Source: a virus (Duplodnaviria > Caudoviricetes). Taken from it: a stretch of DNA of 50,187 bases. Both the position numbers and the translations under genes were made by a program. This document shows positions 1 through 50,187 of the stretch, piece after piece; positions within the stretch are counted from its first letter, which is position 1; each line of letters opens with the position of its first letter. The DNA is taken from positions 1 to 50,187 of the IMG/VR virus record IMGVR_UViG_3300018422_000112; one strand, written 5' to 3'. The notes beneath the pieces are model-generated. The model had not been told where the DNA came from. It did no database searches and was given only the letters and a program-made list of their open reading frames with translations.

Positions 1-1200
1 CTAGCATTTCTGCCGCTCCCGCGCAACAACAATAACCTTGCCAAACTGGTTTGTGGTCCGCGAATGGTCCGCAAGCCATGAAAGGGCCTCGCCCCAAACA
101 CGTTGCCAAATGGCACTAAGCGCCTGTTTCGCAGAGGAAAGGCGGGCCGGATCGTACTTCGCGTAAACTGCCGTGGTCCGGTTGCTCATCAGGTGCCCGA
201 GCAAGCCTTCGACATCGGACTGCGGAACGCTCATTGCGCGGAGCTCGGTAGCGATCGTGTGGCGGATCGTCTTGGGGACGATATTCGCCGGCAGGCCCAA
301 TGCGGCCCGCATCGTCCGCCACCAGCGCTTGCGGCTCAACGCGCGCGGATGGGGATGCGAGGCCCAGGCATCGAGCCACGGCCGAAACTCGGGGATCACC
401 GGGACGACGGCATTCCGCTTCTTGGTGAGCGGCAGGCCGTGGGGATGAGTGTCGAATAGATCGCGCTTCATCTGCTTGTCCGGCTGCCATCGCAGTACCG
501 CATCGGGCCTCGCCGCGGTAGCGATCATCCCCAATATCCAGCGCAGCGCCTCGATATCATTGAGCGCATAGCCGACGATTGCGCCGAGCTGATCATAGGT
601 GAGCGTCACGTCTCGCGGCGGCGAACGCTGGTCGGTAGCCACGCTCGGCACCCTAGGCGCGAAAGTCAGCCGCCCGTGCGCCTCATGGTGATTGAGCGCG
701 GCCCGAACGTCCTCGAGATTGCGCTTGACGCTTTCCCCCTTCACGCCCGGCGACGAGTGTCGATAGTCCCGGCCCTGCCAGGTTATTGCGTAGTCGTGCG
801 GCCCCATGCGCCAGGCGATGAAGCGCCTGAAAACGTCGGGGGTGAGCCCCGCCACGGTTACGCCGATGGTCACGCGATCCTGCCGCAGGAACGAGATGAA
901 CTGGCGAAGCGAACTGGCGATTTGCGCCGAGCCGATGGCCTTGCACCCCCGCTCGTCCCAATACAGCATGAGCAGCGGGACGGCCGGCGCTTCATCCGGC
1001 GCCTGCTTTCCCTTGGCGCGCTCGGCTTCGACGTGGCGGTGAAGGGCGGCCTTCGCATCGGCTATCTCCCGGCAACCAGAGCTTCGATGCCGCGTAGTTC
1101 GTGCTTCCGCGTCGTAGGTGAAGATCTGGATGAAGGGCGATTCCGCGCGGGTGCCGAGCCAGTAGTCGCCGACTGTGTAGAGGCGTTTTGGTCGGCCCAT
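1..1200 (-). CDS. int: Tyrosine recombinase / phage integrase
   Basis: R (ATAARPD), K-x-x-R box (PKTIRHT), LLGH and C-terminal Y (VYAKY); AAGGAG upstream of the ATG. Confidence 0.92.
   Translation of the reverse strand: MGRPKRLYTVGDYWLGTRAESPFIQIFTYDAEARTTRHRSSGCREIADAKAALHRHVEAERAKGKQAPDEAPAVPLLMLYWDERGCKAIGSAQIASSLRQFISFLRQDRVTIGVTVAGLTPDVFRRFIAWRMGPHDYAITWQGRDYRHSSPGVKGESVKRNLEDVRAALNHHEAHGRLTFAPRVPSVATDQRSPPRDVTLTYDQLGAIVGYALNDIEALRWILGMIATAARPDAVLRWQPDKQMKRDLFDTHPHGLPLTKKRNAVVPVIPEFRPWLDAWASHPHPRALSRKRWWRTMRAALGLPANIVPKTIRHTIATELRAMSVPQSDVEGLLGHLMSNRTTAVYAKYDPARLSSAKQALSAIWQRVWGEALSWLADHSRTTNQFGKVIVVARERQKC
54..72 (+). promoter_or_regulatory. Putative integrase arm-type sites (TGGTCCGC x2, 11-bp period)
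   Basis: TGGTCCGC at 54-61 and 65-72; identical tandem at 49409-49427 near attR. Confidence 0.65.
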
Positions 1201-1388
1201 TTTGCCGTCAACTCCTTATTCTCGGCGTCGGATAGCATGTTGAGCAAGCCTAGGTCAGCAAGGGCCTGCAGCTCGTCTGCGGTGAAGCGCGTTCCCTGCT
1301 CATTGCGAAGGGCGCGCCGGTACTTCTTGGCGATCGATCCGATTTCAGCGCCCATGGCTATCCGCTTCCGCTTCGGTGAGAAGGTCAA
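1062..1388 (-). CDS. Putative excisionase / recombination directionality factor
   Basis: Small basic ORF directly upstream of int and overlapping its start; the call is positional. Confidence 0.45.
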   Translation of the reverse strand: MTFSPKRKRIAMGAEIGSIAKKYRRALRNEQGTRFTADELQALADLGLLNMLSDAENKELTAKWADQNASTQSATTGSAPARNRPSSRSSPTTRKHELRGIEALVAGR

Positions 1389-1482
1389 GGAGAGAAGGGT
1401 TAGGCATCCAGATGGCCCATTCGATAGGGCGTGGGGCGATGCGCTGATTTCCGGGTGGGCGGGAAGCCGTTGAAAATGCGCT

Positions 1483-1574
1483 GGCGGAGTAGCGCGGGCC
1501 TCCCTTGCCGCCTCGGTCTGGAGCCTTGGGTTGCGGGCGTCTCCGGTGCCCTGTCGGGGAACGTCCCCTGCCGC
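1483..1574 (+). repeat. Degenerate copy of the structured element family (E15)
   Basis: GGCGG...CTGGAGCC-n10-GGCGTCTCCGG..CCCTGTCGGGG...CCGC keeps the motif order and a GCGG/CCGC closing stem. Confidence 0.5.
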
Positions 1575-1767
1575 GGCCGAGCGCTCAGGCGCTCGCGCCG
1601 CCGCCGGGCCGGATGGTGTCGATCAAGGTCATCAAAGCAGAAATGGCCGAGGCCATCTAGGTGTCCGTCTTCATGGTTGCGGTCTCCTTTTTCATCGACT
1701 ATGCCGAAGCTCGGCAAACAGCGAAGGCCCATCGCTATCACGGTTTTTGAGGGGCTGCAAGCGATTT

Positions 1768-1941
1768 TCACGCCGCCCTCCCATAGCTCTCCGGCCCCAG
1801 CGGAATAGCCGTTCCACAGAAGGCGCATTCGGCCGACAGCCGCCCGATCAGCCAACTGCTACGGCCACAGCCCGGACAAGAGCATCCAGGTTTGTGACGG
1901 ATGACGTAGCCTCTATGGTGGGGATCGTGGGGAAGGGTCAT
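1768..1941 (-). CDS. Small zinc-ribbon protein
   Basis: CPGC...CAFC motif; ATGA overlap with the queD-like stop. Confidence 0.6.
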   Translation of the reverse strand: MTLPHDPHHRGYVIRHKPGCSCPGCGRSSWLIGRLSAECAFCGTAIPLGPESYGRAA

Positions 1942-2243
1942 GGGTGGTCCTCCGATTTCCATCTGGCGTAGAAGCGCTCCAAGGGCCGCCTGACTTCGAC
2001 CTCAACGCAATTGGCGAGGCAGCCAACAGCGCGAGCAATATCCTCGCCCCAAGACATATCCTCTGGCAGAACTTTATGATCCCAGAGGCTGACGACGCTC
2101 TGGAGGGCCGCCTTGAAACAGCGCGCGTCGGCCCTGTTCACATTCCGAAACCAGGCGATAACCTCGTAGCTGTGCCCGTGCATCTCTCCCTCAGGAGACT
2201 TGTGCGAGGCGCTGAATACTGCCCCAACTCCGGTAAGGATCAT
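1938..2243 (-). CDS. queD: QueD-like 6-carboxy-tetrahydropterin synthase (T-fold), short variant
   Basis: FSASH...MHGHSY zinc-binding motif, WDH motif, E-x-IA motif. Confidence 0.8.
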   Translation of the reverse strand: MILTGVGAVFSASHKSPEGEMHGHSYEVIAWFRNVNRADARCFKAALQSVVSLWDHKVLPEDMSWGEDIARAVGCLANCVEVEVRRPLERFYARWKSEDHP

Positions 2244-2995
2244 GCCGACGCTCCAATCTGTCGGCATAGGCATTGCGACCGGACCAACGCTCTGGGGCTG
2301 GTAACTCGCCGAAGATGGAAAGCTGGCGTGGGGGCTGATCCTGCCAGTCGTAGCGGTGCCCGTTTTGCGCTAACGTGGTCGCGTCCGCTCCGATAACGGG
2401 ATATTTGTGAGCCTCTGCAGCCCCCCGCAGCAGATGTGTTGGATGCCAGCGGTTTCCATAGAATCGATCTATTTCGTCCATCTTCCGGCGAAAGGCATCG
2501 CATCCTACCGGCTCGCGCTTGGGATGGCCGATCCAGCCGAGACAAACACGGTCGAATCGTTCGCAGAGATGCCCTAGGCGCTCTATTCGGCCATTCATAT
2601 GATAGACAGGAGCGCCCTTGCTCCGGCCAAAAGGCCAGTCGTTCAGTAGGGCGTCGTTGAGTTGGGAAGGGGCGCTTGGGCTGTCCGGAGTCACGGCCCA
2701 ACGTCCCGGAAGGAATAGCCGCGGCTCTAGCCATGCATAATAGGCGCGCCACCATGCGTCTCGTCTTTCTTGGTCCCACTCTTGACCGGCCCGCATCGCC
2801 GACATCCAGAACGAATATCCGCCGTGGTCGAAACATTATGTCGGGGCATATGCCCTCGACTGCCTCCATATCGTCCGGGCGGTAGAAAGAGACGCAGGCA
2901 GCTCGCCCGAGCAACACGGCAAGCAGCGCAGCGCGCGGAGTCAGCGGAGTGCCGTGGTAAATCGTGGGCAGACTTAGGCCGTCCTCTCCCATCAT
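2191..2995 (-). CDS. TGT/DpdA-like deazaguanine transglycosylase-fold protein, split by a +1 frameshift at 2833-2828 (programmed shift or pseudogene)
   Basis: YHGTPLTP...CVSF in frame 0; DHGGYS, PVYHM, RVCLG, THLLRG, GADATT in the +1 frame, matching TGT-barrel motif order. Confidence 0.65.
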
Positions 2996-3687
2996 GACGG
3001 GCTCCCTTGGGGGATGAGGTCGAGGCGCTTGGCGAGGCCGTCGCGGTTGTTCCAGTACATTCCGGGCAGTGAGCCGCCTGGCCCAGTCACTTCGCCAAGG
3101 CCGCGCCTTTTGAGTGCTCGCGCCGCAGCATAAAGCTGACTGGTGGTCAGCTCGACGCCGCAACCTTCTTCGCCGGTGGCATCGTCAGGACAGCTTGCGA
3201 TCAGCATTCGGCGCATGGGGTTAGAAAGGCCCATAATTCCGGCCTCTTTCTTTTTCCTTCTGGCGCGCCGAGTAGATTCCAGCGCGCAGGCTCGGCACCG
3301 CTGCCTTCTCTTCCCATCCGGGAAGACGACCCGAAGAGTGTTTGCTTCATTGAAGGGGTGGCCGTTCTTACAATGGGTGGGCTCTCGATTGTTGAGCCGC
3401 CCCTTGGAGAGAGCGTCCTGGATGTTCTCCAGTTGCGTCCCCCACCACAGATGCGCGGGGTTCACGCAAGGCGGATTATCGCAGGAATGCAGAGCAAAAT
3501 GAGCCTCGGTGGGCCTGCTGCGCCCGTCCGTCTCCAGGGAGATGTGAGTGGCCCTGCGGAGGGTGCCTTTGTGGTGAAAGGCGCCGTAACCTTTCCCCTG
3601 TGTCTGGCCCCGCCAAGGCCAGCACTCGTCCGGCTCTTGCCTATCGATCTTGCTCCAGAAGAGAGCGGCGGTCTGCTCGTCAATCAT
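2992..3687 (-). CDS. HNH endonuclease with Zn-finger, fused to a C-terminal wHTH-like domain
   Basis: ECWPWRG, LHSCDNPPCVNPAHL...EN, THCKNGH...CRAC; GGAGG RBS before ATG 3687. Confidence 0.85.
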   Translation of the reverse strand: MIDEQTAALFWSKIDRQEPDECWPWRGQTQGKGYGAFHHKGTLRRATHISLETDGRSRPTEAHFALHSCDNPPCVNPAHLWWGTQLENIQDALSKGRLNNREPTHCKNGHPFNEANTLRVVFPDGKRRQRCRACALESTRRARRKKKEAGIMGLSNPMRRMLIASCPDDATGEEGCGVELTTSQLYAAARALKRRGLGEVTGPGGSLPGMYWNNRDGLAKRLDLIPQGSPS

Positions 3688-3735
3688 CCCGCACCTCCCC
3701 CGGCATGGATGGTGGCCGGGCGCTCTTGTCATCAC

Positions 3736-4929
3736 TCACGGCCATTTCCGGCACTCCTTGCATTGATCGCCGTCGTGCATGTTGCTGAATTCGGTTGCGG
3801 GTTTGGTCTCGCCACAGAGACAGCACAGCCTGGTGGGCGGCATGGATACTGGGTCAGCCAGACTCGCGAGGCTCGCCGCCTCTTGCAGCAGCGCCACATA
3901 GCGAGGCTCGATCCCGTCGTAACTGTCGGCGGAAATGCCATCGTGAGCTTGTACGAACAGCGCCAGCGCGCGGCGGTGCATGGATACTGGGTCAGGTGAG
4001 GGTGTAATATCAGCCAAGCCGCTCAGAACGATGCTATCGGACTGACCCTGAAGGTAGGCGCGCTGGATGGCGCGGAGGGCTATGTCTCTTCCTTCGGGCG
4101 CTGGGAGAAAATTCATCCTCCCGTCTCGCATGCACTGAGCGGTATTCGGCTGCCCAGCCGCCTCATATTCAGCCGCCAGCAACTCCCGCGCCCGCTGCTC
4201 GACATCTCCCGCCGGACTTATTTGCATATCGTGCAAACAAGTGGCTGCAGGCATGGTGGGCGATGGGGAAAGGGCGGCATCGATTTCCGCAAGAAGCGTG
4301 CGGCATGTCGGAGCGACAGTTTGGTTCTCGATCGCGGGCTCCATCTCGGCCAACGTGATAGGAATCTCGACGTAGCGCCGAGCTCTTTTGAGAAGCGCCC
4401 GCAGCCCCGCTTCCCCGGCACCTTCGGATGCGGGCCGGAAGTGAACGATCCCGGCTTCGCGACGGTGCTCGATAGCCTCCATCAGAGTAGCGAGCCGGAC
4501 GCCAGCGCGAATTTCCATCGCGGGCGGTAGCCTTACATCGCACGGGAGGACGGCACCTTCGGACGATCGAACCCGCAAGCTTTCGTTGCCGGTTGGGGTG
4601 GATTCGGATGGCTTGGGAAGGGCGGCGTCGTAGCGCGTGATAAAGGCTTCCGCAGCCTCGCAGGCGTCCAACAATTCATCGTCAAATCCGGCTCTCCCGC
4701 CGCTCGTATAACCCCTGTAAGTGAGCCGCCTCAGAAGCCTGACCGCCTCCCTCGCGTCCCCTCCGGATAGGGGAGGGCGGGTGTTCCAACGGCCGATAGG
4801 GTCGTCTTCGCCTGGCATTGTCGCCCAACAAGTGAGGCAGCTTATCGACTCGATGCGCCATTTGTAACCGGTGATTATGCTCGCCTTGCCACCGCAAAAC
4901 GGACAGGGTTTCAGCTTATCGTCGCTCAC
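3736..4929 (-). CDS. Lar-family restriction alleviation domain fused to a mosaic C-terminus
   Basis: LKPCPFCGG...CLTC...WNTR N-terminal signature; C-terminal CCLC...CKEC. Confidence 0.7.
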   Translation of the reverse strand: MSDDKLKPCPFCGGKASIITGYKWRIESISCLTCWATMPGEDDPIGRWNTRPPLSGGDAREAVRLLRRLTYRGYTSGGRAGFDDELLDACEAAEAFITRYDAALPKPSESTPTGNESLRVRSSEGAVLPCDVRLPPAMEIRAGVRLATLMEAIEHRREAGIVHFRPASEGAGEAGLRALLKRARRYVEIPITLAEMEPAIENQTVAPTCRTLLAEIDAALSPSPTMPAATCLHDMQISPAGDVEQRARELLAAEYEAAGQPNTAQCMRDGRMNFLPAPEGRDIALRAIQRAYLQGQSDSIVLSGLADITPSPDPVSMHRRALALFVQAHDGISADSYDGIEPRYVALLQEAASLASLADPVSMPPTRLCCLCGETKPATEFSNMHDGDQCKECRKWP

Positions 4930-5675
4930 TTGGAGGAGTCCTTGGGTGAGGAATAGGTAGTTTCGGCGATGTCCTTCGGACCCGCGCTCTCATGCTCCGC
5001 ACCGAGCCGCTCTGCGGCGTCTCGGCCCTGCGGGTTTCGATCGCTATCGCGCGAGGCGATCAGCGCTGCACGGGCTATCGTTACGGCCTTGGACTCTGGC
5101 GCGAAGCTGTGATGCTCGGTGTCGATTATCTCGCCATGGGCGCCCATCAGCGCCGCGACCTTGGCCCCCAGCTCAACCTCTCTCTCTCGAAGTGCGCGCA
5201 GGTCTGCGTAGAGGTCCGGCAGTTCGGCCGAGGCCATGATCTGATCCCATTTGAAGGCATCAAGGGATTCGACCACTTCCCGGAAGTCGTCCGCATCGTT
5301 CGTGCTGCCGAAATAGGAGCGGTCGCCTTCGTCCTCGATCTTGTCGCGCACGTTGATCAGCGCGTCTCGCACGCGGATGAGTAAGCGGCTCTGATAGGCG
5401 CTGTCCGCCCGCAGCTTCACAATCTCGCGCGCGGAAGTCTCGGCGAAGTAGTTGCTGAAGAAGTTCACCGCCATCCCGGCTTCGCGGTGCCAAGGCCGAT
5501 ACGCGCTAGGCGGCGCATCGTCGCGCAGGCCAACGGCAATTGCGAGGACTCGCGCCAGCGCTTGTGTCAGTCGTTCCATGCGCGAGGGATCGAAGCCCGT
5601 AGGGCCGAGACCTTCTTGGGGCTCGGCTTGCGAGAGCCCGGTCGGCTTGCCGACGCGCCCTGAATCAGTCGTCAT
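4926..5675 (-). CDS. Hypothetical cassette protein whose N- and C-termini are encoded by elements E2 and E1
   Basis: Termini nearly identical to those of 10343..10741; unrelated middle. Confidence 0.7.
   Translation of the reverse strand: MTTDSGRVGKPTGLSQAEPQEGLGPTGFDPSRMERLTQALARVLAIAVGLRDDAPPSAYRPWHREAGMAVNFFSNYFAETSAREIVKLRADSAYQSRLLIRVRDALINVRDKIEDEGDRSYFGSTNDADDFREVVESLDAFKWDQIMASAELPDLYADLRALREREVELGAKVAALMGAHGEIIDTEHHSFAPESKAVTIARAALIASRDSDRNPQGRDAAERLGAEHESAGPKDIAETTYSSPKDSSK
4965..5050 (+). repeat. Structured element E1
   Basis: 84/86 identical to E3; closing stem GCGAT/ATCGC. Confidence 0.95.
5580..5671 (-). repeat. Structured element E2
   Basis: 90/92 identical to E4; closing stem GCGCG/CGCGC. 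Confidence 0.95.
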
Positions 5676-5884
5676 CCCACTTCTCCATTTCTCCGCCGCG
5701 CCTCATCCATCAGCTCGGACCTTCGGCGTGTTTCAGCTTGGGCGAGGGCCGCGAGTGCGCGCTCACTTTCCGCGCGGCGGGCTTCATCTACCTCGCGCGG
5801 GGTTCTGCCAGGAATCAAGCCCAGCTTCTGAGCAGCATAGACGACTGCTTGCGCCAGTGGGGAAAGGGGCTCAGGAATTGGCAT
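5672..5884 (-). CDS. Hypothetical phage protein
   Basis: ATGA-coupled ORF in the early-left operon. Confidence 0.55.
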   Translation of the reverse strand: MPIPEPLSPLAQAVVYAAQKLGLIPGRTPREVDEARRAESERALAALAQAETRRRSELMDEARRRNGEVG

Positions 5885-5896
5885 GTTTCTATCCTC

Positions 5897-6232
5897 TCAT
5901 CTCAGGTTCATCTTCGCCCGCTCGGTTGCGTTGACCGTGCGCCACGCCTCGAACCTCAGGCGCTTGCCCTCGGCCTTTGCGTCGGTTCTCCGGTAGTCGT
6001 AGTTCGCCAGTTCCCACTCGGCGGCGGCGGCTTTGTACGTCTCGTCGGCGCGGGCGAAATGCTCGGCCTCGCCGATCCCCTTGCCGGCGCCGCGGTGCTT
6101 GACGACCATGGCCGCGAGGACCTGTTTGCGGCGTTCGTCCAGGGCCTCGACCTGGGCGCGCGCCTCTGCGGCGGCCTCCATCGCCTCCTCGAGCCGATCG
6201 AGCGCCATATCCAGATCTTGCTCGTTACGCAT
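5897..6232 (-). CDS. Coiled-coil protein in the recombination module (UvsY-like position and composition)
   Basis: All-helical, next to ERF/SSB/nuclease genes. Confidence 0.5.
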   Translation of the reverse strand: MRNEQDLDMALDRLEEAMEAAAEARAQVEALDERRKQVLAAMVVKHRGAGKGIGEAEHFARADETYKAAAAEWELANYDYRRTDAKAEGKRLRFEAWRTVNATERAKMNLR

Positions 6233-6605
6233 GATCGAGCTCCCACTTTCTGCCCATGGGCGTGTTGGTCAGCCATTCGAGCCAATAGGCGGTGACGACA
6301 TCGCGGCCGTCGAACTCGTACTTCCGCTGGAACTCCGGCCAGCCCAGTACGTCCGTTTGCTCTTCATGGGCGCCGTCGCACATCGGCATGGACGCGGAAT
6401 CGCTAGCCTTGGTCGACATGCCCTTGTCGCCCCACGGATCGAAGTGGCAGGCGCGGACCTTGCCCCGGCAGACGTGCTTTGGGTCCTGCTGAATGATGAA
6501 GCACGACCGCCCGCGCAGCCATTTCAGGAAAGGCTCACACCGTTTCCATTCATCGGCTCGATGCGAATTCTGCACCCGAGGTTCAAAGGCGGACCTGGCC
6601 AGCAT
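6225..6605 (-). CDS. DUF968-like Zn/HNH-type nuclease
   Basis: FLKWLRGRSC...C...ACH...GMSTKASD...MPMCDGAH pattern. Confidence 0.6.
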   Translation of the reverse strand: MLARSAFEPRVQNSHRADEWKRCEPFLKWLRGRSCFIIQQDPKHVCRGKVRACHFDPWGDKGMSTKASDSASMPMCDGAHEEQTDVLGWPEFQRKYEFDGRDVVTAYWLEWLTNTPMGRKWELDHA

Positions 6606-6859
6606 TAGAAGCCGGGAACGTAGTCGTCATCGCCAGCGGCGGGCTGCCGGCTTTGTTGCCGTCGTTCGCCGCCTTGGCTGCTGTTCTCGCGCGGCTCGCG
6701 AAGATGGATGATGTACTGCCCGTCCTTGCTGGCCGGCATGGCGTCGAGCTTAACCATAAAGCCCGCCCCCTCGCGGTTAGCGAAGGCCACGCCGATGCGC
6801 GTCCAGTAGCTCTTGCCGTCGCTCTCGCGGACGGTCAGCGCGTCAAGCCGATTGCTCAT
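6605..6859 (-). CDS. Small single-stranded DNA-binding protein
   Basis: YWTRIGVAF beta-rich domain with acidic DDDYVPGF tail; downstream of ERF. Confidence 0.65.
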   Translation of the reverse strand: MSNRLDALTVRESDGKSYWTRIGVAFANREGAGFMVKLDAMPASKDGQYIIHLREPRENSSQGGERRQQSRQPAAGDDDYVPGF

Positions 6860-7527
6860 GCGTTCTCCAATTCGGTTTTGCGGTTGAAATATTCCTTCTC
6901 GAGGAATTCGTAGGCGGTGGCGGATGCGCCTCGGATCAGCTCCAGGTCGATCTCAGCGTCATTCCAGGCGAGGCCGAGCGAAGCGATGTCGCCGGACTCC
7001 CTGATCTTCTTGCGGATGCTGCCCGCGAGCTTTTGCAGGTCAGTCTGCTGCTCGCCCTTGGACGCGATCTCGATCTTCTCCTTGTCGGGATCGTCCTTGT
7101 CGCCGGTCTTGATGAGGAAGAGCCCGCGAAAGAGCTGCTTCATCGCATAAGATTGCGAAGAGCCGGCGGCTTGCGCCCCATTGAACTGGACGCTGACGGA
7201 CTTGAATATCGGCCCGTAGGCGGCGCCGCTTTCGTGAACGAGGGTGAAGGCGAAGCGCGACGACCACACCACCATTGGCTTGCCGTCTTTCTTGGTTACC
7301 TCCTGAGTCTCGGCATCGCGCGCTTCATTCGGGATGATGAACAGTCCGGCGTCGGCGCACTGCCCGCGGACGTGCTCAATGAAATCGTCGATAGAGGCAT
7401 ATTCGTAATGGTCGAATGTGTTCTCCCGCTCCTTGGCGAGGGTGCCGAGCGCCTTCATCACCTGGACGACGGCTTTGCCGATCGCTGGCGGGAAGAGGGC
7501 GGGATCGACCTGAGTATCAGCAGCCAT
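6856..7527 (-). CDS. erf: ERF-family single-strand annealing protein
   Basis: YEYASIDD, LVHESG, AQAAGSSQSYAMKQLFRGLFLI...DDPD ERF motif. Confidence 0.88.
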   Translation of the reverse strand: MAADTQVDPALFPPAIGKAVVQVMKALGTLAKERENTFDHYEYASIDDFIEHVRGQCADAGLFIIPNEARDAETQEVTKKDGKPMVVWSSRFAFTLVHESGAAYGPIFKSVSVQFNGAQAAGSSQSYAMKQLFRGLFLIKTGDKDDPDKEKIEIASKGEQQTDLQKLAGSIRKKIRESGDIASLGLAWNDAEIDLELIRGASATAYEFLEKEYFNRKTELENA

Positions 7528-7766
7528 TGGAAATCATCCTTTGAGATGGGGTGAAGCACATTGAGGAGCCGAAAGGGGCTGACCGGAAACAGGCGCGCGC
7601 TGTCGGTTCGCGGCGCCCATTCGGCGAGCCAGCGCTGGTCCGAAAGCAGCTCCCACGTTTCCGGGTCGCGCTCCCCGTCCTCGAGCCAGACGCGGACGGG
7701 AACCCAAGGCCCGCGGGCGCGGAGACGGATCTGGAAATAGCCTTCATGCGGCTCATCGATCAGCAC
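7458..7766 (-). CDS. Hypothetical phage protein
   Basis: EGYFQIRLRARGPWVPVRVW; coupled to neighbours. Confidence 0.6.
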   Translation of the reverse strand: MLIDEPHEGYFQIRLRARGPWVPVRVWLEDGERDPETWELLSDQRWLAEWAPRTDSARLFPVSPFRLLNVLHPISKDDFQWLLILRSIPPSSRQRSAKPSSR

Positions 7767-7971
7767 CTTGCGCCTCTTGGAGTTTGGCGACCTTGGCCGC
7801 GAGCCGGTCGGACGCGTCCGCGAGCTCGGACAGCAAGCCAGGGTCGAACAGCCGAGCCGGCGCCACTTCGATGAAGGGGACGCGCTGCGCGATTTGCGTC
7901 ACGTCATCGATCAGCATTTCGCGCTTGCCGATGGCGAGAGCTATTTCGTGCGGAGAGATGACGGTGGCCAT
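7753..7971 (-). CDS. Hypothetical phage protein
   Basis: GGGGAGG RBS at the inner end of E10, then MATVISPHE. Confidence 0.55.
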   Translation of the reverse strand: MATVISPHEIALAIGKREMLIDDVTQIAQRVPFIEVAPARLFDPGLLSELADASDRLAAKVAKLQEAQGADR

Positions 7972-7983
7972 TATCGCCTCCCC

Positions 7984-8082
7984 GCGCCAGTCGGGCGAAG
8001 CGCGGAGCGACGAGACGCCCCTTGGCGGCTCGGCCCGCAGGGCGAGCACGCGGTGACGGGCGCGCAGCGGCCGGCAGGCGCC
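7984..8082 (-). repeat. Structured element E10
   Basis: GCCCTGCGGGCCGAGCC..GGCGTCTCGTCGCTCCGCGCTTCG; closing stem GCGCC/GGCGC. Confidence 0.85.
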
Positions 8083-8137
8083 AAGGAACTGTCGTCGATG
8101 CGCTCTATATCGTGTTCGAGCATGAGGGCCGAAAGGG

Positions 8138-8611
8138 TCATGGATTGTCTCCGGGCGATGCGGCTTCGCCGCCGCTCTGGCTTGCTTCGCACTCAGCCAA
8201 GCTGCGCTTGTCTTCGCCCTGCGGGAGCCTGCCGCTATCGCGAGGCGGTTTTGGGGCAATCTGGTCGCGAGTGCCGGGCGGAGCGTGATAGTGTCTCTGG
8301 AAAGCAGCAAACGTCGCCGCGTGTTCGGGCGATAACAGCGCCTGACATTCGAGCTTGCCGATTTCGGCCGCTCCGGCGCGATATGCCCCGCCGTCGTCGG
8401 CCATGGACCACCACCAGTCAGCGCGATCCAGCGCTGCCCAATAGGCATCCAGGTCGACCGGCTCGACCTCGAAGAAGCTGAATAGCTCGCGCGGCGATGC
8501 GCCATATAGTTCAGCTCTCGCGCTCGCCTCATCGGCCCAATGGCGGCGCTTGCCGTCCTCCCCCAAGACCGGGCGAAGGACCATTCTGTCCCATCTGGCG
8601 GCGGTGATCAT
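8138..8611 (-). CDS. Hypothetical protein with C-terminus encoded by E9
   Basis: ATGA-coupled ORF. Confidence 0.6.
   Translation of the reverse strand: MITAARWDRMVLRPVLGEDGKRRHWADEASARAELYGASPRELFSFFEVEPVDLDAYWAALDRADWWWSMADDGGAYRAGAAEIGKLECQALLSPEHAATFAAFQRHYHAPPGTRDQIAPKPPRDSGRLPQGEDKRSLAECEASQSGGEAASPGDNP
8154..8241 (+). repeat. Structured element E9
   Basis: GGCGAT-CGGCTTCGCCG..TGCTTCGCA..CCCTGCGGG..ATCGC. Confidence 0.85.
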
Positions 8612-8781
8612 GGTTCCCTCTGCCCAATCGCGGTCGCAGCGATGCCGCGAAGGCGCTTGATGTGCTGGACTGCCCAGTCATATTCGGTGCCGTGGAAGGT
8701 CGCTGGACAATCAGGCAGGTGAGCCTCAGCGATTTCTTGGCACGCGGCCACGGATGCCAGCATTTCGTTGACCGTGGCCAT
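8608..8781 (-). CDS. Small hypothetical protein (57 aa, not in the ORF track)
   Basis: MATVNEMLAS...; overlapping start/stop codons at both ends. Confidence 0.5.
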   Translation of the reverse strand: MATVNEMLASVAACQEIAEAHLPDCPATFHGTEYDWAVQHIKRLRGIAATAIGQREP

Positions 8782-9008
8782 CACGCGGCCTCAGGCTCGC
8801 TGGCGGCAACGGCTTCCAGCCTGACGGGCGGGTCCATGCGGCGGCGAATGCGCTTGAGCGCCCAGAGCTTGCTTTCATGCTCTCGAAGGTCGCGCTTGGC
8901 GTCTTCGGAGCGGCGGGAGTAAAAATCCACCGTGCTCTGAATGGTTGCGATATCTTCGTCGAGAGCCGCCTTGGCCTCGTCGAGGGTGGTGATCAGTTCG
9001 TCGCTCAT
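8781..9008 (-). CDS. Small coiled-coil hypothetical protein
   Basis: AGGAG RBS; coupled ORF. Confidence 0.55.
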   Translation of the reverse strand: MSDELITTLDEAKAALDEDIATIQSTVDFYSRRSEDAKRDLREHESKLWALKRIRRRMDPPVRLEAVAASEPEAA

Positions 9009-9018
9009 GGTTGCGCTC

Positions 9019-9198
9019 CTATGAAAAGAGGATCAGTGCAAAGATGAAGAGGAAGGCCAGAAGGCCGCGATAGTCGTGCAGGGCCTGCGCAATGTGACGA
9101 GCGGCTTTGCCTGAGACCGCTTGCGGGCTCAGCCCCGCAGGGGCGCCGGCACGGTTGCCGCGACAGCGGCAATGCGCCAAACTGTTGTTCCTGCTCAC
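9019..9198 (-). CDS. Small membrane peptide with N-terminus encoded by E11
   Basis: GTGA-coupled start; C-terminal LLAFLFIFALILFS. Confidence 0.45.
   Translation of the reverse strand: MSRNNSLAHCRCRGNRAGAPAGLSPQAVSGKAARHIAQALHDYRGLLAFLFIFALILFS
9087..9178 (-). repeat. Structured element E11
   Basis: CCCCTGCGGGG-CTGAGCCCGCAAGCGGTCTCAG; closing stem GCGCA/TGCGC. Confidence 0.8.
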
Positions 9199-9596
9199 TT
9201 ATCCACCCCTTCCGCATCTGACTGGTTAGGGGAGAGAGCGGCGGCAAACTCGCCAACGGCCTGAGCAGATTGGAGCGCCATCTCTTCCTGCTCGGCCCAG
9301 TAGGCATCTTCGTCGGCGCGCTGCTGAGCCTCTTGCTCCGCCTGCCGCATCCAGTATTCTTCTTCCTGCCGAGCCTCTTCACGGCGGCGTTCAGCGGCAC
9401 GTTCCATCGCCCGCTCTTCTTCAAGCCGTTCGGCCTCGCGGCGATATTCGCGCTGATAGGCGTCGTTGGCCTCGTCGCAGTCGTAGGGGTTGCGATAGTC
9501 GTAGCGACCGCCGCCGTAGCGAAGATCGAACTCGGCATCATCCCGCGCTCGGCCTCGCGCCTCCCAATCCGTTGGGCAATTCCAAAGATGGCTCAT
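9195..9596 (-). CDS. Hypothetical Glu/Arg-rich protein
   Basis: Coupled ORF in the early-left operon. Confidence 0.55.
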   Translation of the reverse strand: MSHLWNCPTDWEARGRARDDAEFDLRYGGGRYDYRNPYDCDEANDAYQREYRREAERLEEERAMERAAERRREEARQEEEYWMRQAEQEAQQRADEDAYWAEQEEMALQSAQAVGEFAAALSPNQSDAEGVDK

Positions 9597-9862
9597 TCCC
9601 CATCTCCTTCAGAGAGAGCGGCCTGGATCGCGGCGATGAAGCCAGCTTCGAACATCATCATGTCGCTGGCACGGGCAGCAGCGGCCGCGTCTTGCGCCTC
9701 GTCACCAGCTCGGATCATCGCCTCATTCGGCGCCGGGAGGGCGGTCAGGACTATCCGAACGGCGGCATCGGCATCGCGCTCCGGGTAGCCGTCCTGTTCG
9801 AACAAGTAGCCGATCGTCGACGCGAGCAGCGCTCGACCTGCTTTCTCGATCATCTCAGCCAC
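9593..9862 (-). CDS. Hypothetical phage protein
   Basis: AGGAGG RBS; P-x-EAMI-x-AG motif common in phage early ORFs. Confidence 0.6.
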   Translation of the reverse strand: MAEMIEKAGRALLASTIGYLFEQDGYPERDADAAVRIVLTALPAPNEAMIRAGDEAQDAAAAARASDMMMFEAGFIAAIQAALSEGDGE

Positions 9863-9906
9863 TGGCCGCCCTCCTGTCTTTTCTCACCCCTGTTTGGGAT
9901 TGGATA

Positions 9907-10104
9907 TCAGTCACGTTCGCCTCGCTTGATTGCCTGCATCTCGGCCCATATTTTCGGCGGCCACATGCCCTTGTTCATGGGCGGGCGGGCGCGGGTTTCG
10001 ATGCGCTTCGGCCGGTCGGTGATCGCCGACTGCGCAAAGCTCGCCACTGTCGGCTTCTCGCCATCCGCGACACGATCCAGCCAATCGTTGAAGCCGTCGG
10101 TCAT
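9907..10104 (-). CDS. Hypothetical phage protein
   Basis: ATGA-coupled ORF. Confidence 0.5.
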   Translation of the reverse strand: MTDGFNDWLDRVADGEKPTVASFAQSAITDRPKRIETRARPPMNKGMWPPKIWAEMQAIKRGERD

Positions 10105-10346
10105 GCCGCAATATCCTTGGTGACGGGCTGGAGATGGCGGAGTGCGACTTGCTCAATGCTCTGCCCGCGCATGAGCGCGAACGAGGCGTAGGCGGCGGCG
10201 ATGTTCCGAACCCAAGCGCCCTCGTCGGAAAGGTTGTCGCCCTGCTGTTTGAGGAATGCGACCTCGAGACGGGCGAACGGCATCGCTTCCTGGATGAGGG
10301 CTTCGTAGCGTGCTCGGATGTCTAGGGTGGGATCGGGGGGGGTCAC
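10101..10346 (-). CDS. Hypothetical phage protein
   Basis: GTGA-coupled ORF. Confidence 0.5.
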   Translation of the reverse strand: MTPPDPTLDIRARYEALIQEAMPFARLEVAFLKQQGDNLSDEGAWVRNIAAAYASFALMRGQSIEQVALRHLQPVTKDIAA

Positions 10347-10741
10347 TTGGACTGTCCCGATGGAGGTTGGGCGATGTCCTTCGGACCCGCGCTCTCATGC
10401 TCCGCACCGAGCCGCTCTTCGGCGTCTCGGCCCTCCGGGTTTCGATCGCTATCGCAGGGGAACTCCGGCTCCCTCATTACAAGGCGGCCCTGTAGGGCAG
10501 CGATCTCACGCGCCACGCTGGTGATGCAAAGGGCGCAGAACTCGTGCCATTCTTCGCCGATGAAGATGCAGCCGCAGCGCCCGCACTCCACACCCCCCGG
10601 CTCTCGCGCGGGCCTGTCGCCGTCTGAACATCGAACACCAACGCGCGAGGGATCGAAGCCCGCAGGGCCGAGACCTTCTTGGGTCTCGGCTTGCGAGAGC
10701 CCGGTCGGCTTGCCGACGCGCCCTGAATCAGTCGCCCTCAT
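10343..10741 (-). CDS. Cassette protein with Zn-ribbon cargo (CGRC...CALC) and termini encoded by E4 and E3
   Basis: Shares termini with 4926..5675. Confidence 0.7.
   Translation of the reverse strand: MRATDSGRVGKPTGLSQAETQEGLGPAGFDPSRVGVRCSDGDRPAREPGGVECGRCGCIFIGEEWHEFCALCITSVAREIAALQGRLVMREPEFPCDSDRNPEGRDAEERLGAEHESAGPKDIAQPPSGQSK
10370..10455 (+). repeat. Structured element E3
   Basis: 84/86 identical to E1. Confidence 0.95.
10643..10734 (-). repeat. Structured element E4
   Basis: 90/92 identical to E2. Confidence 0.95.
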
Positions 10742-11004
10742 CTCCCCTGCTCCCTCGCAAGGGCGGCCAGGATCGCGGGCAGGGCGTTCCGCATGACGAC
10801 GATCAGCCTGCGGTTGGCCTCGCGTTCCTTTCGGGACAGTTTGCGATAGCGTTCGTTCTGTTTCGGGTCGTCAGTGTCGGCGATTTTACAGTCGGCCGCC
10901 CAGACATCGTTGCCGCCGTCTATTTTCCACGGGCCTTTCGTCGCCTCGGCATTGAGAGACTCCAGCTTGGCGAGTACATCGGCTATGGATAGAGGGGTGG
11001 TCAT
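10738..11004 (-). CDS. Ead/Ea22-like early protein
   Basis: ATKGPW...ANRRLIVVMRNALPAIL pattern. Confidence 0.6.
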   Translation of the reverse strand: MTTPLSIADVLAKLESLNAEATKGPWKIDGGNDVWAADCKIADTDDPKQNERYRKLSRKEREANRRLIVVMRNALPAILAALAREQGR

Positions 11005-11309
11005 GGGTGGCCTTTCTGCATTTTGCGGATCACGCGGGCGAAGCTGGCCTGTTGCGGGTTGACGACCTGCCCGTTCATGCCCATCCAGGTTAAGCGGCCG
11101 GCCGCCCACAAATCGCCGGGCAAGTCGATGATGCCGTGCTCCAGCACGGTTTCGATCTGCTCCGGATGTGCGGCGAGATACGAGATGATCATGCCGGCCG
11201 TCTCGGCGCCGCCAACGCCGGCCTGCCAGCCAATGGCCTCGGCGATATCGGCAAGCCGTGATACGAAGTCAGCGCGAATGTCGGCCGCACTAAGGCTATC
11301 GGAGGACAT
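11001..11309 (-). CDS. Hypothetical phage protein
   Basis: Coupled ORF. Confidence 0.6.
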   Translation of the reverse strand: MSSDSLSAADIRADFVSRLADIAEAIGWQAGVGGAETAGMIISYLAAHPEQIETVLEHGIIDLPGDLWAAGRLTWMGMNGQVVNPQQASFARVIRKMQKGHP

Positions 11310-11761
11310 CAGGATTGGCCCTCCGCCTTGGCGAGGGCGGCATCGATCCGCGCGCGAAGTTTTTCCAGCACCGCTTGATCGTCGCTAGGTGTGCCCTCCT
11401 GGTCGTCGGACATGACCGCCATGTCGGCGAGGCCCTTGGCTTCTCTCAGCGCTTCGTAAAGATAAGGGGCGGCGGCGATCAGGCGGGCGAAGGCCATGCC
11501 GACAGGATCGGGAGCATTCCAGGCTTGCCCGCGCTTGGCTGTGCCCTTGAACGCGACGACACAGATTTGCCCGCCATCGTCAACGTCATCATTGGCGGAG
11601 ATCTTGCCCTTGAAAGAGACGATCCAGCCGCCGTCGTTCGTGCGATAATAGCCTTCGTGATCCGCCAGCGTTTCGCCTTTCAGCTTGGCAAACTCGTCGA
11701 CGCCTTCCATGCGTTCCAATTTCCACCGCATGTCCGCCCACGCTGTCCTGTTCTCAGTCAT
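11309..11761 (-). CDS. Hypothetical phage protein (ARLIAAAP motif family)
   Basis: ARLIAAAPYLYEAL...AALAKAEG. Confidence 0.65.
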   Translation of the reverse strand: MTENRTAWADMRWKLERMEGVDEFAKLKGETLADHEGYYRTNDGGWIVSFKGKISANDDVDDGGQICVVAFKGTAKRGQAWNAPDPVGMAFARLIAAAPYLYEALREAKGLADMAVMSDDQEGTPSDDQAVLEKLRARIDAALAKAEGQS

Positions 11762-12347
11762 GACTATTCTCCGGGGAAGGGCTGGGCGTCGCGCTGCCTT
11801 CGGCATCGCCGCTCTGGCGGTCCTGCGGACCCGAGCCCGTGCCGGTCTCGGCGCTGCGCGCGCCTGCCGCTGACGCGAGGGCAGCGTCCATATTGCCGAG
11901 CAGCTCGTCGCGGATGCCGTACTGGCCCACAATTTCGCCGGTGTAGAAATCAGGGACGTCCACGCCGCCGAGATCAAACTCACCGAGCGAGGCTATCGCA
12001 GCGCGGGCTTGGGTCAGGGCATCATAAAGACCACCGACAACCGGCCCGACAGCCTCCAGCCAATCGGCTGTAGCATCACAGGTCACGGCGATCTTGCCAG
12101 CGAACAACTCGCGATCCTGGCGATCACGGACAGCATTGGCAGCGCAGCGAAGGTTGTCGGCTTTGCGCGGAAGCTGTGCCAGCGCGCCATGCGGTACCGA
12201 CCCGGAGGGCCGAGACGCTTCTTCAGCGGCTCGGTGCGGAGCATCGGTGACGCGGTCCTGCGAAGCAGGAGGCGCCAAACCCTTCTTCGCGAGAGCCTCG
12301 ACAAGAATATCACCCAGTGTCTCGTCCGGTTGCTGAGAGCGGGACAT
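11754..12347 (-). CDS. Cassette protein with termini encoded by E6 and E5
   Basis: Coupled ORF reading through both elements. Confidence 0.6.
   Translation of the reverse strand: MSRSQQPDETLGDILVEALAKKGLAPPASQDRVTDAPHRAAEEASRPSGSVPHGALAQLPRKADNLRCAANAVRDRQDRELFAGKIAVTCDATADWLEAVGPVVGGLYDALTQARAAIASLGEFDLGGVDVPDFYTGEIVGQYGIRDELLGNMDAALASAAGARSAETGTGSGPQDRQSGDAEGSATPSPSPENSHD
11785..11876 (+). repeat. Structured element E5
   Basis: TGCCTTCGGCA, GTCCTGCGGAC, CCGAGCC..GGTCTCGG, CGCTGCGCG; closing stem GCGTC/GACGC. Confidence 0.88.
12184..12276 (-). repeat. Structured element E6
   Basis: ATGCTCCGCACCGAGCCGCT..GCGTCTCGGCCCTCCGGGT shared with E3; closing stem GCGCC/GGCGC. Confidence 0.9.
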
Positions 12348-12348
12348 G

Positions 12349-12609
12349 TCAGGCTTCCAGGTACGTGCGGACAGCGAGACCAAGCTCGGTCGGTTTCTGG
12401 ACGCAGGCGAGCTTTACGCCGCCGAAGCCGAGCATCATCGGACTGTCGGCCAGTCCCTTGCGCTCAAGAGACTGCCGAGCCCTTGTAAGCGCCGGATCGT
12501 AATTGCCGCGTCCGTCCTCGCGAAGCTGGAGCAGGGCCTTCAACTCGTTCGCGGTCAGCTTGTCGGCGATGGCTTTCACGTCGCGCTGTTCGATGGCTTC
12601 GGTCGTCAT
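12349..12609 (-). CDS. Small wHTH-like protein near the start of the leftward operon
   Basis: LTANELKALL...SLERKGLA...TELG pattern; GGAG RBS. Confidence 0.55.
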   Translation of the reverse strand: MTTEAIEQRDVKAIADKLTANELKALLQLREDGRGNYDPALTRARQSLERKGLADSPMMLGFGGVKLACVQKPTELGLAVRTYLEA

Positions 12610-12646
12610 CTCAAATCTCCGTAATCAATCCTCGACTTCATCCTCG

Positions 12647-12681
12647 CCCTGCCGCGCCGGGGGGCGAATGGCGCGGCAGGG
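12647..12681. other. 12-bp perfect GC hairpin in the pL leader (attenuator or processing site?)
   Basis: CCCTGCCGCGCC / GGCGCGGCAGGG. Confidence 0.5.
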
Positions 12682-12917
12682 TCCGGAACTCAGAAGGGGG
12701 TGGGCTCATTGTCGCGACGCGCGGCAACGCGGCGCAGGGCTTCCGCACAGTTGAGAAAGGCCAAGACCGTATCGGCTCGCGCGCCTTGGGTAGTCTAGGG
12801 AGCCTGGCCGCGGCTGAGGTAAGGGCCTCAGCCAAACCGATGGCCGAGTCCTCCAGCGCGTTGGCGATGTCGATCGGGGTTGGGGTCTGCATATCGGCCT
12901 CCTGTGTGTCAGGAGGT

Positions 12918-12966
12918 ATCACACACTGTGATTTACAATGCAATAGGGAAAATCACAAAAAGTGAT
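12918..12966 (-). promoter_or_regulatory. OL operators and leftward promoter pL
   Basis: ATCACACACTGTGAT (12918-12932) and ATCACAAAAAGTGAT (12952-12966); TTGCAT-17 bp-GATACC on the minus strand. Confidence 0.75.
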
Positions 12967-13036
12967 GTTCCGCGAATCGAGTGTCCCCGGCGGGTCTGTT
13001 GCGCGCTGAAATCTGGGCTTTAGGATCTGGGCCGGC

Positions 13037-13516
13037 CTATGCGGAGGGGCAGGCGTACCTCATCGCAATGTCCCCATAGCTGTTGGGAACCGCGTGCTCG
13101 AGCGAGTTGTCATAGCCGCTGTATCGTTGGCTTGAATGAATTGAGCCGTCTGGAAGATAGCGAGTCGTCGACAACCAGCGTAGCTCGCGCGATCGGCACA
13201 GGAACCGAATCAGATTGATTTCAAATCGCCATTGTACCCTGCGATCTCTGGAGCGGTTGATGCGCATCCACAGTTGCGGCTCGGGTGAGCGATCTCTCAG
13301 TTGCCTCAGGTAGCCCGCATATTCGAGCTCCATGACGTTGCCGCCTTCGCCGGTCGGCAATACGAACCATTCCCCAGCATGTCGCTCAATCTCCGCGTCA
13401 GTCAACGCGGCGATAGTCTCATCCGTGACCATAACGTCAACGGCGGGGGCGGGCGCCTGAGCGAGGCCAGCGACATGGGCTAAGACTAAGACGAGCGCGA
13501 TCGACGCGGCGTACAT
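13037..13516 (-). CDS. Secreted surface-adhesin-E-like protein downstream of cI
   Basis: Signal peptide; C-x-x-R...Y-x-x-DG...P-x-S-x-G...C pattern. Confidence 0.55.
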   Translation of the reverse strand: MYAASIALVLVLAHVAGLAQAPAPAVDVMVTDETIAALTDAEIERHAGEWFVLPTGEGGNVMELEYAGYLRQLRDRSPEPQLWMRINRSRDRRVQWRFEINLIRFLCRSRELRWLSTTRYLPDGSIHSSQRYSGYDNSLEHAVPNSYGDIAMRYACPSA

Positions 13517-13518
13517 GC

Positions 13519-13845
13519 CTAATCATCCGTGCCGGTGCGGACGAGCGCGCGAACAACGTCGGTGAGCTGCCTGCGCTGTCCGGCGTCAGCGTGCATCCAA
13601 ATATCGATGATGTCAGCCGGAAGCTCGTTAGGGTCGTGATCGAGCAAATGCCCTGGCGTAGTTTCCAGAGCAGGAGCTAGTTTTCGCAACCACTTAGCCG
13701 AAAGACCGCGCTCGCCACTCTCTAAGTAGGCGATCATATTCTGGTTGGTGCCGACCTTTTCGGCAAGGTCGCCTTGGGTAAGCTTTCGAAACTCGCGCCA
13801 CGCCTTCAGGTAGTTCGGGCCAGCATTTTTATCGATCGTCGACAT
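13519..13845 (-). CDS. cI: Phage repressor (XRE HTH, no S24 peptidase domain)
   Basis: LTQGDLAEKVGTNQNMIAYLESGER; divergent from the cro-like gene across shared operators. Confidence 0.85.
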   Translation of the reverse strand: MSTIDKNAGPNYLKAWREFRKLTQGDLAEKVGTNQNMIAYLESGERGLSAKWLRKLAPALETTPGHLLDHDPNELPADIIDIWMHADAGQRRQLTDVVRALVRTGTDD

Positions 13846-13854
13846 GGGCCGACT

Positions 13855-13930
13855 ATCGCACTTTGTGAACCCAGCTTCACCGCACAGCCTGTGATATTTT
13901 TCGGTTGCATCCGTCATCACAGTATGTGAT
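13855..13930 (+). promoter_or_regulatory. OR operators (3) and rightward promoter pR
   Basis: ATCGCACTTTGTGAA, CGCACAGCCTGTGAT, ATCACAGTATGTGAT; TTGCAT at 13905-13910 with the same geometry as pL. Confidence 0.75.
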
Positions 13931-13939
13931 TGAGGAAGG

Positions 13940-14188
13940 ATGGAACAGCCCACCCCGAATGCCCTTCGCGAGGCGGCCGGCATCAGCCAATCCTATGCGA
14001 GCATGATCTTGAGCGGGAACCGTATCCCGCCCAGGCCGCTAGCGATTCATATCCTCCGAAAGACCGGCTGGCGACATTCGGTTCTAGGCGGCCTGACTGA
14101 GCAGCAAATCGACTTGCTCGAACAGGTCGAGCCGTGGACGCCGCGCTCCGAACTGTCCGATGCGGGCGCCCAGGACCGCGCCGCGTGA
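13940..14188 (+). CDS. cro: Cro-like HTH regulator
   Basis: LREAAGISQSYASMILSGNRIP; divergent from cI. Confidence 0.8.
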   Translation: MEQPTPNALREAAGISQSYASMILSGNRIPPRPLAIHILRKTGWRHSVLGGLTEQQIDLLEQVEPWTPRSELSDAGAQDRAA

Positions 14189-14199
14189 CCGCCCTCCGC

Positions 14200-14433
14200 T
14201 CACCCTCCCTCGGGATCGCGCCGAAACCGAACCGGATCGCTCTGTCGGGTTTGCCAATCGACAATGGCGCGCATCGCCTTGGCCGAGCCGGCGAGCAGGA
14301 TGTGAGGCGAGCAGTATATCTCGACGATGCCCTCCGCCGTGTAGACCCGAATGCAGGCGATCCCGTCGTCGGGAATTTCGAAGTCCGCCGGCTGCTTGGT
14401 GACGATCGTTCGAATGACTTGGTTGCGCGGCAT
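14200..14433 (-). CDS. Antisense small gene 1 in the early-right operon
   Basis: GAGGAG RBS before MPRNQVIRT; globular composition. Confidence 0.5.
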   Translation of the reverse strand: MPRNQVIRTIVTKQPADFEIPDDGIACIRVYTAEGIVEIYCSPHILLAGSAKAMRAIVDWQTRQSDPVRFRRDPEGG

Positions 14434-14576
14434 ACACGTACTCCTCGCACCGAATCGGTGTCCGAAATGCAGCATATCCGGGGGCTTAGCTTACAGCAAT
14501 GGGAATGCGTGGGAACCGGCAGGTACCGCGCTCGCGCATCCATGCCCGAAGGGGGCCTGATAAGAAAGGCGGCACC

Positions 14577-14792
14577 ATGAACAAGACTGCTGAGCAGGGC
14601 GAGTTGCTCAAAGCGCTGGCGTCGGAGTTGGAGCGCATTGACCGAAATAACGCGGTTCTTCGCCGCGTCCTGCGCCTCACCGCTGAGAGGGTGTGGTCGC
14701 GCAAGCCGATAATGAAAGCAATCGCTTCTTGGTTTGGTCAAGCAGCTCTCGGGATTCCGAGTGTTCAAGTTGGAGATCAAGCCGGTGATTAA
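14577..14792 (+). CDS. Hypothetical phage protein
   Basis: AAAGG RBS; MNKTAEQGELL. Confidence 0.5.
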   Translation: MNKTAEQGELLKALASELERIDRNNAVLRRVLRLTAERVWSRKPIMKAIASWFGQAALGIPSVQVGDQAGD

Positions 14793-14928
14793 GGACATCG
14801 CAAATATGATAGGCCGCTTCTTTCGAAATGTCGCGGGTGACCAACAGCTTCGAGAGAGCGTCATATATGCCAGAAGTAATCGATTCCGTGATGAGGCGCA
14901 TTTCGCCCAGCACATCAAATTGGCCCAT
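14677..14928 (-). CDS. Antisense small gene 2
   Basis: AAGGA RBS; lower GC; helical protein-like sequence. Confidence 0.45.
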   Translation of the reverse strand: MGQFDVLGEMRLITESITSGIYDALSKLLVTRDISKEAAYHICDVLNHRLDLQLEHSESRELLDQTKKRLLSLSACATTPSQR

Positions 14929-15038
14929 TCCCCTATCCTTTGTCTCAGTGCTCCCAAATCACTGAGTACGACCGGAAGGGGAGGAGAGTCCACTTCGATT
15001 AACATCGGGGCGCCCTCCTCCCCGGAAGGGCTGCCGGC

Positions 15039-15404
15039 ATGACCGCCGCCATCCCCTATGCGGCAGCGGGTCTCGCTCTGACGGGATTGTTCGCTCTGGC
15101 CTTCAAGCAATGCGTCGAGTTGGCGGCTGCGGACAGGAGCCGGCAGGCCATCCGCGACGAGATCCAGCGGATGGACGAGAACGGCTGGTTCCCCGAGGAC
15201 TATCCCCGTCTGCTCGCCGAGCTGGAAACGGGTGCGCTCGATCCCCGTACGCTCGACCCTGACATGCTCCGCATCATCCCGATTCGCGCAGCGCGAGCAC
15301 TTGGCAGGCCGCATCCAGATAGTCTGCGAGCTCGTCGCGCTCGATCGCCCGTGCGCGGTCCCGCATCCTTGACGCAACACCAAGGAGGTCCCTCGCATGG
15401 CTAG
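15039..15404 (+). CDS. Hypothetical membrane-anchored protein
   Basis: N-terminal hydrophobic helix. Confidence 0.5.
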   Translation: MTAAIPYAAAGLALTGLFALAFKQCVELAAADRSRQAIRDEIQRMDENGWFPEDYPRLLAELETGALDPRTLDPDMLRIIPIRAARALGRPHPDSLRARRARSPVRGPASLTQHQGGPSHG

Positions 15405-15513
15405 GGTTGCTGGGCGCCGCCGTTCGGGCGAGGATCGCGAAGCCCTTCGCCATGTCCCACACCATGGCATAGGTGTCGGCCGGTGTGGCGCCCGGCCCAT
15501 CGGTAATCGCCAT
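15274..15513 (-). CDS. Antisense small gene 3
   Basis: AGGAGAGGT RBS; TTGACT-16 bp-CATCCT upstream. Confidence 0.5.
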   Translation of the reverse strand: MAITDGPGATPADTYAMVWDMAKGFAILARTAAPSNPSHARDLLGVASRMRDRARAIERDELADYLDAACQVLALRESG

Positions 15514-15755
15514 ATCACCTCTCCTGCTGGTCTCAACAGCGGCAGGATGGCCAAAGGGGCGGGGGAGTCAATCTCCCGCCCCGGAGGTCTGTCGTGACCC
15601 CCCACAAGGAGAGAGGGGCCGCCCGTAGGGAGGTCGACGTCAGGCCGCTCCCGCTCGAGCGCCTCGCCCACGTCGAGCTCGGCGGTCTCCGCTACATCTT
15701 CATCGAAGATGGTATGCGGCGTGCCTTGCTCGGTAGGCAGGGGAGGGCCTGACAG

Positions 15756-15947
15756 ATGCTCGCCGCCGTCCTCCGAGCCCTCAGTCGCTTCCGTTCGAAG
15801 CCTCTCGACTATGACCCTCATAAGATAGCCTATGGGGACTACCCTGTTTTGCCGCGCGGCTTCGCCGAACCGGCTCTCGCCCTGCGGGCCGAGCCCGAAG
15901 GCGGTCTCGTCGCTACGCGCTTCGATCCGGCGCGGGGAGAGGAGTAG
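15756..15947 (+). CDS. Small ORF whose C-terminal half is element E7
   Basis: GGGGAGG RBS; stop abuts the MTase ATG. Confidence 0.45.
   Translation: MLAAVLRALSRFRSKPLDYDPHKIAYGDYPVLPRGFAEPALALRAEPEGGLVATRFDPARGEE
15852..15935 (+). repeat. Structured element E7
   Basis: CCGGCTC/GATCCGG stem, CCCTGCGGG, CCGAGCC..GGTCTCG, CGCTACGCG. Confidence 0.88.
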
Positions 15948-16718
15948 ATGGGCCGCGTCGAGCAAATCGGACGCGCCATGCTCTATCTGGGCGACTGCGG
16001 CAAAATCCTTCCTACACTCGCCGACGGATCGAGCGAAATCGCCTTCACGTCGCCGCCCTACAATCTCGGCGAGGGGATGGAGCGCAAGGGCGGCCTCAGA
16101 GTCGGCCATGCCGGCAGCAAATGGGGCAGCGACAAGCTCCGGAAGGGGTACGGCGCGCACGATGACGCCATGCCGTATCCCGAATATGTCACTTGGCAGC
16201 GGCGGATCACAGCCGAGCTGTACCGCGTCGTCTCGGGCGCCATCTACTACAACCACAAGCCGCGGGTCGTTAAACGCACCCTCCGATCCCCGCTCGACTT
16301 GATCGACGCGCCGGTTAGGCAAGTCATTATCTGGGATCGCGGCTCCGGCTTCAATTGCATGGCCGGCGCCTACATGCCGGTATGCGAATGGATCGTACTT
16401 GCGGCCAAGCCCGACTGGTCCCTTCGCGACAAGTCCGCCAGCGCAGTGGGGGACCTCTGGCGCGTACCGGCCACAGCCGACCCAGACCACCCCGCCTCGT
16501 TCCCCGTGGCGCTTCCGACCCGCGCTCTCCAGACCAGCGGCGCGGCAAGCCTGATCGATCCCTTCATGGGTGTAGGAACCGCCGGCGTGGCCTCCGTGAG
16601 CATGAACCGCTCGTTTGTCGGGATCGAGCTGAACGAAGCCTATTTCGATATCGCCTGCCAGCGGATTGAGGACGCCCAGCGCCAGACGAGCCTCTTTGAA
16701 ACGGGGGTCGCGGCCTAA
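15948..16718 (+). CDS. Orphan DNA methyltransferase, beta class (m4C or m6A)
   Basis: FTSPPYN catalytic motif N-terminal to the DPFMGVGT SAM motif. Confidence 0.92.
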   Translation: MGRVEQIGRAMLYLGDCGKILPTLADGSSEIAFTSPPYNLGEGMERKGGLRVGHAGSKWGSDKLRKGYGAHDDAMPYPEYVTWQRRITAELYRVVSGAIYYNHKPRVVKRTLRSPLDLIDAPVRQVIIWDRGSGFNCMAGAYMPVCEWIVLAAKPDWSLRDKSASAVGDLWRVPATADPDHPASFPVALPTRALQTSGAASLIDPFMGVGTAGVASVSMNRSFVGIELNEAYFDIACQRIEDAQRQTSLFETGVAA

Positions 16719-16764
16719 CCCATGTCCATCTCCGGCCGCCCCATGACTGTGGCACCCAAGTTCC

Positions 16765-16850
16765 GGCGCATCGGCTCCGCCGACCAGGCTCTCGTCTCCG
16801 ACCACGCCCGTCTGCGCGGTCGCGGCCCTGCGGGCTTCGATCCTTTGCGC
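16765..16850 (+). repeat. Structured element E8 (inside mini-ORF 16722..16895)
   Basis: GGCCCTGCGGGCTTCGATCC shared with E4; closing stem GCGCA/TGCGC. Confidence 0.88.
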
Positions 16851-16887
16851 TGTTCGTCCGAACTTCCTCACGCTTCCGGAGATACCG

Positions 16888-17367
16888 ATGCCTGACCAGC
16901 AAGTCCGCCGCAAACGGCGTTCGTTTTCCGCGTCTCGCGCGGTCGAAATAGCCGGGCGCGTGCTGCTCAAGATCAAGTCGGACGACAATCTCACCTATTT
17001 CGAGTTGGGGCGGATCATCGGCAAATCGGCGGATCAGGCGGAGCGCATCGCCAAGGGCAACTCCACCATGGACATGCCAACCTTTCTCGCTGCCTGCGAT
17101 TACTGGGGCGAGCGGTTCGCTGATCGCGTGCTGGCGCTTACGAACCTTCGCACCGCCCCCTGCGGCGCCAAGTGCAGCACGGACCATGACGGCGGCCTGG
17201 CGCTGGCGAGGCTTCTCCCGCCCATCCTTGAGGCCGAGGCTGACGGGGAGGCTACGGCGACCGAACTGCGACCGCACGAAAACCTCATCCGCAAGGCTCA
17301 CCAGAAGACAGGCCACTGGCTGGAGATCATCGCGGCCGAGCCGATCGTTCAGGCGGTGCGGGCATGA
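16888..17367 (+). CDS. CII-like regulatory protein
   Basis: N-terminal HTH (LTYFELGRIIGKSADQAERI); position in the early-right operon. Confidence 0.55.
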   Translation: MPDQQVRRKRRSFSASRAVEIAGRVLLKIKSDDNLTYFELGRIIGKSADQAERIAKGNSTMDMPTFLAACDYWGERFADRVLALTNLRTAPCGAKCSTDHDGGLALARLLPPILEAEADGEATATELRPHENLIRKAHQKTGHWLEIIAAEPIVQAVRA

Positions 17368-17567
17368 GCCGCGCCACGCGCTTCTTGGCACGGCATTTTG
17401 GCCTTTGCGTGGCCGCAGCGGTCTGTGTTGCCGGCGTCGTGCTCTTCAAACTCGACCTGAAGACTACGGCAATCGTCGTCGTGTCGATCGGTGCGCTTTG
17501 GATCGGCGATGCCTGGGACGAAGATACGAGTGGCGACGCAGCCAACCGGCTGAAGGGGGCGGCGTGA
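17364..17567 (+). CDS. Small two-TM membrane protein
   Basis: Two hydrophobic helices; coupled at both ends. Confidence 0.55.
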   Translation: MSRATRFLARHFGLCVAAAVCVAGVVLFKLDLKTTAIVVVSIGALWIGDAWDEDTSGDAANRLKGAA

Positions 17568-18211
17568 GCCAGAACACCTCATCGGCGGTTATGCAACGGC
17601 GGAGCGAGCCGCACGACTCGCTGGACGATTTCCCGACGCCCCCCTGGGCGACCCGCGCGCTGTGTGAATGGCTTAATCGCCGTGGCGAAAACATAGGCCA
17701 GCTCAACTGCCGCGAGCCTGCGGCCAATCGCGGTCACATGGTTGCGCCGTTGCGCGAGTATTTCCGCCGCGTCGAGGCCAGCGACATCCACGATTATGGC
17801 GTAGGCTATCCGGTCGAGGACTATCTGTTCGGGCCTCCGCCAGAGCATGTCCACTACACCATCACGAATCCTCCTTTCCGCCTCGCCGAGCAGTTCATCG
17901 ACAGGATGACCGCGACAAGCGATTTCGGCTTTGCGGTCATCGTGCGCGCAGCCTTCTTGGAGGGCGTGGGCCGCTACGAACGGCTGTTCAGCAAGAACCC
18001 GCCCAGCTTCGTCCTGCAGTTCTCAGAGCGAGTCGTGATGCACAAGGGCCGGTTGGCCCCGGAGGGGTCAACCGCCACGGCCTATGCTTGGCTGGTCTGG
18101 ATCGAAGGCGAGGATGAGACGCGCCTCGAATGGTTTCCGCCCTGTCGTAAGCGCCTCGAGCGCGCGTCGGACTATCCGGCTGAGACCTCCAAATTCTCGG
18201 AGGCAGCATGA
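17564..18211 (+). CDS. Orphan DNA adenine methyltransferase-like protein
   Basis: DDFPTPPW, EPAANRGH, ASDI, ITNPPF; GTG start. Confidence 0.85.
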   Translation: MSQNTSSAVMQRRSEPHDSLDDFPTPPWATRALCEWLNRRGENIGQLNCREPAANRGHMVAPLREYFRRVEASDIHDYGVGYPVEDYLFGPPPEHVHYTITNPPFRLAEQFIDRMTATSDFGFAVIVRAAFLEGVGRYERLFSKNPPSFVLQFSERVVMHKGRLAPEGSTATAYAWLVWIEGEDETRLEWFPPCRKRLERASDYPAETSKFSEAA

Positions 18212-18441
18212 CCGAAACCGAACTCGTTCAACGCTGCCTCGCCGACCGCAGAGAGAAGCAGATACAGGCGCTCGTCGACACATTGCAGGACATTGCCGAT
18301 TCCGGTCCGGACAAGGAGCCGCACCCTCATAAAGGTTCGGATCACGACGTTCTGCTCGCTTACGAGGATGGGCACGCCGATGCCGCTCATGAGCTAGCCA
18401 AAAAGGCGCGCGCCGCCCTCAGCGATTGGGGCGAGGCATGA
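18208..18441 (+). CDS. Hypothetical phage protein
   Basis: ATGA-coupled ORF. Confidence 0.55.
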   Translation: MTETELVQRCLADRREKQIQALVDTLQDIADSGPDKEPHPHKGSDHDVLLAYEDGHADAAHELAKKARAALSDWGEA

Positions 18442-18450
18442 CCGCGCGCT

Positions 18451-18538
18451 GCGAGAGGATCGTCGCCCGTGAGGGGCGAGACGCGCAGCGGCTCGATGAG
18501 CGAAGCGAGCAGAGCCGTGCCGCCGCAGGCGGTCTCGC
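18451..18538 (-). repeat. Structured element E12 (inside mini-ORF 18438..18578)
   Basis: CCGCCTGCGGCGG, CGCTTCGC, CGAGCC..CGTCTCG; closing stem GCGAGA/TCTCGC. Confidence 0.82.
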
Positions 18539-18574
18539 TCAACCTCTAGGTCCACACTCACATCAGAGGATAGG

Positions 18575-18931
18575 ATGAACCTCGAGCTCCCATTTCCCGC
18601 CAAGATCCTCTGGCCCAACGGCCGCGGGCATCACATGGCGAAGCACCGCGCGTTCCAGAAGCATAAGCAATGGGCCTACAGCGCTGTCTGTGCCGCGGGC
18701 GGCCGCCGCATGGCCGAGAACACGTCCGACCTGATTCAGTGGTCCGCCACCTTCTATCCCAAAACGCGCAACAAGATCGATCGCGACAATGCCGCCGCCA
18801 GCCTGAAGGCGTTTCAGGATGGGATCGCCCTGGCAATGGGCACGGGAGACGACATGTTCGACACTCCCACCATCCACTTCGCCGAGCCCGTCAAGAACGG
18901 GTCCGTCGTCATCGTGATCGGGGAGGGGTGA
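18575..18931 (+). CDS. rusA: RusA-like Holliday junction resolvase
   Basis: [17 protein letters not shown]...DD motif. Confidence 0.8.
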
Positions 18932-19371
18932 TGTACGAGGCCTATCGCGCCGCGATGCAAGCCTCTGCGCAGGCTCCTTGCGACATAGCGGTCCGCGCCC
19001 CGCATCGCGCAAGTCAGCTTCCTGGCTGGCGCCCGCCGGCACGTTATCGGTTCATGGGCATGTACATCGTGCCGGCCGCCCATCCACCCTCGATTTTGCG
19101 CATCCAGCAGCGCGTGGCGGAGGCCTATGCCATCCCGCTAATCGAGATGACGAGCCAGCGCCGCAGCCGCATTGTCGCCCGCCCGCGGCAAGTCGCCATG
19201 TACCTTGCAAAAACACTGACCCCTCGAAGCCTCGCCGAGATCGGCCGCCGCTTCGGCGGGCGCGACCACACCACGGTGATCCACGCCGTGCGCCAGATCG
19301 AGAAACTGATGATGGCGGACAAGGCGATGGACGCTCGCGTGCGCCTGCTAGCTGAAAGGCTGGGCGGATGA
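18931..19371 (+). CDS. DnaA C-terminal (domain IV) DNA-binding protein 1
   Basis: [34 protein letters not shown]. Confidence 0.88.
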
Positions 19372-19432
19372 AGCACGAAACTCTCCTCCCGCGTCCCGAG
19401 CCCATGTTCACTCTTGGGGGGGTGTCGGAGAT

Positions 19433-20128
19433 ATGAGCGCCGCCTGCCTCGTCGCGCAACTCGCTGCGGTGGGCACTCCACCTGAACTCTTAGCGGCCGT
19501 CGCACAAGAGCTGTTCACGGCCGAGACCGAGCGCAGGATCCTAGCGGAGAGGCGGCACAACGAGCGCGAGCGCAAGGCCCGGTCACGTGACGGCACGGGA
19601 CAGGGCGTGACAGACGGTGACAGGCTGGGACGGGGTTCTCTTGATAAAAAGACCCAGACCCAAAAAATTAATCTCTTACCACATGAAGTTAATACTCTCC
19701 CCGCGCGCGAGCCGGTCGAAATCCTGGCCGAATGCGTCGATGCGATCGTCACGGCACACCTCAAGCGCTGGCGCGGTCAGCCACCGCCCCACGGCGTCAC
19801 CGACGAGCAATGGCTGGGCTTCCTCGATCATCGCAAGGCCCACCCAAAGGGCGGCAAGTTCACCGACCGAGCCTACACGCTGCTCTGTAACAAGCTGACC
19901 GGTCTAGCCGAGCATGGATTTCCACCTGGCCAGATGATCGACCTCGCCATCGAGCGGGGTTGGATAACCGTTTTCGAACCTCACGATCAAACAGGACCAA
20001 GAAATGGACGATCAGGAAACGGCATGGGGAGACATCAACCCTCCGATGGTCTCAGCCCGACCACAAGGGCAGCTCTCCGCGTCTTTGGAGCGCCTCCAGC
20101 CGGCGACGAGCGAAGAGTTCCGCAATGA
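19433..20128 (+). CDS. Replication initiator (lambda O-like)
   Basis: Internal iterons plus AT-rich tract; W-x-x-F-x-x-HRK...GW C-terminal domain. Confidence 0.65.
   Translation: MSAACLVAQLAAVGTPPELLAAVAQELFTAETERRILAERRHNERERKARSRDGTGQGVTDGDRLGRGSLDKKTQTQKINLLPHEVNTLPAREPVEILAECVDAIVTAHLKRWRGQPPPHGVTDEQWLGFLDHRKAHPKGGKFTDRAYTLLCNKLTGLAEHGFPPGQMIDLAIERGWITVFEPHDQTGPRNGRSGNGMGRHQPSDGLSPTTRAALRVFGAPPAGDERRVPQ
19582..19696. promoter_or_regulatory. Putative phage replication origin
   Basis: GKGAC at 19587/19597/19607/19617/19627 (10-bp phase), then AT-rich tract at 19640-19696. Confidence 0.65.
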
Positions 20129-20507
20129 GCTGACGGCCTGCCTGATCCTAGTCGCCCCGGTCGGGATGACGGAGGAGGCCCGCGGCGAGTGGCTTGCCGT
20201 GGCCTGGCAGACCCTCAAGCATTTGCCGGCGGACGTGCTGGCCTATGGCTGCGCAAAAGCCCGGGAGGCCTGCGACCATCCCGCCAAGCTCGTTCCCGCC
20301 ATCGTCCGCGAGACGGAGGAGATGATGCGCTGGCGCCGCGATTCGGTGAGGAGCGAGGGCGGAACCGTTCCGCAAGCCCTGCTTCCTGAGCCGGAGCGCT
20401 GCACGCCAGAACAGGCGAAAGCGATCCTCGAGGAGTTCGGGCTCACCTCGCGCTTCCGATCGAGCCGCGACATTTCCACCACACCAAACACTCCAGGAGA
20501 CGCGTAA
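20004..20507 (+). CDS. Putative helicase loader (P-like position)
   Basis: Follows and overlaps the initiator; positional call. Confidence 0.45.
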   Translation: MDDQETAWGDINPPMVSARPQGQLSASLERLQPATSEEFRNELTACLILVAPVGMTEEARGEWLAVAWQTLKHLPADVLAYGCAKAREACDHPAKLVPAIVRETEEMMRWRRDSVRSEGGTVPQALLPEPERCTPEQAKAILEEFGLTSRFRSSRDISTTPNTPGDA

Positions 20508-20530
20508 ATGGCGAGCAGGGGAAAGAGGAC

Positions 20531-20929
20531 ATGCTGATGCAGATCGATCGCTATGCGAGCCCGGATACACTGGCCGAGTGCAGCAACGCGCCGCTTATCG
20601 TGTGCCAACTCATCTTCCTTGTGACGGAGGGTGATCGAGCGCATCTCAGCCTGTTGCGAGGCGATGAGCTTGGACAGGAAACGGTGCGCGAACGCCACGC
20701 CATTTCGTGGGTGTCGCGGACATATACGCATTCGAGCTTCACTCAGATAGGTCGCGGGCTGGGGTGCGATCATTCGGCTGTCGTCCGTGGACACAATCGG
20801 GCGAAGCTGCTGCGCATCATCGATGAGGACTTTCGGCAGTTCTCGGATAAGCTCGCAGTGAGCGCTGGGCTCGCTTCGAAGGCATCTGGGCCCAAGCGCC
20901 CTGTCCAGCGGCATCCTGTGCCGGCCTGA
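20531..20929 (+). CDS. DnaA domain IV-like HTH protein 2 (candidate late regulator)
   Basis: ERHAISWVSR..SFTQIGRGLGCDHSAVVRG. Confidence 0.7.
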   Translation: MLMQIDRYASPDTLAECSNAPLIVCQLIFLVTEGDRAHLSLLRGDELGQETVRERHAISWVSRTYTHSSFTQIGRGLGCDHSAVVRGHNRAKLLRIIDEDFRQFSDKLAVSAGLASKASGPKRPVQRHPVPA

Positions 20930-20950
20930 ACAAAGGTAGAGTCCAAAGCT

Positions 20951-21430
20951 ATGGCCGCAACATCCGCCACCTACACCGATGAGCAGCGCGGGATAATCGT
21001 CGCGCACGTTTTGACCGAGCTTGCCGGCGGACGCGCCGTGAGCCGTATCCTGCGTGAGGATGGTGGAATGCCTGCGGCGGCCACGTTCTGGAACTGGTAT
21101 TACGCGGACGAAACACTGATGGAAAAAGTCGCGCGTGCGCGGGAAAACGGCGTCGAGGCGATCATGGACGAAACGCTCGCCATCGCCGACGAGCAGGAGA
21201 TAGGTGAGACCGTTACCGAGGACGGCGATAAGACGACGATCAAGCGCGAGGACATGCTCGGCCATCGCAAGCTCCGCATCGACACGCGCCACAAATATGC
21301 TCAGATGATCGCGCCGCGGAAGTACGGACCCAAGCTCGACCTGACCTCTGGCGGCGAGAAGATCGGACTGACGGCTGAGATCGAGGGAGCTCGGCGCCGC
21401 GCCGCCGAAAAGCTGAGTGATGGCGACTAA
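20951..21430 (+). CDS. terS: Terminase small subunit
   Basis: GMPAAATFWNW...KLRIDTRHK...PRKYG (Sf6-type); upstream of terL. Confidence 0.85.
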   Translation: MAATSATYTDEQRGIIVAHVLTELAGGRAVSRILREDGGMPAAATFWNWYYADETLMEKVARARENGVEAIMDETLAIADEQEIGETVTEDGDKTTIKREDMLGHRKLRIDTRHKYAQMIAPRKYGPKLDLTSGGEKIGLTAEIEGARRRAAEKLSDGD

Positions 21431-22925
21431 AACCGACCCAGCGGTAGAGCTTGCCCGCGATATCGGCTCCTACGCATTCGACCCGCTAGGCCACGCTATC
21501 TATGCCTATCCGTGGGAGACGGAACGCTTGCCCCAGTCCGGCCCCAGGACATGGCAGCGCGAGACGATGATCGAGATCGCCGAGCATCTGCAGAGCCGGA
21601 ATAGGTTTCAGCCGCTCAGGATCGCGAGGGCATCGGGCCACGGCATCGGCAAGTCCGCCGACATCGCCATGATCGGTAAGTGGGCGATCGACACTTGCGT
21701 CGATACGCGCGTCCTGATCACCGCCAACACCGAGCCGCAGCTTCTCACCAAGACCAGCCCGGAAGTGATGAAGTGGAACCGGCTGGCGATCACCCGCGAC
21801 TGGTTCAAGCCCGCGGCGATGAAGCTGTCATCGGCCATGCCCGGCCATGAGGATAGCTGGCGCCTCGATCTCGTCACCTGGTCCGAGCACAACACCGAAG
21901 CGTTCGCTGGCCTTCACAACCTCGGCAAGCGCATCGTGGTTTTGTTCGATGAAGCCTCCCGCATCGCCGACAAGGTGTGGGAGGTGACGGAAGGGGCGCT
22001 GACCGACGAGGACACCGAACTCATCTGGATCGTGTTCGGCAACCCGACGCTCAACACGGGCCGATTTCGGCAGTGCTTCGGCAAGGATCGCAACCGCTGG
22101 AGCGCGAAGCAGATCGACAGCCGGACCGTTGAAGGGACGAACAAGGAGTATCTCGCGGGCCAGATAGAGGCTTACGGGCTCAAGAGCGATTTCGTGAAGG
22201 TGCGCGTGCTTGGCCAGTTCCCGTCCGCGTCGTCGATGCAGTTCATCGCCACCGACGTTGCCCAGGCCGCGCGCACCCGCGCCATCCCTCCGGGCCTCGT
22301 TACAGATCCGATCATCTTCGGCGTGGATTGCGCGCGATTCGGCGACGATCATTCGACCTTAGCGATCCGGTGCGGCCGCGACGCTCGCACCCGGCCGTGG
22401 AAACGCTGGTACGGGGTCGATTCCATGACATTGGCCGGCGATATCGCGCTCGAGGCTCAGATGTGGAAGCCCGATGCGATCTTCGTCGACGCCGGCAATA
22501 TCGGGGCGGCGGTGATCGACAGGCTTCGTCAGCTATTGCCGGGCTCGCCGATCTTCGAAGTCTGGTTCGGCGGGAAGGGCCGCGACGTCGAATGGTCGAC
22601 CGGCCTGAGGGTGCGGACCGCGAACAAGCGAGCCGAGATGTATTGCTCGTTGAGGGCGTGGCTTCCGAATGGGGCGATCCCCGACGAGCAGGCGATAGAG
22701 GATGACCTCACCGGGTCGGAGTACGGCTATAACAACGAGCAGGCGATCCAGCTCGAAAAGAAGGAGCATATGAAGGCGCGCGGGCTTCCTTCGCCCGATG
22801 ACGGCGATGCGCTCGCCTGCACCTTTGCGGCGCCGGTTGCGCCGCGCGTGCCTGCACACCGCGATCCGTTGAGCTATATCCCGCAGGGCGGTCCTGTCGA
22901 TCGCTACGCCGAGCTGAGGGACTGA
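21420..22925 (+). CDS. terL: Terminase large subunit
   Basis: SGHGIGKS Walker A, VLFDEA Walker B, GNPT, GVDCARFGDD, SPDDGDAL. Confidence 0.95.
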   Translation: MATKTDPAVELARDIGSYAFDPLGHAIYAYPWETERLPQSGPRTWQRETMIEIAEHLQSRNRFQPLRIARASGHGIGKSADIAMIGKWAIDTCVDTRVLITANTEPQLLTKTSPEVMKWNRLAITRDWFKPAAMKLSSAMPGHEDSWRLDLVTWSEHNTEAFAGLHNLGKRIVVLFDEASRIADKVWEVTEGALTDEDTELIWIVFGNPTLNTGRFRQCFGKDRNRWSAKQIDSRTVEGTNKEYLAGQIEAYGLKSDFVKVRVLGQFPSASSMQFIATDVAQAARTRAIPPGLVTDPIIFGVDCARFGDDHSTLAIRCGRDARTRPWKRWYGVDSMTLAGDIALEAQMWKPDAIFVDAGNIGAAVIDRLRQLLPGSPIFEVWFGGKGRDVEWSTGLRVRTANKRAEMYCSLRAWLPNGAIPDEQAIEDDLTGSEYGYNNEQAIQLEKKEHMKARGLPSPDDGDALACTFAAPVAPRVPAHRDPLSYIPQGGPVDRYAELRD

Positions 22926-22927
22926 GC

Positions 22928-23200
22928 ATGACCTTAGACGATTTCGAGAAAGCCCTGCCGCCTCATAAGGCGTCGCTCCATCTCACGCATAACGACCACC
23001 TCTCCAATTATATGACCGTCCAAGAGGACGACGAGAGCCCGATTGGTGGTGGAGATTGGGTCTCTGAAGCAGAGCGCGACAAGGCTTACGAAGCGAACGA
23101 AATGTGGCAGTTGCAATGGTATCCGGAGACACCGGTCGGATTCTGCATCATCAAGGCCAGCTCGCTCGAAGCGATCTTCGTCTATCTCGCCGCTCAGTGA
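22928..23200 (+). CDS. Hypothetical protein
   Basis: WQLQWYPETPVGF; GAGG RBS. Confidence 0.6.
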   Translation: MTLDDFEKALPPHKASLHLTHNDHLSNYMTVQEDDESPIGGGDWVSEAERDKAYEANEMWQLQWYPETPVGFCIIKASSLEAIFVYLAAQ

Positions 23201-23427
23201 TGCCAGCCCTCCGCAACATCCGCGAGCAGGACGTCTACGGCAGGCTGATGGTGTTCGCCGACTTCACCGCGCCAGACGGCAGGCAGGGCTCGGTGCATGT
23301 GCCTGTGGAGGAATATCGAGCCCACGGCGAGATCGTGCTGGAGCAGCAGGCCGATGCGTGCTGTGTACAGTCGAGAGCCCATGGGTATCGCGAGCCGGGG
23401 GTGGATCGGTACGAGGAGTTGAGGTAG
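23200..23427 (+). CDS. Hypothetical protein ending in a copy of the TerL C-terminus
   Basis: TGATG coupling; VDRYEELR vs TerL VDRYAELR. Confidence 0.5.
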   Translation: MPALRNIREQDVYGRLMVFADFTAPDGRQGSVHVPVEEYRAHGEIVLEQQADACCVQSRAHGYREPGVDRYEELR

Positions 23428-23546
23428 AGTGCGCGCATGCCAGAATGGCTTAAGATCGCCTTGGTTGTCTGGACCCTCCTGATGCTGGCGCCCCTACTGC
23501 TGCTGGTGAGCATGCTCATGCCGGCCAATAAGGTAGCTGACTGACC

Positions 23547-23594
23547 CTGTGCATCCCCCCGCCTAGAGCCTGATCCTGCCGCTATCCAAGCGGC
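23547..23594 (+). promoter_or_regulatory. Putative late promoter 1
   Basis: CTGTGCATCCC-25 nt-TATCCA-6 nt-ATG. Confidence 0.7.
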
Positions 23595-23777
23595 ATGTGC
23601 CTGCCAAGCGCTCCAGACCTTCCCACGCCCGTTGAGCGTCAGGCGGCGAAACAGCCCGCCGGCGACATCCGCGCCCGCCTGACGGATCGGGACCGCAGGC
23701 GCCGCGGCTACGCATCGACCATGTTCGCTCCATCCGCACTGGGCGCTCCCGGCACCACCAACATCACGGGCGTCTAG
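23595..23777 (+). CDS. Small virion protein upstream of the portal
   Basis: MC...RRRRGYASTM pattern typical of the podoviral pre-portal gene. Confidence 0.65.
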   Translation: MCLPSAPDLPTPVERQAAKQPAGDIRARLTDRDRRRRGYASTMFAPSALGAPGTTNITGV

Positions 23778-25511
23778 GTGGCCACCGAAGGCACCCTGAC
23801 CCTCCGGACCACCGACGACGAGAAGCTGCGCAAATATTGCGATGACCGCTTCAAGGGCATGATGGCGCAGCGCGGCGAGCACGACGCCGAATGGTACGAG
23901 ATCGCCGGTCTCTGTCTCCCCCACCGATCGAAGCAGCTCGTCGAGAACCACAAGGGCAAGCACCGCAGCGCCACGGCCAAGGTCACTCGCTACAACGATC
24001 ACGGCATCCGCTCGTTCGAGGTCTGCGCGAACGGGATGCTGTCCGGCCTGTCTTCCCGATCCCGCGCATGGCTGAAGCCGACCCTAATCGACGAGGATCT
24101 GATGAACTTCTACCCCGTCCGAGCGTGGCTGGACGAGGTTGGGACGATCATCATGTCCGCGTTCGCCATGTCGAACTTCTACGAGGTCCAGCTTGCCAGC
24201 TATCTGGAGCTTGCCGCGTTTGGGACCGCGGCAAAAATCATCCAGCCCCATCGCGAGACGATCAGCGTCAACCATAGCCTGACGGCCGGCGAATATGCGA
24301 TTTCGACCGGCGAGGACCAGCGGCCCGACTCCCTCGCCCGAACCTATACGCTCACCGCCCGCCAGATGGTCGAGCGGTTCGTCGCCGAGAAGTTCGACAG
24401 CAAGACGCTGCACTGGGGCCGCGTCACCCGCGAGGTCAAGGAGGCGTGGAGCGGCGGTCATTACGAGCGCACCTTCTCCGTCAATCAGCTGATCGAGCCC
24501 AACCCCGAATATATCCCCGGCCGTATCGGCAAGATCGGAATGCGGTTCCGTTCGATGAAGTGGGAGCCGGGTGAGGAGAACAAGAAGAAGTTCCTCTGCA
24601 TCGAAGGCTATCACGAACAGCCCTTCACCGCGCCGCGCTGGGAAACGCTGGGCGGCGATGTCTATGGGACGGGCAGGGGCGCGAAGGCGCTCGGCTCGCT
24701 TCGCGGGCTCCAGCTCGCGGAGAAGAGGAGCGGCGAGGCCGAGGACATGGCGGTCAAGCCGCCGACCTGGGGCCCGCCCACGGTCGACAGGGTCGGGATG
24801 CTGCCTGGCCAGCACACGACGGTCGCGGCCGTCGACATGCAGGTCGGCATCAAGCCCGTTTACGAAATACCCTTTCAGGTCATGGAGCGCCTGGATGCGA
24901 AGGTAGACCGCGTCCAGCGTGCCATCGATCGGCTCACCTATGCCGACCTCTTCATGGCGATCACCAACATGGAGGGGGTGCAGCCCCGGAACATGGAGGA
25001 ATTGATCCGCCGGCATGAGGAGCAACTGACCCAGCTTGGCCCCGTCACGGACAGGGTCAACACGGAAGACCTGCAAATCTCGTTCGACCGCATGTTCGGC
25101 ATCCTCTCGCGGGGTGGGCTCCTGCCTGAGGCTCCGCCAGACATCCAAGGCCAGGAGATACAGGTCGATTTTACGTCCGTCCTCGCCCAGGCCCAGAAGC
25201 TGCTCGGCATCTCGCAGACGGAACGGGCCGTGAGCTTCGTCGGCAACCTCGCCGCGTCCTTCCCCGAGGCGGGAGACAATCTCGATCCCGACGCCATCGT
25301 CCACGATTATTGGGAGCGGTCCGGCGCCCCGACCACCGGCCTTCGCGATCCCAAGGTGCGCGACAAGATCAGGGCCGACCGTGCGGCGGCTCAGCAGGCC
25401 GAGCGCATCGCCGCGATGATGCCGGCTGCCAAGGACGGAGCCGACGCCGCCCGCCTGCTGTCCGAGGCCGACACGGGCAGCGGTTCGATGCTGGAAAGGC
25501 TGATTCCGTGA
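23778..25511 (+). CDS. Portal (head-tail connector), BPP-1 Bbp21-like
   Basis: LAAFGTA, PRWE...YGTG, EEQLTQLGPV; size and position. Confidence 0.92.
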   Translation: MATEGTLTLRTTDDEKLRKYCDDRFKGMMAQRGEHDAEWYEIAGLCLPHRSKQLVENHKGKHRSATAKVTRYNDHGIRSFEVCANGMLSGLSSRSRAWLKPTLIDEDLMNFYPVRAWLDEVGTIIMSAFAMSNFYEVQLASYLELAAFGTAAKIIQPHRETISVNHSLTAGEYAISTGEDQRPDSLARTYTLTARQMVERFVAEKFDSKTLHWGRVTREVKEAWSGGHYERTFSVNQLIEPNPEYIPGRIGKIGMRFRSMKWEPGEENKKKFLCIEGYHEQPFTAPRWETLGGDVYGTGRGAKALGSLRGLQLAEKRSGEAEDMAVKPPTWGPPTVDRVGMLPGQHTTVAAVDMQVGIKPVYEIPFQVMERLDAKVDRVQRAIDRLTYADLFMAITNMEGVQPRNMEELIRRHEEQLTQLGPVTDRVNTEDLQISFDRMFGILSRGGLLPEAPPDIQGQEIQVDFTSVLAQAQKLLGISQTERAVSFVGNLAASFPEAGDNLDPDAIVHDYWERSGAPTTGLRDPKVRDKIRADRAAAQQAERIAAMMPAAKDGADAARLLSEADTGSGSMLERLIP

Positions 25512-25792
25512 AACCCAACGCCCTCGACTTGGCGATGCGCCAGCTAATCCTTGCACAGCCCTTCCGCACATTCCTGCTTGAAGTCGTCAGGCAGGCCGGT
25601 ATCTTGTCGCCAACTGCTGGAGCCGAACACACCCTTCGTGAAGGGTACAGGTCTCTGGGGTTGGACATACTTCGCCTAGCCGCGCGCGGACTGCCGCGAG
25701 GGACGATCGAGCAAGTTCTCGTCCTTGTGCTGAGCGAAACCACCCCAAAGGAGACCGATGATGATCCAGAAGAGCCCGCCGAACGATCTTAG
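25508..25792 (+). CDS. Bbp19-like small protein
   Basis: REGYRSLGLDIL motif between portal and scaffold. Confidence 0.7.
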   Translation: MKPNALDLAMRQLILAQPFRTFLLEVVRQAGILSPTAGAEHTLREGYRSLGLDILRLAARGLPRGTIEQVLVLVLSETTPKETDDDPEEPAERS

Positions 25793-26552
25793 CACCATGC
25801 TTCGCCCCGCGATGATGACGGCGGCCGAGTGCGCTGCTGGGCGCTTTCTGCGCGCGCCGGACGGTCACGATGCAGACGCCGGGGATGCCGACGCGGATGC
25901 GGTCGACAAGACGCTGCTCGGCGACGCGGATCAGGGCGACGCGGATGCCGGCGACAAGGGCGATGCCGATAAGGTGGCGGACAAGGCCAAGGACGACGCT
26001 GCGAAGGCCGAAGCGGACAAGAAGGGCGACGGCGACAAGAAGGAGCCCGTTTCTGCCGCGCCCGAGAAATACGACCTCAAGGCCCCCGAGGGCATGGAGT
26101 TCGACACGGAGACGTTCGCGGCGGTCGAGCCCGTCCTCCGCGAGCTGGGGCTCAGCAATGAGAACGCTCAGAAGCTCGTCAGCGCCTATGCCGAAAAGGC
26201 GATCCCCGCCATCACCAAGCGGGCGAACGATGCTGTTCTGCTGAAGGCCGCCGAGGCCCGCAAGGAGTGGGCCGACTCCTTCGAGAAAGACCCCGACATC
26301 GGCGGCGCGAAGAAGGGTGACACGCTCTCCGCCGCCGCGCGGGTGTTCGACCATTACGGTCTGAAGAAGGGCGAGGGCCTTCGCCTGCTGCTCGATGAGA
26401 GCGGGCTCGGCAATCACCCCGACATGATCCGCGTGTTCGCCCGCATCGGGCATGACCTCGCGGAAGGCGGTTTCGAGCGGGGGGATCACGTCCCGCAGCC
26501 CAAGACGCCGGAAGGCAAGATGTACGACCCCGCATTTCAGCCGAAAACGTGA
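25758..26552 (+). CDS. Capsid scaffolding protein
   Basis: Acidic low-complexity N-terminus; PEKYDL; GLGNHPDMIRVF. Confidence 0.85.
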   Translation: MMIQKSPPNDLSTMLRPAMMTAAECAAGRFLRAPDGHDADAGDADADAVDKTLLGDADQGDADAGDKGDADKVADKAKDDAAKAEADKKGDGDKKEPVSAAPEKYDLKAPEGMEFDTETFAAVEPVLRELGLSNENAQKLVSAYAEKAIPAITKRANDAVLLKAAEARKEWADSFEKDPDIGGAKKGDTLSAAARVFDHYGLKKGEGLRLLLDESGLGNHPDMIRVFARIGHDLAEGGFERGDHVPQPKTPEGKMYDPAFQPKT

Positions 26553-26566
26553 GAAGGAACTAGGAC

Positions 26567-27604
26567 ATGGCTGCACGCAACGGAGCACTCGCGACCCTGG
26601 TCGATGTCACCGCGACCTATGGCGAAGCGGGCGAATCGCAGGGCCAGATCGCGGAGATCATGGAGAAGGATCACCCGATCCTGCAGGACGTGGCGTGGCG
26701 CGAAGGCAACCTCATCACCGGCGATCGGCGCTGGGTCCGCACCAGCAAGGCCGCGGCCTCCTGGCGTCGGTTCAATCAGGGCGTGCCGCGCTCCAAGGGC
26801 ACCGTCGGCGCGTTCGACGAGGCGTCTGCCCAGCTCGCCGCAGCCTCGCAGATGGATCGCGGTCTGGCGATCCTCGGCGGCAATCCGGCCAAGGCCCGCA
26901 TGAACTTCAACAAGCCGCACTTTCAGTCGATGGCCGATGAGATGGCGGAGACCATCTTCTACGGCAACAGCATGGTCGAATCGACGGAGTACACCGGCCT
27001 GACGCCGCGCTACAACGACCTCGACGGCCCGACCGGCGACTATATCATCGACGCTGGCGGCACCGGCACCGACAACCGCTCAATCTGGATCGTCGACTGG
27101 GATCTGGACGAGTTCGCCGGCATCTATCCCAAGGGTACGAAGGCCGGCCTGGTCCACATGGACATGACCTCGAACCTGCGCCCGGCGGCTGACGGCTATC
27201 CGATCGGCGATCTCGTCTACGATGAGAGCGGCAATCCCTATCCGGCCTATACCGACTTCTTCCAGTGGGAGGCCGGCTTGTCGGTTGGCGATCACCGGCG
27301 CGCCGTTCGCATCGCCAACATCGACTTCTCGCTGCTCACCAAGGATCGCTCGACCGGCGCCGACCTCGAGGACCTTCTCGTCCAGGCGATCGAGCGCATC
27401 AAGTCGACCGGGCCGAACGCGGCGATCTACGCGCCCAAGCCGCTCGGCGCCATGCTGCGCCGCCAGGCTCTGGTCGACAGCCGCAACGGCCGGGGCCTTC
27501 TGGGCTTCGAGACGATCGGTGGCCGCAAGGTCACGTCGTTCGACGGCCTCCCCATCCGCTCGGAAGACGCGCTCAACGTCGACGAAGCCCGCGTTATCGC
27601 CTGA
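26567..27604 (+). CDS. Major capsid protein (Bbp17-like)
   Basis: IFYGN...GLTPRY, GIYPKG, VRIANID; position. Confidence 0.92.
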   Translation: MAARNGALATLVDVTATYGEAGESQGQIAEIMEKDHPILQDVAWREGNLITGDRRWVRTSKAAASWRRFNQGVPRSKGTVGAFDEASAQLAAASQMDRGLAILGGNPAKARMNFNKPHFQSMADEMAETIFYGNSMVESTEYTGLTPRYNDLDGPTGDYIIDAGGTGTDNRSIWIVDWDLDEFAGIYPKGTKAGLVHMDMTSNLRPAADGYPIGDLVYDESGNPYPAYTDFFQWEAGLSVGDHRRAVRIANIDFSLLTKDRSTGADLEDLLVQAIERIKSTGPNAAIYAPKPLGAMLRRQALVDSRNGRGLLGFETIGGRKVTSFDGLPIRSEDALNVDEARVIA

Positions 27605-27616
27605 GGAGACTGAGAC

Positions 27617-28069
27617 ATGAACACGGACAAGGAACTGCTCTGCTCCGACAAGCAGGCGATCACCGCCGACGCGGTTTCGACGGATGCGATCCTCTGGACG
27701 GGTCTGTCGGGCGCCGATCGCACGCGCAATCTGCGGGCCTTCTGCCAGATCGAGACGAGCTTCACGCCGGATGGCGCGGCCACGGGCATCACGTTCGAGA
27801 TCATCGCGGCGGACAATACGGCGCTGACGACCAACGTCGTCTCGCTCTATTCAACCGGCGCGATTCTCAACGGCGCGTCGAACGTCAACCTCGCGGCGGG
27901 AAAGCGGGTCATCGATCAGCCGATGCCCGCCACGTCCAAAGCCTATGTCGGCTTCCGCTACACGACCAACGTCGGGGACTATACGACCGGCAAGGTGACG
28001 GCGGGTCTCGTCATCGGCACCGAAACCCCGCAGGCCGATCGCCCGGCGGCTGAGAGCCACGGCTTCTAA
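27617..28069 (+). CDS. Bbp16-like capsid cement protein
   Basis: DKELLCSDKQAIT...YVGFRY...GKVTAGL. Confidence 0.8.
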   Translation: MNTDKELLCSDKQAITADAVSTDAILWTGLSGADRTRNLRAFCQIETSFTPDGAATGITFEIIAADNTALTTNVVSLYSTGAILNGASNVNLAAGKRVIDQPMPATSKAYVGFRYTTNVGDYTTGKVTAGLVIGTETPQADRPAAESHGF

Positions 28070-28077
28070 GGAGACGA

Positions 28078-28563
28078 ATGATGACGCAGAAGGTTCTCAC
28101 CAAGAAGACGTTCATCGGCCACGGCTCCATGGGGCATATGGGCTATCCCGGCGACGTCGTCGATGTCGACGCCAAGGGTATTCCGCAGCCGGCGGATTCG
28201 ACGCCGGTCGGCTCGTTGACCGTGGAGCAGCTTCAGGCGCGTCTCGAACGGCTCCAGAAGGCGGACAAGCCTGAAAAGGCCGAGCCCGACTTCGGCAAGA
28301 ACGTCGCCGACCCGGTGGATACCAACACCGGCGCTCAGCCCCTGGCCATGGCGGCTGTCGCTCCCCATGCTCCCAGCGCGACCCAGCCCCAGACGCTTCC
28401 GCCCGGCACGGAGCAGGTTGGGGACCGCTTCGTCCGCCGCGCGCCAGAGGAGGCTCCGGCGGCGCTGGAGGAAGTCGTCGCCAACACGCCCGAGCAGATC
28501 GACGGCGTCGATGGTGGCATTGAGCCCCGCAAGCCCGGCAGGCCCGCCAAGGCCAAGGACTGA
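28078..28563 (+). CDS. Hypothetical virion-associated protein
   Basis: AAGGAG RBS; Pro/Ala-rich. Confidence 0.6.
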   Translation: MMTQKVLTKKTFIGHGSMGHMGYPGDVVDVDAKGIPQPADSTPVGSLTVEQLQARLERLQKADKPEKAEPDFGKNVADPVDTNTGAQPLAMAAVAPHAPSATQPQTLPPGTEQVGDRFVRRAPEEAPAALEEVVANTPEQIDGVDGGIEPRKPGRPAKAKD

Positions 28564-28571
28564 CCGCGCTG

Positions 28572-29024
28572 ATGCCGATCCTGTCGTTCTTCGGCCGCGC
28601 TGCGGGCTTCATGGGCCTGGTCACGGGCGCCGAGGGCGGCGATGCCACGCCGGTCTCTGCGGCCAACCCGCTACCGACGACGGCAACGCTCTCCAGTGAC
28701 ACGATAGGGGCCGGACTCGTACCGAAATACGCTGTGATCGCGGCTTCGTCGAGCGGCAACAATGAGATCGTCGCGGCCGTGGCGACCAAGAAGATACGAG
28801 TGCTGGGCTACGTCTTGATGGGGGCGGGCGCCGTCAATGCCAAATTCCGCTCGGCTGACAGCGCAGACAGGACGGGGCTTCACTACATCGCCGCAGCGGG
28901 CGGTGGGGCATCTGCCTCGTTCAACCCCGTGGGCTGGTTCGAGACCGTGGCTGGGGAGGCTTTGAACCTCAACCTCTCTGGTGCCGTCGCGGTCGGTGGC
29001 GTGCTCGTCTACATCGAAGTCTGA
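28572..29024 (+). CDS. Beta-rich virion decoration protein
   Basis: VSAANPLP motif; small-residue composition. Confidence 0.6.
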   Translation: MPILSFFGRAAGFMGLVTGAEGGDATPVSAANPLPTTATLSSDTIGAGLVPKYAVIAASSSGNNEIVAAVATKKIRVLGYVLMGAGAVNAKFRSADSADRTGLHYIAAAGGGASASFNPVGWFETVAGEALNLNLSGAVAVGGVLVYIEV

Positions 29025-29473
29025 TGAGCCTGCTTCTCCTTGGGGCAGGGCTTGGGGCGGATGCGTCCGCGCCACCCCCCTCCATCGTCACCAACGGCAC
29101 GTTCGATGCGGACACCGACTGGACGCTTACCAACGATTTCGTGATCAGTGGCGGGGTGCTTGCCTGCTCCGGCGCGGCGGGGATCAAACGGTGCATCCAA
29201 GAGGGAGCAGGGGCGCCTTATGCCGAAGGGCGCACCTACCGCATTGAGTGGGACTTGGTGGCCAGAATCGCCGGCTCGGTCAGTGTTAACATCGGAACCG
29301 ATGTCACCGGGGTTAGTCTCGGCACTACCGGAGGCGGCCAAACCTTTGCCGGGCATTATTCTCACGATGTGACCATCGGCGTCGGCGCGCTCGCCGGACA
29401 ATATCACAAAATACAGGCGGGCAACGTCGCGAACCTATCTGTCGACAATCTCGTCATTACCGACATCACCTAG
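29024..29473 (+). CDS. Carbohydrate-binding-module-like virion protein
   Basis: IVTNGTFD...W...SVDNL jelly-roll signature. Confidence 0.55.
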   Translation: MSLLLLGAGLGADASAPPPSIVTNGTFDADTDWTLTNDFVISGGVLACSGAAGIKRCIQEGAGAPYAEGRTYRIEWDLVARIAGSVSVNIGTDVTGVSLGTTGGGQTFAGHYSHDVTIGVGALAGQYHKIQAGNVANLSVDNLVITDIT

Positions 29474-29484
29474 GAGCGGGCATC

Positions 29485-29886
29485 ATGCCGAACCTCTATC
29501 CAGACCCCGCCCTCGCCAGCGGCGATTATTCCGCGATGGGAGGGTTCGCCAAGGACGGAACCGCGCTGGTCGCGAGCGATGCCGGCATTTTCGACGTCAT
29601 CGCGCTTGAAGGTCCGATCGAGGGCGACTTTTTCGGCTTCATCGCCAAGGCCGGGCAGTATCAGGTCAGCGTCCACGTGGCTGATCATGAGCAAGGCGGC
29701 GCCCATGCTCGCATCCGCGCTGGCGCCTTCACCGATCTCGGCATAGCCGGAGACGGCTGGACCTTCCCGATTACAGTCACGGCTGGAACGAACGAACAGG
29801 TCAGCTTCGTGCTTCGCGGTTCGAACAATGGCCGCTTTCGCATCGTCCCCGACGAGAACGGCGAGGCGATCCGGATCACGACATGA
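29485..29886 (+). CDS. Hypothetical beta-rich protein
   Basis: AGGAG RBS. Confidence 0.55.
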   Translation: MPNLYPDPALASGDYSAMGGFAKDGTALVASDAGIFDVIALEGPIEGDFFGFIAKAGQYQVSVHVADHEQGGAHARIRAGAFTDLGIAGDGWTFPITVTAGTNEQVSFVLRGSNNGRFRIVPDENGEAIRITT

Positions 29887-29894
29887 GCCTGGCG

Positions 29895-29942
29895 CTGTGC
29901 ATCCCCGCGCCCTAGGCGCCCGCACAGCGCTAATCTCCCGCC
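29895..29942 (+). promoter_or_regulatory. Putative late promoter 2
   Basis: CTGTGCATCCC-25 nt-TAATCT-6 nt-ATG. Confidence 0.7.
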
Positions 29943-30593
29943 ATGGCGACATCCCGTCTCGGCATCTGGAACATGGCGCTCGACGAGCTGCCGGCGTCTC
30001 GGGTCGACGCGATGGACGACGGCTCATTTGAAGGCGAGAAGCTATCCGAGGCCTATCAGCCCGCGCTGGAGTTGCTTCTGGAGGATCACGATTACGACTT
30101 CGCGATTGTCCGCCAGACGCTAGCCGTCGTCACCAATGGTCGCGCCGCCGAATGGGCCTATGCCTATCAGGCCCCGGCCAACATGCGCTCCCCGCGCCAC
30201 ATGCTGCCGTATGGCGCCGATTTCAGCGCCGGCTCAACGCCATCCTATCCCGTCTATGGCCGCCTCCGCTCCTATGAGGGCATTGTACCCTTTCGGCTGA
30301 TCGGGGGCGTGATCTATGCGAACATGGAAAACGCCATCTTCGAATTCGTGACCTCTGACGTTTCCGAGGATCTGTTTTCAGCCAAGTTCGCCCGCGCGCT
30401 GGCGCTGGAGCTGGCGAGCCGAGTCGTCATGCCGATCAAGAAGGACAGCAAGCGCCAGGGCAAGCTGATCCAGATGGCGGAGATCGCGCGCGAGCGGGCC
30501 AAGGCCGACGACATGAACCGCGACCGCGAAAGCCCGAGAGACTTTATCCCCGAGGCCCAGCTCGTCCGGTCCGGCGTTCTTTCGTGGCAGTAG
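29943..30593 (+). CDS. Tail adaptor (tail tubular protein A-like)
   Basis: IWNMAL...HDYDFA...WAYAYQAP...FARALALELA. Confidence 0.85.
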   Translation: MATSRLGIWNMALDELPASRVDAMDDGSFEGEKLSEAYQPALELLLEDHDYDFAIVRQTLAVVTNGRAAEWAYAYQAPANMRSPRHMLPYGADFSAGSTPSYPVYGRLRSYEGIVPFRLIGGVIYANMENAIFEFVTSDVSEDLFSAKFARALALELASRVVMPIKKDSKRQGKLIQMAEIARERAKADDMNRDRESPRDFIPEAQLVRSGVLSWQ

Positions 30594-30597
30594 GCTG

Positions 30598-31242
30598 ATG
30601 GCCTTCCGGTCGGGACAGCACAACTTCTCGAAGGGCGTCCTCACCGAGGAGCTATGGGGGCGCGTCGACATCGCCCCCTACAATGCGGCTGTCCGGCAGG
30701 GAACGAACGTCCTCATCCTCAAATATGGCGGCCTGACGAAACGGCCCGGAACGCGGTTCGTCTACGAGATCACCGATGGACTAAAGCGGCTCCTGCCCTT
30801 CGAGGGCGCGCTGGACGCCTCCTATGCCTTGCTGATGGGCCAGGCCAGCATGAGGCCGGCGGCGCTGGGCGGAATGGTGCTGGAGGAAAAGCTCACCGTC
30901 GAGGCCCTGACGCTCACCGACCCGGTCCAGATCACCGCCTCGTTCCACGGATTCGAGGATGGCGATGAGGTGTTCTTTCAGGAACTCGACGGGCCGATCG
31001 AACTCAATGGCCGCGTCCTTCCCGTGACCGTGATCGACGACGACAATTTCACCGTGCCCGTTGACGGAACCGGCTATGCGGCGCTCGCTTCGGATGGAGG
31101 GGGCATCATCCGCAGCGGCGCGCCCGCCGCTCCGCCCGCGCCGCCGGCCGTCCCGCCAGTGGTCCCGCCGCCCGCTGATCCGCCTGTTGGTGGAGGCGGG
31201 AGCGGTCCCCACTGGTACGACCCGGATTACCACATCCCATGA
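30598..31242 (+). CDS. Tail nozzle (tubular protein B) N-terminal part with FCCH-like insert
   Basis: NFSKG...GRVD...GGLTKRPGT; HGFEDGDEVF...ELNG. Confidence 0.8.
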   Translation: MAFRSGQHNFSKGVLTEELWGRVDIAPYNAAVRQGTNVLILKYGGLTKRPGTRFVYEITDGLKRLLPFEGALDASYALLMGQASMRPAALGGMVLEEKLTVEALTLTDPVQITASFHGFEDGDEVFFQELDGPIELNGRVLPVTVIDDDNFTVPVDGTGYAALASDGGGIIRSGAPAAPPAPPAVPPVVPPPADPPVGGGGSGPHWYDPDYHIP

Positions 31243-33047
31243 GCGTGGCCCGCATCTACAGGGCGGCGACGCCCTACAACGCTTCCGAGCTATCCGAGCT
31301 GGATTACGTCCAGAGCTTCGACGTCCTCTATCTCGCTCACCTGGATCACGTCCGAAGCAAGCTCATCCGCTCCGGCCATGCGGACTGGGAATATGTCGCG
31401 CTCTCGACCGGCCCGACCATCGCGGCGCCGACCAGCCTTAGCGTTGCCGTCACCAATCCGAATCAGGACGCCGCCAATTCTGGGAACGCCTATTTCCCCC
31501 AGCCACGGCATTATGTCGTCACCTCGGTAAACGACACGACCGGGCAGGAGAGCCGCGCTTCGACCTCGGACGACGGGACCAACGACCTAACTCTGAAGCG
31601 CAACAAGAACGTCTTGACCTGGGTCGCCGCCACGGGAGCAAATCGCTACCGGGTCTACGCCGCCGACAACGAGCAGGCTTACGGCTATATCGGCGAGACT
31701 ATTGGAACGATGTTCACCGACGACAATCTCACTCTCGATTTCACCGATGGGCCTCCCACGGGTGACGATCCTTTCTCCGGCGACGACGACAACCCATCGA
31801 CCGTGACATTCTTCGAGCAGCGGCTTTGGTGGGCGCGAACCAGAGCGCGTCCGAACGCGGTATTCGGGTCCCAATCCGCCGACTTCGAGAATCACGACAT
31901 AGCTCGCCCGTCCAAGGAGAGCGACGCGATCAGCATCGCTATCGCCGCGCAGAAGGTCAACAGCGTCCATTCCCTCGTTCCGATGGAGAACCTTCTTGCC
32001 CTGACCGGCGATGCCATCTTCGCGATCAAGGGTTCGAACGCCGATTATCTCACCGCCAGCCCGCCTCCCCGCGTTCCCCGCCAATCGGGCAGAGGCGCGA
32101 ACAGGCTCAAACCCCTGGTCCTGGACGAGGTGATTTTCTATCAGCCGGCCATCGGTTCCGAGGTCCGCTCGCTGGGCTTCACTTTCGAGATCGACGGCTA
32201 TCGCTCCAATGACGTGTCGATCTTCTCTCCCGGGTTTTTCCGGTCCTACGAAATCAACGCCTGGGATTATGCCGAAGAGCCTTTGTCCGTGGTATGGACC
32301 GCAAGGTCGGACGGGAAGATGCCCACCTTCACCTGGCAGCAGGAACAGCAAGTATGGGGCTGGACGCTGTGCGAGACGGACGGGGCGGTCGAGGACGTGA
32401 TCGCGGTCAGGGAAGGGGGCGAGGACCGGCCCTATCTCATCGTCACGCGGACGATCGACGGGGAGGAAAGGCGGTTTCTGGAGCGGATGGCGTCGGCGAA
32501 GTGGGAGGATGTCAAGCAAAGCTGCTATCTGGACTGTGCAGCCACCTTCGAGCCCGCGACCCCGACCAGCGTTTTTTACGTCCCCCATCTGGCGGGAGCG
32601 ACCGTCGACGCCTTGGCCGATGGGTTCGTCGTCACTGGCCTCACCGTTGAAAGCGACGGGCGGGTCGAGTTCGCGGAGGACGTGAACGAGGTCGTTACCA
32701 TCGGCTTGCCCTATGAGGCGGTAATCGAGACCTTGCCGCTGATGTTCGAAACCCGCGAAGGCTGGCCTCGGGACAAGCGGCAGATGATTGGCGAAGCCGT
32801 GCTGCAAGTCGTCGACACCCGCATAGGTTCAGTCGAAGCGGGGCGCCGGCTGTCCAAAATGTATGCGACCAAAGCGCGCGGAACCGAAGCGCTCGGCGAG
32901 CCCACGGCGCTCTTCACAGGCGCGCGAACCGCCGCGACGGAACCGCTGACGGCTGGCGAAGCGACGCTGTTCGTCCGCTCCACCGAACCAACGCCGATGA
33001 CGATCACCGCCATCTACCTAGATCCCATTGTGAGCCAGGACACTTGA
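31239..33047 (+). CDS. Tail nozzle (tubular protein B) main part
   Basis: TPY..L..LDYVQSFDV, PSTVTFFEQRL, QQVWGW, YLDC, IGLPY. Confidence 0.88.
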   Translation: MSVARIYRAATPYNASELSELDYVQSFDVLYLAHLDHVRSKLIRSGHADWEYVALSTGPTIAAPTSLSVAVTNPNQDAANSGNAYFPQPRHYVVTSVNDTTGQESRASTSDDGTNDLTLKRNKNVLTWVAATGANRYRVYAADNEQAYGYIGETIGTMFTDDNLTLDFTDGPPTGDDPFSGDDDNPSTVTFFEQRLWWARTRARPNAVFGSQSADFENHDIARPSKESDAISIAIAAQKVNSVHSLVPMENLLALTGDAIFAIKGSNADYLTASPPPRVPRQSGRGANRLKPLVLDEVIFYQPAIGSEVRSLGFTFEIDGYRSNDVSIFSPGFFRSYEINAWDYAEEPLSVVWTARSDGKMPTFTWQQEQQVWGWTLCETDGAVEDVIAVREGGEDRPYLIVTRTIDGEERRFLERMASAKWEDVKQSCYLDCAATFEPATPTSVFYVPHLAGATVDALADGFVVTGLTVESDGRVEFAEDVNEVVTIGLPYEAVIETLPLMFETREGWPRDKRQMIGEAVLQVVDTRIGSVEAGRRLSKMYATKARGTEALGEPTALFTGARTAATEPLTAGEATLFVRSTEPTPMTITAIYLDPIVSQDT

Positions 33048-33526
33048 TCGAGATCGTCGCCGCTTCCCCGGCCCATGTCGGGCGGATCGCCAACAGGATG
33101 CGGGAGGCTGATAGGGAGGAATGCGAGGCGTACGGCCGCTCTCCCAAGGAAGCGCTGCGATTGGGTCTGCGAAGCTCCGTGCTGGCGTCTACGGCCCTTG
33201 TGGACGGCTCACCCGAGGGAATGTTCGGCGTTGCCCCGCTCAACGCGCTGGAGGGAACAGGGCGGCCCTGGATGCTGGCGACGGACGCAGCCTCCCATTG
33301 TGCAAGGGAGCTCCTCGACCTTGGCCCGCCTGTTATCGAGGCCATGCACCGCCGGTTCGCCAGATTGGAGAATTACGTCTCCATCAGAAACCGCCGGGCA
33401 ATCAGGATGCTCATGGCCTGGGGCTTTGAGATCGGAGACGAGACGATGGAGTTCGGCGGGGTCGAGTTCAGGGAGTTTTGGAGAGAGGCTATCTTCTCGC
33501 CCGCAAACGGACCACTTCAGCTATGA
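33044..33526 (+). CDS. GNAT-fold virion protein (T7 gp13-like)
   Basis: MREADREEC...PWML...LENYV...N..AIRML..WGF. Confidence 0.8.
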   Translation: MIEIVAASPAHVGRIANRMREADREECEAYGRSPKEALRLGLRSSVLASTALVDGSPEGMFGVAPLNALEGTGRPWMLATDAASHCARELLDLGPPVIEAMHRRFARLENYVSIRNRRAIRMLMAWGFEIGDETMEFGGVEFREFWREAIFSPANGPLQL

Positions 33527-33836
33527 CATCCTCCCGTAATCCTGATCGAAACGAGGTGGTGAACCGGCGCCGATATCCAGATCCCCGGCAGTCGCTAGCG
33601 GCGTCGACCGCCGCGGCTATCGCGCCGCTACATTCATCCAACGCCGCAACAGCAATGTCGGCGGGGAGGGCTCTGGACCGGTCAAGCCGCCGGCCCGCGC
33701 GCAGGGTGCACTCACGCGCGACACCGCCCAATGTCGTCATCGCCTCGCGCCTGCTTTGCTCGTCCCCGGCGTCACACCTGAGGCTTGGATATTGCTCTGC
33801 TGCGACGAGCGCGAGGATGAGGGCGAGAAACTTCAT
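33489..33836 (-). CDS. Antisense secreted Cys-containing moron protein
   Basis: Signal peptide MKFLALILALVAA; inserted against the late operon. Confidence 0.55.
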   Translation of the reverse strand: MKFLALILALVAAEQYPSLRCDAGDEQSRREAMTTLGGVARECTLRAGRRLDRSRALPADIAVAALDECSGAIAAAVDAASDCRGSGYRRRFTTSFRSGLREDVIAEVVRLRARR

Positions 33837-33887
33837 GGCGGCGGAGAATGCCCTAGTTGGCCCCTTCCTTCAAGGGAGGGCGGTCTG

Positions 33888-34391
33888 ATGTGCCTCCCAG
33901 TCGCTACTATGGCCTTGGCCGCCTCGGCGGTGCAGATGGTCGGGCAGGCCACCTCAACGGTGTTCGCCATGCAGCAGGCCGGCTACGAAGCGCGGGCCGC
34001 AAACCAGAACGCCCGCATCGAAAGCGAGCGCGCCAACGACGCCCGCGAGAGGGGCCAGACCGAAAATCTCAACTATCAGCGCCAGGTCTCGCAGGAGATG
34101 GGGACGCAACAGGCTTCAATGGCCGCCAACGGCGTGGATCCGACATTCGGCTCGGCGGCTTATGTGCGCGGCGACACGGCGATGATCGGGGCGGAGGATG
34201 TTCGGACCATCAGCCGCAACACCTTTCAGGAAATGCGCGGCTTCGACATCAACGCCGCCAGCTTCCGAGCGGAAGCCAAAGCTGCTCGGCGCCGCAAAAC
34301 GGGTTTCCTGATCCAAGGCGGGCTGGCGATGGCCGGCACGGCGCTGGGCGCCGCCCAGCAATATCGTAAATTCTCCCGGCCGACAGGGTAA
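33888..34391 (+). CDS. Internal virion (ejection) protein, gp14-like
   Basis: MC start; QQASMAANGVD..GSA motif. Confidence 0.8.
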   Translation: MCLPVATMALAASAVQMVGQATSTVFAMQQAGYEARAANQNARIESERANDARERGQTENLNYQRQVSQEMGTQQASMAANGVDPTFGSAAYVRGDTAMIGAEDVRTISRNTFQEMRGFDINAASFRAEAKAARRRKTGFLIQGGLAMAGTALGAAQQYRKFSRPTG

Positions 34392-36574
34392 TGGCAGTCG
34401 TCCCGATCACCCAAGGCGCTCGCATCAGGCGCGAGCCCATGCCTGCTTCCCGCGTCGTTGCTCCGGATATGTCCAGCGTCGGACGGTCCATCGGGGAAGG
34501 GCTGCAAGAGCTGGGGCAAGCCGGTTCCCGATTCGCCGAGGGCGAGCAGCGGCTTGTAGAGTTGCGGGCCGAGGAAGAGACGCGACGGGGCGATGTCGGC
34601 CTTATGCAAGCCGTCCGCCCACTCGACCAGCAGGTCCGGCGCGCGCGCGGCGTCAATGTCCGCGGCGCCTTAGCCTCTGCCCAAGAGGATTTGCGTACGA
34701 TTAGCGGGGAAATACTATCTAACGCCTCGAGCCCCTTGGCACGGCAGATGCTTCAGCGGGCCATAGACCGCCGAGTCGGACAGACCCTCGATAGCTGGTC
34801 ATCGCATGCCGACACAGAGGAGTTCCGCGCGCTCGACACCGGCCACGAAGCGAGGGCGAACGCCTCCATCGAGACCGCCCTCGATCACGCCGAAGAGCCG
34901 GAGATCGCGGCCGAGAACATGGCGAACGCCGTCATCGAAGTGAGCCGCCGCGCCGAGCTCAACGGTTGGGGCGACGCTGTACGGCAAGAGCAGCTACTCG
35001 CGACACGCTCCCGCTTTCACATCGGCCGCGCTCGTCAACGGTTCGAAGCAGAAGACCCTGAAGGCGCGAGGGCGATCCTTGATGCGAGCGGGGACGAAAT
35101 CCGGGCCGATGACGAAGCCCAGATGCGGCGCCTGATCAGCGGAGAGTTGGAAGCCAACCAAGCGTCACGAGACTTGGCCTATGTGGCCGAACTGCCGACT
35201 GCAGAGGGGGCAGCGCCCTCTAGTCCCGATGTCCCGCCAGGAGAAGCCGAATGGCGATCCCCGGTGCGCGTCGATTCGACGACCGTTCCCGGCGGGAGGT
35301 TCGGTGCGCCGCGCAGCTATGGCGGACATGTTGGCCGCGACTATGCCGGAATGAGGCAGGGAACGCCTGTCTATCCAATGGCAGAGGGCACAGTGCGAAG
35401 CGTTACCCGCTCCAACGGGGGCGGAAATACCGTCGAGATCGAATATGCCGGCGGCTACCGTTCGCGCTACCTGCATCTCGCCGATGGATCAATCCGGGTT
35501 CGCGAAGGGCAGCGTGTCGCGCCGAATGATGCTGTTGCTGGCGTGGGAGAGACCGGATCAGCTTCTCGCGGCGTTCACCTTCACGCCGAGCTTACCGATA
35601 GGCAGGGGCGCCGGATTGACCCTCAGACAATCGTAGGAGAGCGCTCTACGGGCTTGCCGGCGCCTGATGGCCGCCGCGTCGACATAGCGGTGCTCTATAG
35701 TCGCATTGATCAGCAGCCTTGGTCGGAATCTCGAAAGAGGCGCGCCAGGGAAGAGGCGCAGCGATACGCGGGCCAGAACGATCGGGTCCGCGAGCGCGGC
35801 GAGCAGGATGCCGAGCGTGTCCTTACTCAGCGGCTCGTCGAGATGAACCAGAGCGGGCAGCGCCTCACCAACCTGTCGCAACTGCCAGCCGCCGCACTAT
35901 CCGACGCCAGCCCGGCCTTTGTCCTTCAGCTTCAAGCCAGCGCCGACGCCAACAGCCGCCGCGAGCCTGAGGCAAATTCGGTAGTCATGGCCGAACTCGT
36001 CTTGCGGGCAGCGGAAGACCCGAACGCCTTCCTTCGTGAAAGCCCGGAACTCTATCGCAATCGCATCACCGATGCCGAGGTCATGGCCCTACACCGTACC
36101 CAAGCCGAGATTCGCAACCGCGCCGGGCCACAGCCGGGACAGATCCTCGAGATGATCAACTTCGTCTTGCCAGACACCGGGCTTGTCCCGCACATCGCGA
36201 CAACCTTGTCCGGTCCTCGCCGCCGAGTGGCGAGAGAAGCTGCGGAGACAGCCGAACGCCAGGCGCGGGCAAGGCTGCTCTCTGCGGTCCAGCAGCGTCT
36301 TTCGACCCAGTTCCCGCAAGGCACGCCAGTAAGGCAACAGGACATTCTCAGCGCCGTTCGCGCCGAAGTCGCGACCGTAACCGTTAACGGGCAGCAGACG
36401 CGCGTTTTCGAGGCGAGGGAGAGAGGCCAGCGCAGTTACACCATCCGAATCCCCCAACGGGTGCTGTCCCGCGTGGATCAGGATTTGCGCGACGCCGGCC
36501 TGCCGATCACCGAGAACAATCGCGGCAACGCCTATCTGAGGAACAAGGCCGAATACGATGCCATCTCCCGCTGA
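34391..36574 (+). CDS. Internal virion (ejection) protein with an M23 peptidase domain
   Basis: HVGRD (HxxxD), YLHL, GVHLHAE (HxH), IDP. Confidence 0.85.
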   Translation: MAVVPITQGARIRREPMPASRVVAPDMSSVGRSIGEGLQELGQAGSRFAEGEQRLVELRAEEETRRGDVGLMQAVRPLDQQVRRARGVNVRGALASAQEDLRTISGEILSNASSPLARQMLQRAIDRRVGQTLDSWSSHADTEEFRALDTGHEARANASIETALDHAEEPEIAAENMANAVIEVSRRAELNGWGDAVRQEQLLATRSRFHIGRARQRFEAEDPEGARAILDASGDEIRADDEAQMRRLISGELEANQASRDLAYVAELPTAEGAAPSSPDVPPGEAEWRSPVRVDSTTVPGGRFGAPRSYGGHVGRDYAGMRQGTPVYPMAEGTVRSVTRSNGGGNTVEIEYAGGYRSRYLHLADGSIRVREGQRVAPNDAVAGVGETGSASRGVHLHAELTDRQGRRIDPQTIVGERSTGLPAPDGRRVDIAVLYSRIDQQPWSESRKRRAREEAQRYAGQNDRVRERGEQDAERVLTQRLVEMNQSGQRLTNLSQLPAAALSDASPAFVLQLQASADANSRREPEANSVVMAELVLRAAEDPNAFLRESPELYRNRITDAEVMALHRTQAEIRNRAGPQPGQILEMINFVLPDTGLVPHIATTLSGPRRRVAREAAETAERQARARLLSAVQQRLSTQFPQGTPVRQQDILSAVRAEVATVTVNGQQTRVFEARERGQRSYTIRIPQRVLSRVDQDLRDAGLPITENNRGNAYLRNKAEYDAISR

Positions 36575-39500
36575 CGAGGGCAGAGCCCGGCGCGTATCAG
36601 GGCTTCGCCGGGAAGCGGCCGCGCGCGTGGCGCTGCACGCCGTCGATGACACCAGCCCGGCCACGGCGCGGGCCGATGCGAGGCTCGGGCGTCAGGCTGG
36701 CATACCTCTGCAGTCCTTCGATGATGCCACCCGGCCCATGGCGGAGGCGAGGGCGCGAAGCTTTCAGGTCCAGGACGCGCTTAGCCGCGCCCCGCGCCTT
36801 GCTCCGATCCTCGCCGATCCTCGCCGCTATCAGCGGGTTTCGGACGACTTGGCTCCGCTGACGGATATTGTCGACGCCGTTCATCGCCAGTCGAGGGACA
36901 TGGCGGCTACGTTCATGTCCGAGGCCAGTGGGAGGCGAGAGCCGCGGCGCATCGGAGGCGGCGGCATCAGTCCTGTCGGGCAAGCGATTTCAGCCCTGCT
37001 CAGCGGCACAGCGGCAGTAGGAGAGGCCCTTGTCGGCGGCGGTATCGAGATGGGCGGGAGCGCCCTGCAAGCCTCGGGCCGGCTTGCCGTGCAAACTGGC
37101 GTTACCGCGCTCGGCACAATCGGCGGCGCCCATGTCTTGGCGGGGTCTCCATCCATCCGTGATTTGACTGACGCGGCGGCTCGCCCGCTCTCTCGGGCCT
37201 CGCAGGAGGCGGCGCGGCCTATCGTTCGCTATGGCAACACCTTCGCCACGCCAACGGACAGCCCTCTCGTCAACCGCCTTCAAACAGCGGCTCGCTCCGC
37301 CGGTGGTTCAGCTATTCTGTTGCTCGCCTCCGCCGCCACTCGAAACCCTCTGACCGGAACTGTGATCGCGGGCGTGGCGGAATCCGAGCGCGCCTATGAA
37401 GATGCCATCGCCTCCGGGTTGAATGAGCAAGAGGCCCGAAGCTACGCGGACATCAACGGCCTGATCGAAGGCGGTATGGAGTATTGGAGCAACCGCCTGT
37501 TCGTCGGCGACATAGTGGGCGGCAGCGGCTTCCTGCGCACTCTCCGCAATCAGGTGGCGTCCGAGGTCCCGAGCGAGCTGGCGACCACGGCAGGGCAGGA
37601 GCTAAACCGGTTCGCCAGTATCGAAAGGCGGCAGGGCGTTACCGTGGGGGAGTTCGTCCGCGACCTCCCCGGCGAGTTGCTGGACACCTTCATTACAACC
37701 ATCCTCGCCACGGGCATGACGACTTCGATTTCTCATCCCATAGCGACGGTCGTTAACAGGCGTGTCGAGCAGATACAGGCGCGAACCGACGCGCGGACGG
37801 TCGATCGGATCATGGGGGCGTCCGCTCAGTCGCGAACGAGGACAGAGAGCCCGCATGATTTCCGCGAGATTATGGACGAAGCGGCGGACGGAACCCCCGT
37901 CGAGAATCTATACATCCCTCCGGAGAACATCCGCCAGCTTTTCCAGACCCCCGAAGATTTGGCGGAGGACAATTTCTGGAGCGCCTATGCGGAGGATATC
38001 GCCGAAGCGGAGGCCATCGGTGGGGACGTAGTCATTCCTCTGTCCGAAGCGGCGACGCATCTCGCCGGCAATCCTCAATGGGAGGCGCTGAAGGATCACG
38101 CGCGGACCTCCGCGGGGGGTATGTCGAGGATCGAAGCGGAGGAAGCGAACGAGGCATTCGCCGATGCGATCCGCCAGACCGGCGAGGAGCTGACCGCTGA
38201 GCTTGAAGCCGATCGTGCGGCCATGGAGCCTGTCGTCAAGGTCTATGAGGCGATGCGCGACAAGCTGATGCTTGCGGGGTTTCGCGCCGATGCGGCGTCT
38301 CAGCTCGCGACCCAATTTTCTCAGCGGCAAGCAGTGCGAGCCCAGCGCCTGGGACGTCCTCTGACCGGGCAGGAAGCGGGAGAAGTGGAGGTTCGGCAAA
38401 TCCTGCCCGAACGCTTGGCACAGGCCATCACGGCAGCGGAAGTTCCCGACGCGGGGCTGCGCGACGTCATCGCCGAGATGAGGCGCAAGCGCGGTGTCCG
38501 AAGCGAGCAGGCTAGGTTCGGCCCCTCACTGCTCGACTGGATAGCCAAACGGGGCGGCATTGAGGATCGCGGCGGCGACATTGCCGCGATGGGAGCGGGG
38601 CCTCTCAGAGGCAGCGCGAAGAAAGGCCAGCGGAAGCTCATCAGACCCAGCAACGACGGTCAGCCCTCCCTGCTCGGCGCCGATGGACAACAGAACAGCA
38701 ATTCGCCGGACGAGCTGGCGTTACGCGCATGGGAGGCTGGGTACTTCACCGAGTTCGCCGAGCGGCCGAGTGTCAATGATCTTCTGAATGCGATTTCGGA
38801 GGGCCTGTCGGGCCGCGACCGCTTTGTGCCGGCGGATGAAAACCAAGCCGATATGTTGAGGGATGCCGCCCAGGAACTATCTTCGCTTCTTGATCAGCGT
38901 GGCTTGGACGCAGACACGGCTAGCGATGCCGAGATCGCTCGAACGGTCTCGCAATATCAATCGGAGCGGATGGAGGGGAGGTCTTTCGGGCAGGGGCTTT
39001 TCGACGATCCCGAACAGCCGCGTCGGAGCATGACCACCGAGCAGCGCGCCGAACTTGATGCGCGCCAGCTGCAATCCATGGCGCGGCGTGGCGGTCAGGC
39101 ATCGGTGAAGGATCAGGCCGGCGGCCTCTTCTCTGCCGAGCGCGATCAGGACAGCCTGTTCCAGACCTATGGGGATGGCCCGAGAGGGCGCATCACCTTC
39201 ACGTCCGATGGGCGCTCAGTTATCGACCTCTTCGAAGCGCGCGACCTGAGCACGTTGATCCACGAATCTGGCCATCTCTATCTCGAGGAGCTAAAAACAG
39301 ACGCGGCAATCGCGCTCCAGCTCGACACCGTAGAAGGCCGGCAACTCTTCGCCGACTTCGAAACGGTCAAAGCATGGTTCGCGCGCGAGGGTCATCCGAT
39401 CGGCGAAGACGGCGTGATCCCAACCGAAGCGCACGAAATGTGGGCGCGGGGTTTCGAGCGTTACGCCATGGAGGGCAAAGCTCCGTCGTCGACTCTCCGC

Positions 39501-42500
39501 CGCGCCTTCGAAGCGTTCCGGTCCTGGCTATTGAATATCTACAAGACGGCGGACAGGCTCCGCGCGCCGATCACGCCTGAAATCCGCGATGTCATGGCCC
39601 GGCTGCTGGCGACGGACGAAGAGATCGCCGCGGCTCAGGAAGAGCAGCAGATCAAGGCGCTGTTCAAGACCGCCAAGGAAGCGGGGATGACGGCGGCCGA
39701 GTTCGCGGCTTACAATCGTTCGACGGAAGACGCGCGAGACGAAGCTCATTCAGCCCTTCTCCAGCGGACGATGGCGACGATTCGAGCCTCGCGCACGAAG
39801 GAATATCGGACCCAAGAGGCGAGCGTCAACGCCGAGATCGCGGCCGCGGTCGATAACCAGCCCGTGTTCAAAACTCTTCGTCTGCTGCGTACCGGAAAAG
39901 TCACTGATGAAGAGGCGCGGCCGGTCAAGCTGGACAGGCAATTCCTTATCGACTCCTACGGGCCAGACGCTCTTGACGCGATGCCGAAGAGCGTCCCGCC
40001 CATATTCGGAAGCGAGAACACCACCCACCCCGACGTGATCGCGGGTGAGGTCGGCTTCGAATCCGGCGACGAGATGATCCGAATGCTGATGGGGCATGAG
40101 CAGACCCGGCAGGAGCTGAGGGCGAAGGGCGACAAGCGCTCCCCACGGCAAGTGCTGATCGACGAGGAAACGGCCGCGCGCATGGCCGAGCGCTACGGGG
40201 ATCCATTGCGGGACGGCTCGATCGAGGAGGAGGCCCGCGCTCTCATCCACAATGACCGGCAGGGCGAAGTCATCGCGGCCGAGATCAGGGCGCTGGGCAG
40301 GAAGACGGGGCAGCGGCCGACACCATATTCAATTGCTCGCCAGTGGGCCGCCGAGCGGATCGCCACTGGCGTGGTTGTGGGCGTTGCCTCGGGAACGGCA
40401 CTCCAGCAATACCAGCGCGCCGCGCGGAGGGCAGCTAAGCTCGCCGAAGAGGCGATGCTGAAGGGCGATGCAAACGAGACGTTCCGCCAGAAGCAGTCCC
40501 AGATGCTCAACAACGCCCTTATCTCGGAAGGGAGGAAGGCGAAGGACCGGATCGACATAGCCGTCCGCCGGCTCGGCAAGCTGGCCAAGCGGCGGACGAT
40601 GAAATCCGTAGATCAGGACTATCTCGACCAGGTCCACGGGCTGCTGGAGCAAGTTGACCTGGGGCAGCGGTCGCAGACGGCGATCGACAAGCGCATCTCG
40701 TTCGAAACGTGGGCTGCGGCGCAGGAGGCCGCCGGCCATGACCTGACCGTCCCCGCGTCTTTCGCGAATACCTTGGGACAGACGCATTGGTCGCGCCTCA
40801 GCGTCGAAGAGCTGATCGGGCTCGACGACACGGTCCAGCAAATCATCCACCTAGGAAGGTTGAAGCAGACCCTTCTCGACGGCAAGGAGCGGCGGGATCG
40901 GGAAGAGGTCATCGCCGAGATGGAGGCGGTCGGCGGGGGCCTGAAGCAGCGTCCGCCTTCGACCTTGAACGATCCGGATCGTAATTTCCTAGACAAGACA
41001 AGATCCAAGCTGCGCGGCGCCGACGCGGCGATGGTCAAGATCGAGCAGCTTTGCCTGTGGCTGGACGGGAACCGGCAGAACGGCCCGTTCACCCGTATGA
41101 TCTTCCGCCCGATGGCCGAAGCCCAGGGTAGGGAAGCCGACATGATGCGGCTCTACGTCGAGAAGATGAACGTCGTTCTCAGTGGGATGCCGAAGGAGCA
41201 GCTTCGCGATTGGGGGCGAGAGGTCGACACGCCGGAGCTGATTGTCAACGTCGAAGGCCATCCGGAGCGCGGGCGGCCGTGGCGGCTCTACAAAGACCAA
41301 ATCGTCATGCTGGCGATGAACTGGGGCAACGAGGGCAACCGCCAGCGCATCGTTGACGGCTACCGCTGGTCGGAGGCTCAGGTGGAAATCGTACTGGCCA
41401 GACTGATGTCGGCGGAGGACTGGGCTTTCGTCCAGGCTACCTGGGACACGATCGACGAGCTTTGGCCGCAAGTCGCCGAGATGGAGCGAAGGGTCAACGG
41501 CTTCGCTCCGGACAAGGTCGAGGCGATCCCAGTCGAGACGCCGTTCGGCACGTTCCGAGGCGGCTATTTCCCGGCTGTCTACGATCCGACCTGGTCGTCC
41601 CGCGCCGAGGCCAATGCGGAAAAGAACCTCCTCGAGGCCAATTACGTGAAAGCCAACACCCGCGCCAGTTCGACCCAAGAGCGCATCGAAGGCGTGAAGC
41701 GGCCGATCCTGCTGTCCATGGGCGTTATTACCCGTCATCTCGGCGAGGTTATTCACGACATCACGCACCGGGAAGCGCTCATCGAGGTTAACCGCATCGT
41801 CTCGGATGAGCGGATCCAGAGAGTCATCTCGAACACGATGGGGCCGGAGTACGGCAAGCTCCTGACGCCTTGGCTGAAGCACATCGCCAACGATGCGGCG
41901 CGGAACGCCAACTCGAATTCGATTGTCGTCAATTTTTTCCGCGGGCTCAATCGCAACGTCACGCTCGTGGGGCTCGGCTATCGGCTCACTTCCGCCATCG
42001 CCCAGGTCGCGGGTATGCCGAACATCATTGCCAAGATCGGCGCGGTGCGGATGGGCGAGGGGTGGCTGCGGTTCATGTCCAACCCGCTCTCCGCCTATCG
42101 CGAGGTCACGGACAAGTCGGCGGAAATGCGCGACCGCTTCTCAACGATGGACCGCGATATTGTCGAGCGCGCCCAGCAGATGGCTGGACGGCGGGGGATC
42201 AGGGCGATCCAGGGACCCGGCTGGTTCACGAAATACGCCTTCCACTTCATCCTCATTATGGACGCGTTCCTGACGACGGCGGGGTGGATTGGGGCCTATC
42301 GCAAGGCGGCGGCTGAGGGGATGAGCGAAGAGGAGGCCGTTGCGTTCGCCGACCAGACAATCCGGCTGTCCCAGGGCGCGGGCGGGGCCAAGGACCAAGC
42401 GGCGATCACCCGCGAGCATGAAGCGGTGAAAGTCTTCACCCGCTTCTTCTCCTATTTCTCGGCGCTCTACAGCCAGCAGCGGGACGTGTTTCATCGCCTG

Positions 42501-43028
42501 CGGAGGATCGAGAGCGCGAAGGACGCTGGGACCGTCCTTCACCGCGCATTTTGGGTAATGATCATGCCGCCGATCGTCGATGGGCTCATTCGCGAGTGGA
42601 TGGGCGGGTCCGGGCCTGGCGACGATGACGAGGACGGCGAGATATCGCTGGAGGAGCGTGGCGAATGGCTGGCAAGCCGCGTTATGTTTGGCAACATCGC
42701 CTCGATCCCCGGCATCCGGGAGGTTGGCGGCGCTGTCGATTCAGGCTTCGGCTACCGCATTTCCCCCGTGTCCATGGTCGGTGAAAGCCTTCTCCAGGGA
42801 TTTCAGAATGTCGAGCGGATGCTGGATCGCGACGAAGGGACTGAGCCGAGCGACCGCTGGGTCAAGCAGACGCTCACGCTCTACGGCCTCCTGTTCGGCA
42901 AGCCCACGGGCCAGCTCTCAGCGGCGGCTCAGTTCAGTTACGACACCGCCACCGGGGAAGCCGAGCCGGAGACCGTCGGCGACTATTACACTGGTCTGAC
43001 GAGGGGGCGGCTGGAGGAAGTCGAATAA
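36558..43028 (+). CDS. Large internal virion (ejection) protein, 2156 aa
   Basis: Size and position; STLIHESGH...HEMWARGFERY module. Confidence 0.85.
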   Translation: MPSPADEGRARRVSGLRREAAARVALHAVDDTSPATARADARLGRQAGIPLQSFDDATRPMAEARARSFQVQDALSRAPRLAPILADPRRYQRVSDDLAPLTDIVDAVHRQSRDMAATFMSEASGRREPRRIGGGGISPVGQAISALLSGTAAVGEALVGGGIEMGGSALQASGRLAVQTGVTALGTIGGAHVLAGSPSIRDLTDAAARPLSRASQEAARPIVRYGNTFATPTDSPLVNRLQTAARSAGGSAILLLASAATRNPLTGTVIAGVAESERAYEDAIASGLNEQEARSYADINGLIEGGMEYWSNRLFVGDIVGGSGFLRTLRNQVASEVPSELATTAGQELNRFASIERRQGVTVGEFVRDLPGELLDTFITTILATGMTTSISHPIATVVNRRVEQIQARTDARTVDRIMGASAQSRTRTESPHDFREIMDEAADGTPVENLYIPPENIRQLFQTPEDLAEDNFWSAYAEDIAEAEAIGGDVVIPLSEAATHLAGNPQWEALKDHARTSAGGMSRIEAEEANEAFADAIRQTGEELTAELEADRAAMEPVVKVYEAMRDKLMLAGFRADAASQLATQFSQRQAVRAQRLGRPLTGQEAGEVEVRQILPERLAQAITAAEVPDAGLRDVIAEMRRKRGVRSEQARFGPSLLDWIAKRGGIEDRGGDIAAMGAGPLRGSAKKGQRKLIRPSNDGQPSLLGADGQQNSNSPDELALRAWEAGYFTEFAERPSVNDLLNAISEGLSGRDRFVPADENQADMLRDAAQELSSLLDQRGLDADTASDAEIARTVSQYQSERMEGRSFGQGLFDDPEQPRRSMTTEQRAELDARQLQSMARRGGQASVKDQAGGLFSAERDQDSLFQTYGDGPRGRITFTSDGRSVIDLFEARDLSTLIHESGHLYLEELKTDAAIALQLDTVEGRQLFADFETVKAWFAREGHPIGEDGVIPTEAHEMWARGFERYAMEGKAPSSTLRRAFEAFRSWLLNIYKTADRLRAPITPEIRDVMARLLATDEEIAAAQEEQQIKALFKTAKEAGMTAAEFAAYNRSTEDARDEAHSALLQRTMATIRASRTKEYRTQEASVNAEIAAAVDNQPVFKTLRLLRTGKVTDEEARPVKLDRQFLIDSYGPDALDAMPKSVPPIFGSENTTHPDVIAGEVGFESGDEMIRMLMGHEQTRQELRAKGDKRSPRQVLIDEETAARMAERYGDPLRDGSIEEEARALIHNDRQGEVIAAEIRALGRKTGQRPTPYSIARQWAAERIATGVVVGVASGTALQQYQRAARRAAKLAEEAMLKGDANETFRQKQSQMLNNALISEGRKAKDRIDIAVRRLGKLAKRRTMKSVDQDYLDQVHGLLEQVDLGQRSQTAIDKRISFETWAAAQEAAGHDLTVPASFANTLGQTHWSRLSVEELIGLDDTVQQIIHLGRLKQTLLDGKERRDREEVIAEMEAVGGGLKQRPPSTLNDPDRNFLDKTRSKLRGADAAMVKIEQLCLWLDGNRQNGPFTRMIFRPMAEAQGREADMMRLYVEKMNVVLSGMPKEQLRDWGREVDTPELIVNVEGHPERGRPWRLYKDQIVMLAMNWGNEGNRQRIVDGYRWSEAQVEIVLARLMSAEDWAFVQATWDTIDELWPQVAEMERRVNGFAPDKVEAIPVETPFGTFRGGYFPAVYDPTWSSRAEANAEKNLLEANYVKANTRASSTQERIEGVKRPILLSMGVITRHLGEVIHDITHREALIEVNRIVSDERIQRVISNTMGPEYGKLLTPWLKHIANDAARNANSNSIVVNFFRGLNRNVTLVGLGYRLTSAIAQVAGMPNIIAKIGAVRMGEGWLRFMSNPLSAYREVTDKSAEMRDRFSTMDRDIVERAQQMAGRRGIRAIQGPGWFTKYAFHFILIMDAFLTTAGWIGAYRKAAAEGMSEEEAVAFADQTIRLSQGAGGAKDQAAITREHEAVKVFTRFFSYFSALYSQQRDVFHRLRRIESAKDAGTVLHRAFWVMIMPPIVDGLIREWMGGSGPGDDDEDGEISLEERGEWLASRVMFGNIASIPGIREVGGAVDSGFGYRISPVSMVGESLLQGFQNVERMLDRDEGTEPSDRWVKQTLTLYGLLFGKPTGQLSAAAQFSYDTATGEAEPETVGDYYTGLTRGRLEEVE

Positions 43029-43030
43029 CG

Positions 43031-43079
43031 CTGTGCATCCCTCCGCCTGAGGGCGGCGGAGATGACTATCCTGCCGGCG
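43031..43079 (+). promoter_or_regulatory. Putative late promoter 3
   Basis: CTGTGCATCCC-25 nt-TATCCT-7 nt-ATG. Confidence 0.7.
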
Positions 43080-45257
43080 ATGACCGTCACATCCACCGCC
43101 ACCTATTCAGGTCCGTTCACGCCCAACGGCGTGACGACGCAGTTCGCATTCGCCTTCAAGGCGGCATCGGCAAGCGAGATCGAGGCCAGGTCACTCGCTG
43201 GCGACACGTGGGCGACGATCAGCCCAGCTCTTTACGACGTCACCGTCAACAGCGGAGATGGTGGGACCATAACCTTCACCACCGCCCCCGCTGCGGCAAT
43301 TGGCGAGCTCTACATTTTCTCCGATCCCCTTTTCACGCGGGAGGCCAATTTCGGGGCGGAGGGACTATTCTCGCCGGCTGCCCTCAACCCTCAACTCGAT
43401 CGCGCCGCGGTCCGTGACTTGTACCTCAAAGAGCGGGTCGACAGCGTCGTCAGCGACGAGCTGCTGCTAGCCTCTAAGGGCGGCAAGTTCCTGGGGTGGG
43501 ATGCCGAAGGGAACCCCACGGCCCTGTCGGGGACGGGAACGGACGACGCCTTGCGCGACGACCTTGTCGCTTCGACAGGCGGCGCGCTGGTCGGCCTTCT
43601 GTCGCTGGGCGTCGGCGGGCTGGCAAGAAGCCTGCTCGCATGGTTTCGCGACCAGCCCCTGACCGCAGAGGGGTTCGGGGCTGTCGGCGATGTCCCAACG
43701 GACGATGCGGCGGCGTTCGCTAAACTGATCACGGCCGCCCAAGCCTTTTCCCTGCCCATCCGCCTCAAGCAGGGCGCCACCTACGGTCTCGGCGCGGCGG
43801 CCTGGACCGGTCTCAGCGCCACCCTCACCAAAGATATCGACATCGACGGCAACGGCGCCACGATCAAGGTCTTGGCCATGCCCACCAATCTGGGCGTCGT
43901 CGGCCCCGCCAACAGGTGCCTGCTCAAGTTCGACGGCACCGCGAGCTACTACAAGCTCAAGATCCACAACCTGACGATCGACGCCAACGGCTTCCCCTCG
44001 GGCACGACAGATAACCTGGCCCTGGTCGCCGCCTATCGCTGCGATGTCGACATCCAGGGCTGCAAGTTCATCAACGGGAACATGGGCGCCGGCAATACGG
44101 CGACGTTCGCCCTGTTCCTGAACGCGTGCAGCGGGCGCATCCACGGCAATCGTTCGAAGAATGTCGGCTATTTCGGCTATCTCGGCCACACCAATGCGGG
44201 GATGAACGGCTTCAACCTCACGGTCTCGGCCAACATCTGCGAGCAGTTCTATAATGCCGCCACGCCTACAGTCCGAGGCGATTTCGTCGCTGGCGTTCAC
44301 CACAACACCGCCATCATCGGCAACACGGCTACCGGCTTCTTCACCGCCGTCGCCTTGTCCGGCTTTGCTGGCACCGGCGTCTTTTGCGACGACGTCACCA
44401 TCGTCGGAAACGTTTTCGAAAACGGGACCGCTCAGGGCATCCAGACTGACATCGTCGGCGCGATCAAGGCGCAGCGCATCGTCATCACCGCCAACGTCAT
44501 CCGAGCCTGCGGGGTCAGTGGTGCTGGCATCTATATCTCGCAGGTCGAGGACGGCTCGATCACAGGCAACGCGCTGGACGGCAACGAGTTCGGCATCCAG
44601 ATCGACAATAGCACGGGGATCGTAATTTCCTCGAACCGGATCACCGCCGGCGCCGCCGCGACCAAGGTCGCGGGCATCCGCATCATCGCCGCTACCGGCA
44701 ACGTCTCCGGGATCGAGCTCATCGGCAACAGGGTCAGCGGCTACACCGGGACTGACCATTACGGGCTGCTCGTCACGCCCTCAGGCGGCTTCACCGTTTC
44801 CGACGTCGGCATCTCGGGCGGCGCCTATAACGGCAATGGCGACGGCATCCGGATCAGCGTCGACTGCGCGAAGGTCCGGATCGGCAATGTTACCGCCATC
44901 GGCAACACGCTCGACCTCAGGCTCCTGGCCCTCGACATCGCGTTCGAGCCCAACACCATGGTCTACGCCACCGAGATCGGGGCTCAGTATTGGGACCTGT
45001 CGAGCGCGACCCCGGCCCTTGCCGGCCGACGCACCTATCGCCTTTCGAACGGTCTCACCGTCACCAGCGTGACCGGCGGCATCGACGGGCACTTTTACGA
45101 CTTCATCGGCGCCGGCACGTTCACGATCAATCACAATGGAACGAGCGTCAGCAACCTCGGCGCCGCCAATCGCGCCGGAGCTGCAGGAGGCTTCATCTCC
45201 TACCAATGCCGGGGCGGGGTGCTGATCGAGCATCTGCGCAACGCCAGCGTGACCTGA
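43080..45257 (+). CDS. Tailspike: T7-type anchor domain plus pectate-lyase-like beta-helix
   Basis: NGVTTQFAFAF anchor; FGAVGD..TDDAAAF; I-x-GN repeats. Confidence 0.9.
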   Translation: MTVTSTATYSGPFTPNGVTTQFAFAFKAASASEIEARSLAGDTWATISPALYDVTVNSGDGGTITFTTAPAAAIGELYIFSDPLFTREANFGAEGLFSPAALNPQLDRAAVRDLYLKERVDSVVSDELLLASKGGKFLGWDAEGNPTALSGTGTDDALRDDLVASTGGALVGLLSLGVGGLARSLLAWFRDQPLTAEGFGAVGDVPTDDAAAFAKLITAAQAFSLPIRLKQGATYGLGAAAWTGLSATLTKDIDIDGNGATIKVLAMPTNLGVVGPANRCLLKFDGTASYYKLKIHNLTIDANGFPSGTTDNLALVAAYRCDVDIQGCKFINGNMGAGNTATFALFLNACSGRIHGNRSKNVGYFGYLGHTNAGMNGFNLTVSANICEQFYNAATPTVRGDFVAGVHHNTAIIGNTATGFFTAVALSGFAGTGVFCDDVTIVGNVFENGTAQGIQTDIVGAIKAQRIVITANVIRACGVSGAGIYISQVEDGSITGNALDGNEFGIQIDNSTGIVISSNRITAGAAATKVAGIRIIAATGNVSGIELIGNRVSGYTGTDHYGLLVTPSGGFTVSDVGISGGAYNGNGDGIRISVDCAKVRIGNVTAIGNTLDLRLLALDIAFEPNTMVYATEIGAQYWDLSSATPALAGRRTYRLSNGLTVTSVTGGIDGHFYDFIGAGTFTINHNGTSVSNLGAANRAGAAGGFISYQCRGGVLIEHLRNASVT

Positions 45258-45267
45258 GGGAGGGCCA

Positions 45268-45414
45268 ATGTTCAAGATCCAATATCGCATGACCGGCGAG
45301 GGCGACTGGGCCGATGATGAGCGCCGCTTTTCGACGGAAGCGGAAGCCGAAGCCGCCGCCAACCGGATGAAGCTGTTCGTCTCCGTCGAAACCCAAGTCG
45401 TGCCGGGGGAGTGA
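45268..45414 (+). CDS. Small hypothetical protein (48 aa)
   Basis: GGGAGG RBS; MFKIQYR...FSTEAEAEAAA. Confidence 0.5.
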   Translation: MFKIQYRMTGEGDWADDERRFSTEAEAEAAANRMKLFVSVETQVVPGE

Positions 45415-45420
45415 GGGGGC

Positions 45421-45744
45421 ATGCATGACACCAGCAACCCCCTAGCGCAGATCGCATGGACGATCCTCGCGAGCTTCGCGGGGGCGTTGACGGCGCTATC
45501 GTTCAGGCCCTTTCGAAACATGACCCGAGGGGAGATATCCCTCGCCCTGACCGTGGGGGCGACTTTCGCGATCTTCGTCGGCCCCTGGGTTGCGCAAATG
45601 ATCTACGGCAACGGCCCCGTCGATATCCGGGTCCTCGGCGGGATTTTCTACCTGATGGCCTCGGGATCGAACATTCTCGTTCCTCTGGCGATTAAGAAGC
45701 TCAGCTCCCTCGTCGGGGTCAAGGCTGAGGAGAACGAGCGATGA
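45421..45744 (+). CDS. Holin-like three-TM protein
   Basis: Three hydrophobic helices, charged C-terminus, post-tail position. Confidence 0.7.
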   Translation: MHDTSNPLAQIAWTILASFAGALTALSFRPFRNMTRGEISLALTVGATFAIFVGPWVAQMIYGNGPVDIRVLGGIFYLMASGSNILVPLAIKKLSSLVGVKAEENER

Positions 45745-46043
45745 CCTGGCCAATCCTGAATATGCTGTGCAGCCTCACCGTGGCTGTGATCATCGGCTAC
45801 AAGCTCTTCTGCCGGCCGCAAGCTTTCACGCTTATGGAGCGCATTGGAATGGGCGTGCTCGGCGCGGGGATGATCCTGACGGTTGGTCCGATCATGTCAA
45901 CGACGCCAACTCCCTTCGAGGACTGGAGCGGGACCCTGCTACGCCTCGGGTGCGCGGTCTACTTTCTCGGCCGGCTGATGAAGCACCGACATAACAACGC
46001 CGCTGCGGTGAGGCAGGCTCGCCGTCATCTGGAGAGCAAGTGA
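45741..46043 (+). CDS. Second holin/antiholin-like three-TM protein
   Basis: Three TM segments, basic tail, ATGA coupling. Confidence 0.6.
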   Translation: MTWPILNMLCSLTVAVIIGYKLFCRPQAFTLMERIGMGVLGAGMILTVGPIMSTTPTPFEDWSGTLLRLGCAVYFLGRLMKHRHNNAAAVRQARRHLESK

Positions 46044-46044
46044 C

Positions 46045-46368
46045 ATGACCCGCGCCGAGGCCGTGAGCGGTCAAAAGCCGATGTCGAAGGTCGCGAACCT
46101 CACTTTGCGCCAAGCCGACAAAGCGGTGAAAAACTATCTCCGCCGCCAGCCCTACACGGAGGAGGGCCTTAAGCGAATCCCCTGCCGGCAATGCGGCGCC
46201 CCGTCCGAACATCAATGGCATCTGCGGCCATGCGCGATCGGGCGATACGCCTGGTACGGCCTCTGCAAGGAACACGACCTCGAGCTGAACCGCATCGTCA
46301 TGGAGTTCATGAAGGTGGACGGCCGGGAACGGCTTCTGTCCGAATATGCTGAAAGGGACGCTGCATGA
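46045..46368 (+). CDS. Hypothetical Zn-binding protein
   Basis: CRQC...C...LCKEH. Confidence 0.6.
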   Translation: MTRAEAVSGQKPMSKVANLTLRQADKAVKNYLRRQPYTEEGLKRIPCRQCGAPSEHQWHLRPCAIGRYAWYGLCKEHDLELNRIVMEFMKVDGRERLLSEYAERDAA

Positions 46369-46562
46369 GCTACCCAACGGATACGGCGCTCATCTTCGCT
46401 CTGACACGATCGAGGGGGTTTCGTGTCGGGATATTGCTTGCCGTGGTCGCCGTGTTTCTGGCGATCGGGGTCGTTGCAATCGGCCTGCCGAGCTAGTCCA
46501 GAGTGGGATAGTCCGAAACATTCCGTCGAAAAGTCGGTTGCTATCTAGTTATGCTGCAGGCC

Positions 46563-46955
46563 CTAGAACGGGCAGCGGCCGATAGGCGTCACGTTGTCAC
46601 GCGTGGCGGGCATCGCTTTCAGCCTCGCCAGCGCGTCTGCATCGCACTCGGGGCAGTATGACGTGCCGACGCCTTTCCATGTGCCGCAGTCGCATACGGG
46701 GCTGGCATGGAAAGCGTCCCGCGCCTCCTCGTCCTCGACCTCGCGATCAACCGTATCGTAGGCGTCCAGTAGCTTCTCAGCCTCGGCCATGCACCTGGTG
46801 GCTTCCTCGCCCTCGCTGTCGAGGAGGCGACGCATGACATCGCGGAATTCGGCGAGCGTGGTTTCCAGAATGTAGATCGCCACGTCGCGCGGATCGAACG
46901 GGCCGCTGCCGTCTCCATCGCCATATTCAGGGGCTGTTTTCAGGGCTGCTGACAT
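46563..46955 (-). CDS. Hypothetical protein with C-terminal Zn ribbon
   Basis: CDCG...CPEC. Confidence 0.55.
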   Translation of the reverse strand: MSAALKTAPEYGDGDGSGPFDPRDVAIYILETTLAEFRDVMRRLLDSEGEEATRCMAEAEKLLDAYDTVDREVEDEEARDAFHASPVCDCGTWKGVGTSYCPECDADALARLKAMPATRDNVTPIGRCPF

Positions 46956-47282
46956 GATTCGATCCTAGTCGTTTTCGGCTGAAATGCCAGCTTTTCCTTG
47001 CGATTCGTGGGCATCCTGCTACCAGTAGTTCATGGTTGCGGCGGCGGCATCGCCATCAGAGCGAGACGATAGATCACCCGTCGCGGCCTGTAAAAAGGAG
47101 AATGCGCGATGCCGTGGTTTCCAGACTTTGACGACTGACATGATCGGCGACCGCAACTTCGACGACATCCGCGACCTGTAGCGACCTGTAAAGCGAGTTA
47201 ACACGCCTGCGACCTCATGTTCGAAAATCCCCAAGACCCTAACACACATCCCCTCTGGCATAGAGGGGTAGTGTCGATGGGG

Positions 47283-47477
47283 TTAGGCGGGGGGATCGTC
47301 CAGCGGTTTCCAGTGCGTCGGGCGCATCGGCCATCCTCCAGGTTCGGATCGCCACTCGCCAAGTCGCTCGTTCCAAGCTCCGGTGATCACCGGGTAGCGG
47401 GCCTTCGGATAATTGGTGCCGAGCAGCTTCCGCTTCTTGTCCTTCAGCGCCGTCGAGATTGGCTGCCAGTCGCTCAC
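47283..47477 (-). CDS. DUF551-like protein
   Basis: WQPISTA...PTHWKPL. Confidence 0.7.
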   Translation of the reverse strand: MSDWQPISTALKDKKRKLLGTNYPKARYPVITGAWNERLGEWRSEPGGWPMRPTHWKPLDDPPA

Positions 47478-47752
47478 TTTCCGTCTCCAGGTTCAGCCGT
47501 CGCCATGCCGGGAGGATCGGGAAGCGGCATCCAATGCGTGGGAGGAGCCCGCCCTGGCTGATTGCATATGAGCCACCGGCCCTTTCCCTCTTGGTTCCAG
47601 CTCCCGCCTTCATCGCGATCCGGGAGCCATCGAGCGAACGCAACGTCTCTTAGACCGCGCCACCCTGCTATAATCTCATGGCGCCAGACCCAGATGTTCG
47701 CGTCAGGCGGGTACTTCTTCTTCGGCGCAGTTTCAATTGGCAACCAGTCCAT
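47474..47752 (-). CDS. DUF551-like protein
   Basis: WLPIETAPK...PTHWMPLPDPP. Confidence 0.75.
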   Translation of the reverse strand: MDWLPIETAPKKKYPPDANIWVWRHEIIAGWRGLRDVAFARWLPDRDEGGSWNQEGKGRWLICNQPGRAPPTHWMPLPDPPGMATAEPGDGK

Positions 47753-47794
47753 TCCTCATCCTCTCTTCACCCTGGGTAAGCCGTGCAGATTATG

Positions 47795-47883
47795 GGCGCA
47801 TCCGCTGCGCGGACCGCGTGCTATGGCTTCGCCACGGAGCCAGCTTCGCCGTCTCCGCCCATTCGGGTAACGCCCGCTTGCGC
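47795..47883 (+). repeat. Structured element E13
   Basis: TCCGCTGCGCGGA, TGGCTTCGCCA, CGGAGCC..GTCTCCG; closing stem GCGCA/TGCGC. Confidence 0.85.
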
Positions 47884-48174
47884 GTCGGCGCGGCCAAAGC
47901 TCTTCGCCTCCATGTAGGTGTGGACCAGCTCGCTCATGATCATGTCGTCGTCGTACTCGGGCGGCGCGTAGATATTCCAAACTCTCTCCGGCGTCCGAAA
48001 GGGATGGAGATTATAGCGAAAGCGCTGTATCTGAATCGTCTCTTCCACGACAGGCTCTTTGGAGATGCTGGTGAGCGGTGGCGTGACCGCGAGAAGATGA
48101 TATTCGTGAGCGGGCAAGTTCGAACATCGCCCCGCCCATGGCCCATCTATGAAGTAGCAGTTTTCCATCGTCAT
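47821..48174 (-). CDS. Cargo gene between E14 and E13
   Basis: AGGAG RBS at the inner edge of E14; FIDGPWAG motif. Confidence 0.6.
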   Translation of the reverse strand: MTMENCYFIDGPWAGRCSNLPAHEYHLLAVTPPLTSISKEPVVEETIQIQRFRYNLHPFRTPERVWNIYAPPEYDDDMIMSELVHTYMEAKSFGRADAQAGVTRMGGDGEAGSVAKP

Positions 48175-48182
48175 TCTCCTAT

Positions 48183-48266
48183 GCGAAATGCGATACCCAC
48201 CCGTGAGGGCGGAGACAACGAAGATTGGCTCCGTTCATGGGTAGCGCGGTGCCGAAGGCATTCGCC
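48183..48266 (-). repeat. Structured element E14
   Basis: TGCCTTCGGCA, GCGCTACCCA/TGGGTATCGC, CGGAGCC..GTCTCCG; closing stem GCGAA/TTCGC. Confidence 0.85.
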
Positions 48267-48543
48267 CGGCAACGTGGCCCGCTTGCGCTTCGAGCAACTC
48301 AGCCGCTTCGCCTAGCGTCGTCGCGCTAATGCGGTATTCTGGAGAGCGAAGCTGCGTCAAGAGTTCCAGCGGGACGGGTCTCGCTATGGAGCGCCGAGCG
48401 AGCCGTTCGACCAAGTCGCCGGCAATGGTGTATTTCGCCCAACGCTCTTTTGTGCCGAATGCCGCCGCCGAGATACGCGCCACCTCTGTTCGCAGTTGAT
48501 CGAACAGCGCCTCGGTCGATTCCAGTGAGGCCGCAGCGGCCAT
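48235..48543 (-). CDS. Hypothetical phage protein
   Basis: AGGAGG RBS. Confidence 0.55.
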   Translation of the reverse strand: MAAAASLESTEALFDQLRTEVARISAAAFGTKERWAKYTIAGDLVERLARRSIARPVPLELLTQLRSPEYRISATTLGEAAELLEAQAGHVAGRMPSAPRYP

Positions 48544-48606
48544 GTTAGTCCTCCTATGCGACAGTTGATTGAAGCCTTTGGTCGAGACGGGAAGGGGTCA
48601 TGCCTC

Positions 48607-48828
48607 TCACAGCTTCTCCATCTCGCGTTCGAGCCAAGCGATGTCCTCAGCGAGCACGTCGATCAGGCGGCGGTCACCCGCGATGCAGCCTTGGAGAATA
48701 TCAATCCCGTTGCTGGTCAGGCTGCCGCTGCATCCTTCGAGCCGCTTCAGCCGTTCGATGACGTGCTCGCGGTCCGCGATATACTCGTCGCGCAAATCAC
48801 CAATCTGCTCCCTGGCACTTTTCGTCAT
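48607..48828 (-). CDS. Small coiled-coil hypothetical protein
   Basis: ATGA-coupled ORF. Confidence 0.5.
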   Translation of the reverse strand: MTKSAREQIGDLRDEYIADREHVIERLKRLEGCSGSLTSNGIDILQGCIAGDRRLIDVLAEDIAWLEREMEKL

Positions 48829-49439
48829 CGTGAGCTCCCTTCCGGAATGTTAAGTCTCTCTATCTCTGCCAGCAATTCTGGCGCGCGCTCGAACCATTCG
48901 CCGTGGAGGCGGTGCGCGGCAAAGCGCCGGTGATAGTCGCGCTCCGTCAGCACGTCGCCAACGCGAATGGCGAGTAGACGAAGACGGAAAGGTGAAGCAG
49001 TCTGGAGGGCTGTTAGTCGAGACTTTGGCGACGCGGATATTCCGATTTTGATGGGCCCATCGTCCGCTCCGATGAAATAGATGCGGGTAGGGCAGCCTGC
49101 CTCAGAGAGGGTTTCACTGGCGGCGGTCCAGAGAGCGCGCTTGACCCGCGGGCGCGGTGTAGAGTCGCGAGACCATGGCGGTCTCGGCGCCTGCCGATCG
49201 AAAGCATACTGGAAACGGGCATAGGACATCGGCGTAGCGCAGAACAGAACTTCCGGCCGTTTTGGGGTGCCGTCCGGTTCAAAAAAGCCATCGCGAATGT
49301 AGGGGCGCATGAAGACAGGAACCCTCTCCCAAGAGCCATCATCTTCCTTGACCAGTGCATCCAGCCAGCCTTCCTCTGTGACCGGAAACTGAGCATAATC
49401 GATTTCTCTGGTCCGCACTTGGTCCGCAGAATCGTTCAC
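48825..49439 (-). CDS. GIY-YIG family (T5orf172/Mug113-like) protein
   Basis: IYFIG...IKIGIS..PKSRL..LQT...E...H...GEWF; GTG start with GGAG RBS inferred. Confidence 0.85.
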   Translation of the reverse strand: MNDSADQVRTREIDYAQFPVTEEGWLDALVKEDDGSWERVPVFMRPYIRDGFFEPDGTPKRPEVLFCATPMSYARFQYAFDRQAPRPPWSRDSTPRPRVKRALWTAASETLSEAGCPTRIYFIGADDGPIKIGISASPKSRLTALQTASPFRLRLLAIRVGDVLTERDYHRRFAAHRLHGEWFERAPELLAEIERLNIPEGSSR

Positions 49440-49473
49440 GTTCCCGCTCCATTCACGTTTTCGGATGGTCCGT
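49409..49473 (+). promoter_or_regulatory. Putative integrase arm-type sites
   Basis: TGGTCCGC at 49409 and 49420; TGGTCCGT at 49466. Confidence 0.65.
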
Positions 49474-49511
49474 TCCGCAGCGATTGCGCAGTGCGATGAC
49501 GGCAAACCGAA

Positions 49512-49558
49512 CGTTTACACCGAGAGGGTCGGCGGTTCGAGCCCGTCAGCGCCCACCA
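49512..49558 (+). repeat. attR: 3' half of tRNA-Val(TAC) (anticodon loop, T-arm, acceptor, CCA)
   Basis: CGTTTACACCGAGAGGGTCGGCGGTTCGAGCCCGTCAGCGCCCACCA; no D-arm or 5' acceptor strand upstream. Confidence 0.9.
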
Positions 49559-49602
49559 GCCTTCGCTAAAGCTACGGCTGGCAAGCCGGCGCGTGCTTTG
49601 GC

Positions 49603-50187
49603 TCACAGGCTGCGGATCAGCTTCACGGCCACCGCCGCCCAGGGGGGATCGGCGACGACCGCCTGGCGCTGGCCCGCGCCGAGCGGGAGGAGGTGGAGCT
49701 TTCCCCCGGGCTGCCCCGGGGCAGGCTCCTCGCGGCCGATCAACCGGCCGAACAGGAAGCGGTCGCCCGGACGCGGCACCAGGACGTCGCGGTTAAGCAC
49801 GCCGGCATAGCCCGCGGGATCGACGCGATGGAGCCAGATCTCGTCGCCGCTACGATAGTCGCCGATCCCCGATGCCACGGTCATCGCGACCAGGCCGGGA
49901 GCGGCCGAAGGCGGGATCGCCACGCCTTCGCGCCGCGGCGCGTGAGCGCCGTCATGATCGAGCGTCGCGGCGACCGGGATGTCCTGGCGGTCCGGCAAGG
50001 TGACGAGCTCCGCGGCATCGACGCCCAACGCCTTGGCGATCCGGTTCAGCCAGCCGACCGAGACCGTACGGATGCCGGTTTCCAGCCGTCCGATCGTCTG
50101 CGGCGTGGTCGGGGGGTCGCAGCGGTCGGCGACGTCCTGGAGGGTCATCTTGCGAGCGCGGCGCACGGCGCGGATGCGGGTGATCAT
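49603..50187 (-). CDS. Host XRE-family transcriptional regulator
   Basis: MTLQDVADRC..TTPQTIGRLETG; outside attR. Confidence 0.85.
   Translation of the reverse strand: MITRIRAVRRARKMTLQDVADRCDPPTTPQTIGRLETGIRTVSVGWLNRIAKALGVDAAELVTLPDRQDIPVAATLDHDGAHAPRREGVAIPPSAAPGLVAMTVASGIGDYRSGDEIWLHRVDPAGYAGVLNRDVLVPRPGDRFLFGRLIGREEPAPGQPGGKLHLLPLGAGQRQAVVADPPWAAVAVKLIRSL

Follow-up and report, generated by a model that had tools for sequence, protein, structure and literature searches.

A covarying three-armed DNA element that keeps a fixed orientation in microviruses and ICEs and marks cassette junctions in a temperate phage

The viral contig IMGVR_UViG_3300018422_000112:1-50187 (50,187 nt, here called the window, meaning the whole stretch of DNA that was analysed) holds a prophage in which an element of about 85 bases, folding into three arms, occurs in 14 copies and brackets small accessory genes. 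The copies alternate in orientation and are confined to the early and accessory regions of this temperate dsDNA phage. We searched the window, with filters off, using a covariance model (R1) seeded with ten copies from other viral contigs and the window copy 5580-. The model recovered 12 of the 14 copies at E<0.01 and the remaining two weakly, and all 14 copies listed in the initial annotation are present in the sequence. A degenerate copy that it had placed at 1483+ did not hold up, the only match there being 1561-1592 (E 4.3); its remark that 21-46 kb is free of copies was borne out, the best match in that region being 25682-25730 (E 0.33). The exact core CCGAGCC..GTCTCGG occurs five times in the window against 0.07 occurrences expected, and none of 100 shuffles reached this number. 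Copies lie in both orientations, as had been noted, eight being sense and six antisense to the local genes. In four of the eight sense copies the element ends 0-12 nt ahead of a start codon, so that it may have an effect on mRNA in phages.

Ten of the 14 copies form five inverted pairs, each with its 3' (O3) ends directed towards a small gene unrelated to the others. Cassette 1 begins with a copy at 4966..5050 (+; 65.1 bits with R1, E 5.5e-12) that is antisense to the leftward early operon and turns its O3 end towards the cargo, a single ORF at 5051..5579 (-) without a Pfam or PHROG family and without a relative in the viral contigs searched. It ends with a sense copy at 5580..5658 (-; 87.2 bits, as a seed member) that adjoins the ATG at 5579. 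The copies of cassette 2, at 8155..8241 (+; 17.2 bits, E 0.19, with the layout visible) and 9087..9177 (-; 14.3 bits, E 0.82), are the two weak ones and enclose 8242-9086. Cassette 3 consists of copies at 10371..10455 (+; 65.8 bits, E 3.9e-12) and 10643..10721 (-; 83.7 bits) around a small Cys-rich ORF at 10456..10642 (-), which is unrelated to the cargo of cassette 1. In cassette 4 the left copy, 11786..11876 (+), has a partial match at 11828-11864 (E 0.0025) with the full layout visible, the right copy, 12184..12275 (-), was delimited by parsing (R1 match 12191-12253, E 0.0028), and the cargo occupies 11877-12183. Cassette 5 has copies at 47796..47883 (+; E 0.00036) and 48183..48265 (-; E 7.3e-8) around 47884-48182; its right copy is sense, and a start codon that has a ribosome-binding site follows 8 nt downstream.

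The other four copies stand outside such pairs. A solo sense copy at 7984..8063 (-; E 0.0062) precedes the start codon at 7971 by 12 nt, and its O3 end is the boundary of a block conserved in ERF-relatives, homology with one of them (L221) beginning at window position 7983. Two sense copies form a direct pair, one at 15852..15935 (+; E 5.6e-7), 12 nt upstream of a DNA methyltransferase gene (15948-16718, N6_N4_Mtase), and one at 16766..16850 (+; E 7.6e-9), between the methyltransferase gene upstream and the next gene downstream. A solo antisense copy at 18451..18538 (-; E 0.003) separates two rightward genes.

Across the family, members are 65-110 nt long and fold as a three-way junction. The outer stem, of 5 bp (GCG-NN/NN-CGC), contains a variable hairpin together with the inner stem, within which lie a bulged stem and a short hairpin, optionally preceded by another hairpin. 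This is the layout that had been described, down to the variable outer-stem pairs, the C.T mismatch of the inner stem, the bulged CCGAG-C-C/G-T-CTCGG stem and the T-N-C loops. The covariation proposed for it is also real: among 125 distinct copies, taken from the window and from 78 viral loci, the paired share of 2700 cells is 97.9%, compared with 75.4% in shuffles (0/500 shuffles match), with the proviso that alignments A4 and A5 had been fitted to the model and that about 80 copies were found via an exact pattern in which the last hairpin and the bulged stem's 3' arm are fixed, which leaves only the outer stem, the first hairpin, the inner stem and the distal bulged stem as free tests. In the same alignment both sides change in 22 of 22 pairs, compensatory cells number 523, and pairing in slid controls is 26-52%. 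For 68 distinct chromosomal copies the figures are 95.7% paired and 81.0% in shuffles. These covariation figures show that the structure is under selection.

Wobble is rare on either strand, with G.T and T.G together in 9 of 2700 cells, A.C and C.A in 13 of 2700, and a single wobble in the 423 pairs of the first hairpin. The C.T mismatches, by comparison, are nearly invariant, both in the inner stem (C in 122/125 copies, T in 121/125) and in the bulged stem (C in 122/124, T in 124/124), the right copy of cassette 3 being the sole window copy with an A-T pair at the latter place. Near-absent wobble and near-invariant C.T mismatches together look like DNA and not RNA. The ends, GCG-NN and NN-CGC, are kept in 120-123 of the 125 copies, and the unpaired bases and mismatches are constant across alpha-, beta- and gammaproteobacterial hosts. 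In the reverse complement the small loops read C-GNA-G and both invariant mismatches become G.A. Rfam 15 returned no match in the whole window at the gathering score, only a Tymo_tRNA-like match lying off the elements in window 1-20000 at E up to 1, and none to the element in ten loci at E up to 5. We regard the element as a new family, widespread, so far uncurated and without an Rfam entry.

In the window and the 78 viral loci together, 65 adjacent pairs are arranged as 40 +-, 15 -+, 5 ++ and 5 --, and the gap is at most 845 nt in 37 of the 40 +- pairs. The cargo ORFs are mutually unrelated, those of 36 pairs comprising HNH, HicB-like and unknown proteins. The initial annotation had anticipated both a cassette-like unit and breaks of synteny at a fixed position in the element, and both are found. 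Cassettes 1 and 3 are 96% identical at their left ends (4966-5050 and 10364-10455) and 98% identical at their right ends (5580-5658 and 10643-10734, with 13 nt of outer flank included), and homology stops exactly at O3, the inner ends of the elements, the cargo being unrelated. Homology also breaks within 3 nt of O3 between L048 and L015, and in the microviruses L037, L053 and L085. The enrichment of breakpoints overall is modest (8 of 86 endpoints in or at elements, reciprocal matches being counted twice, versus 3.9% of bases). Thus, O3-facing inverted pairs around unrelated genes show that the copies also mark cassette junctions, at which cargo has been exchanged. Short repeats that flank small novel ORFs in plastic parts of phage genomes and mark exchange junctions also include the PeSLs of T4-type phages, reportedly termed 'mobile regulatory cassettes' by Arbiol et al. 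in 2010, and the boundary sequences that Clark et al. are said to have described in lambdoid phages in 2001. PeSLs are direct repeats of an early promoter and a stem-loop within one phage group only, whereas the present element is covarying, branched, inverted around its cargo, and common to ssDNA phages and ICEs.

The ssDNA phages in question are at least ten Microviridae genomes, in which the element is always intergenic. KT264808 and MH572438 have one full-length intergenic copy each (E 1.3e-12 and 6.7e-9). Among small IMG/VR records 18 contain the element; eight of these have a Phage_F capsid gene, and they make up eight of the nine records that are at least 90% complete. The packaged strand of microviruses is the coding strand, and the element as drawn in the initial annotation ('+' form) is opposite to this capsid-coding strand in 10/10 microviruses, nine firmly and one (L068) by a weak capsid match. 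These are single copies in genomes of 4-6 kb with almost no spare DNA. A remark made in passing, that the other strand has C-GNA-G loops, therefore turned out to be the key point, as that strand is the one packaged or transferred.

Outside phages, mobile-element genes (relaxase, TraF, T4CP, ArdC, SSB, ParB, DUF736, YAcAr, DUF3768 or ParA) accompany the element in 24 of 41 annotated chromosomal loci, and in 24/24 of these the element is co-directional with the ICE or plasmid genes. All seven adjacent chromosomal pairs are co-oriented and none is inverted, so the cassette form is not shared by ICEs, which counts against the reading that we prefer below. Five genomes of 6.3-9.0 Mb gave 4, 5, 1, 1 and 9 matches (150 candidates scored per genome), clustered and confined to mobile elements; the element is therefore not a high-copy genomic repeat. 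It lies 258-323 nt upstream of rlxS, ardC and parA. In Bradyrhizobium it is found about 258 nt upstream of the relaxase gene, past a transglycosylase gene, an interval that holds oriT in ICEMlSymR7A-type ICEs according to passages of PMC11963761. One Bradyrhizobium ICE has additional copies on its presumed leading side, at distances of 22 and 47 kb; of these, one precedes ardC by 323 nt. For leading-region genes the transferred strand is the template, as stated in passages of PMC11541004, and thus the transferred strand of ICEs, as deduced from gene order and published rules, would carry the same form as the packaged strand of microviruses. At two chromosomal loci (L121 and L129) hairpins follow the element and could form a terminator, a run of 7 T being present only in L121.

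With moderate confidence, we interpret the elements as a new family of strand-specific ssDNA signals resembling ssi/sso sites, which in addition mark cassette junctions. The element acts at the DNA level, most likely as folded ssDNA, because wobble is scarce and because the element is opposite to the transcript in ssDNA phages and co-directional with genes in ICEs. The working form would be ssDNA, the active strand being the complement of the strand first drawn. In mobile elements whose entry or replication involves one defined strand, the copy would be placed so that this strand folds, that is, the packaged strand in microviruses and the transferred strand in ICEs and plasmids. The fold would then most likely serve a host factor (primase, primosome or RNA polymerase) as a signal for single-strand initiation, akin to ssi/sso sites or minus origins, for example in starting second-strand synthesis, and synthesis templated by the active strand would have to proceed towards the O3 side of the element. 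Context suggests the initiation function: the element is noncoding and folded on the single strand of the life cycle in 10/10 microviruses and, with ICE polarity deduced as above, in ICEs. The presence of the same element in mobile elements with unrelated enzymes points to use of a host factor. Several observations count against this interpretation. The thermodynamics are unremarkable (DNA-fold z-scores of -0.1 to -2.7), only three of four copies tested are more stable on the presumed active strand, it is not obvious why a dsDNA phage should need an ssDNA initiation signal, and the inward-facing phage pairs are not explained by initiation.

The ssi/sso class comprises minus-strand origins (the G4 origin, the phiX174 primosome assembly site, M13), plasmid ssi/sso sites and sso1 of ICEBs1. 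Like these, the element is folded, orientation-specific, noncoding ssDNA with several hairpins, occurs both in ssDNA phages and in conjugative or rolling-circle elements that have one host range in common, and is presumably read by host enzymes. Known ssi/sso sites are absent from Rfam. The phiX174 site is intergenic (PMC9865509, in part), as the element is in microviruses, and an sso is documented in an ICE (PMC4595007, in part). It departs from the known sites in its fold, a three-way junction that is rich in G+C and whose two mismatches are invariant, in its spread over alpha-, beta- and gammaproteobacterial elements, in its multiple copies in the leading regions of ICEs, and in the inverted pairs that enclose genes in a dsDNA phage. 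We know of no ssi with that last arrangement.

Another way to view the elements, and the one taken in the initial annotation, is as recombination or mobilisation sites, on whose folded ssDNA a relaxase, a tyrosine recombinase or an HUH/Y1 enzyme would act to move or exchange the genes that they bracket. The unrelated cargo between inverted pairs speaks for this, as do the two window cassettes with identical ends, different cargo and breaks at a fixed end, and the copy that Bradyrhizobium ICEs have in the oriT-relaxase interval. Microviruses possess an HUH Rep, and the conserved mismatches and bulged base recall features by which proteins recognise attC sites and IS200/IS605 ends. Similarly, attC sites keep structure over sequence, act as folded ssDNA with unpaired or mismatched bases, and are associated with small promoterless cassettes. 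They are, however, simple imperfect hairpins with R and L boxes (core sites R''/R', RYYYAAC / GTTRRRY), uniform in direction and arrayed beside intI/attI. The present element misfits an integron-type site in its ends (GCG-NN/NN-CGC on a branched fold), in its mixed orientations and in the lack of an integron integrase. Y1/HUH and integron-type integrase families are absent among the 57 window ORFs scanned, and the sole window integrase is a weak PF00589 match at the prophage end. Furthermore, the enzymes of the carriers are unrelated (microvirus Rep and MOBP relaxase, neither in tailed phages), and ICE copies are multiple and co-oriented over tens of kb, unlike a single oriT. Target-site duplication was absent from 200 distinct copies at 25 offset combinations (at best 9/200 at k=3 versus 3.8 expected, and one at k=6), and joined, excised or inverted forms were not seen in the contigs of one run, a weak negative. 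The DNA-level part of the original proposal stands, but its integron-like or HUH recombination role is not supported here; we consider a recombination site unlikely. Single copies in microviruses and co-oriented copies in ICE leading regions are better matched by an ssi/sso- or Frpo-like signal.

The Frpo/ssp version of such a signal, in which the transferred-strand fold recruits RNA polymerase or stalls second-strand synthesis so that downstream early genes come first, as an ssDNA promoter or replication roadblock, is improbable. Frpo/ssp elements are G+C-rich, strongly folded and upstream of anti-restriction, ssb and partition genes (passages of PMC11541004 and PMC13478746). Our element occupies the same kind of place and shares these properties, being upstream of and co-directional with ardC, ssb, parB, parA and DUF736 genes in ICEs and plasmids, with the presumed transferred strand upstream of leading-region genes in 24/24 cases, and sense copies in the window phage directly precede start codons. 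Frpo, however, consists of long hairpins, some 300 nt in length, in which -35/-10 boxes are imitated, whereas the element is 65-110 nt and branched, and by eye its G+C-rich conserved columns have no recognisable boxes of this kind. The 260-320 nt from element to ICE genes lack a long Frpo-like hairpin, the 421-nt stretch from element to ardC folding no better than shuffles (z -1.26). In microviruses, moreover, the packaged strand is coding, so that a promoter on it would be pointless and could not yield sense mRNA.

It is quite improbable that the element is a selfish miniature repeat of the MITE or REP kind, spreading in mobile elements without function for its carriers, with covariation arising from the copying of palindromes and not from selection. 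Many intergenic copies in a single phage in both orientations, the variable copy number in ERF-relatives (0, 5, 0, 2 and 1) and perfect Watson-Crick arms, as is usual for DNA palindromes, would be expected of such a repeat. The strict orientation (microviruses 10/10, ICEs 24/24 loci and 7/7 pairs), the single copy in genomes almost without spare DNA and the unpaired bases and mismatches invariant across three proteobacterial classes would not, and a MITE should show target-site duplication flanking terminal inverted repeats, which was not found in the 200 copies. REP/BIME-RAYT and IS200/IS605-derived repeats are likewise short, structured and ssDNA-acting, and in the REPtron inverted REP pairs can flank a gene. 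Their hairpins measure 20-40 nt, number tens to hundreds per chromosome and are linked to a Y1 transposase, while the present element has 1-9 clustered copies per genome (five genomes, 150 candidates scored each), no Y1 in the window ORFs or among the cargo of the 36 pairs, and flanked genes that are mutually unrelated.

Finally, a structured RNA (leader, processing or stabilising element, or small RNA) is very unlikely. In its favour, sense copies adjoin start codons and ribosome-binding sites, C-UNCG-G loops are stable in RNA, and the hairpins after the element in L121 and L129, with the 7-T run of L121, would suit a transcript. Against it, natural RNA families usually have several per cent wobble where we find 9 in 2700 cells and 1 in 423 first-hairpin pairs, Rfam has no match, whether at the gathering score or with E relaxed to 1-5, transcripts would bear opposite strands of the element in microviruses and ICEs, and six of the 14 window copies are antisense.

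The element is a branched fold of about 85 bases, and its layout agrees with that described in the initial annotation. Reading inward, an outer stem (GCG-NN/NN-CGC) is followed by a hairpin that varies between copies, an inner stem interrupted by a C.T mismatch, a second hairpin present in some copies only, a bulged stem (CCGAG-C-C...G-T-CTCGG) and a hairpin CCC-TNC-GGG, with a bulged T preceding the 3' outer arm. We call the strand with C-TNC-G loops the '+' form, presume its reverse complement to be the active strand, and refer to the 3' outer end as O3. Covariation was measured on alignments fitted to a covariance model. Across 125 distinct copies from the window and 78 viral loci, 97.9% of 2700 cells were paired, compared with 75.4% after shuffling (0 of 500 shuffles reached the observed value) and 26-52% in slid controls; all 22 of the 22 pairs had changed on both sides, with 523 compensatory cells. 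Among 68 distinct copies from chromosomal loci, 95.7% of cells were paired (81.0% when shuffled, again reached by 0 of 500) and 14 of 22 pairs had changed on both sides. About 80 copies came from an exact-pattern search in which the last hairpin and part of the bulged stem are preset; most of the covariation lies in the regions free of this bias, namely the outer stem, the inner stem and the first hairpin.

Several features point to DNA, not RNA. Wobbles were rare (G.T plus T.G in 9 of 2700 cells, A.C plus C.A in 13 of 2700, and in the first hairpin a single pair out of 423), and their near absence implies Watson-Crick pairing on either strand. The fold has two nearly invariant mismatches, which read C.T on the '+' strand and G.A on the complement. 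As had been noted, the small loops are mostly C-TNC-G, that is C-GNA-G on the complement, and in DNA, GNA triloops with a C-G closing pair have unusual stability. The thermodynamic significance of the fold was weak. Comparison with Rfam, proposed in the initial annotation, gave no family matching the element. A tRNA-like reading built from the last hairpin and outer stem was rejected because the inner-stem covariation fits the pairing originally proposed.

The window is a complete provirus record (50,187 bp, G+C 63%) of a temperate tailed phage, with an integrase at 1-1200, a leftward early operon (Lar-like, DUF968, ERF), a repressor at 13522-13983, a rightward early operon (DNA methyltransferase, DnaA-C-like initiator) and a small terminase at 20951, followed by the structural block to about 46 kb. 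All 14 copies previously listed are present in its sequence. The covariance model, seeded on 10 copies from other viral contigs and one window copy and run with filters off, recovered 12 of these at E<0.01; 8155+ (E 0.19) and 9087- (E 0.82) are weak. The same search left a supposed degenerate copy at 1483 without support, and 21-46 kb proved free of credible copies, as had been claimed. Ten copies form five '+-' pairs (4966/5658, 8155/9177, 10371/10721, 11786/12275 and 47796/48265), a direct pair brackets the methyltransferase gene, and two further copies are solo. The bracketed gene, an N6_N4 DNA methyltransferase, lies at 15948-16718 between its two element copies. The outer flank common to copies 5580- and 10643- contains a CTGAWTCAG near-palindrome with a GANTC site (5659-5676 and 10722-10739).

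Outside the window, the exact core pattern occurs in 92 stretches of IMG/VR and in at least 121 stretches of species-representative genomes. Hosts among the matches listed are mainly Alphaproteobacteria (Bradyrhizobium, Novosphingobium, Sphingopyxis, Aureimonas, Azospirillum, Hyphomonadaceae, Paracoccus), together with Pseudomonas, one Gallionellaceae genome and one Acidobacteriaceae genome. Carriers are of three kinds: Microviridae, ICEs or plasmids, and tailed phages or prophages such as the window, the last with copies in both orientations. A blastn search of plasmids with one copy matched only two records, a low count that reflects the method and not absence.

Searched by blastn against isolated phages, a window copy matched two records only, both microviruses, each with one full-length copy by the covariance model (E 1.3e-12 and 6.7e-9) that is intergenic and on the strand opposite all genes. 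A Phage_F capsid gene is present in 8 of 18 small element-bearing IMG/VR records, which are 8 of the 9 whose completeness is at least 90%. The '+' form lies opposite the capsid gene in 10 of 10 microviruses, one of these (locus L068) counted through a weak capsid match. As the coding strand is the one that microviruses package, their virion ssDNA bears the reverse complement of the '+' form. Parts of PMC9865509 describe hairpins with compensatory changes in some small microviruses, and its Supplementary Fig. S12, on microvirus hairpins, could show whether any of the microvirus copies had been drawn before.

Genes of ICE or plasmid type (relaxase of the MobA/VirD2 plus DUF3363 kind, TraF, coupling protein, ArdC, SSB, ParB, DUF736, YAcAr, DUF3768 and ParA) are found at 24 of 41 annotated chromosomal loci, and the element is co-directional with them in 24 of 24. 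The order in Bradyrhizobium is transglycosylase gene, element, about 258 nt, relaxase gene; this interval is where passages of PMC11963761 place oriT in related ICEs. One Bradyrhizobium ICE has further copies at distances of 22 and 47 kb, on its presumed leading side; 323 nt separate one of these from the ardC gene downstream, and no Frpo-like long hairpin was seen between element and ardC. In a Xanthobacter plasmid the copy is 290 nt upstream of parA-repA. Each of the five genomes scanned gave one to nine hits, which are clustered, and adjacent chromosomal pairs are co-oriented in 7 of 7 cases. Since the transferred strand is the template for leading-region genes (as stated in parts of PMC11541004), it too should bear the reverse-complement form.

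Several other features accompany the chromosomal copies. A second conserved motif of 15 nt, GCGCGCTCCGCTTGC, lies 0-40 nt past O3 in the orientation of the element at 20 of 227 loci (for example L108, L110, L116, L125, L131, L135, L136, L142, L145, L150 and L171), its carriers being Pseudomonas and alphaproteobacterial chromosomal copies and one viral contig. The motif may belong to a larger unit or serve as a start or nick site; it is absent from the window with up to two mismatches allowed. Two more hairpins lie 3' of the element, in the sense direction, at loci L121 and L129, with a run of seven Ts in L121 only, and look like an intrinsic terminator. Some copies in Pseudomonas, Azospirillum and Hyphomicrobium (loci L104, L119, L124 and L136) neighbour defence-type or accessory genes, namely Shedu SduA_C, a type I restriction HSDR_N fragment, a Cap4 nuclease and a patatin, hence a possible further role as a marker of variable cargo regions in islands.

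In the window and the 78 viral loci, the 65 adjacent pairs divide into 40 '+-', 15 '-+', 5 '++' and 5 '--', counts that are partly non-independent as some loci overlap or duplicate. The '+-' gaps are 845 nt or shorter in 37 of 40. Both O3 ends of such a pair face the enclosed DNA, and thus an enclosed gene, whichever its strand, is preceded by a sense copy and followed by an antisense one. The ORFs enclosed by pairs are mutually unrelated. Of 36 tested, 30 have no PHROG family, and the remaining six comprise a HicB-like protein, an HNH endonuclease and four whose function is unknown. The cargo protein of the 4966/5658 cassette had no relative in viral contigs. Pairing between the sense 5' and antisense 3' copies within a cassette was considered and rejected, as the complementarity, only 84% over 32 nt, does not exceed that of unrelated copies. 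Window ORFs at 4926-5675, 10343-10741 and 11754-12383 (-) span sense copy, cargo and antisense copy, and two of them begin in the conserved outer flank at an ATG overlapping the upstream stop (ATGA, 5675 and 10741). Translation as a conserved feature of the element was rejected: each of its three frames stays open in 76-83 of 105 sense copies, as expected from composition, so translation of the element is only a possibility.

Between cassettes 4966-5658 and 10371-10721 the ends match at 96% and 98% identity, one of the two matches taking in 13 nt of outer flank, and the cargo is unrelated; homology terminates exactly at the inner (O3) ends. Homology between two other element-carrying loci, L048 and L015, likewise breaks within 3 nt of O3, as does that bordering a variable stretch in three 93%-identical microviruses. 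A block conserved among ERF-relatives begins at window position 7983, adjoining O3 of copy 7984-; these relatives hold 0, 5, 0, 2 and 1 copies and, at 71-73% protein identity, are too distant for base-level breakpoints. Taken together, the elements make up 3.9% of bases and contain or adjoin 8 of 86 internal homology endpoints, a modest enrichment among endpoints that are not independent. No target-site duplications were found at element copies, and window 3700-12700 had no megablast match in isolated phages. Contigs of one run, probably the source, break at the near-identical copies, have no joints and are silent on excision, inversion and expression; their ends fall inside copies at 4984-4994, 5642-5651, 10389-10399 and 10685-10734. 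Such copies fragment short-read assemblies and could cause cassette mis-joins.

That one element is common to carriers with unrelated enzymes points to a host factor. The strand rule is strict in both carrier kinds having a defined single strand, and carriers with genomes of 4-6 kb have one copy of the element, placed between genes. This profile is that of a putative single-strand initiation signal (ssi/sso or minus-strand origin). For ICEs, a role as ssDNA promoter or roadblock might replace this one or add to it; such signals are now under study in F-like plasmids according to parts of PMC13478746. With the active strand as template, any synthesis must run toward the O3 side; in ICEs this would carry it into the genes downstream of the element and, in phage pairs, into the cargo from either side.

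For the pairs in dsDNA phages, we consider three options. They may reflect template switching at initiation; they may provide portable homology for cassette exchange, where inverted copies would avoid the deletion that direct repeats would suffer; or they may act on the mRNA. The initial annotation inferred DNA-level recombination or mobilisation sites; an integron-like or HUH version of that idea may hold, but neither an enzyme nor a product was found in support. A more far-reaching reading, which we consider rather unlikely as a whole, is that a single structure-defined ssDNA signal, common to proteobacterial microviruses, ICEs or plasmids and temperate tailed phages, is read by a conserved host replication factor, and that tailed phages made recombinase-free cassettes from it. 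Two inward copies would turn any small gene into a strand-symmetric module, and synthesis that began at the fold and changed template between copies would exchange cargo exactly at O3.

Research is active on ssDNA signals that fold in the earliest DNA to enter a cell, and has so far dealt with the ssDNA promoters and roadblocks of enterobacterial plasmids. We place the element with such signals, a known kind; what is new is its distribution across different mobile elements and the phage cassette geometry. No description of it was found in the literature searched, which took in few subscription journals. Compared with the enterobacterial plasmid signals it would be a second family, structurally different and far more widely shared, covering ICEs and plasmids of Alpha-, Beta- and Gammaproteobacteria. 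It would also supply a candidate minus-strand origin for many uncultured microviruses, with a marker tying them to host ranges, and a testable site for swaps of small accessory, possibly anti-defence, genes in temperate phages. The covariance model is ready for annotating such sites, and the invariant G.A mismatches and GNA loops are clear targets for mutational tests.

Two further observations concern the window. A weak Tymo_tRNA-like Rfam match at 12859-12936 (-), between the early operon and the repressor, scored 23.7 bits (E 0.32; the gathering score is 40) and is probably chance. The structural block contains a separate repeat family, CTGTGCATCCC..CGCC, at 23531-23564, 29879-29912 and 43015-43048 (+); two of its three copies stand just ahead of long ORF starts (29943 and 43062), and the family may serve in late regulation or ribosome binding.

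Follow-up and report, generated by a model that had tools for sequence, protein, structure and literature searches.

On the minus strand of the window (the whole 50,187-nucleotide stretch of viral DNA analysed here), an HNH endonuclease ORF is followed by a gene for a DpdA/TGT-like protein and by a QueD/PTPS-like ORF. The start codon of the DpdA/TGT-like gene (ATG 2995) lies in an ATGA overlap with the stop codon of the HNH ORF. The gene itself is distributed over two reading frames. For the coordinates of all features see Table 1.

Table 1. Features of the DpdA/TGT-like locus (positions in the window).
Feature	Position	Strand	Description
HNH endonuclease ORF	2992..3735	minus	phrog_826, E = 9.2e-32; TGA 2994-2992 overlaps start ATG of DpdA-like gene
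DpdA/TGT-like gene, whole	2995 to 2191	minus	267 residues; +1 frame change at ATG TTT CGA C (2836-2827)
5' segment, frame 0	2831..2995	minus	ATG 2995-2993 through TTT 2833-2831; 55 codons; aligns to N-termini of in-frame homologues
SD-like GGAGG	2863..2867	minus	30 nt 5' of first U of UUU; candidate 5' stimulator
+1-frame TAA	2836..2838	minus	directly 5' of TGT TTC GAC; 5' bound of shift window
Shift site ATG TTT CGA C	2827..2836	minus	P-site UUU to UUC re-pairing proposed; next codon GAC (Asp)
3' segment, +1 frame	2191..2829	minus	GAC 2829-2827 to stop 2193-2191; 212 codons; invariant D-x-G-x-F and rest of barrel
Frame-0 continuation	2240..2830	minus	stop-free; 197 codons counted from TTT; ends at TGA 2242-2240
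QueD/PTPS-like ORF	1938..2243	minus	101 aa from ATG 2243; ATG at 2273 further upstream also open

At the break the minus strand reads ATG (2836-2834), TTT (2833-2831), CGA (2830-2828) and CCA (2827-2825), and frame 0 gives ..PDIMFRPRR. The +1 frame over the junction, TGT TTC GAC CAC GGC GGA TAT, gives C-F-D-H-G-G-Y and runs to a stop codon at 2193-2191. Because a +1-frame TAA lies directly before this TGT (2838-2836), the frame change must fall within ATG TTT C. The TGA that finally closes frame 0 (2242-2240) forms an ATGA overlap with the ATG (2243-2241) of the QueD/PTPS-like ORF. The original prediction had described the break at ATG TTT CGA C with its coordinates, the open frame 0 of about 197 codons, the ATGA overlap and the end of the +1 frame at 2191, and all of this proved correct. 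The stretch was found in one DNA run, a soil metagenome that is probably its source, and in no RNA run. The contig that a second assembler made from this run agrees at every position over 2400-3200 (depth 9.7), although it cannot count as independent.

The two segments read as one protein. A read-through translation (P0001), which was made by recoding ATAA as I and differs from the slip product in one junction residue, matches phrog_887 continuously across the break (residues 12-211, E = 3.5e-21). When the two segments are joined, no gap is needed to align the product with single-ORF homologues; the in-frame homologues have the same length and read M-(F/Y)-D. Distant in-frame phage homologues also match the read-through protein as one piece. 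Comparison of the family with gp34 of phage SfI by hhalign resulted in a probability of 99.85% (E = 1.4e-30), and the identity to SfI gp34 by tblastn is 31%.

The product is presumed to be a phage DpdA/TGT-like TIM-barrel enzyme, i.e. a DNA guanine/7-deazaguanine transglycosylase of a temperate phage. This assignment of function and activity is based on a PHROG label, on fold comparisons that end in ties and on the gene neighbours. The only match for the window protein is phrog_887, which is labelled 'queuine tRNA-ribosyltransferase'. Searches of Pfam and NCBIfam gave no match for either half or for P0001, and the Pfam TGT family matched none of 55 family members at E ≤ 1 and neither the SfI nor the Pam5 protein. 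A profile search of the PDB sequences returned only a chance match to a chitinase (E = 0.86), and a Foldseek search of the PDB yielded nothing at E ≤ 0.001. An AF2 model of the in-frame homologue P0002 (pLDDT 88.9) was compared with known structures by VIA-align. The Z-scores of 12.2 for arcTGT (1iq8, 214 aligned), 12.1 for TGT (3unt, 215 aligned), 11.8 for Cap10 (9ntn) and 11.2 for DpdA (7ui4, 209 aligned) tie with those of generic TIM barrels (12.4-13.3).

Among the gene neighbours, the QueD-like ORF of the window matches PF01242 with E = 2.6e-4 and 21.4 bits, below the cutoff of 22.4 bits, and TIGR03367 with E = 0.0037. Six of seven such downstream ORFs match PF01242 at E ≤ 0.0073, only one of them above the cutoff. 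A VUT-family gene is located two genes 3' of the Pam5 homologue. No queC, queE or folE was found among the 32 window ORFs scanned.

In 55 homologues D48 and F52 (as D-x-G-x-F), D96, D106 and D196 are invariant. For Salmonella DpdA, an active site made up of Asp95, Asp130 and Asp256 together with the base-stacking Phe99 is described in PMC10164549. The original prediction had placed the break just before a putative catalytic Asp. This is plausible, since the D-x-G-x-F spacing is that of Asp95...Phe99 as given for the Salmonella enzyme (PMC10164549), but the equivalence is drawn from this spacing and not from an alignment. If it holds, the invariant Asp would act as the general acid/base and not as the nucleophile.

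We collected 73 loci including the window; three of them have no N-terminus, and the other 70 were classified by frame. The frame is intact in 28 of the 70, which read ATG TAC/TTC GAC at the position in question, and broken in 42. In 28 of the shifted loci, the window among them, the break lies at ATG TTT C GAY (site A). These loci keep the frame break and the TTTCGA of the window, a check that the original prediction had called for. The breaks of the remaining 14 fall on three different Phe codons, in each case CCN TTT followed by C or T. Site B (11/70) is CCS TTT C, preceded by D-Y-P; site C (1/70) is CCC TTT T GTC; and site D (2/70, two records of one prophage) is CCC TTT C TAT. Sites A and B are both situated just 5' of an invariant Asp. 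The 27 site-A loci other than the window all differ in their DNA and stem from isolates, MAGs and viromes, a recurrence that chance comes nowhere near explaining. ATG-TTT-C-GA is invariant in all 28, with variation at the synonymous positions alongside, and the +1 frame 5' of the shift site is open in only one of them.

At every junction UUU is followed by a pyrimidine: TTT C at site A (28/28), site B (11/11) and site D, and TTT T at site C. With the three further Phe codons besides site A, the insertion has taken place independently at least four times, and every site is of the UUU_Y type that is prone to shifting in bacteria. UUU_Ynn is described as +1-prone in bacteria (PMC5009743). A single origin of site A is possible. 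We calculated a quick tree, leaving out L018, L068, L064 and the three N-terminally cut loci. Since its backbone is unresolved and several loci are near-copies, the 28 site-A loci represent fewer independent lineages, and Fisher tests on these loci ignore relatedness.

Both halves of the gene are under purifying selection in the site-A group, in which the median dS is 1.4-1.7. For the 28 loci, dN/dS was 0.135 for the N-terminal part in frame 0 and 0.155 for the C-terminal part in the +1 frame (150 codons). The same C-terminal DNA read in frame 0 gave a dN/dS of 1.79, so that the amino-acid sequence of the frame-0 tail is not conserved. Directly behind the shift site the +1 frame encodes a conserved stretch, D-(H/N)-G-A-F-S-F-W. 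No start codon precedes it, a stop codon is often found just upstream, and several loci have no later Met either. In the site-A loci, the Ser of the A-F-S-F-W motif switches between AGC and TCN codons.

These observations bear on the idea of a split enzyme, in which an N-terminal fragment and a C-terminal fragment initiated at the Met after F-W would assemble without any frameshift. Gene callers do start the C-terminal part, on its own, at that Met for 10 of 19 aligned homologues, two NCBI records among them. However, the stretch from the shift site to the Met includes the invariant D-x-G-A-F-S-F-W, which is conserved in the +1 frame through synonymous changes and switches between the Ser codon families, and several site-A loci carry Lys or Gln in place of the Met. 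A split enzyme would also leave the purging of frame-0 stops (see below) unexplained, and we regard it as very improbable.

Selection has also acted on the unshifted frame. The frame-0 tail has a median length of 160 codons, compared with 22.5 codons for the same frame in the in-frame relatives; frame 0 is kept open for 84-210 codons. We counted T at those third positions where it would create a stop codon, i.e. before AA/AG/GA codons. In the site-A group T occupies 7 of 888 such positions and 639 of 3312 others (0.8% vs 19%), whereas the in-frame relatives have it at 140/836 and 546/3364, respectively. The site-B loci provide an internal comparison: 5' of their shift site the counts are 68/343 at stop-creating positions and 265/1142 elsewhere, and after it they are 4/128 and 71/312. 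The region corresponding to that after site B shows no avoidance of T in site-A or in-frame loci. L018 and L064 have no stop-creating T at 29 and 30 positions, respectively. Thus, the purging of frame-0 stops is confined to the shifted lineages and, within them, to the region 3' of the shift site.

A one-base excess in a run of T is the commonest type of error or mutation, and the original prediction had accordingly named a simple indel or a sequencing error as the alternative to a programmed shift. For the window, we consider a pseudogene, an indel or a sequencing or assembly error practically excluded. The identical break occurs in the 27 other distinct site-A loci, at dS > 1 and with dN/dS of about 0.14 in both halves, the second assembler gives the same sequence, and the purging of frame-0 stops needs long-term selection. 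That dozens of diverged relatives keep the break points to a built-in throttle on expression and not to an error.

The end of the purged frame is placed on the next gene. In the site-A loci the frame-0 stop overlaps a start codon as ATGA (22/28), TTGA (3), GTGA (1) or CTGA (1), and 25 of the 28 loci have an ORF of 50 or more codons next. In all 11 site-B loci a start codon lies within -4 to +5 nt of the frame-0 stop. In-frame relatives have the stop of the enzyme itself in ATGA, GTGA or TGATG (21 of 24 distinct contexts). Part of the overlap in the site-A group could be incidental, since TAT-GAC necessarily contains ATGA.

An open frame of this kind might also encode something useful. Under such dual-product recoding, ribosomes that stay in frame 0 would make a protein with a function of its own, composed of the 55 N-terminal residues and a tail of ~197 residues, and the shift would set the ratio of the two products. 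The strength with which frame 0 is kept open over 84-210 codons fits this idea, and gene callers predict frame-0 products for site B (P0005, P0013, P0063). It would be compatible with the throttle reading but appears unlikely to us: besides the frame-0 dN/dS of 1.79, synonymous change in the +1 frame has reached saturation (dS 1.66), which leaves no added constraint from frame 0. Moreover, the frame-0 products would contain 55, ~51, ~71 or ~190 native residues depending on the shift site, and the avoidance of stops is the only thing they share.

Slippage might instead occur during transcription, with RNA polymerase producing a minority of in-frame transcripts at the T3 run and no ribosomal shift at all. 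The conserved T run and the need for an open frame 0 would be explained equally well. Productive transcriptional slippage, however, needs homopolymer runs much longer than the 3-4 T present here. The requirement observed at the junctions, UUU and then a pyrimidine (C at three sites, T at one), fits re-pairing of the anticodon, and for FseA UUUC is reported to act at the ribosome (PMC4755241). We therefore judge polymerase slippage improbable, if somewhat less so than a split enzyme.

The original prediction had pointed to UUU-CGN as a known motif of some eukaryotic viruses, and UUU_CGA is in fact invariant at site A. There, however, the extra C together with the Asp codon forces CGA. At site B the A-site codon is the common CGC in 6 of 10 distinct loci, with CGT, CAT, CAC and CCA in one each, so neither the rare CGA nor a slow CGN codon is a general requirement. 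The suggestion of feedback from queuosine status, based on the GAC and CAC codons at the start of the +1 frame, did not hold up. At the other three sites the first +1 codons are GCC, GTC, ATC, ACC, CAA, GTC and TAT, and the Asp, His and Asn codons at site A are there because the catalytic motif itself dictates them.

The tetranucleotide is also common in places where no shift takes place. In the 33 other ORFs of the window, 25 of 51 TTT codons are followed by C in frame, and some site-A loci have an unshifted TTT C at the site-B position. TTT C alone is thus not a strong signal, and the efficiency of the shift may be very low. A crude GC3-based scan of the window for other TTT-Y shifts is uninformative, as its one result was an antisense artefact and the known site went undetected.

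A further candidate for a signal is found upstream. All 28 site-A loci have GGAGG at -34 to -30, one of them in another codon phase, compared with 2 of 23 in-frame relatives at the same place. Duplex energies with an anti-SD probe, a consensus sequence and not the 16S of the host, had a median of -9.9 kcal/mol for site A vs -6.2 kcal/mol for in-frame loci and -3.7 kcal/mol for the site-B group. Across the sites, a GGAGG-like element is located 17-30 nt 5' of the shift codon at a distance that differs from site to site, and its presence is reciprocal and site-specific. It may stimulate the slip, although a spacing of 17-30 nt is unusual. RNAalifold, applied to the 28 site-A loci from -50 to +75, gave no covarying pairs and only let the GGAGG region pair weakly with GUUUC (-4.3 kcal/mol); an RNA structure forms no part of our explanation. 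A suppressor tRNA was considered as well and ruled out for the window, where ARAGORN finds no tRNA.

Based on the comparison of these sequences we propose, with considerable confidence, that a programmed +1 ribosomal frameshift of low efficiency doses the enzyme, while unshifted ribosomes keep up the coupling to the next gene. With peptidyl-tRNA-Phe on UUU (2833-2831), the tRNA would slip one base forward to UUC. The ribosome would then read on in the +1 frame, beginning with GAC, the codon of the invariant Asp, so that full-length enzyme would arise only by the slip. The slip, most likely ribosomal, is probably infrequent. Most ribosomes would stay in frame 0, translate the stop-free and otherwise unconstrained tail and terminate at the TGA overlapping the ATG of the next gene. 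In this way the output of enzyme would be held down while translational coupling continues from gene to gene and no untranslated mRNA is exposed. A +1 slip of tRNA-Phe from UUU to UUC was already part of the original prediction, and it is supported by the conservation of break and motif and by purifying selection on both halves. The same is true for the proposed setting of the dose with the next gene still coupled, which is in line with the purged frame-0 stops 3' of the site and with the frame-0 stop lying on the next start.

A more far-reaching version, to which we give somewhat less than an even chance, regards the arrangement as a recurrently evolved 'coupling-transparent attenuator' in a coupled operon of early phage genes. 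A UUU_Y shift would have been inserted at least four times, each time with frame 0 purged of stops and its end re-phased onto the next start. A few per cent of the ribosomes would make the enzyme; most would produce a disposable peptide and pass on to the gene that follows. The slip would be tuned by the GGAGG, which lies roughly a ribosome length further upstream and may act through the trailing ribosome.

To our knowledge, only a small number of bacterial or phage genes have a conserved obligatory +1 frameshift, namely prfB, FseA, YopN-TyeA and a handful of others in phages. The prfB gene of release factor 2 (CUU_UGA_C) shares with the shift proposed here a bacterial +1 slip in the P-site and an upstream SD-like element. 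It needs an in-frame stop codon in the A-site and an SD about 3 nt upstream, whereas here the A-site codon is the sense codon CGA, frame 0 is open for 197 codons, and GGAGG ends 29 nt before UUU in the window and is 17-29 nt away across sites. In Yersinia the YopN-TyeA shift joins, at low level, two functional proteins that are otherwise separate, while here it would be obligatory for any active enzyme. In both cases tRNA-Phe would slip +1 on a UUU with a pyrimidine behind it and with no stop codon in the A-site, as described for UUU_Ynn sites in PMC5009743. Influenza A PA-X (UCC_UUU_CGU) and plant amalgaviruses (UUU_CGN) are reported to have the same P-site/A-site pattern as UUU_CGA at site A, but on eukaryotic ribosomes (PMC3498833, PMC5052127, PMC5009743).

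The closest known case is FseA (msi172-msi171), encoded on a Mesorhizobium symbiosis ICE with a UUUC site. According to PMC4755241, a G-rich region upstream of the FseA site is conserved, and the shift takes place in 4-13% of translation events; restraint on the expression of a potentially harmful product has been proposed as its role (PMC4755241, PMC5009743). Judged from these accounts, the two systems have in common an alphaproteobacterial mobile element, a slippery UUUC on which tRNA-Phe shifts, or here would shift, from UUU to UUC, a conserved G-rich region upstream and the occurrence of single-ORF and two-ORF variants in both families. FseA differs in being a transcription activator and not an enzyme. 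At the present site, by contrast, the shift lies at codon 55 of 267 directly 5' of an invariant Asp, the unshifted frame is open for ~160-200 codons and has its stop on the start of the next gene, and the family has at least four shift positions.

With regard to the enzyme, Hutinet et al. (2019, PMC6884629) describe singleton phage DpdA groups, i.e. dpdA without a full preQ0 pathway, as a class whose function needs more study. As far as these are characterized there, they resemble the present family as short TGT-like proteins of temperate phages encoded near int/xis. The homologues in SfI and other isolated phages are in frame, however, and DNA modification by the sphingomonad subfamily is putative. 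SfI is not mentioned in the main text of PMC6884629. In the literature on DpdA, 7-deazaguanine and frameshifts in phage or prophage transglycosylases we found no paper describing the shift; supplements of DpdA papers could list these prophages.

The family adds 42 of 70 loci to the few known conserved obligatory +1 shifts. In public annotation, the shifted genes appear as truncated 'hypothetical proteins' beginning at an internal Met, as in two NCBI records; such genes should be joined with a ribosomal-slippage feature and not be treated as fragments or pseudogenes. The four positions in one gene are natural replicates for studying what makes UUU_Y shift and what a GGAGG at 17-30 nt does. The stop-purged unshifted frame together with the re-phased stop/start overlap is an evolutionary read-out that ribosomes travel both frames. 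If the attenuator interpretation were true, the purging of stops from the off-frame would be a general sequence signature for recoding sites of low efficiency. The arrangement suggests a way of lowering one protein inside a coupled operon without polarity, and it provides material for asking why a temperate phage should keep an enzyme for rewriting DNA bases at such a low level.

On re-reading the minus strand we found all coordinates of the original prediction, which had proposed a programmed +1 frameshift in this gene, to be correct (see table). We refer to the frame starting at ATG 2995 as frame 0 and to that of the C-terminal part of the enzyme as the +1 frame. Given the position of the +1-frame TAA, the frame change must fall within ATG TTT C. 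CheckV estimates the window to be a complete provirus record; its genes include integrase, Lar-like, Erf, DNA methyltransferase, RusA, terminase, portal, protease, capsid and tail genes.

Features of the DpdA/TGT-like locus and of other genes in the window
Feature	Position	Strand	Remark
HNH endonuclease ORF	2992-3735	minus	upstream; stop in ATGA overlap with ATG 2995
DpdA/TGT-like gene, frame 0	ATG 2995 to P-D-I-M-F (ATG 2836-2834, TTT 2833-2831)	minus	translation; then R-P-R-R
DpdA/TGT-like gene, +1 frame	stop 2193-2191	minus	translation; F-D-H-G-G-Y-S-F-W
+1-frame TAA	2838-2836	minus	directly 5' of TGT TTC GAC
Frame-0 tail	end TGA 2242-2240	minus	197 codons open counted from TTT; TGA overlaps ATG 2243-2241
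Small QueD/PTPS-like ORF	ATG 2243-2241	minus	start overlapped by frame-0 stop
Zinc-ribbon ORF	1768-1962		near DpdA-like gene and overlapping small ORF, next to integrase
397-aa ORF	3736-4929	minus	Lar-like restriction-alleviation match at N-terminus only
DNA methyltransferase	15948-16718	plus	phrog_67, E 1.2e-42
2156-aa ORF	36558-43028	plus	matches phrog_9880, function unknown

We call the gene DpdA/TGT-like; its nearest counterparts are the 'singleton DpdA' proteins found in temperate phages, to which Hutinet et al. assign no settled function (PMC6884629). The window's protein read through the break (P0001, 267 residues) matches phrog_887, 'queuine tRNA-ribosyltransferase', over residues 12-211 (E 3.5e-21), and the family profile aligns to gp34 of phage SfI with E 1.4e-30, an alignment that takes in the D-N-G-A-F and S-A-D-S-T motifs. 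For a natural in-frame homologue, AlphaFold predicts a TIM barrel with high confidence (pLDDT 88.9); the model's top structural matches with the longest alignments include TGT, archaeosine TGT, Cap10 and DpdA (Z 11.2-12.2). We use the label DpdA/TGT-like because of these matches, because the barrel hits are tied with generic barrels and because none of 55 family members matched Pfam TGT. In Salmonella DpdA, Asp95 is described as the general acid/base and Asp256 as the nucleophile (PMC10164549). Directly after the shift the family has an invariant D-x-G-x-F with the spacing of Asp95...Phe99 in that enzyme, to which we infer it to be equivalent.

Relatives in isolated phages are distant (at most 37% identity), match as one piece in every case and are annotated as transglycosylase, queuine tRNA-ribosyltransferase or hypothetical protein. 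In Enterobacteria phage SfI (L075:1492-2467) the in-frame gp34 (annotation: queuine tRNA-ribosyltransferase) shares 131 nt with gp33, the next annotated gene, and a DksA-like zinc-finger gene follows near xis/int. This layout resembles that of the window, with its DpdA-like gene, overlapping small ORF and zinc-ribbon ORF beside the integrase. The closest isolated-phage homologue, from Pseudanabaena phage Pam5 (L076:1480-2959, 37% identity), has a VUT-family gene two genes downstream. We take this family to be queuosine-precursor transporters, and such a neighbour would fit a 7-deazaguanine role.

At E <= 0.001 a protein search found 367 relatives. Among the 19 that were aligned, ten begin at an internal Met after F-W, exactly as the window's downstream ORF does, and three depart from the family's frame after D-Y-P-F. 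Together with the window, 17 genome loci (Sphingomonas, Sphingobium, Sphingopyxis, Rhizorhapis, Caulobacter and an Aquabacterium MAG) and 55 IMG/VR loci made up 73 loci, three of which lack the N-terminus at contig ends; the remaining 70 were classified. In 28 the gene is in frame, mostly with ATG TAC GAC. A +1 change occurs at ATG TTT C GAY in 28 loci, window included (site A), at CC(G/C) TTT C after D-Y-P in 11 (site B), at CCC TTT T GTC in one (site C) and at CCC TTT C TAT in two records of one Rhizorhapis prophage (site D). To arrive at four positions, single bases must have been inserted independently at least four times, and UUU followed by a pyrimidine was created at all of them. Homologues retain the window's frame break: ATG-TTT-C-GA is invariant in all 28 site-A loci, each distinct in DNA, with freely variable codons before the ATG and after the motif. 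In an IMG/VR locus (L071:380-760) the reading frame ends Y-P-stop exactly at the site-B position and the match picks up again, in another frame, after about 350 nt; a GC-rich inverted repeat within the intervening DNA suggests a small insertion. Public gene calls for this family (P0087, P0115, P0005, P0013, P0063) either begin at an internal Met and cover only the C-terminal part, as in two NCBI 'hypothetical proteins', or follow frame 0 without a shift at site-B loci, so that database entries misrepresent the protein.

Both halves of the gene are under purifying constraint, which indicates that both are translated. In the site-A group (median dS 1.4-1.7) dN/dS was 0.135 for the N-terminal part in frame 0, 0.155 for the first 150 codons of the +1 frame and 1.79 for the downstream DNA read in frame 0. 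Upstream of site A the +1 frame is closed in 27 of 28 loci. The conserved +1-frame motif D-(H/N)-G-A-F-S-F-W, whose Ser switches between AGC and TCN codons, precedes any start codon, and several site-A loci have no Met after it. These observations lead us to reject a pseudogene, a split enzyme whose C-terminal part is initiated internally, and the simple indel or sequencing error that the original prediction had named as its alternative. The contig that a second assembler built from the probable source run agrees in sequence, which is weak support as the sample is not independent.

These sequences are most simply explained by tRNA-Phe slipping in the P site from UUU to UUC or, at site C, to UUU. 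Slippage by +1 yields M-F-D, as long as in the in-frame relatives; by -2 the product would be one residue longer. Transcriptional slippage at the three T, in place of a ribosomal shift, is unlikely. Such a mechanism has precedent: in a Mesorhizobium ICE, FseA likewise has a UUUC slippery site, with a reported efficiency of 4-13% and a proposed purpose of damping harmful or noisy expression (PMC4755241). Elsewhere in the window C follows 25 of 51 in-frame TTT codons, and four site-A loci (L049, L061, L063, L066) have an in-frame CCN TTT C at the site-B position with no frame change; the motif alone is thus tolerated in coding frames. With in-frame TTT-C this common the slip probably has a low efficiency, in keeping with a frame 0 that has to remain open. 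The extra C and the Asp codon together dictate CGA at site A, and since the A-site codon at site B is often the common CGC, a hungry codon is not a general feature. Queuosine feedback, raised earlier as a speculation, did not hold up, as none of the first +1 codons at sites B-D is Q-decoded except TAT at site D.

A Shine-Dalgarno-like GGAGG lies at -34..-30 from the first U in 28/28 site-A loci, in one of them in a different codon phase, and at the same place in 2/23 in-frame relatives. At site B, CGA/CGG/AGG plus GGN form a purine run at -30..-24 in 9 of 10 distinct loci; CGC occupies this place in 22/24 in-frame relatives and 19/27 A loci. Median duplex energies with an anti-SD consensus, which may not be the host's, were -9.9 (A group), -3.7 (B group) and -6.2 kcal/mol (in-frame) at site A, and -4.1, -9.4 and -6.1 kcal/mol at site B. 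GGAGG is also found at -25..-21 for site C and -22..-18 for site D. The distance from element to shift codon is 17-29 nt, and we speculate that the element may act through a trailing ribosome. No conserved RNA structure was found around site A. Our literature search found no published account of a +1 shift in a phage DpdA-like gene, of four independent sites or of a stop-purged, re-phased unshifted frame.

Among in-frame relatives it is the stop of the enzyme itself that overlaps a start codon (17 ATGA, 3 GTGA and 1 TGATG among 24 distinct contexts). In shifted loci the frame-0 stop makes this overlap instead: ATGA in 22/28 A loci, TTGA in three, GTGA and CTGA in one each, and a start within -4..+5 nt in 11/11 B loci. 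In 25/28 A loci the frame-0 stop is followed by an ORF of 50 codons or more; an ORF starts at the +1-frame stop in only 3/28. The +1-frame stop lies 16-226 nt past the frame-0 stop in most A loci, the exceptions being L012 (17 nt before) and the truncated L074 (760 nt after). The window and at least 11 other loci have a QueD/PTPS-like gene downstream, and the remaining downstream genes fall into three further families, so the stop/start relation does not travel with a single neighbour. The frame-0 stop of 19 A loci is the TGA within TAT-GAC, part of a conserved H-R-Y-D; as TAT-GAC necessarily contains ATGA, this part of the overlap may be incidental. A possible M-P-T-D start of the QueD-like ORF (window 2243-2273, minus strand, and related loci) is encoded in another frame inside the conserved A-Y-A-D-R motif of the DpdA-like gene, so several start codons are possible.

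The median frame-0 run past site A is 160 codons without a stop (range 84-210), against 22.5 codons in the corresponding frame of in-frame relatives. A frame-0 stop needs T at a third codon position before an AA, AG or GA codon. Treating loci and codons as independent, although they are related, we counted T at such positions versus elsewhere: 7/888 (0.8%) versus 639/3312 (19.3%) after site A in A loci, and 140/836 versus 546/3364 in the same region of in-frame relatives. In B loci the counts were 68/343 versus 265/1142 upstream of site B and 4/128 versus 71/312 after it; after the shift site they were 0/29 versus 18/120 in L018 (site D) and 0/30 versus 25/119 in L064 (site C). A and in-frame loci showed no stop avoidance in the region after site B, so the purge follows the shift site, wherever it is placed. 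With synonymous sites saturated, the avoidance must be actively maintained. The amino-acid sequence of the frame-0 tail is not conserved, and the substitution pattern does not support a functional frame-0 protein. What these patterns indicate to be under selection is the uninterrupted translation of frame 0, and, unexpectedly, they imply that ribosomes also continue in frame 0 past the shift site.
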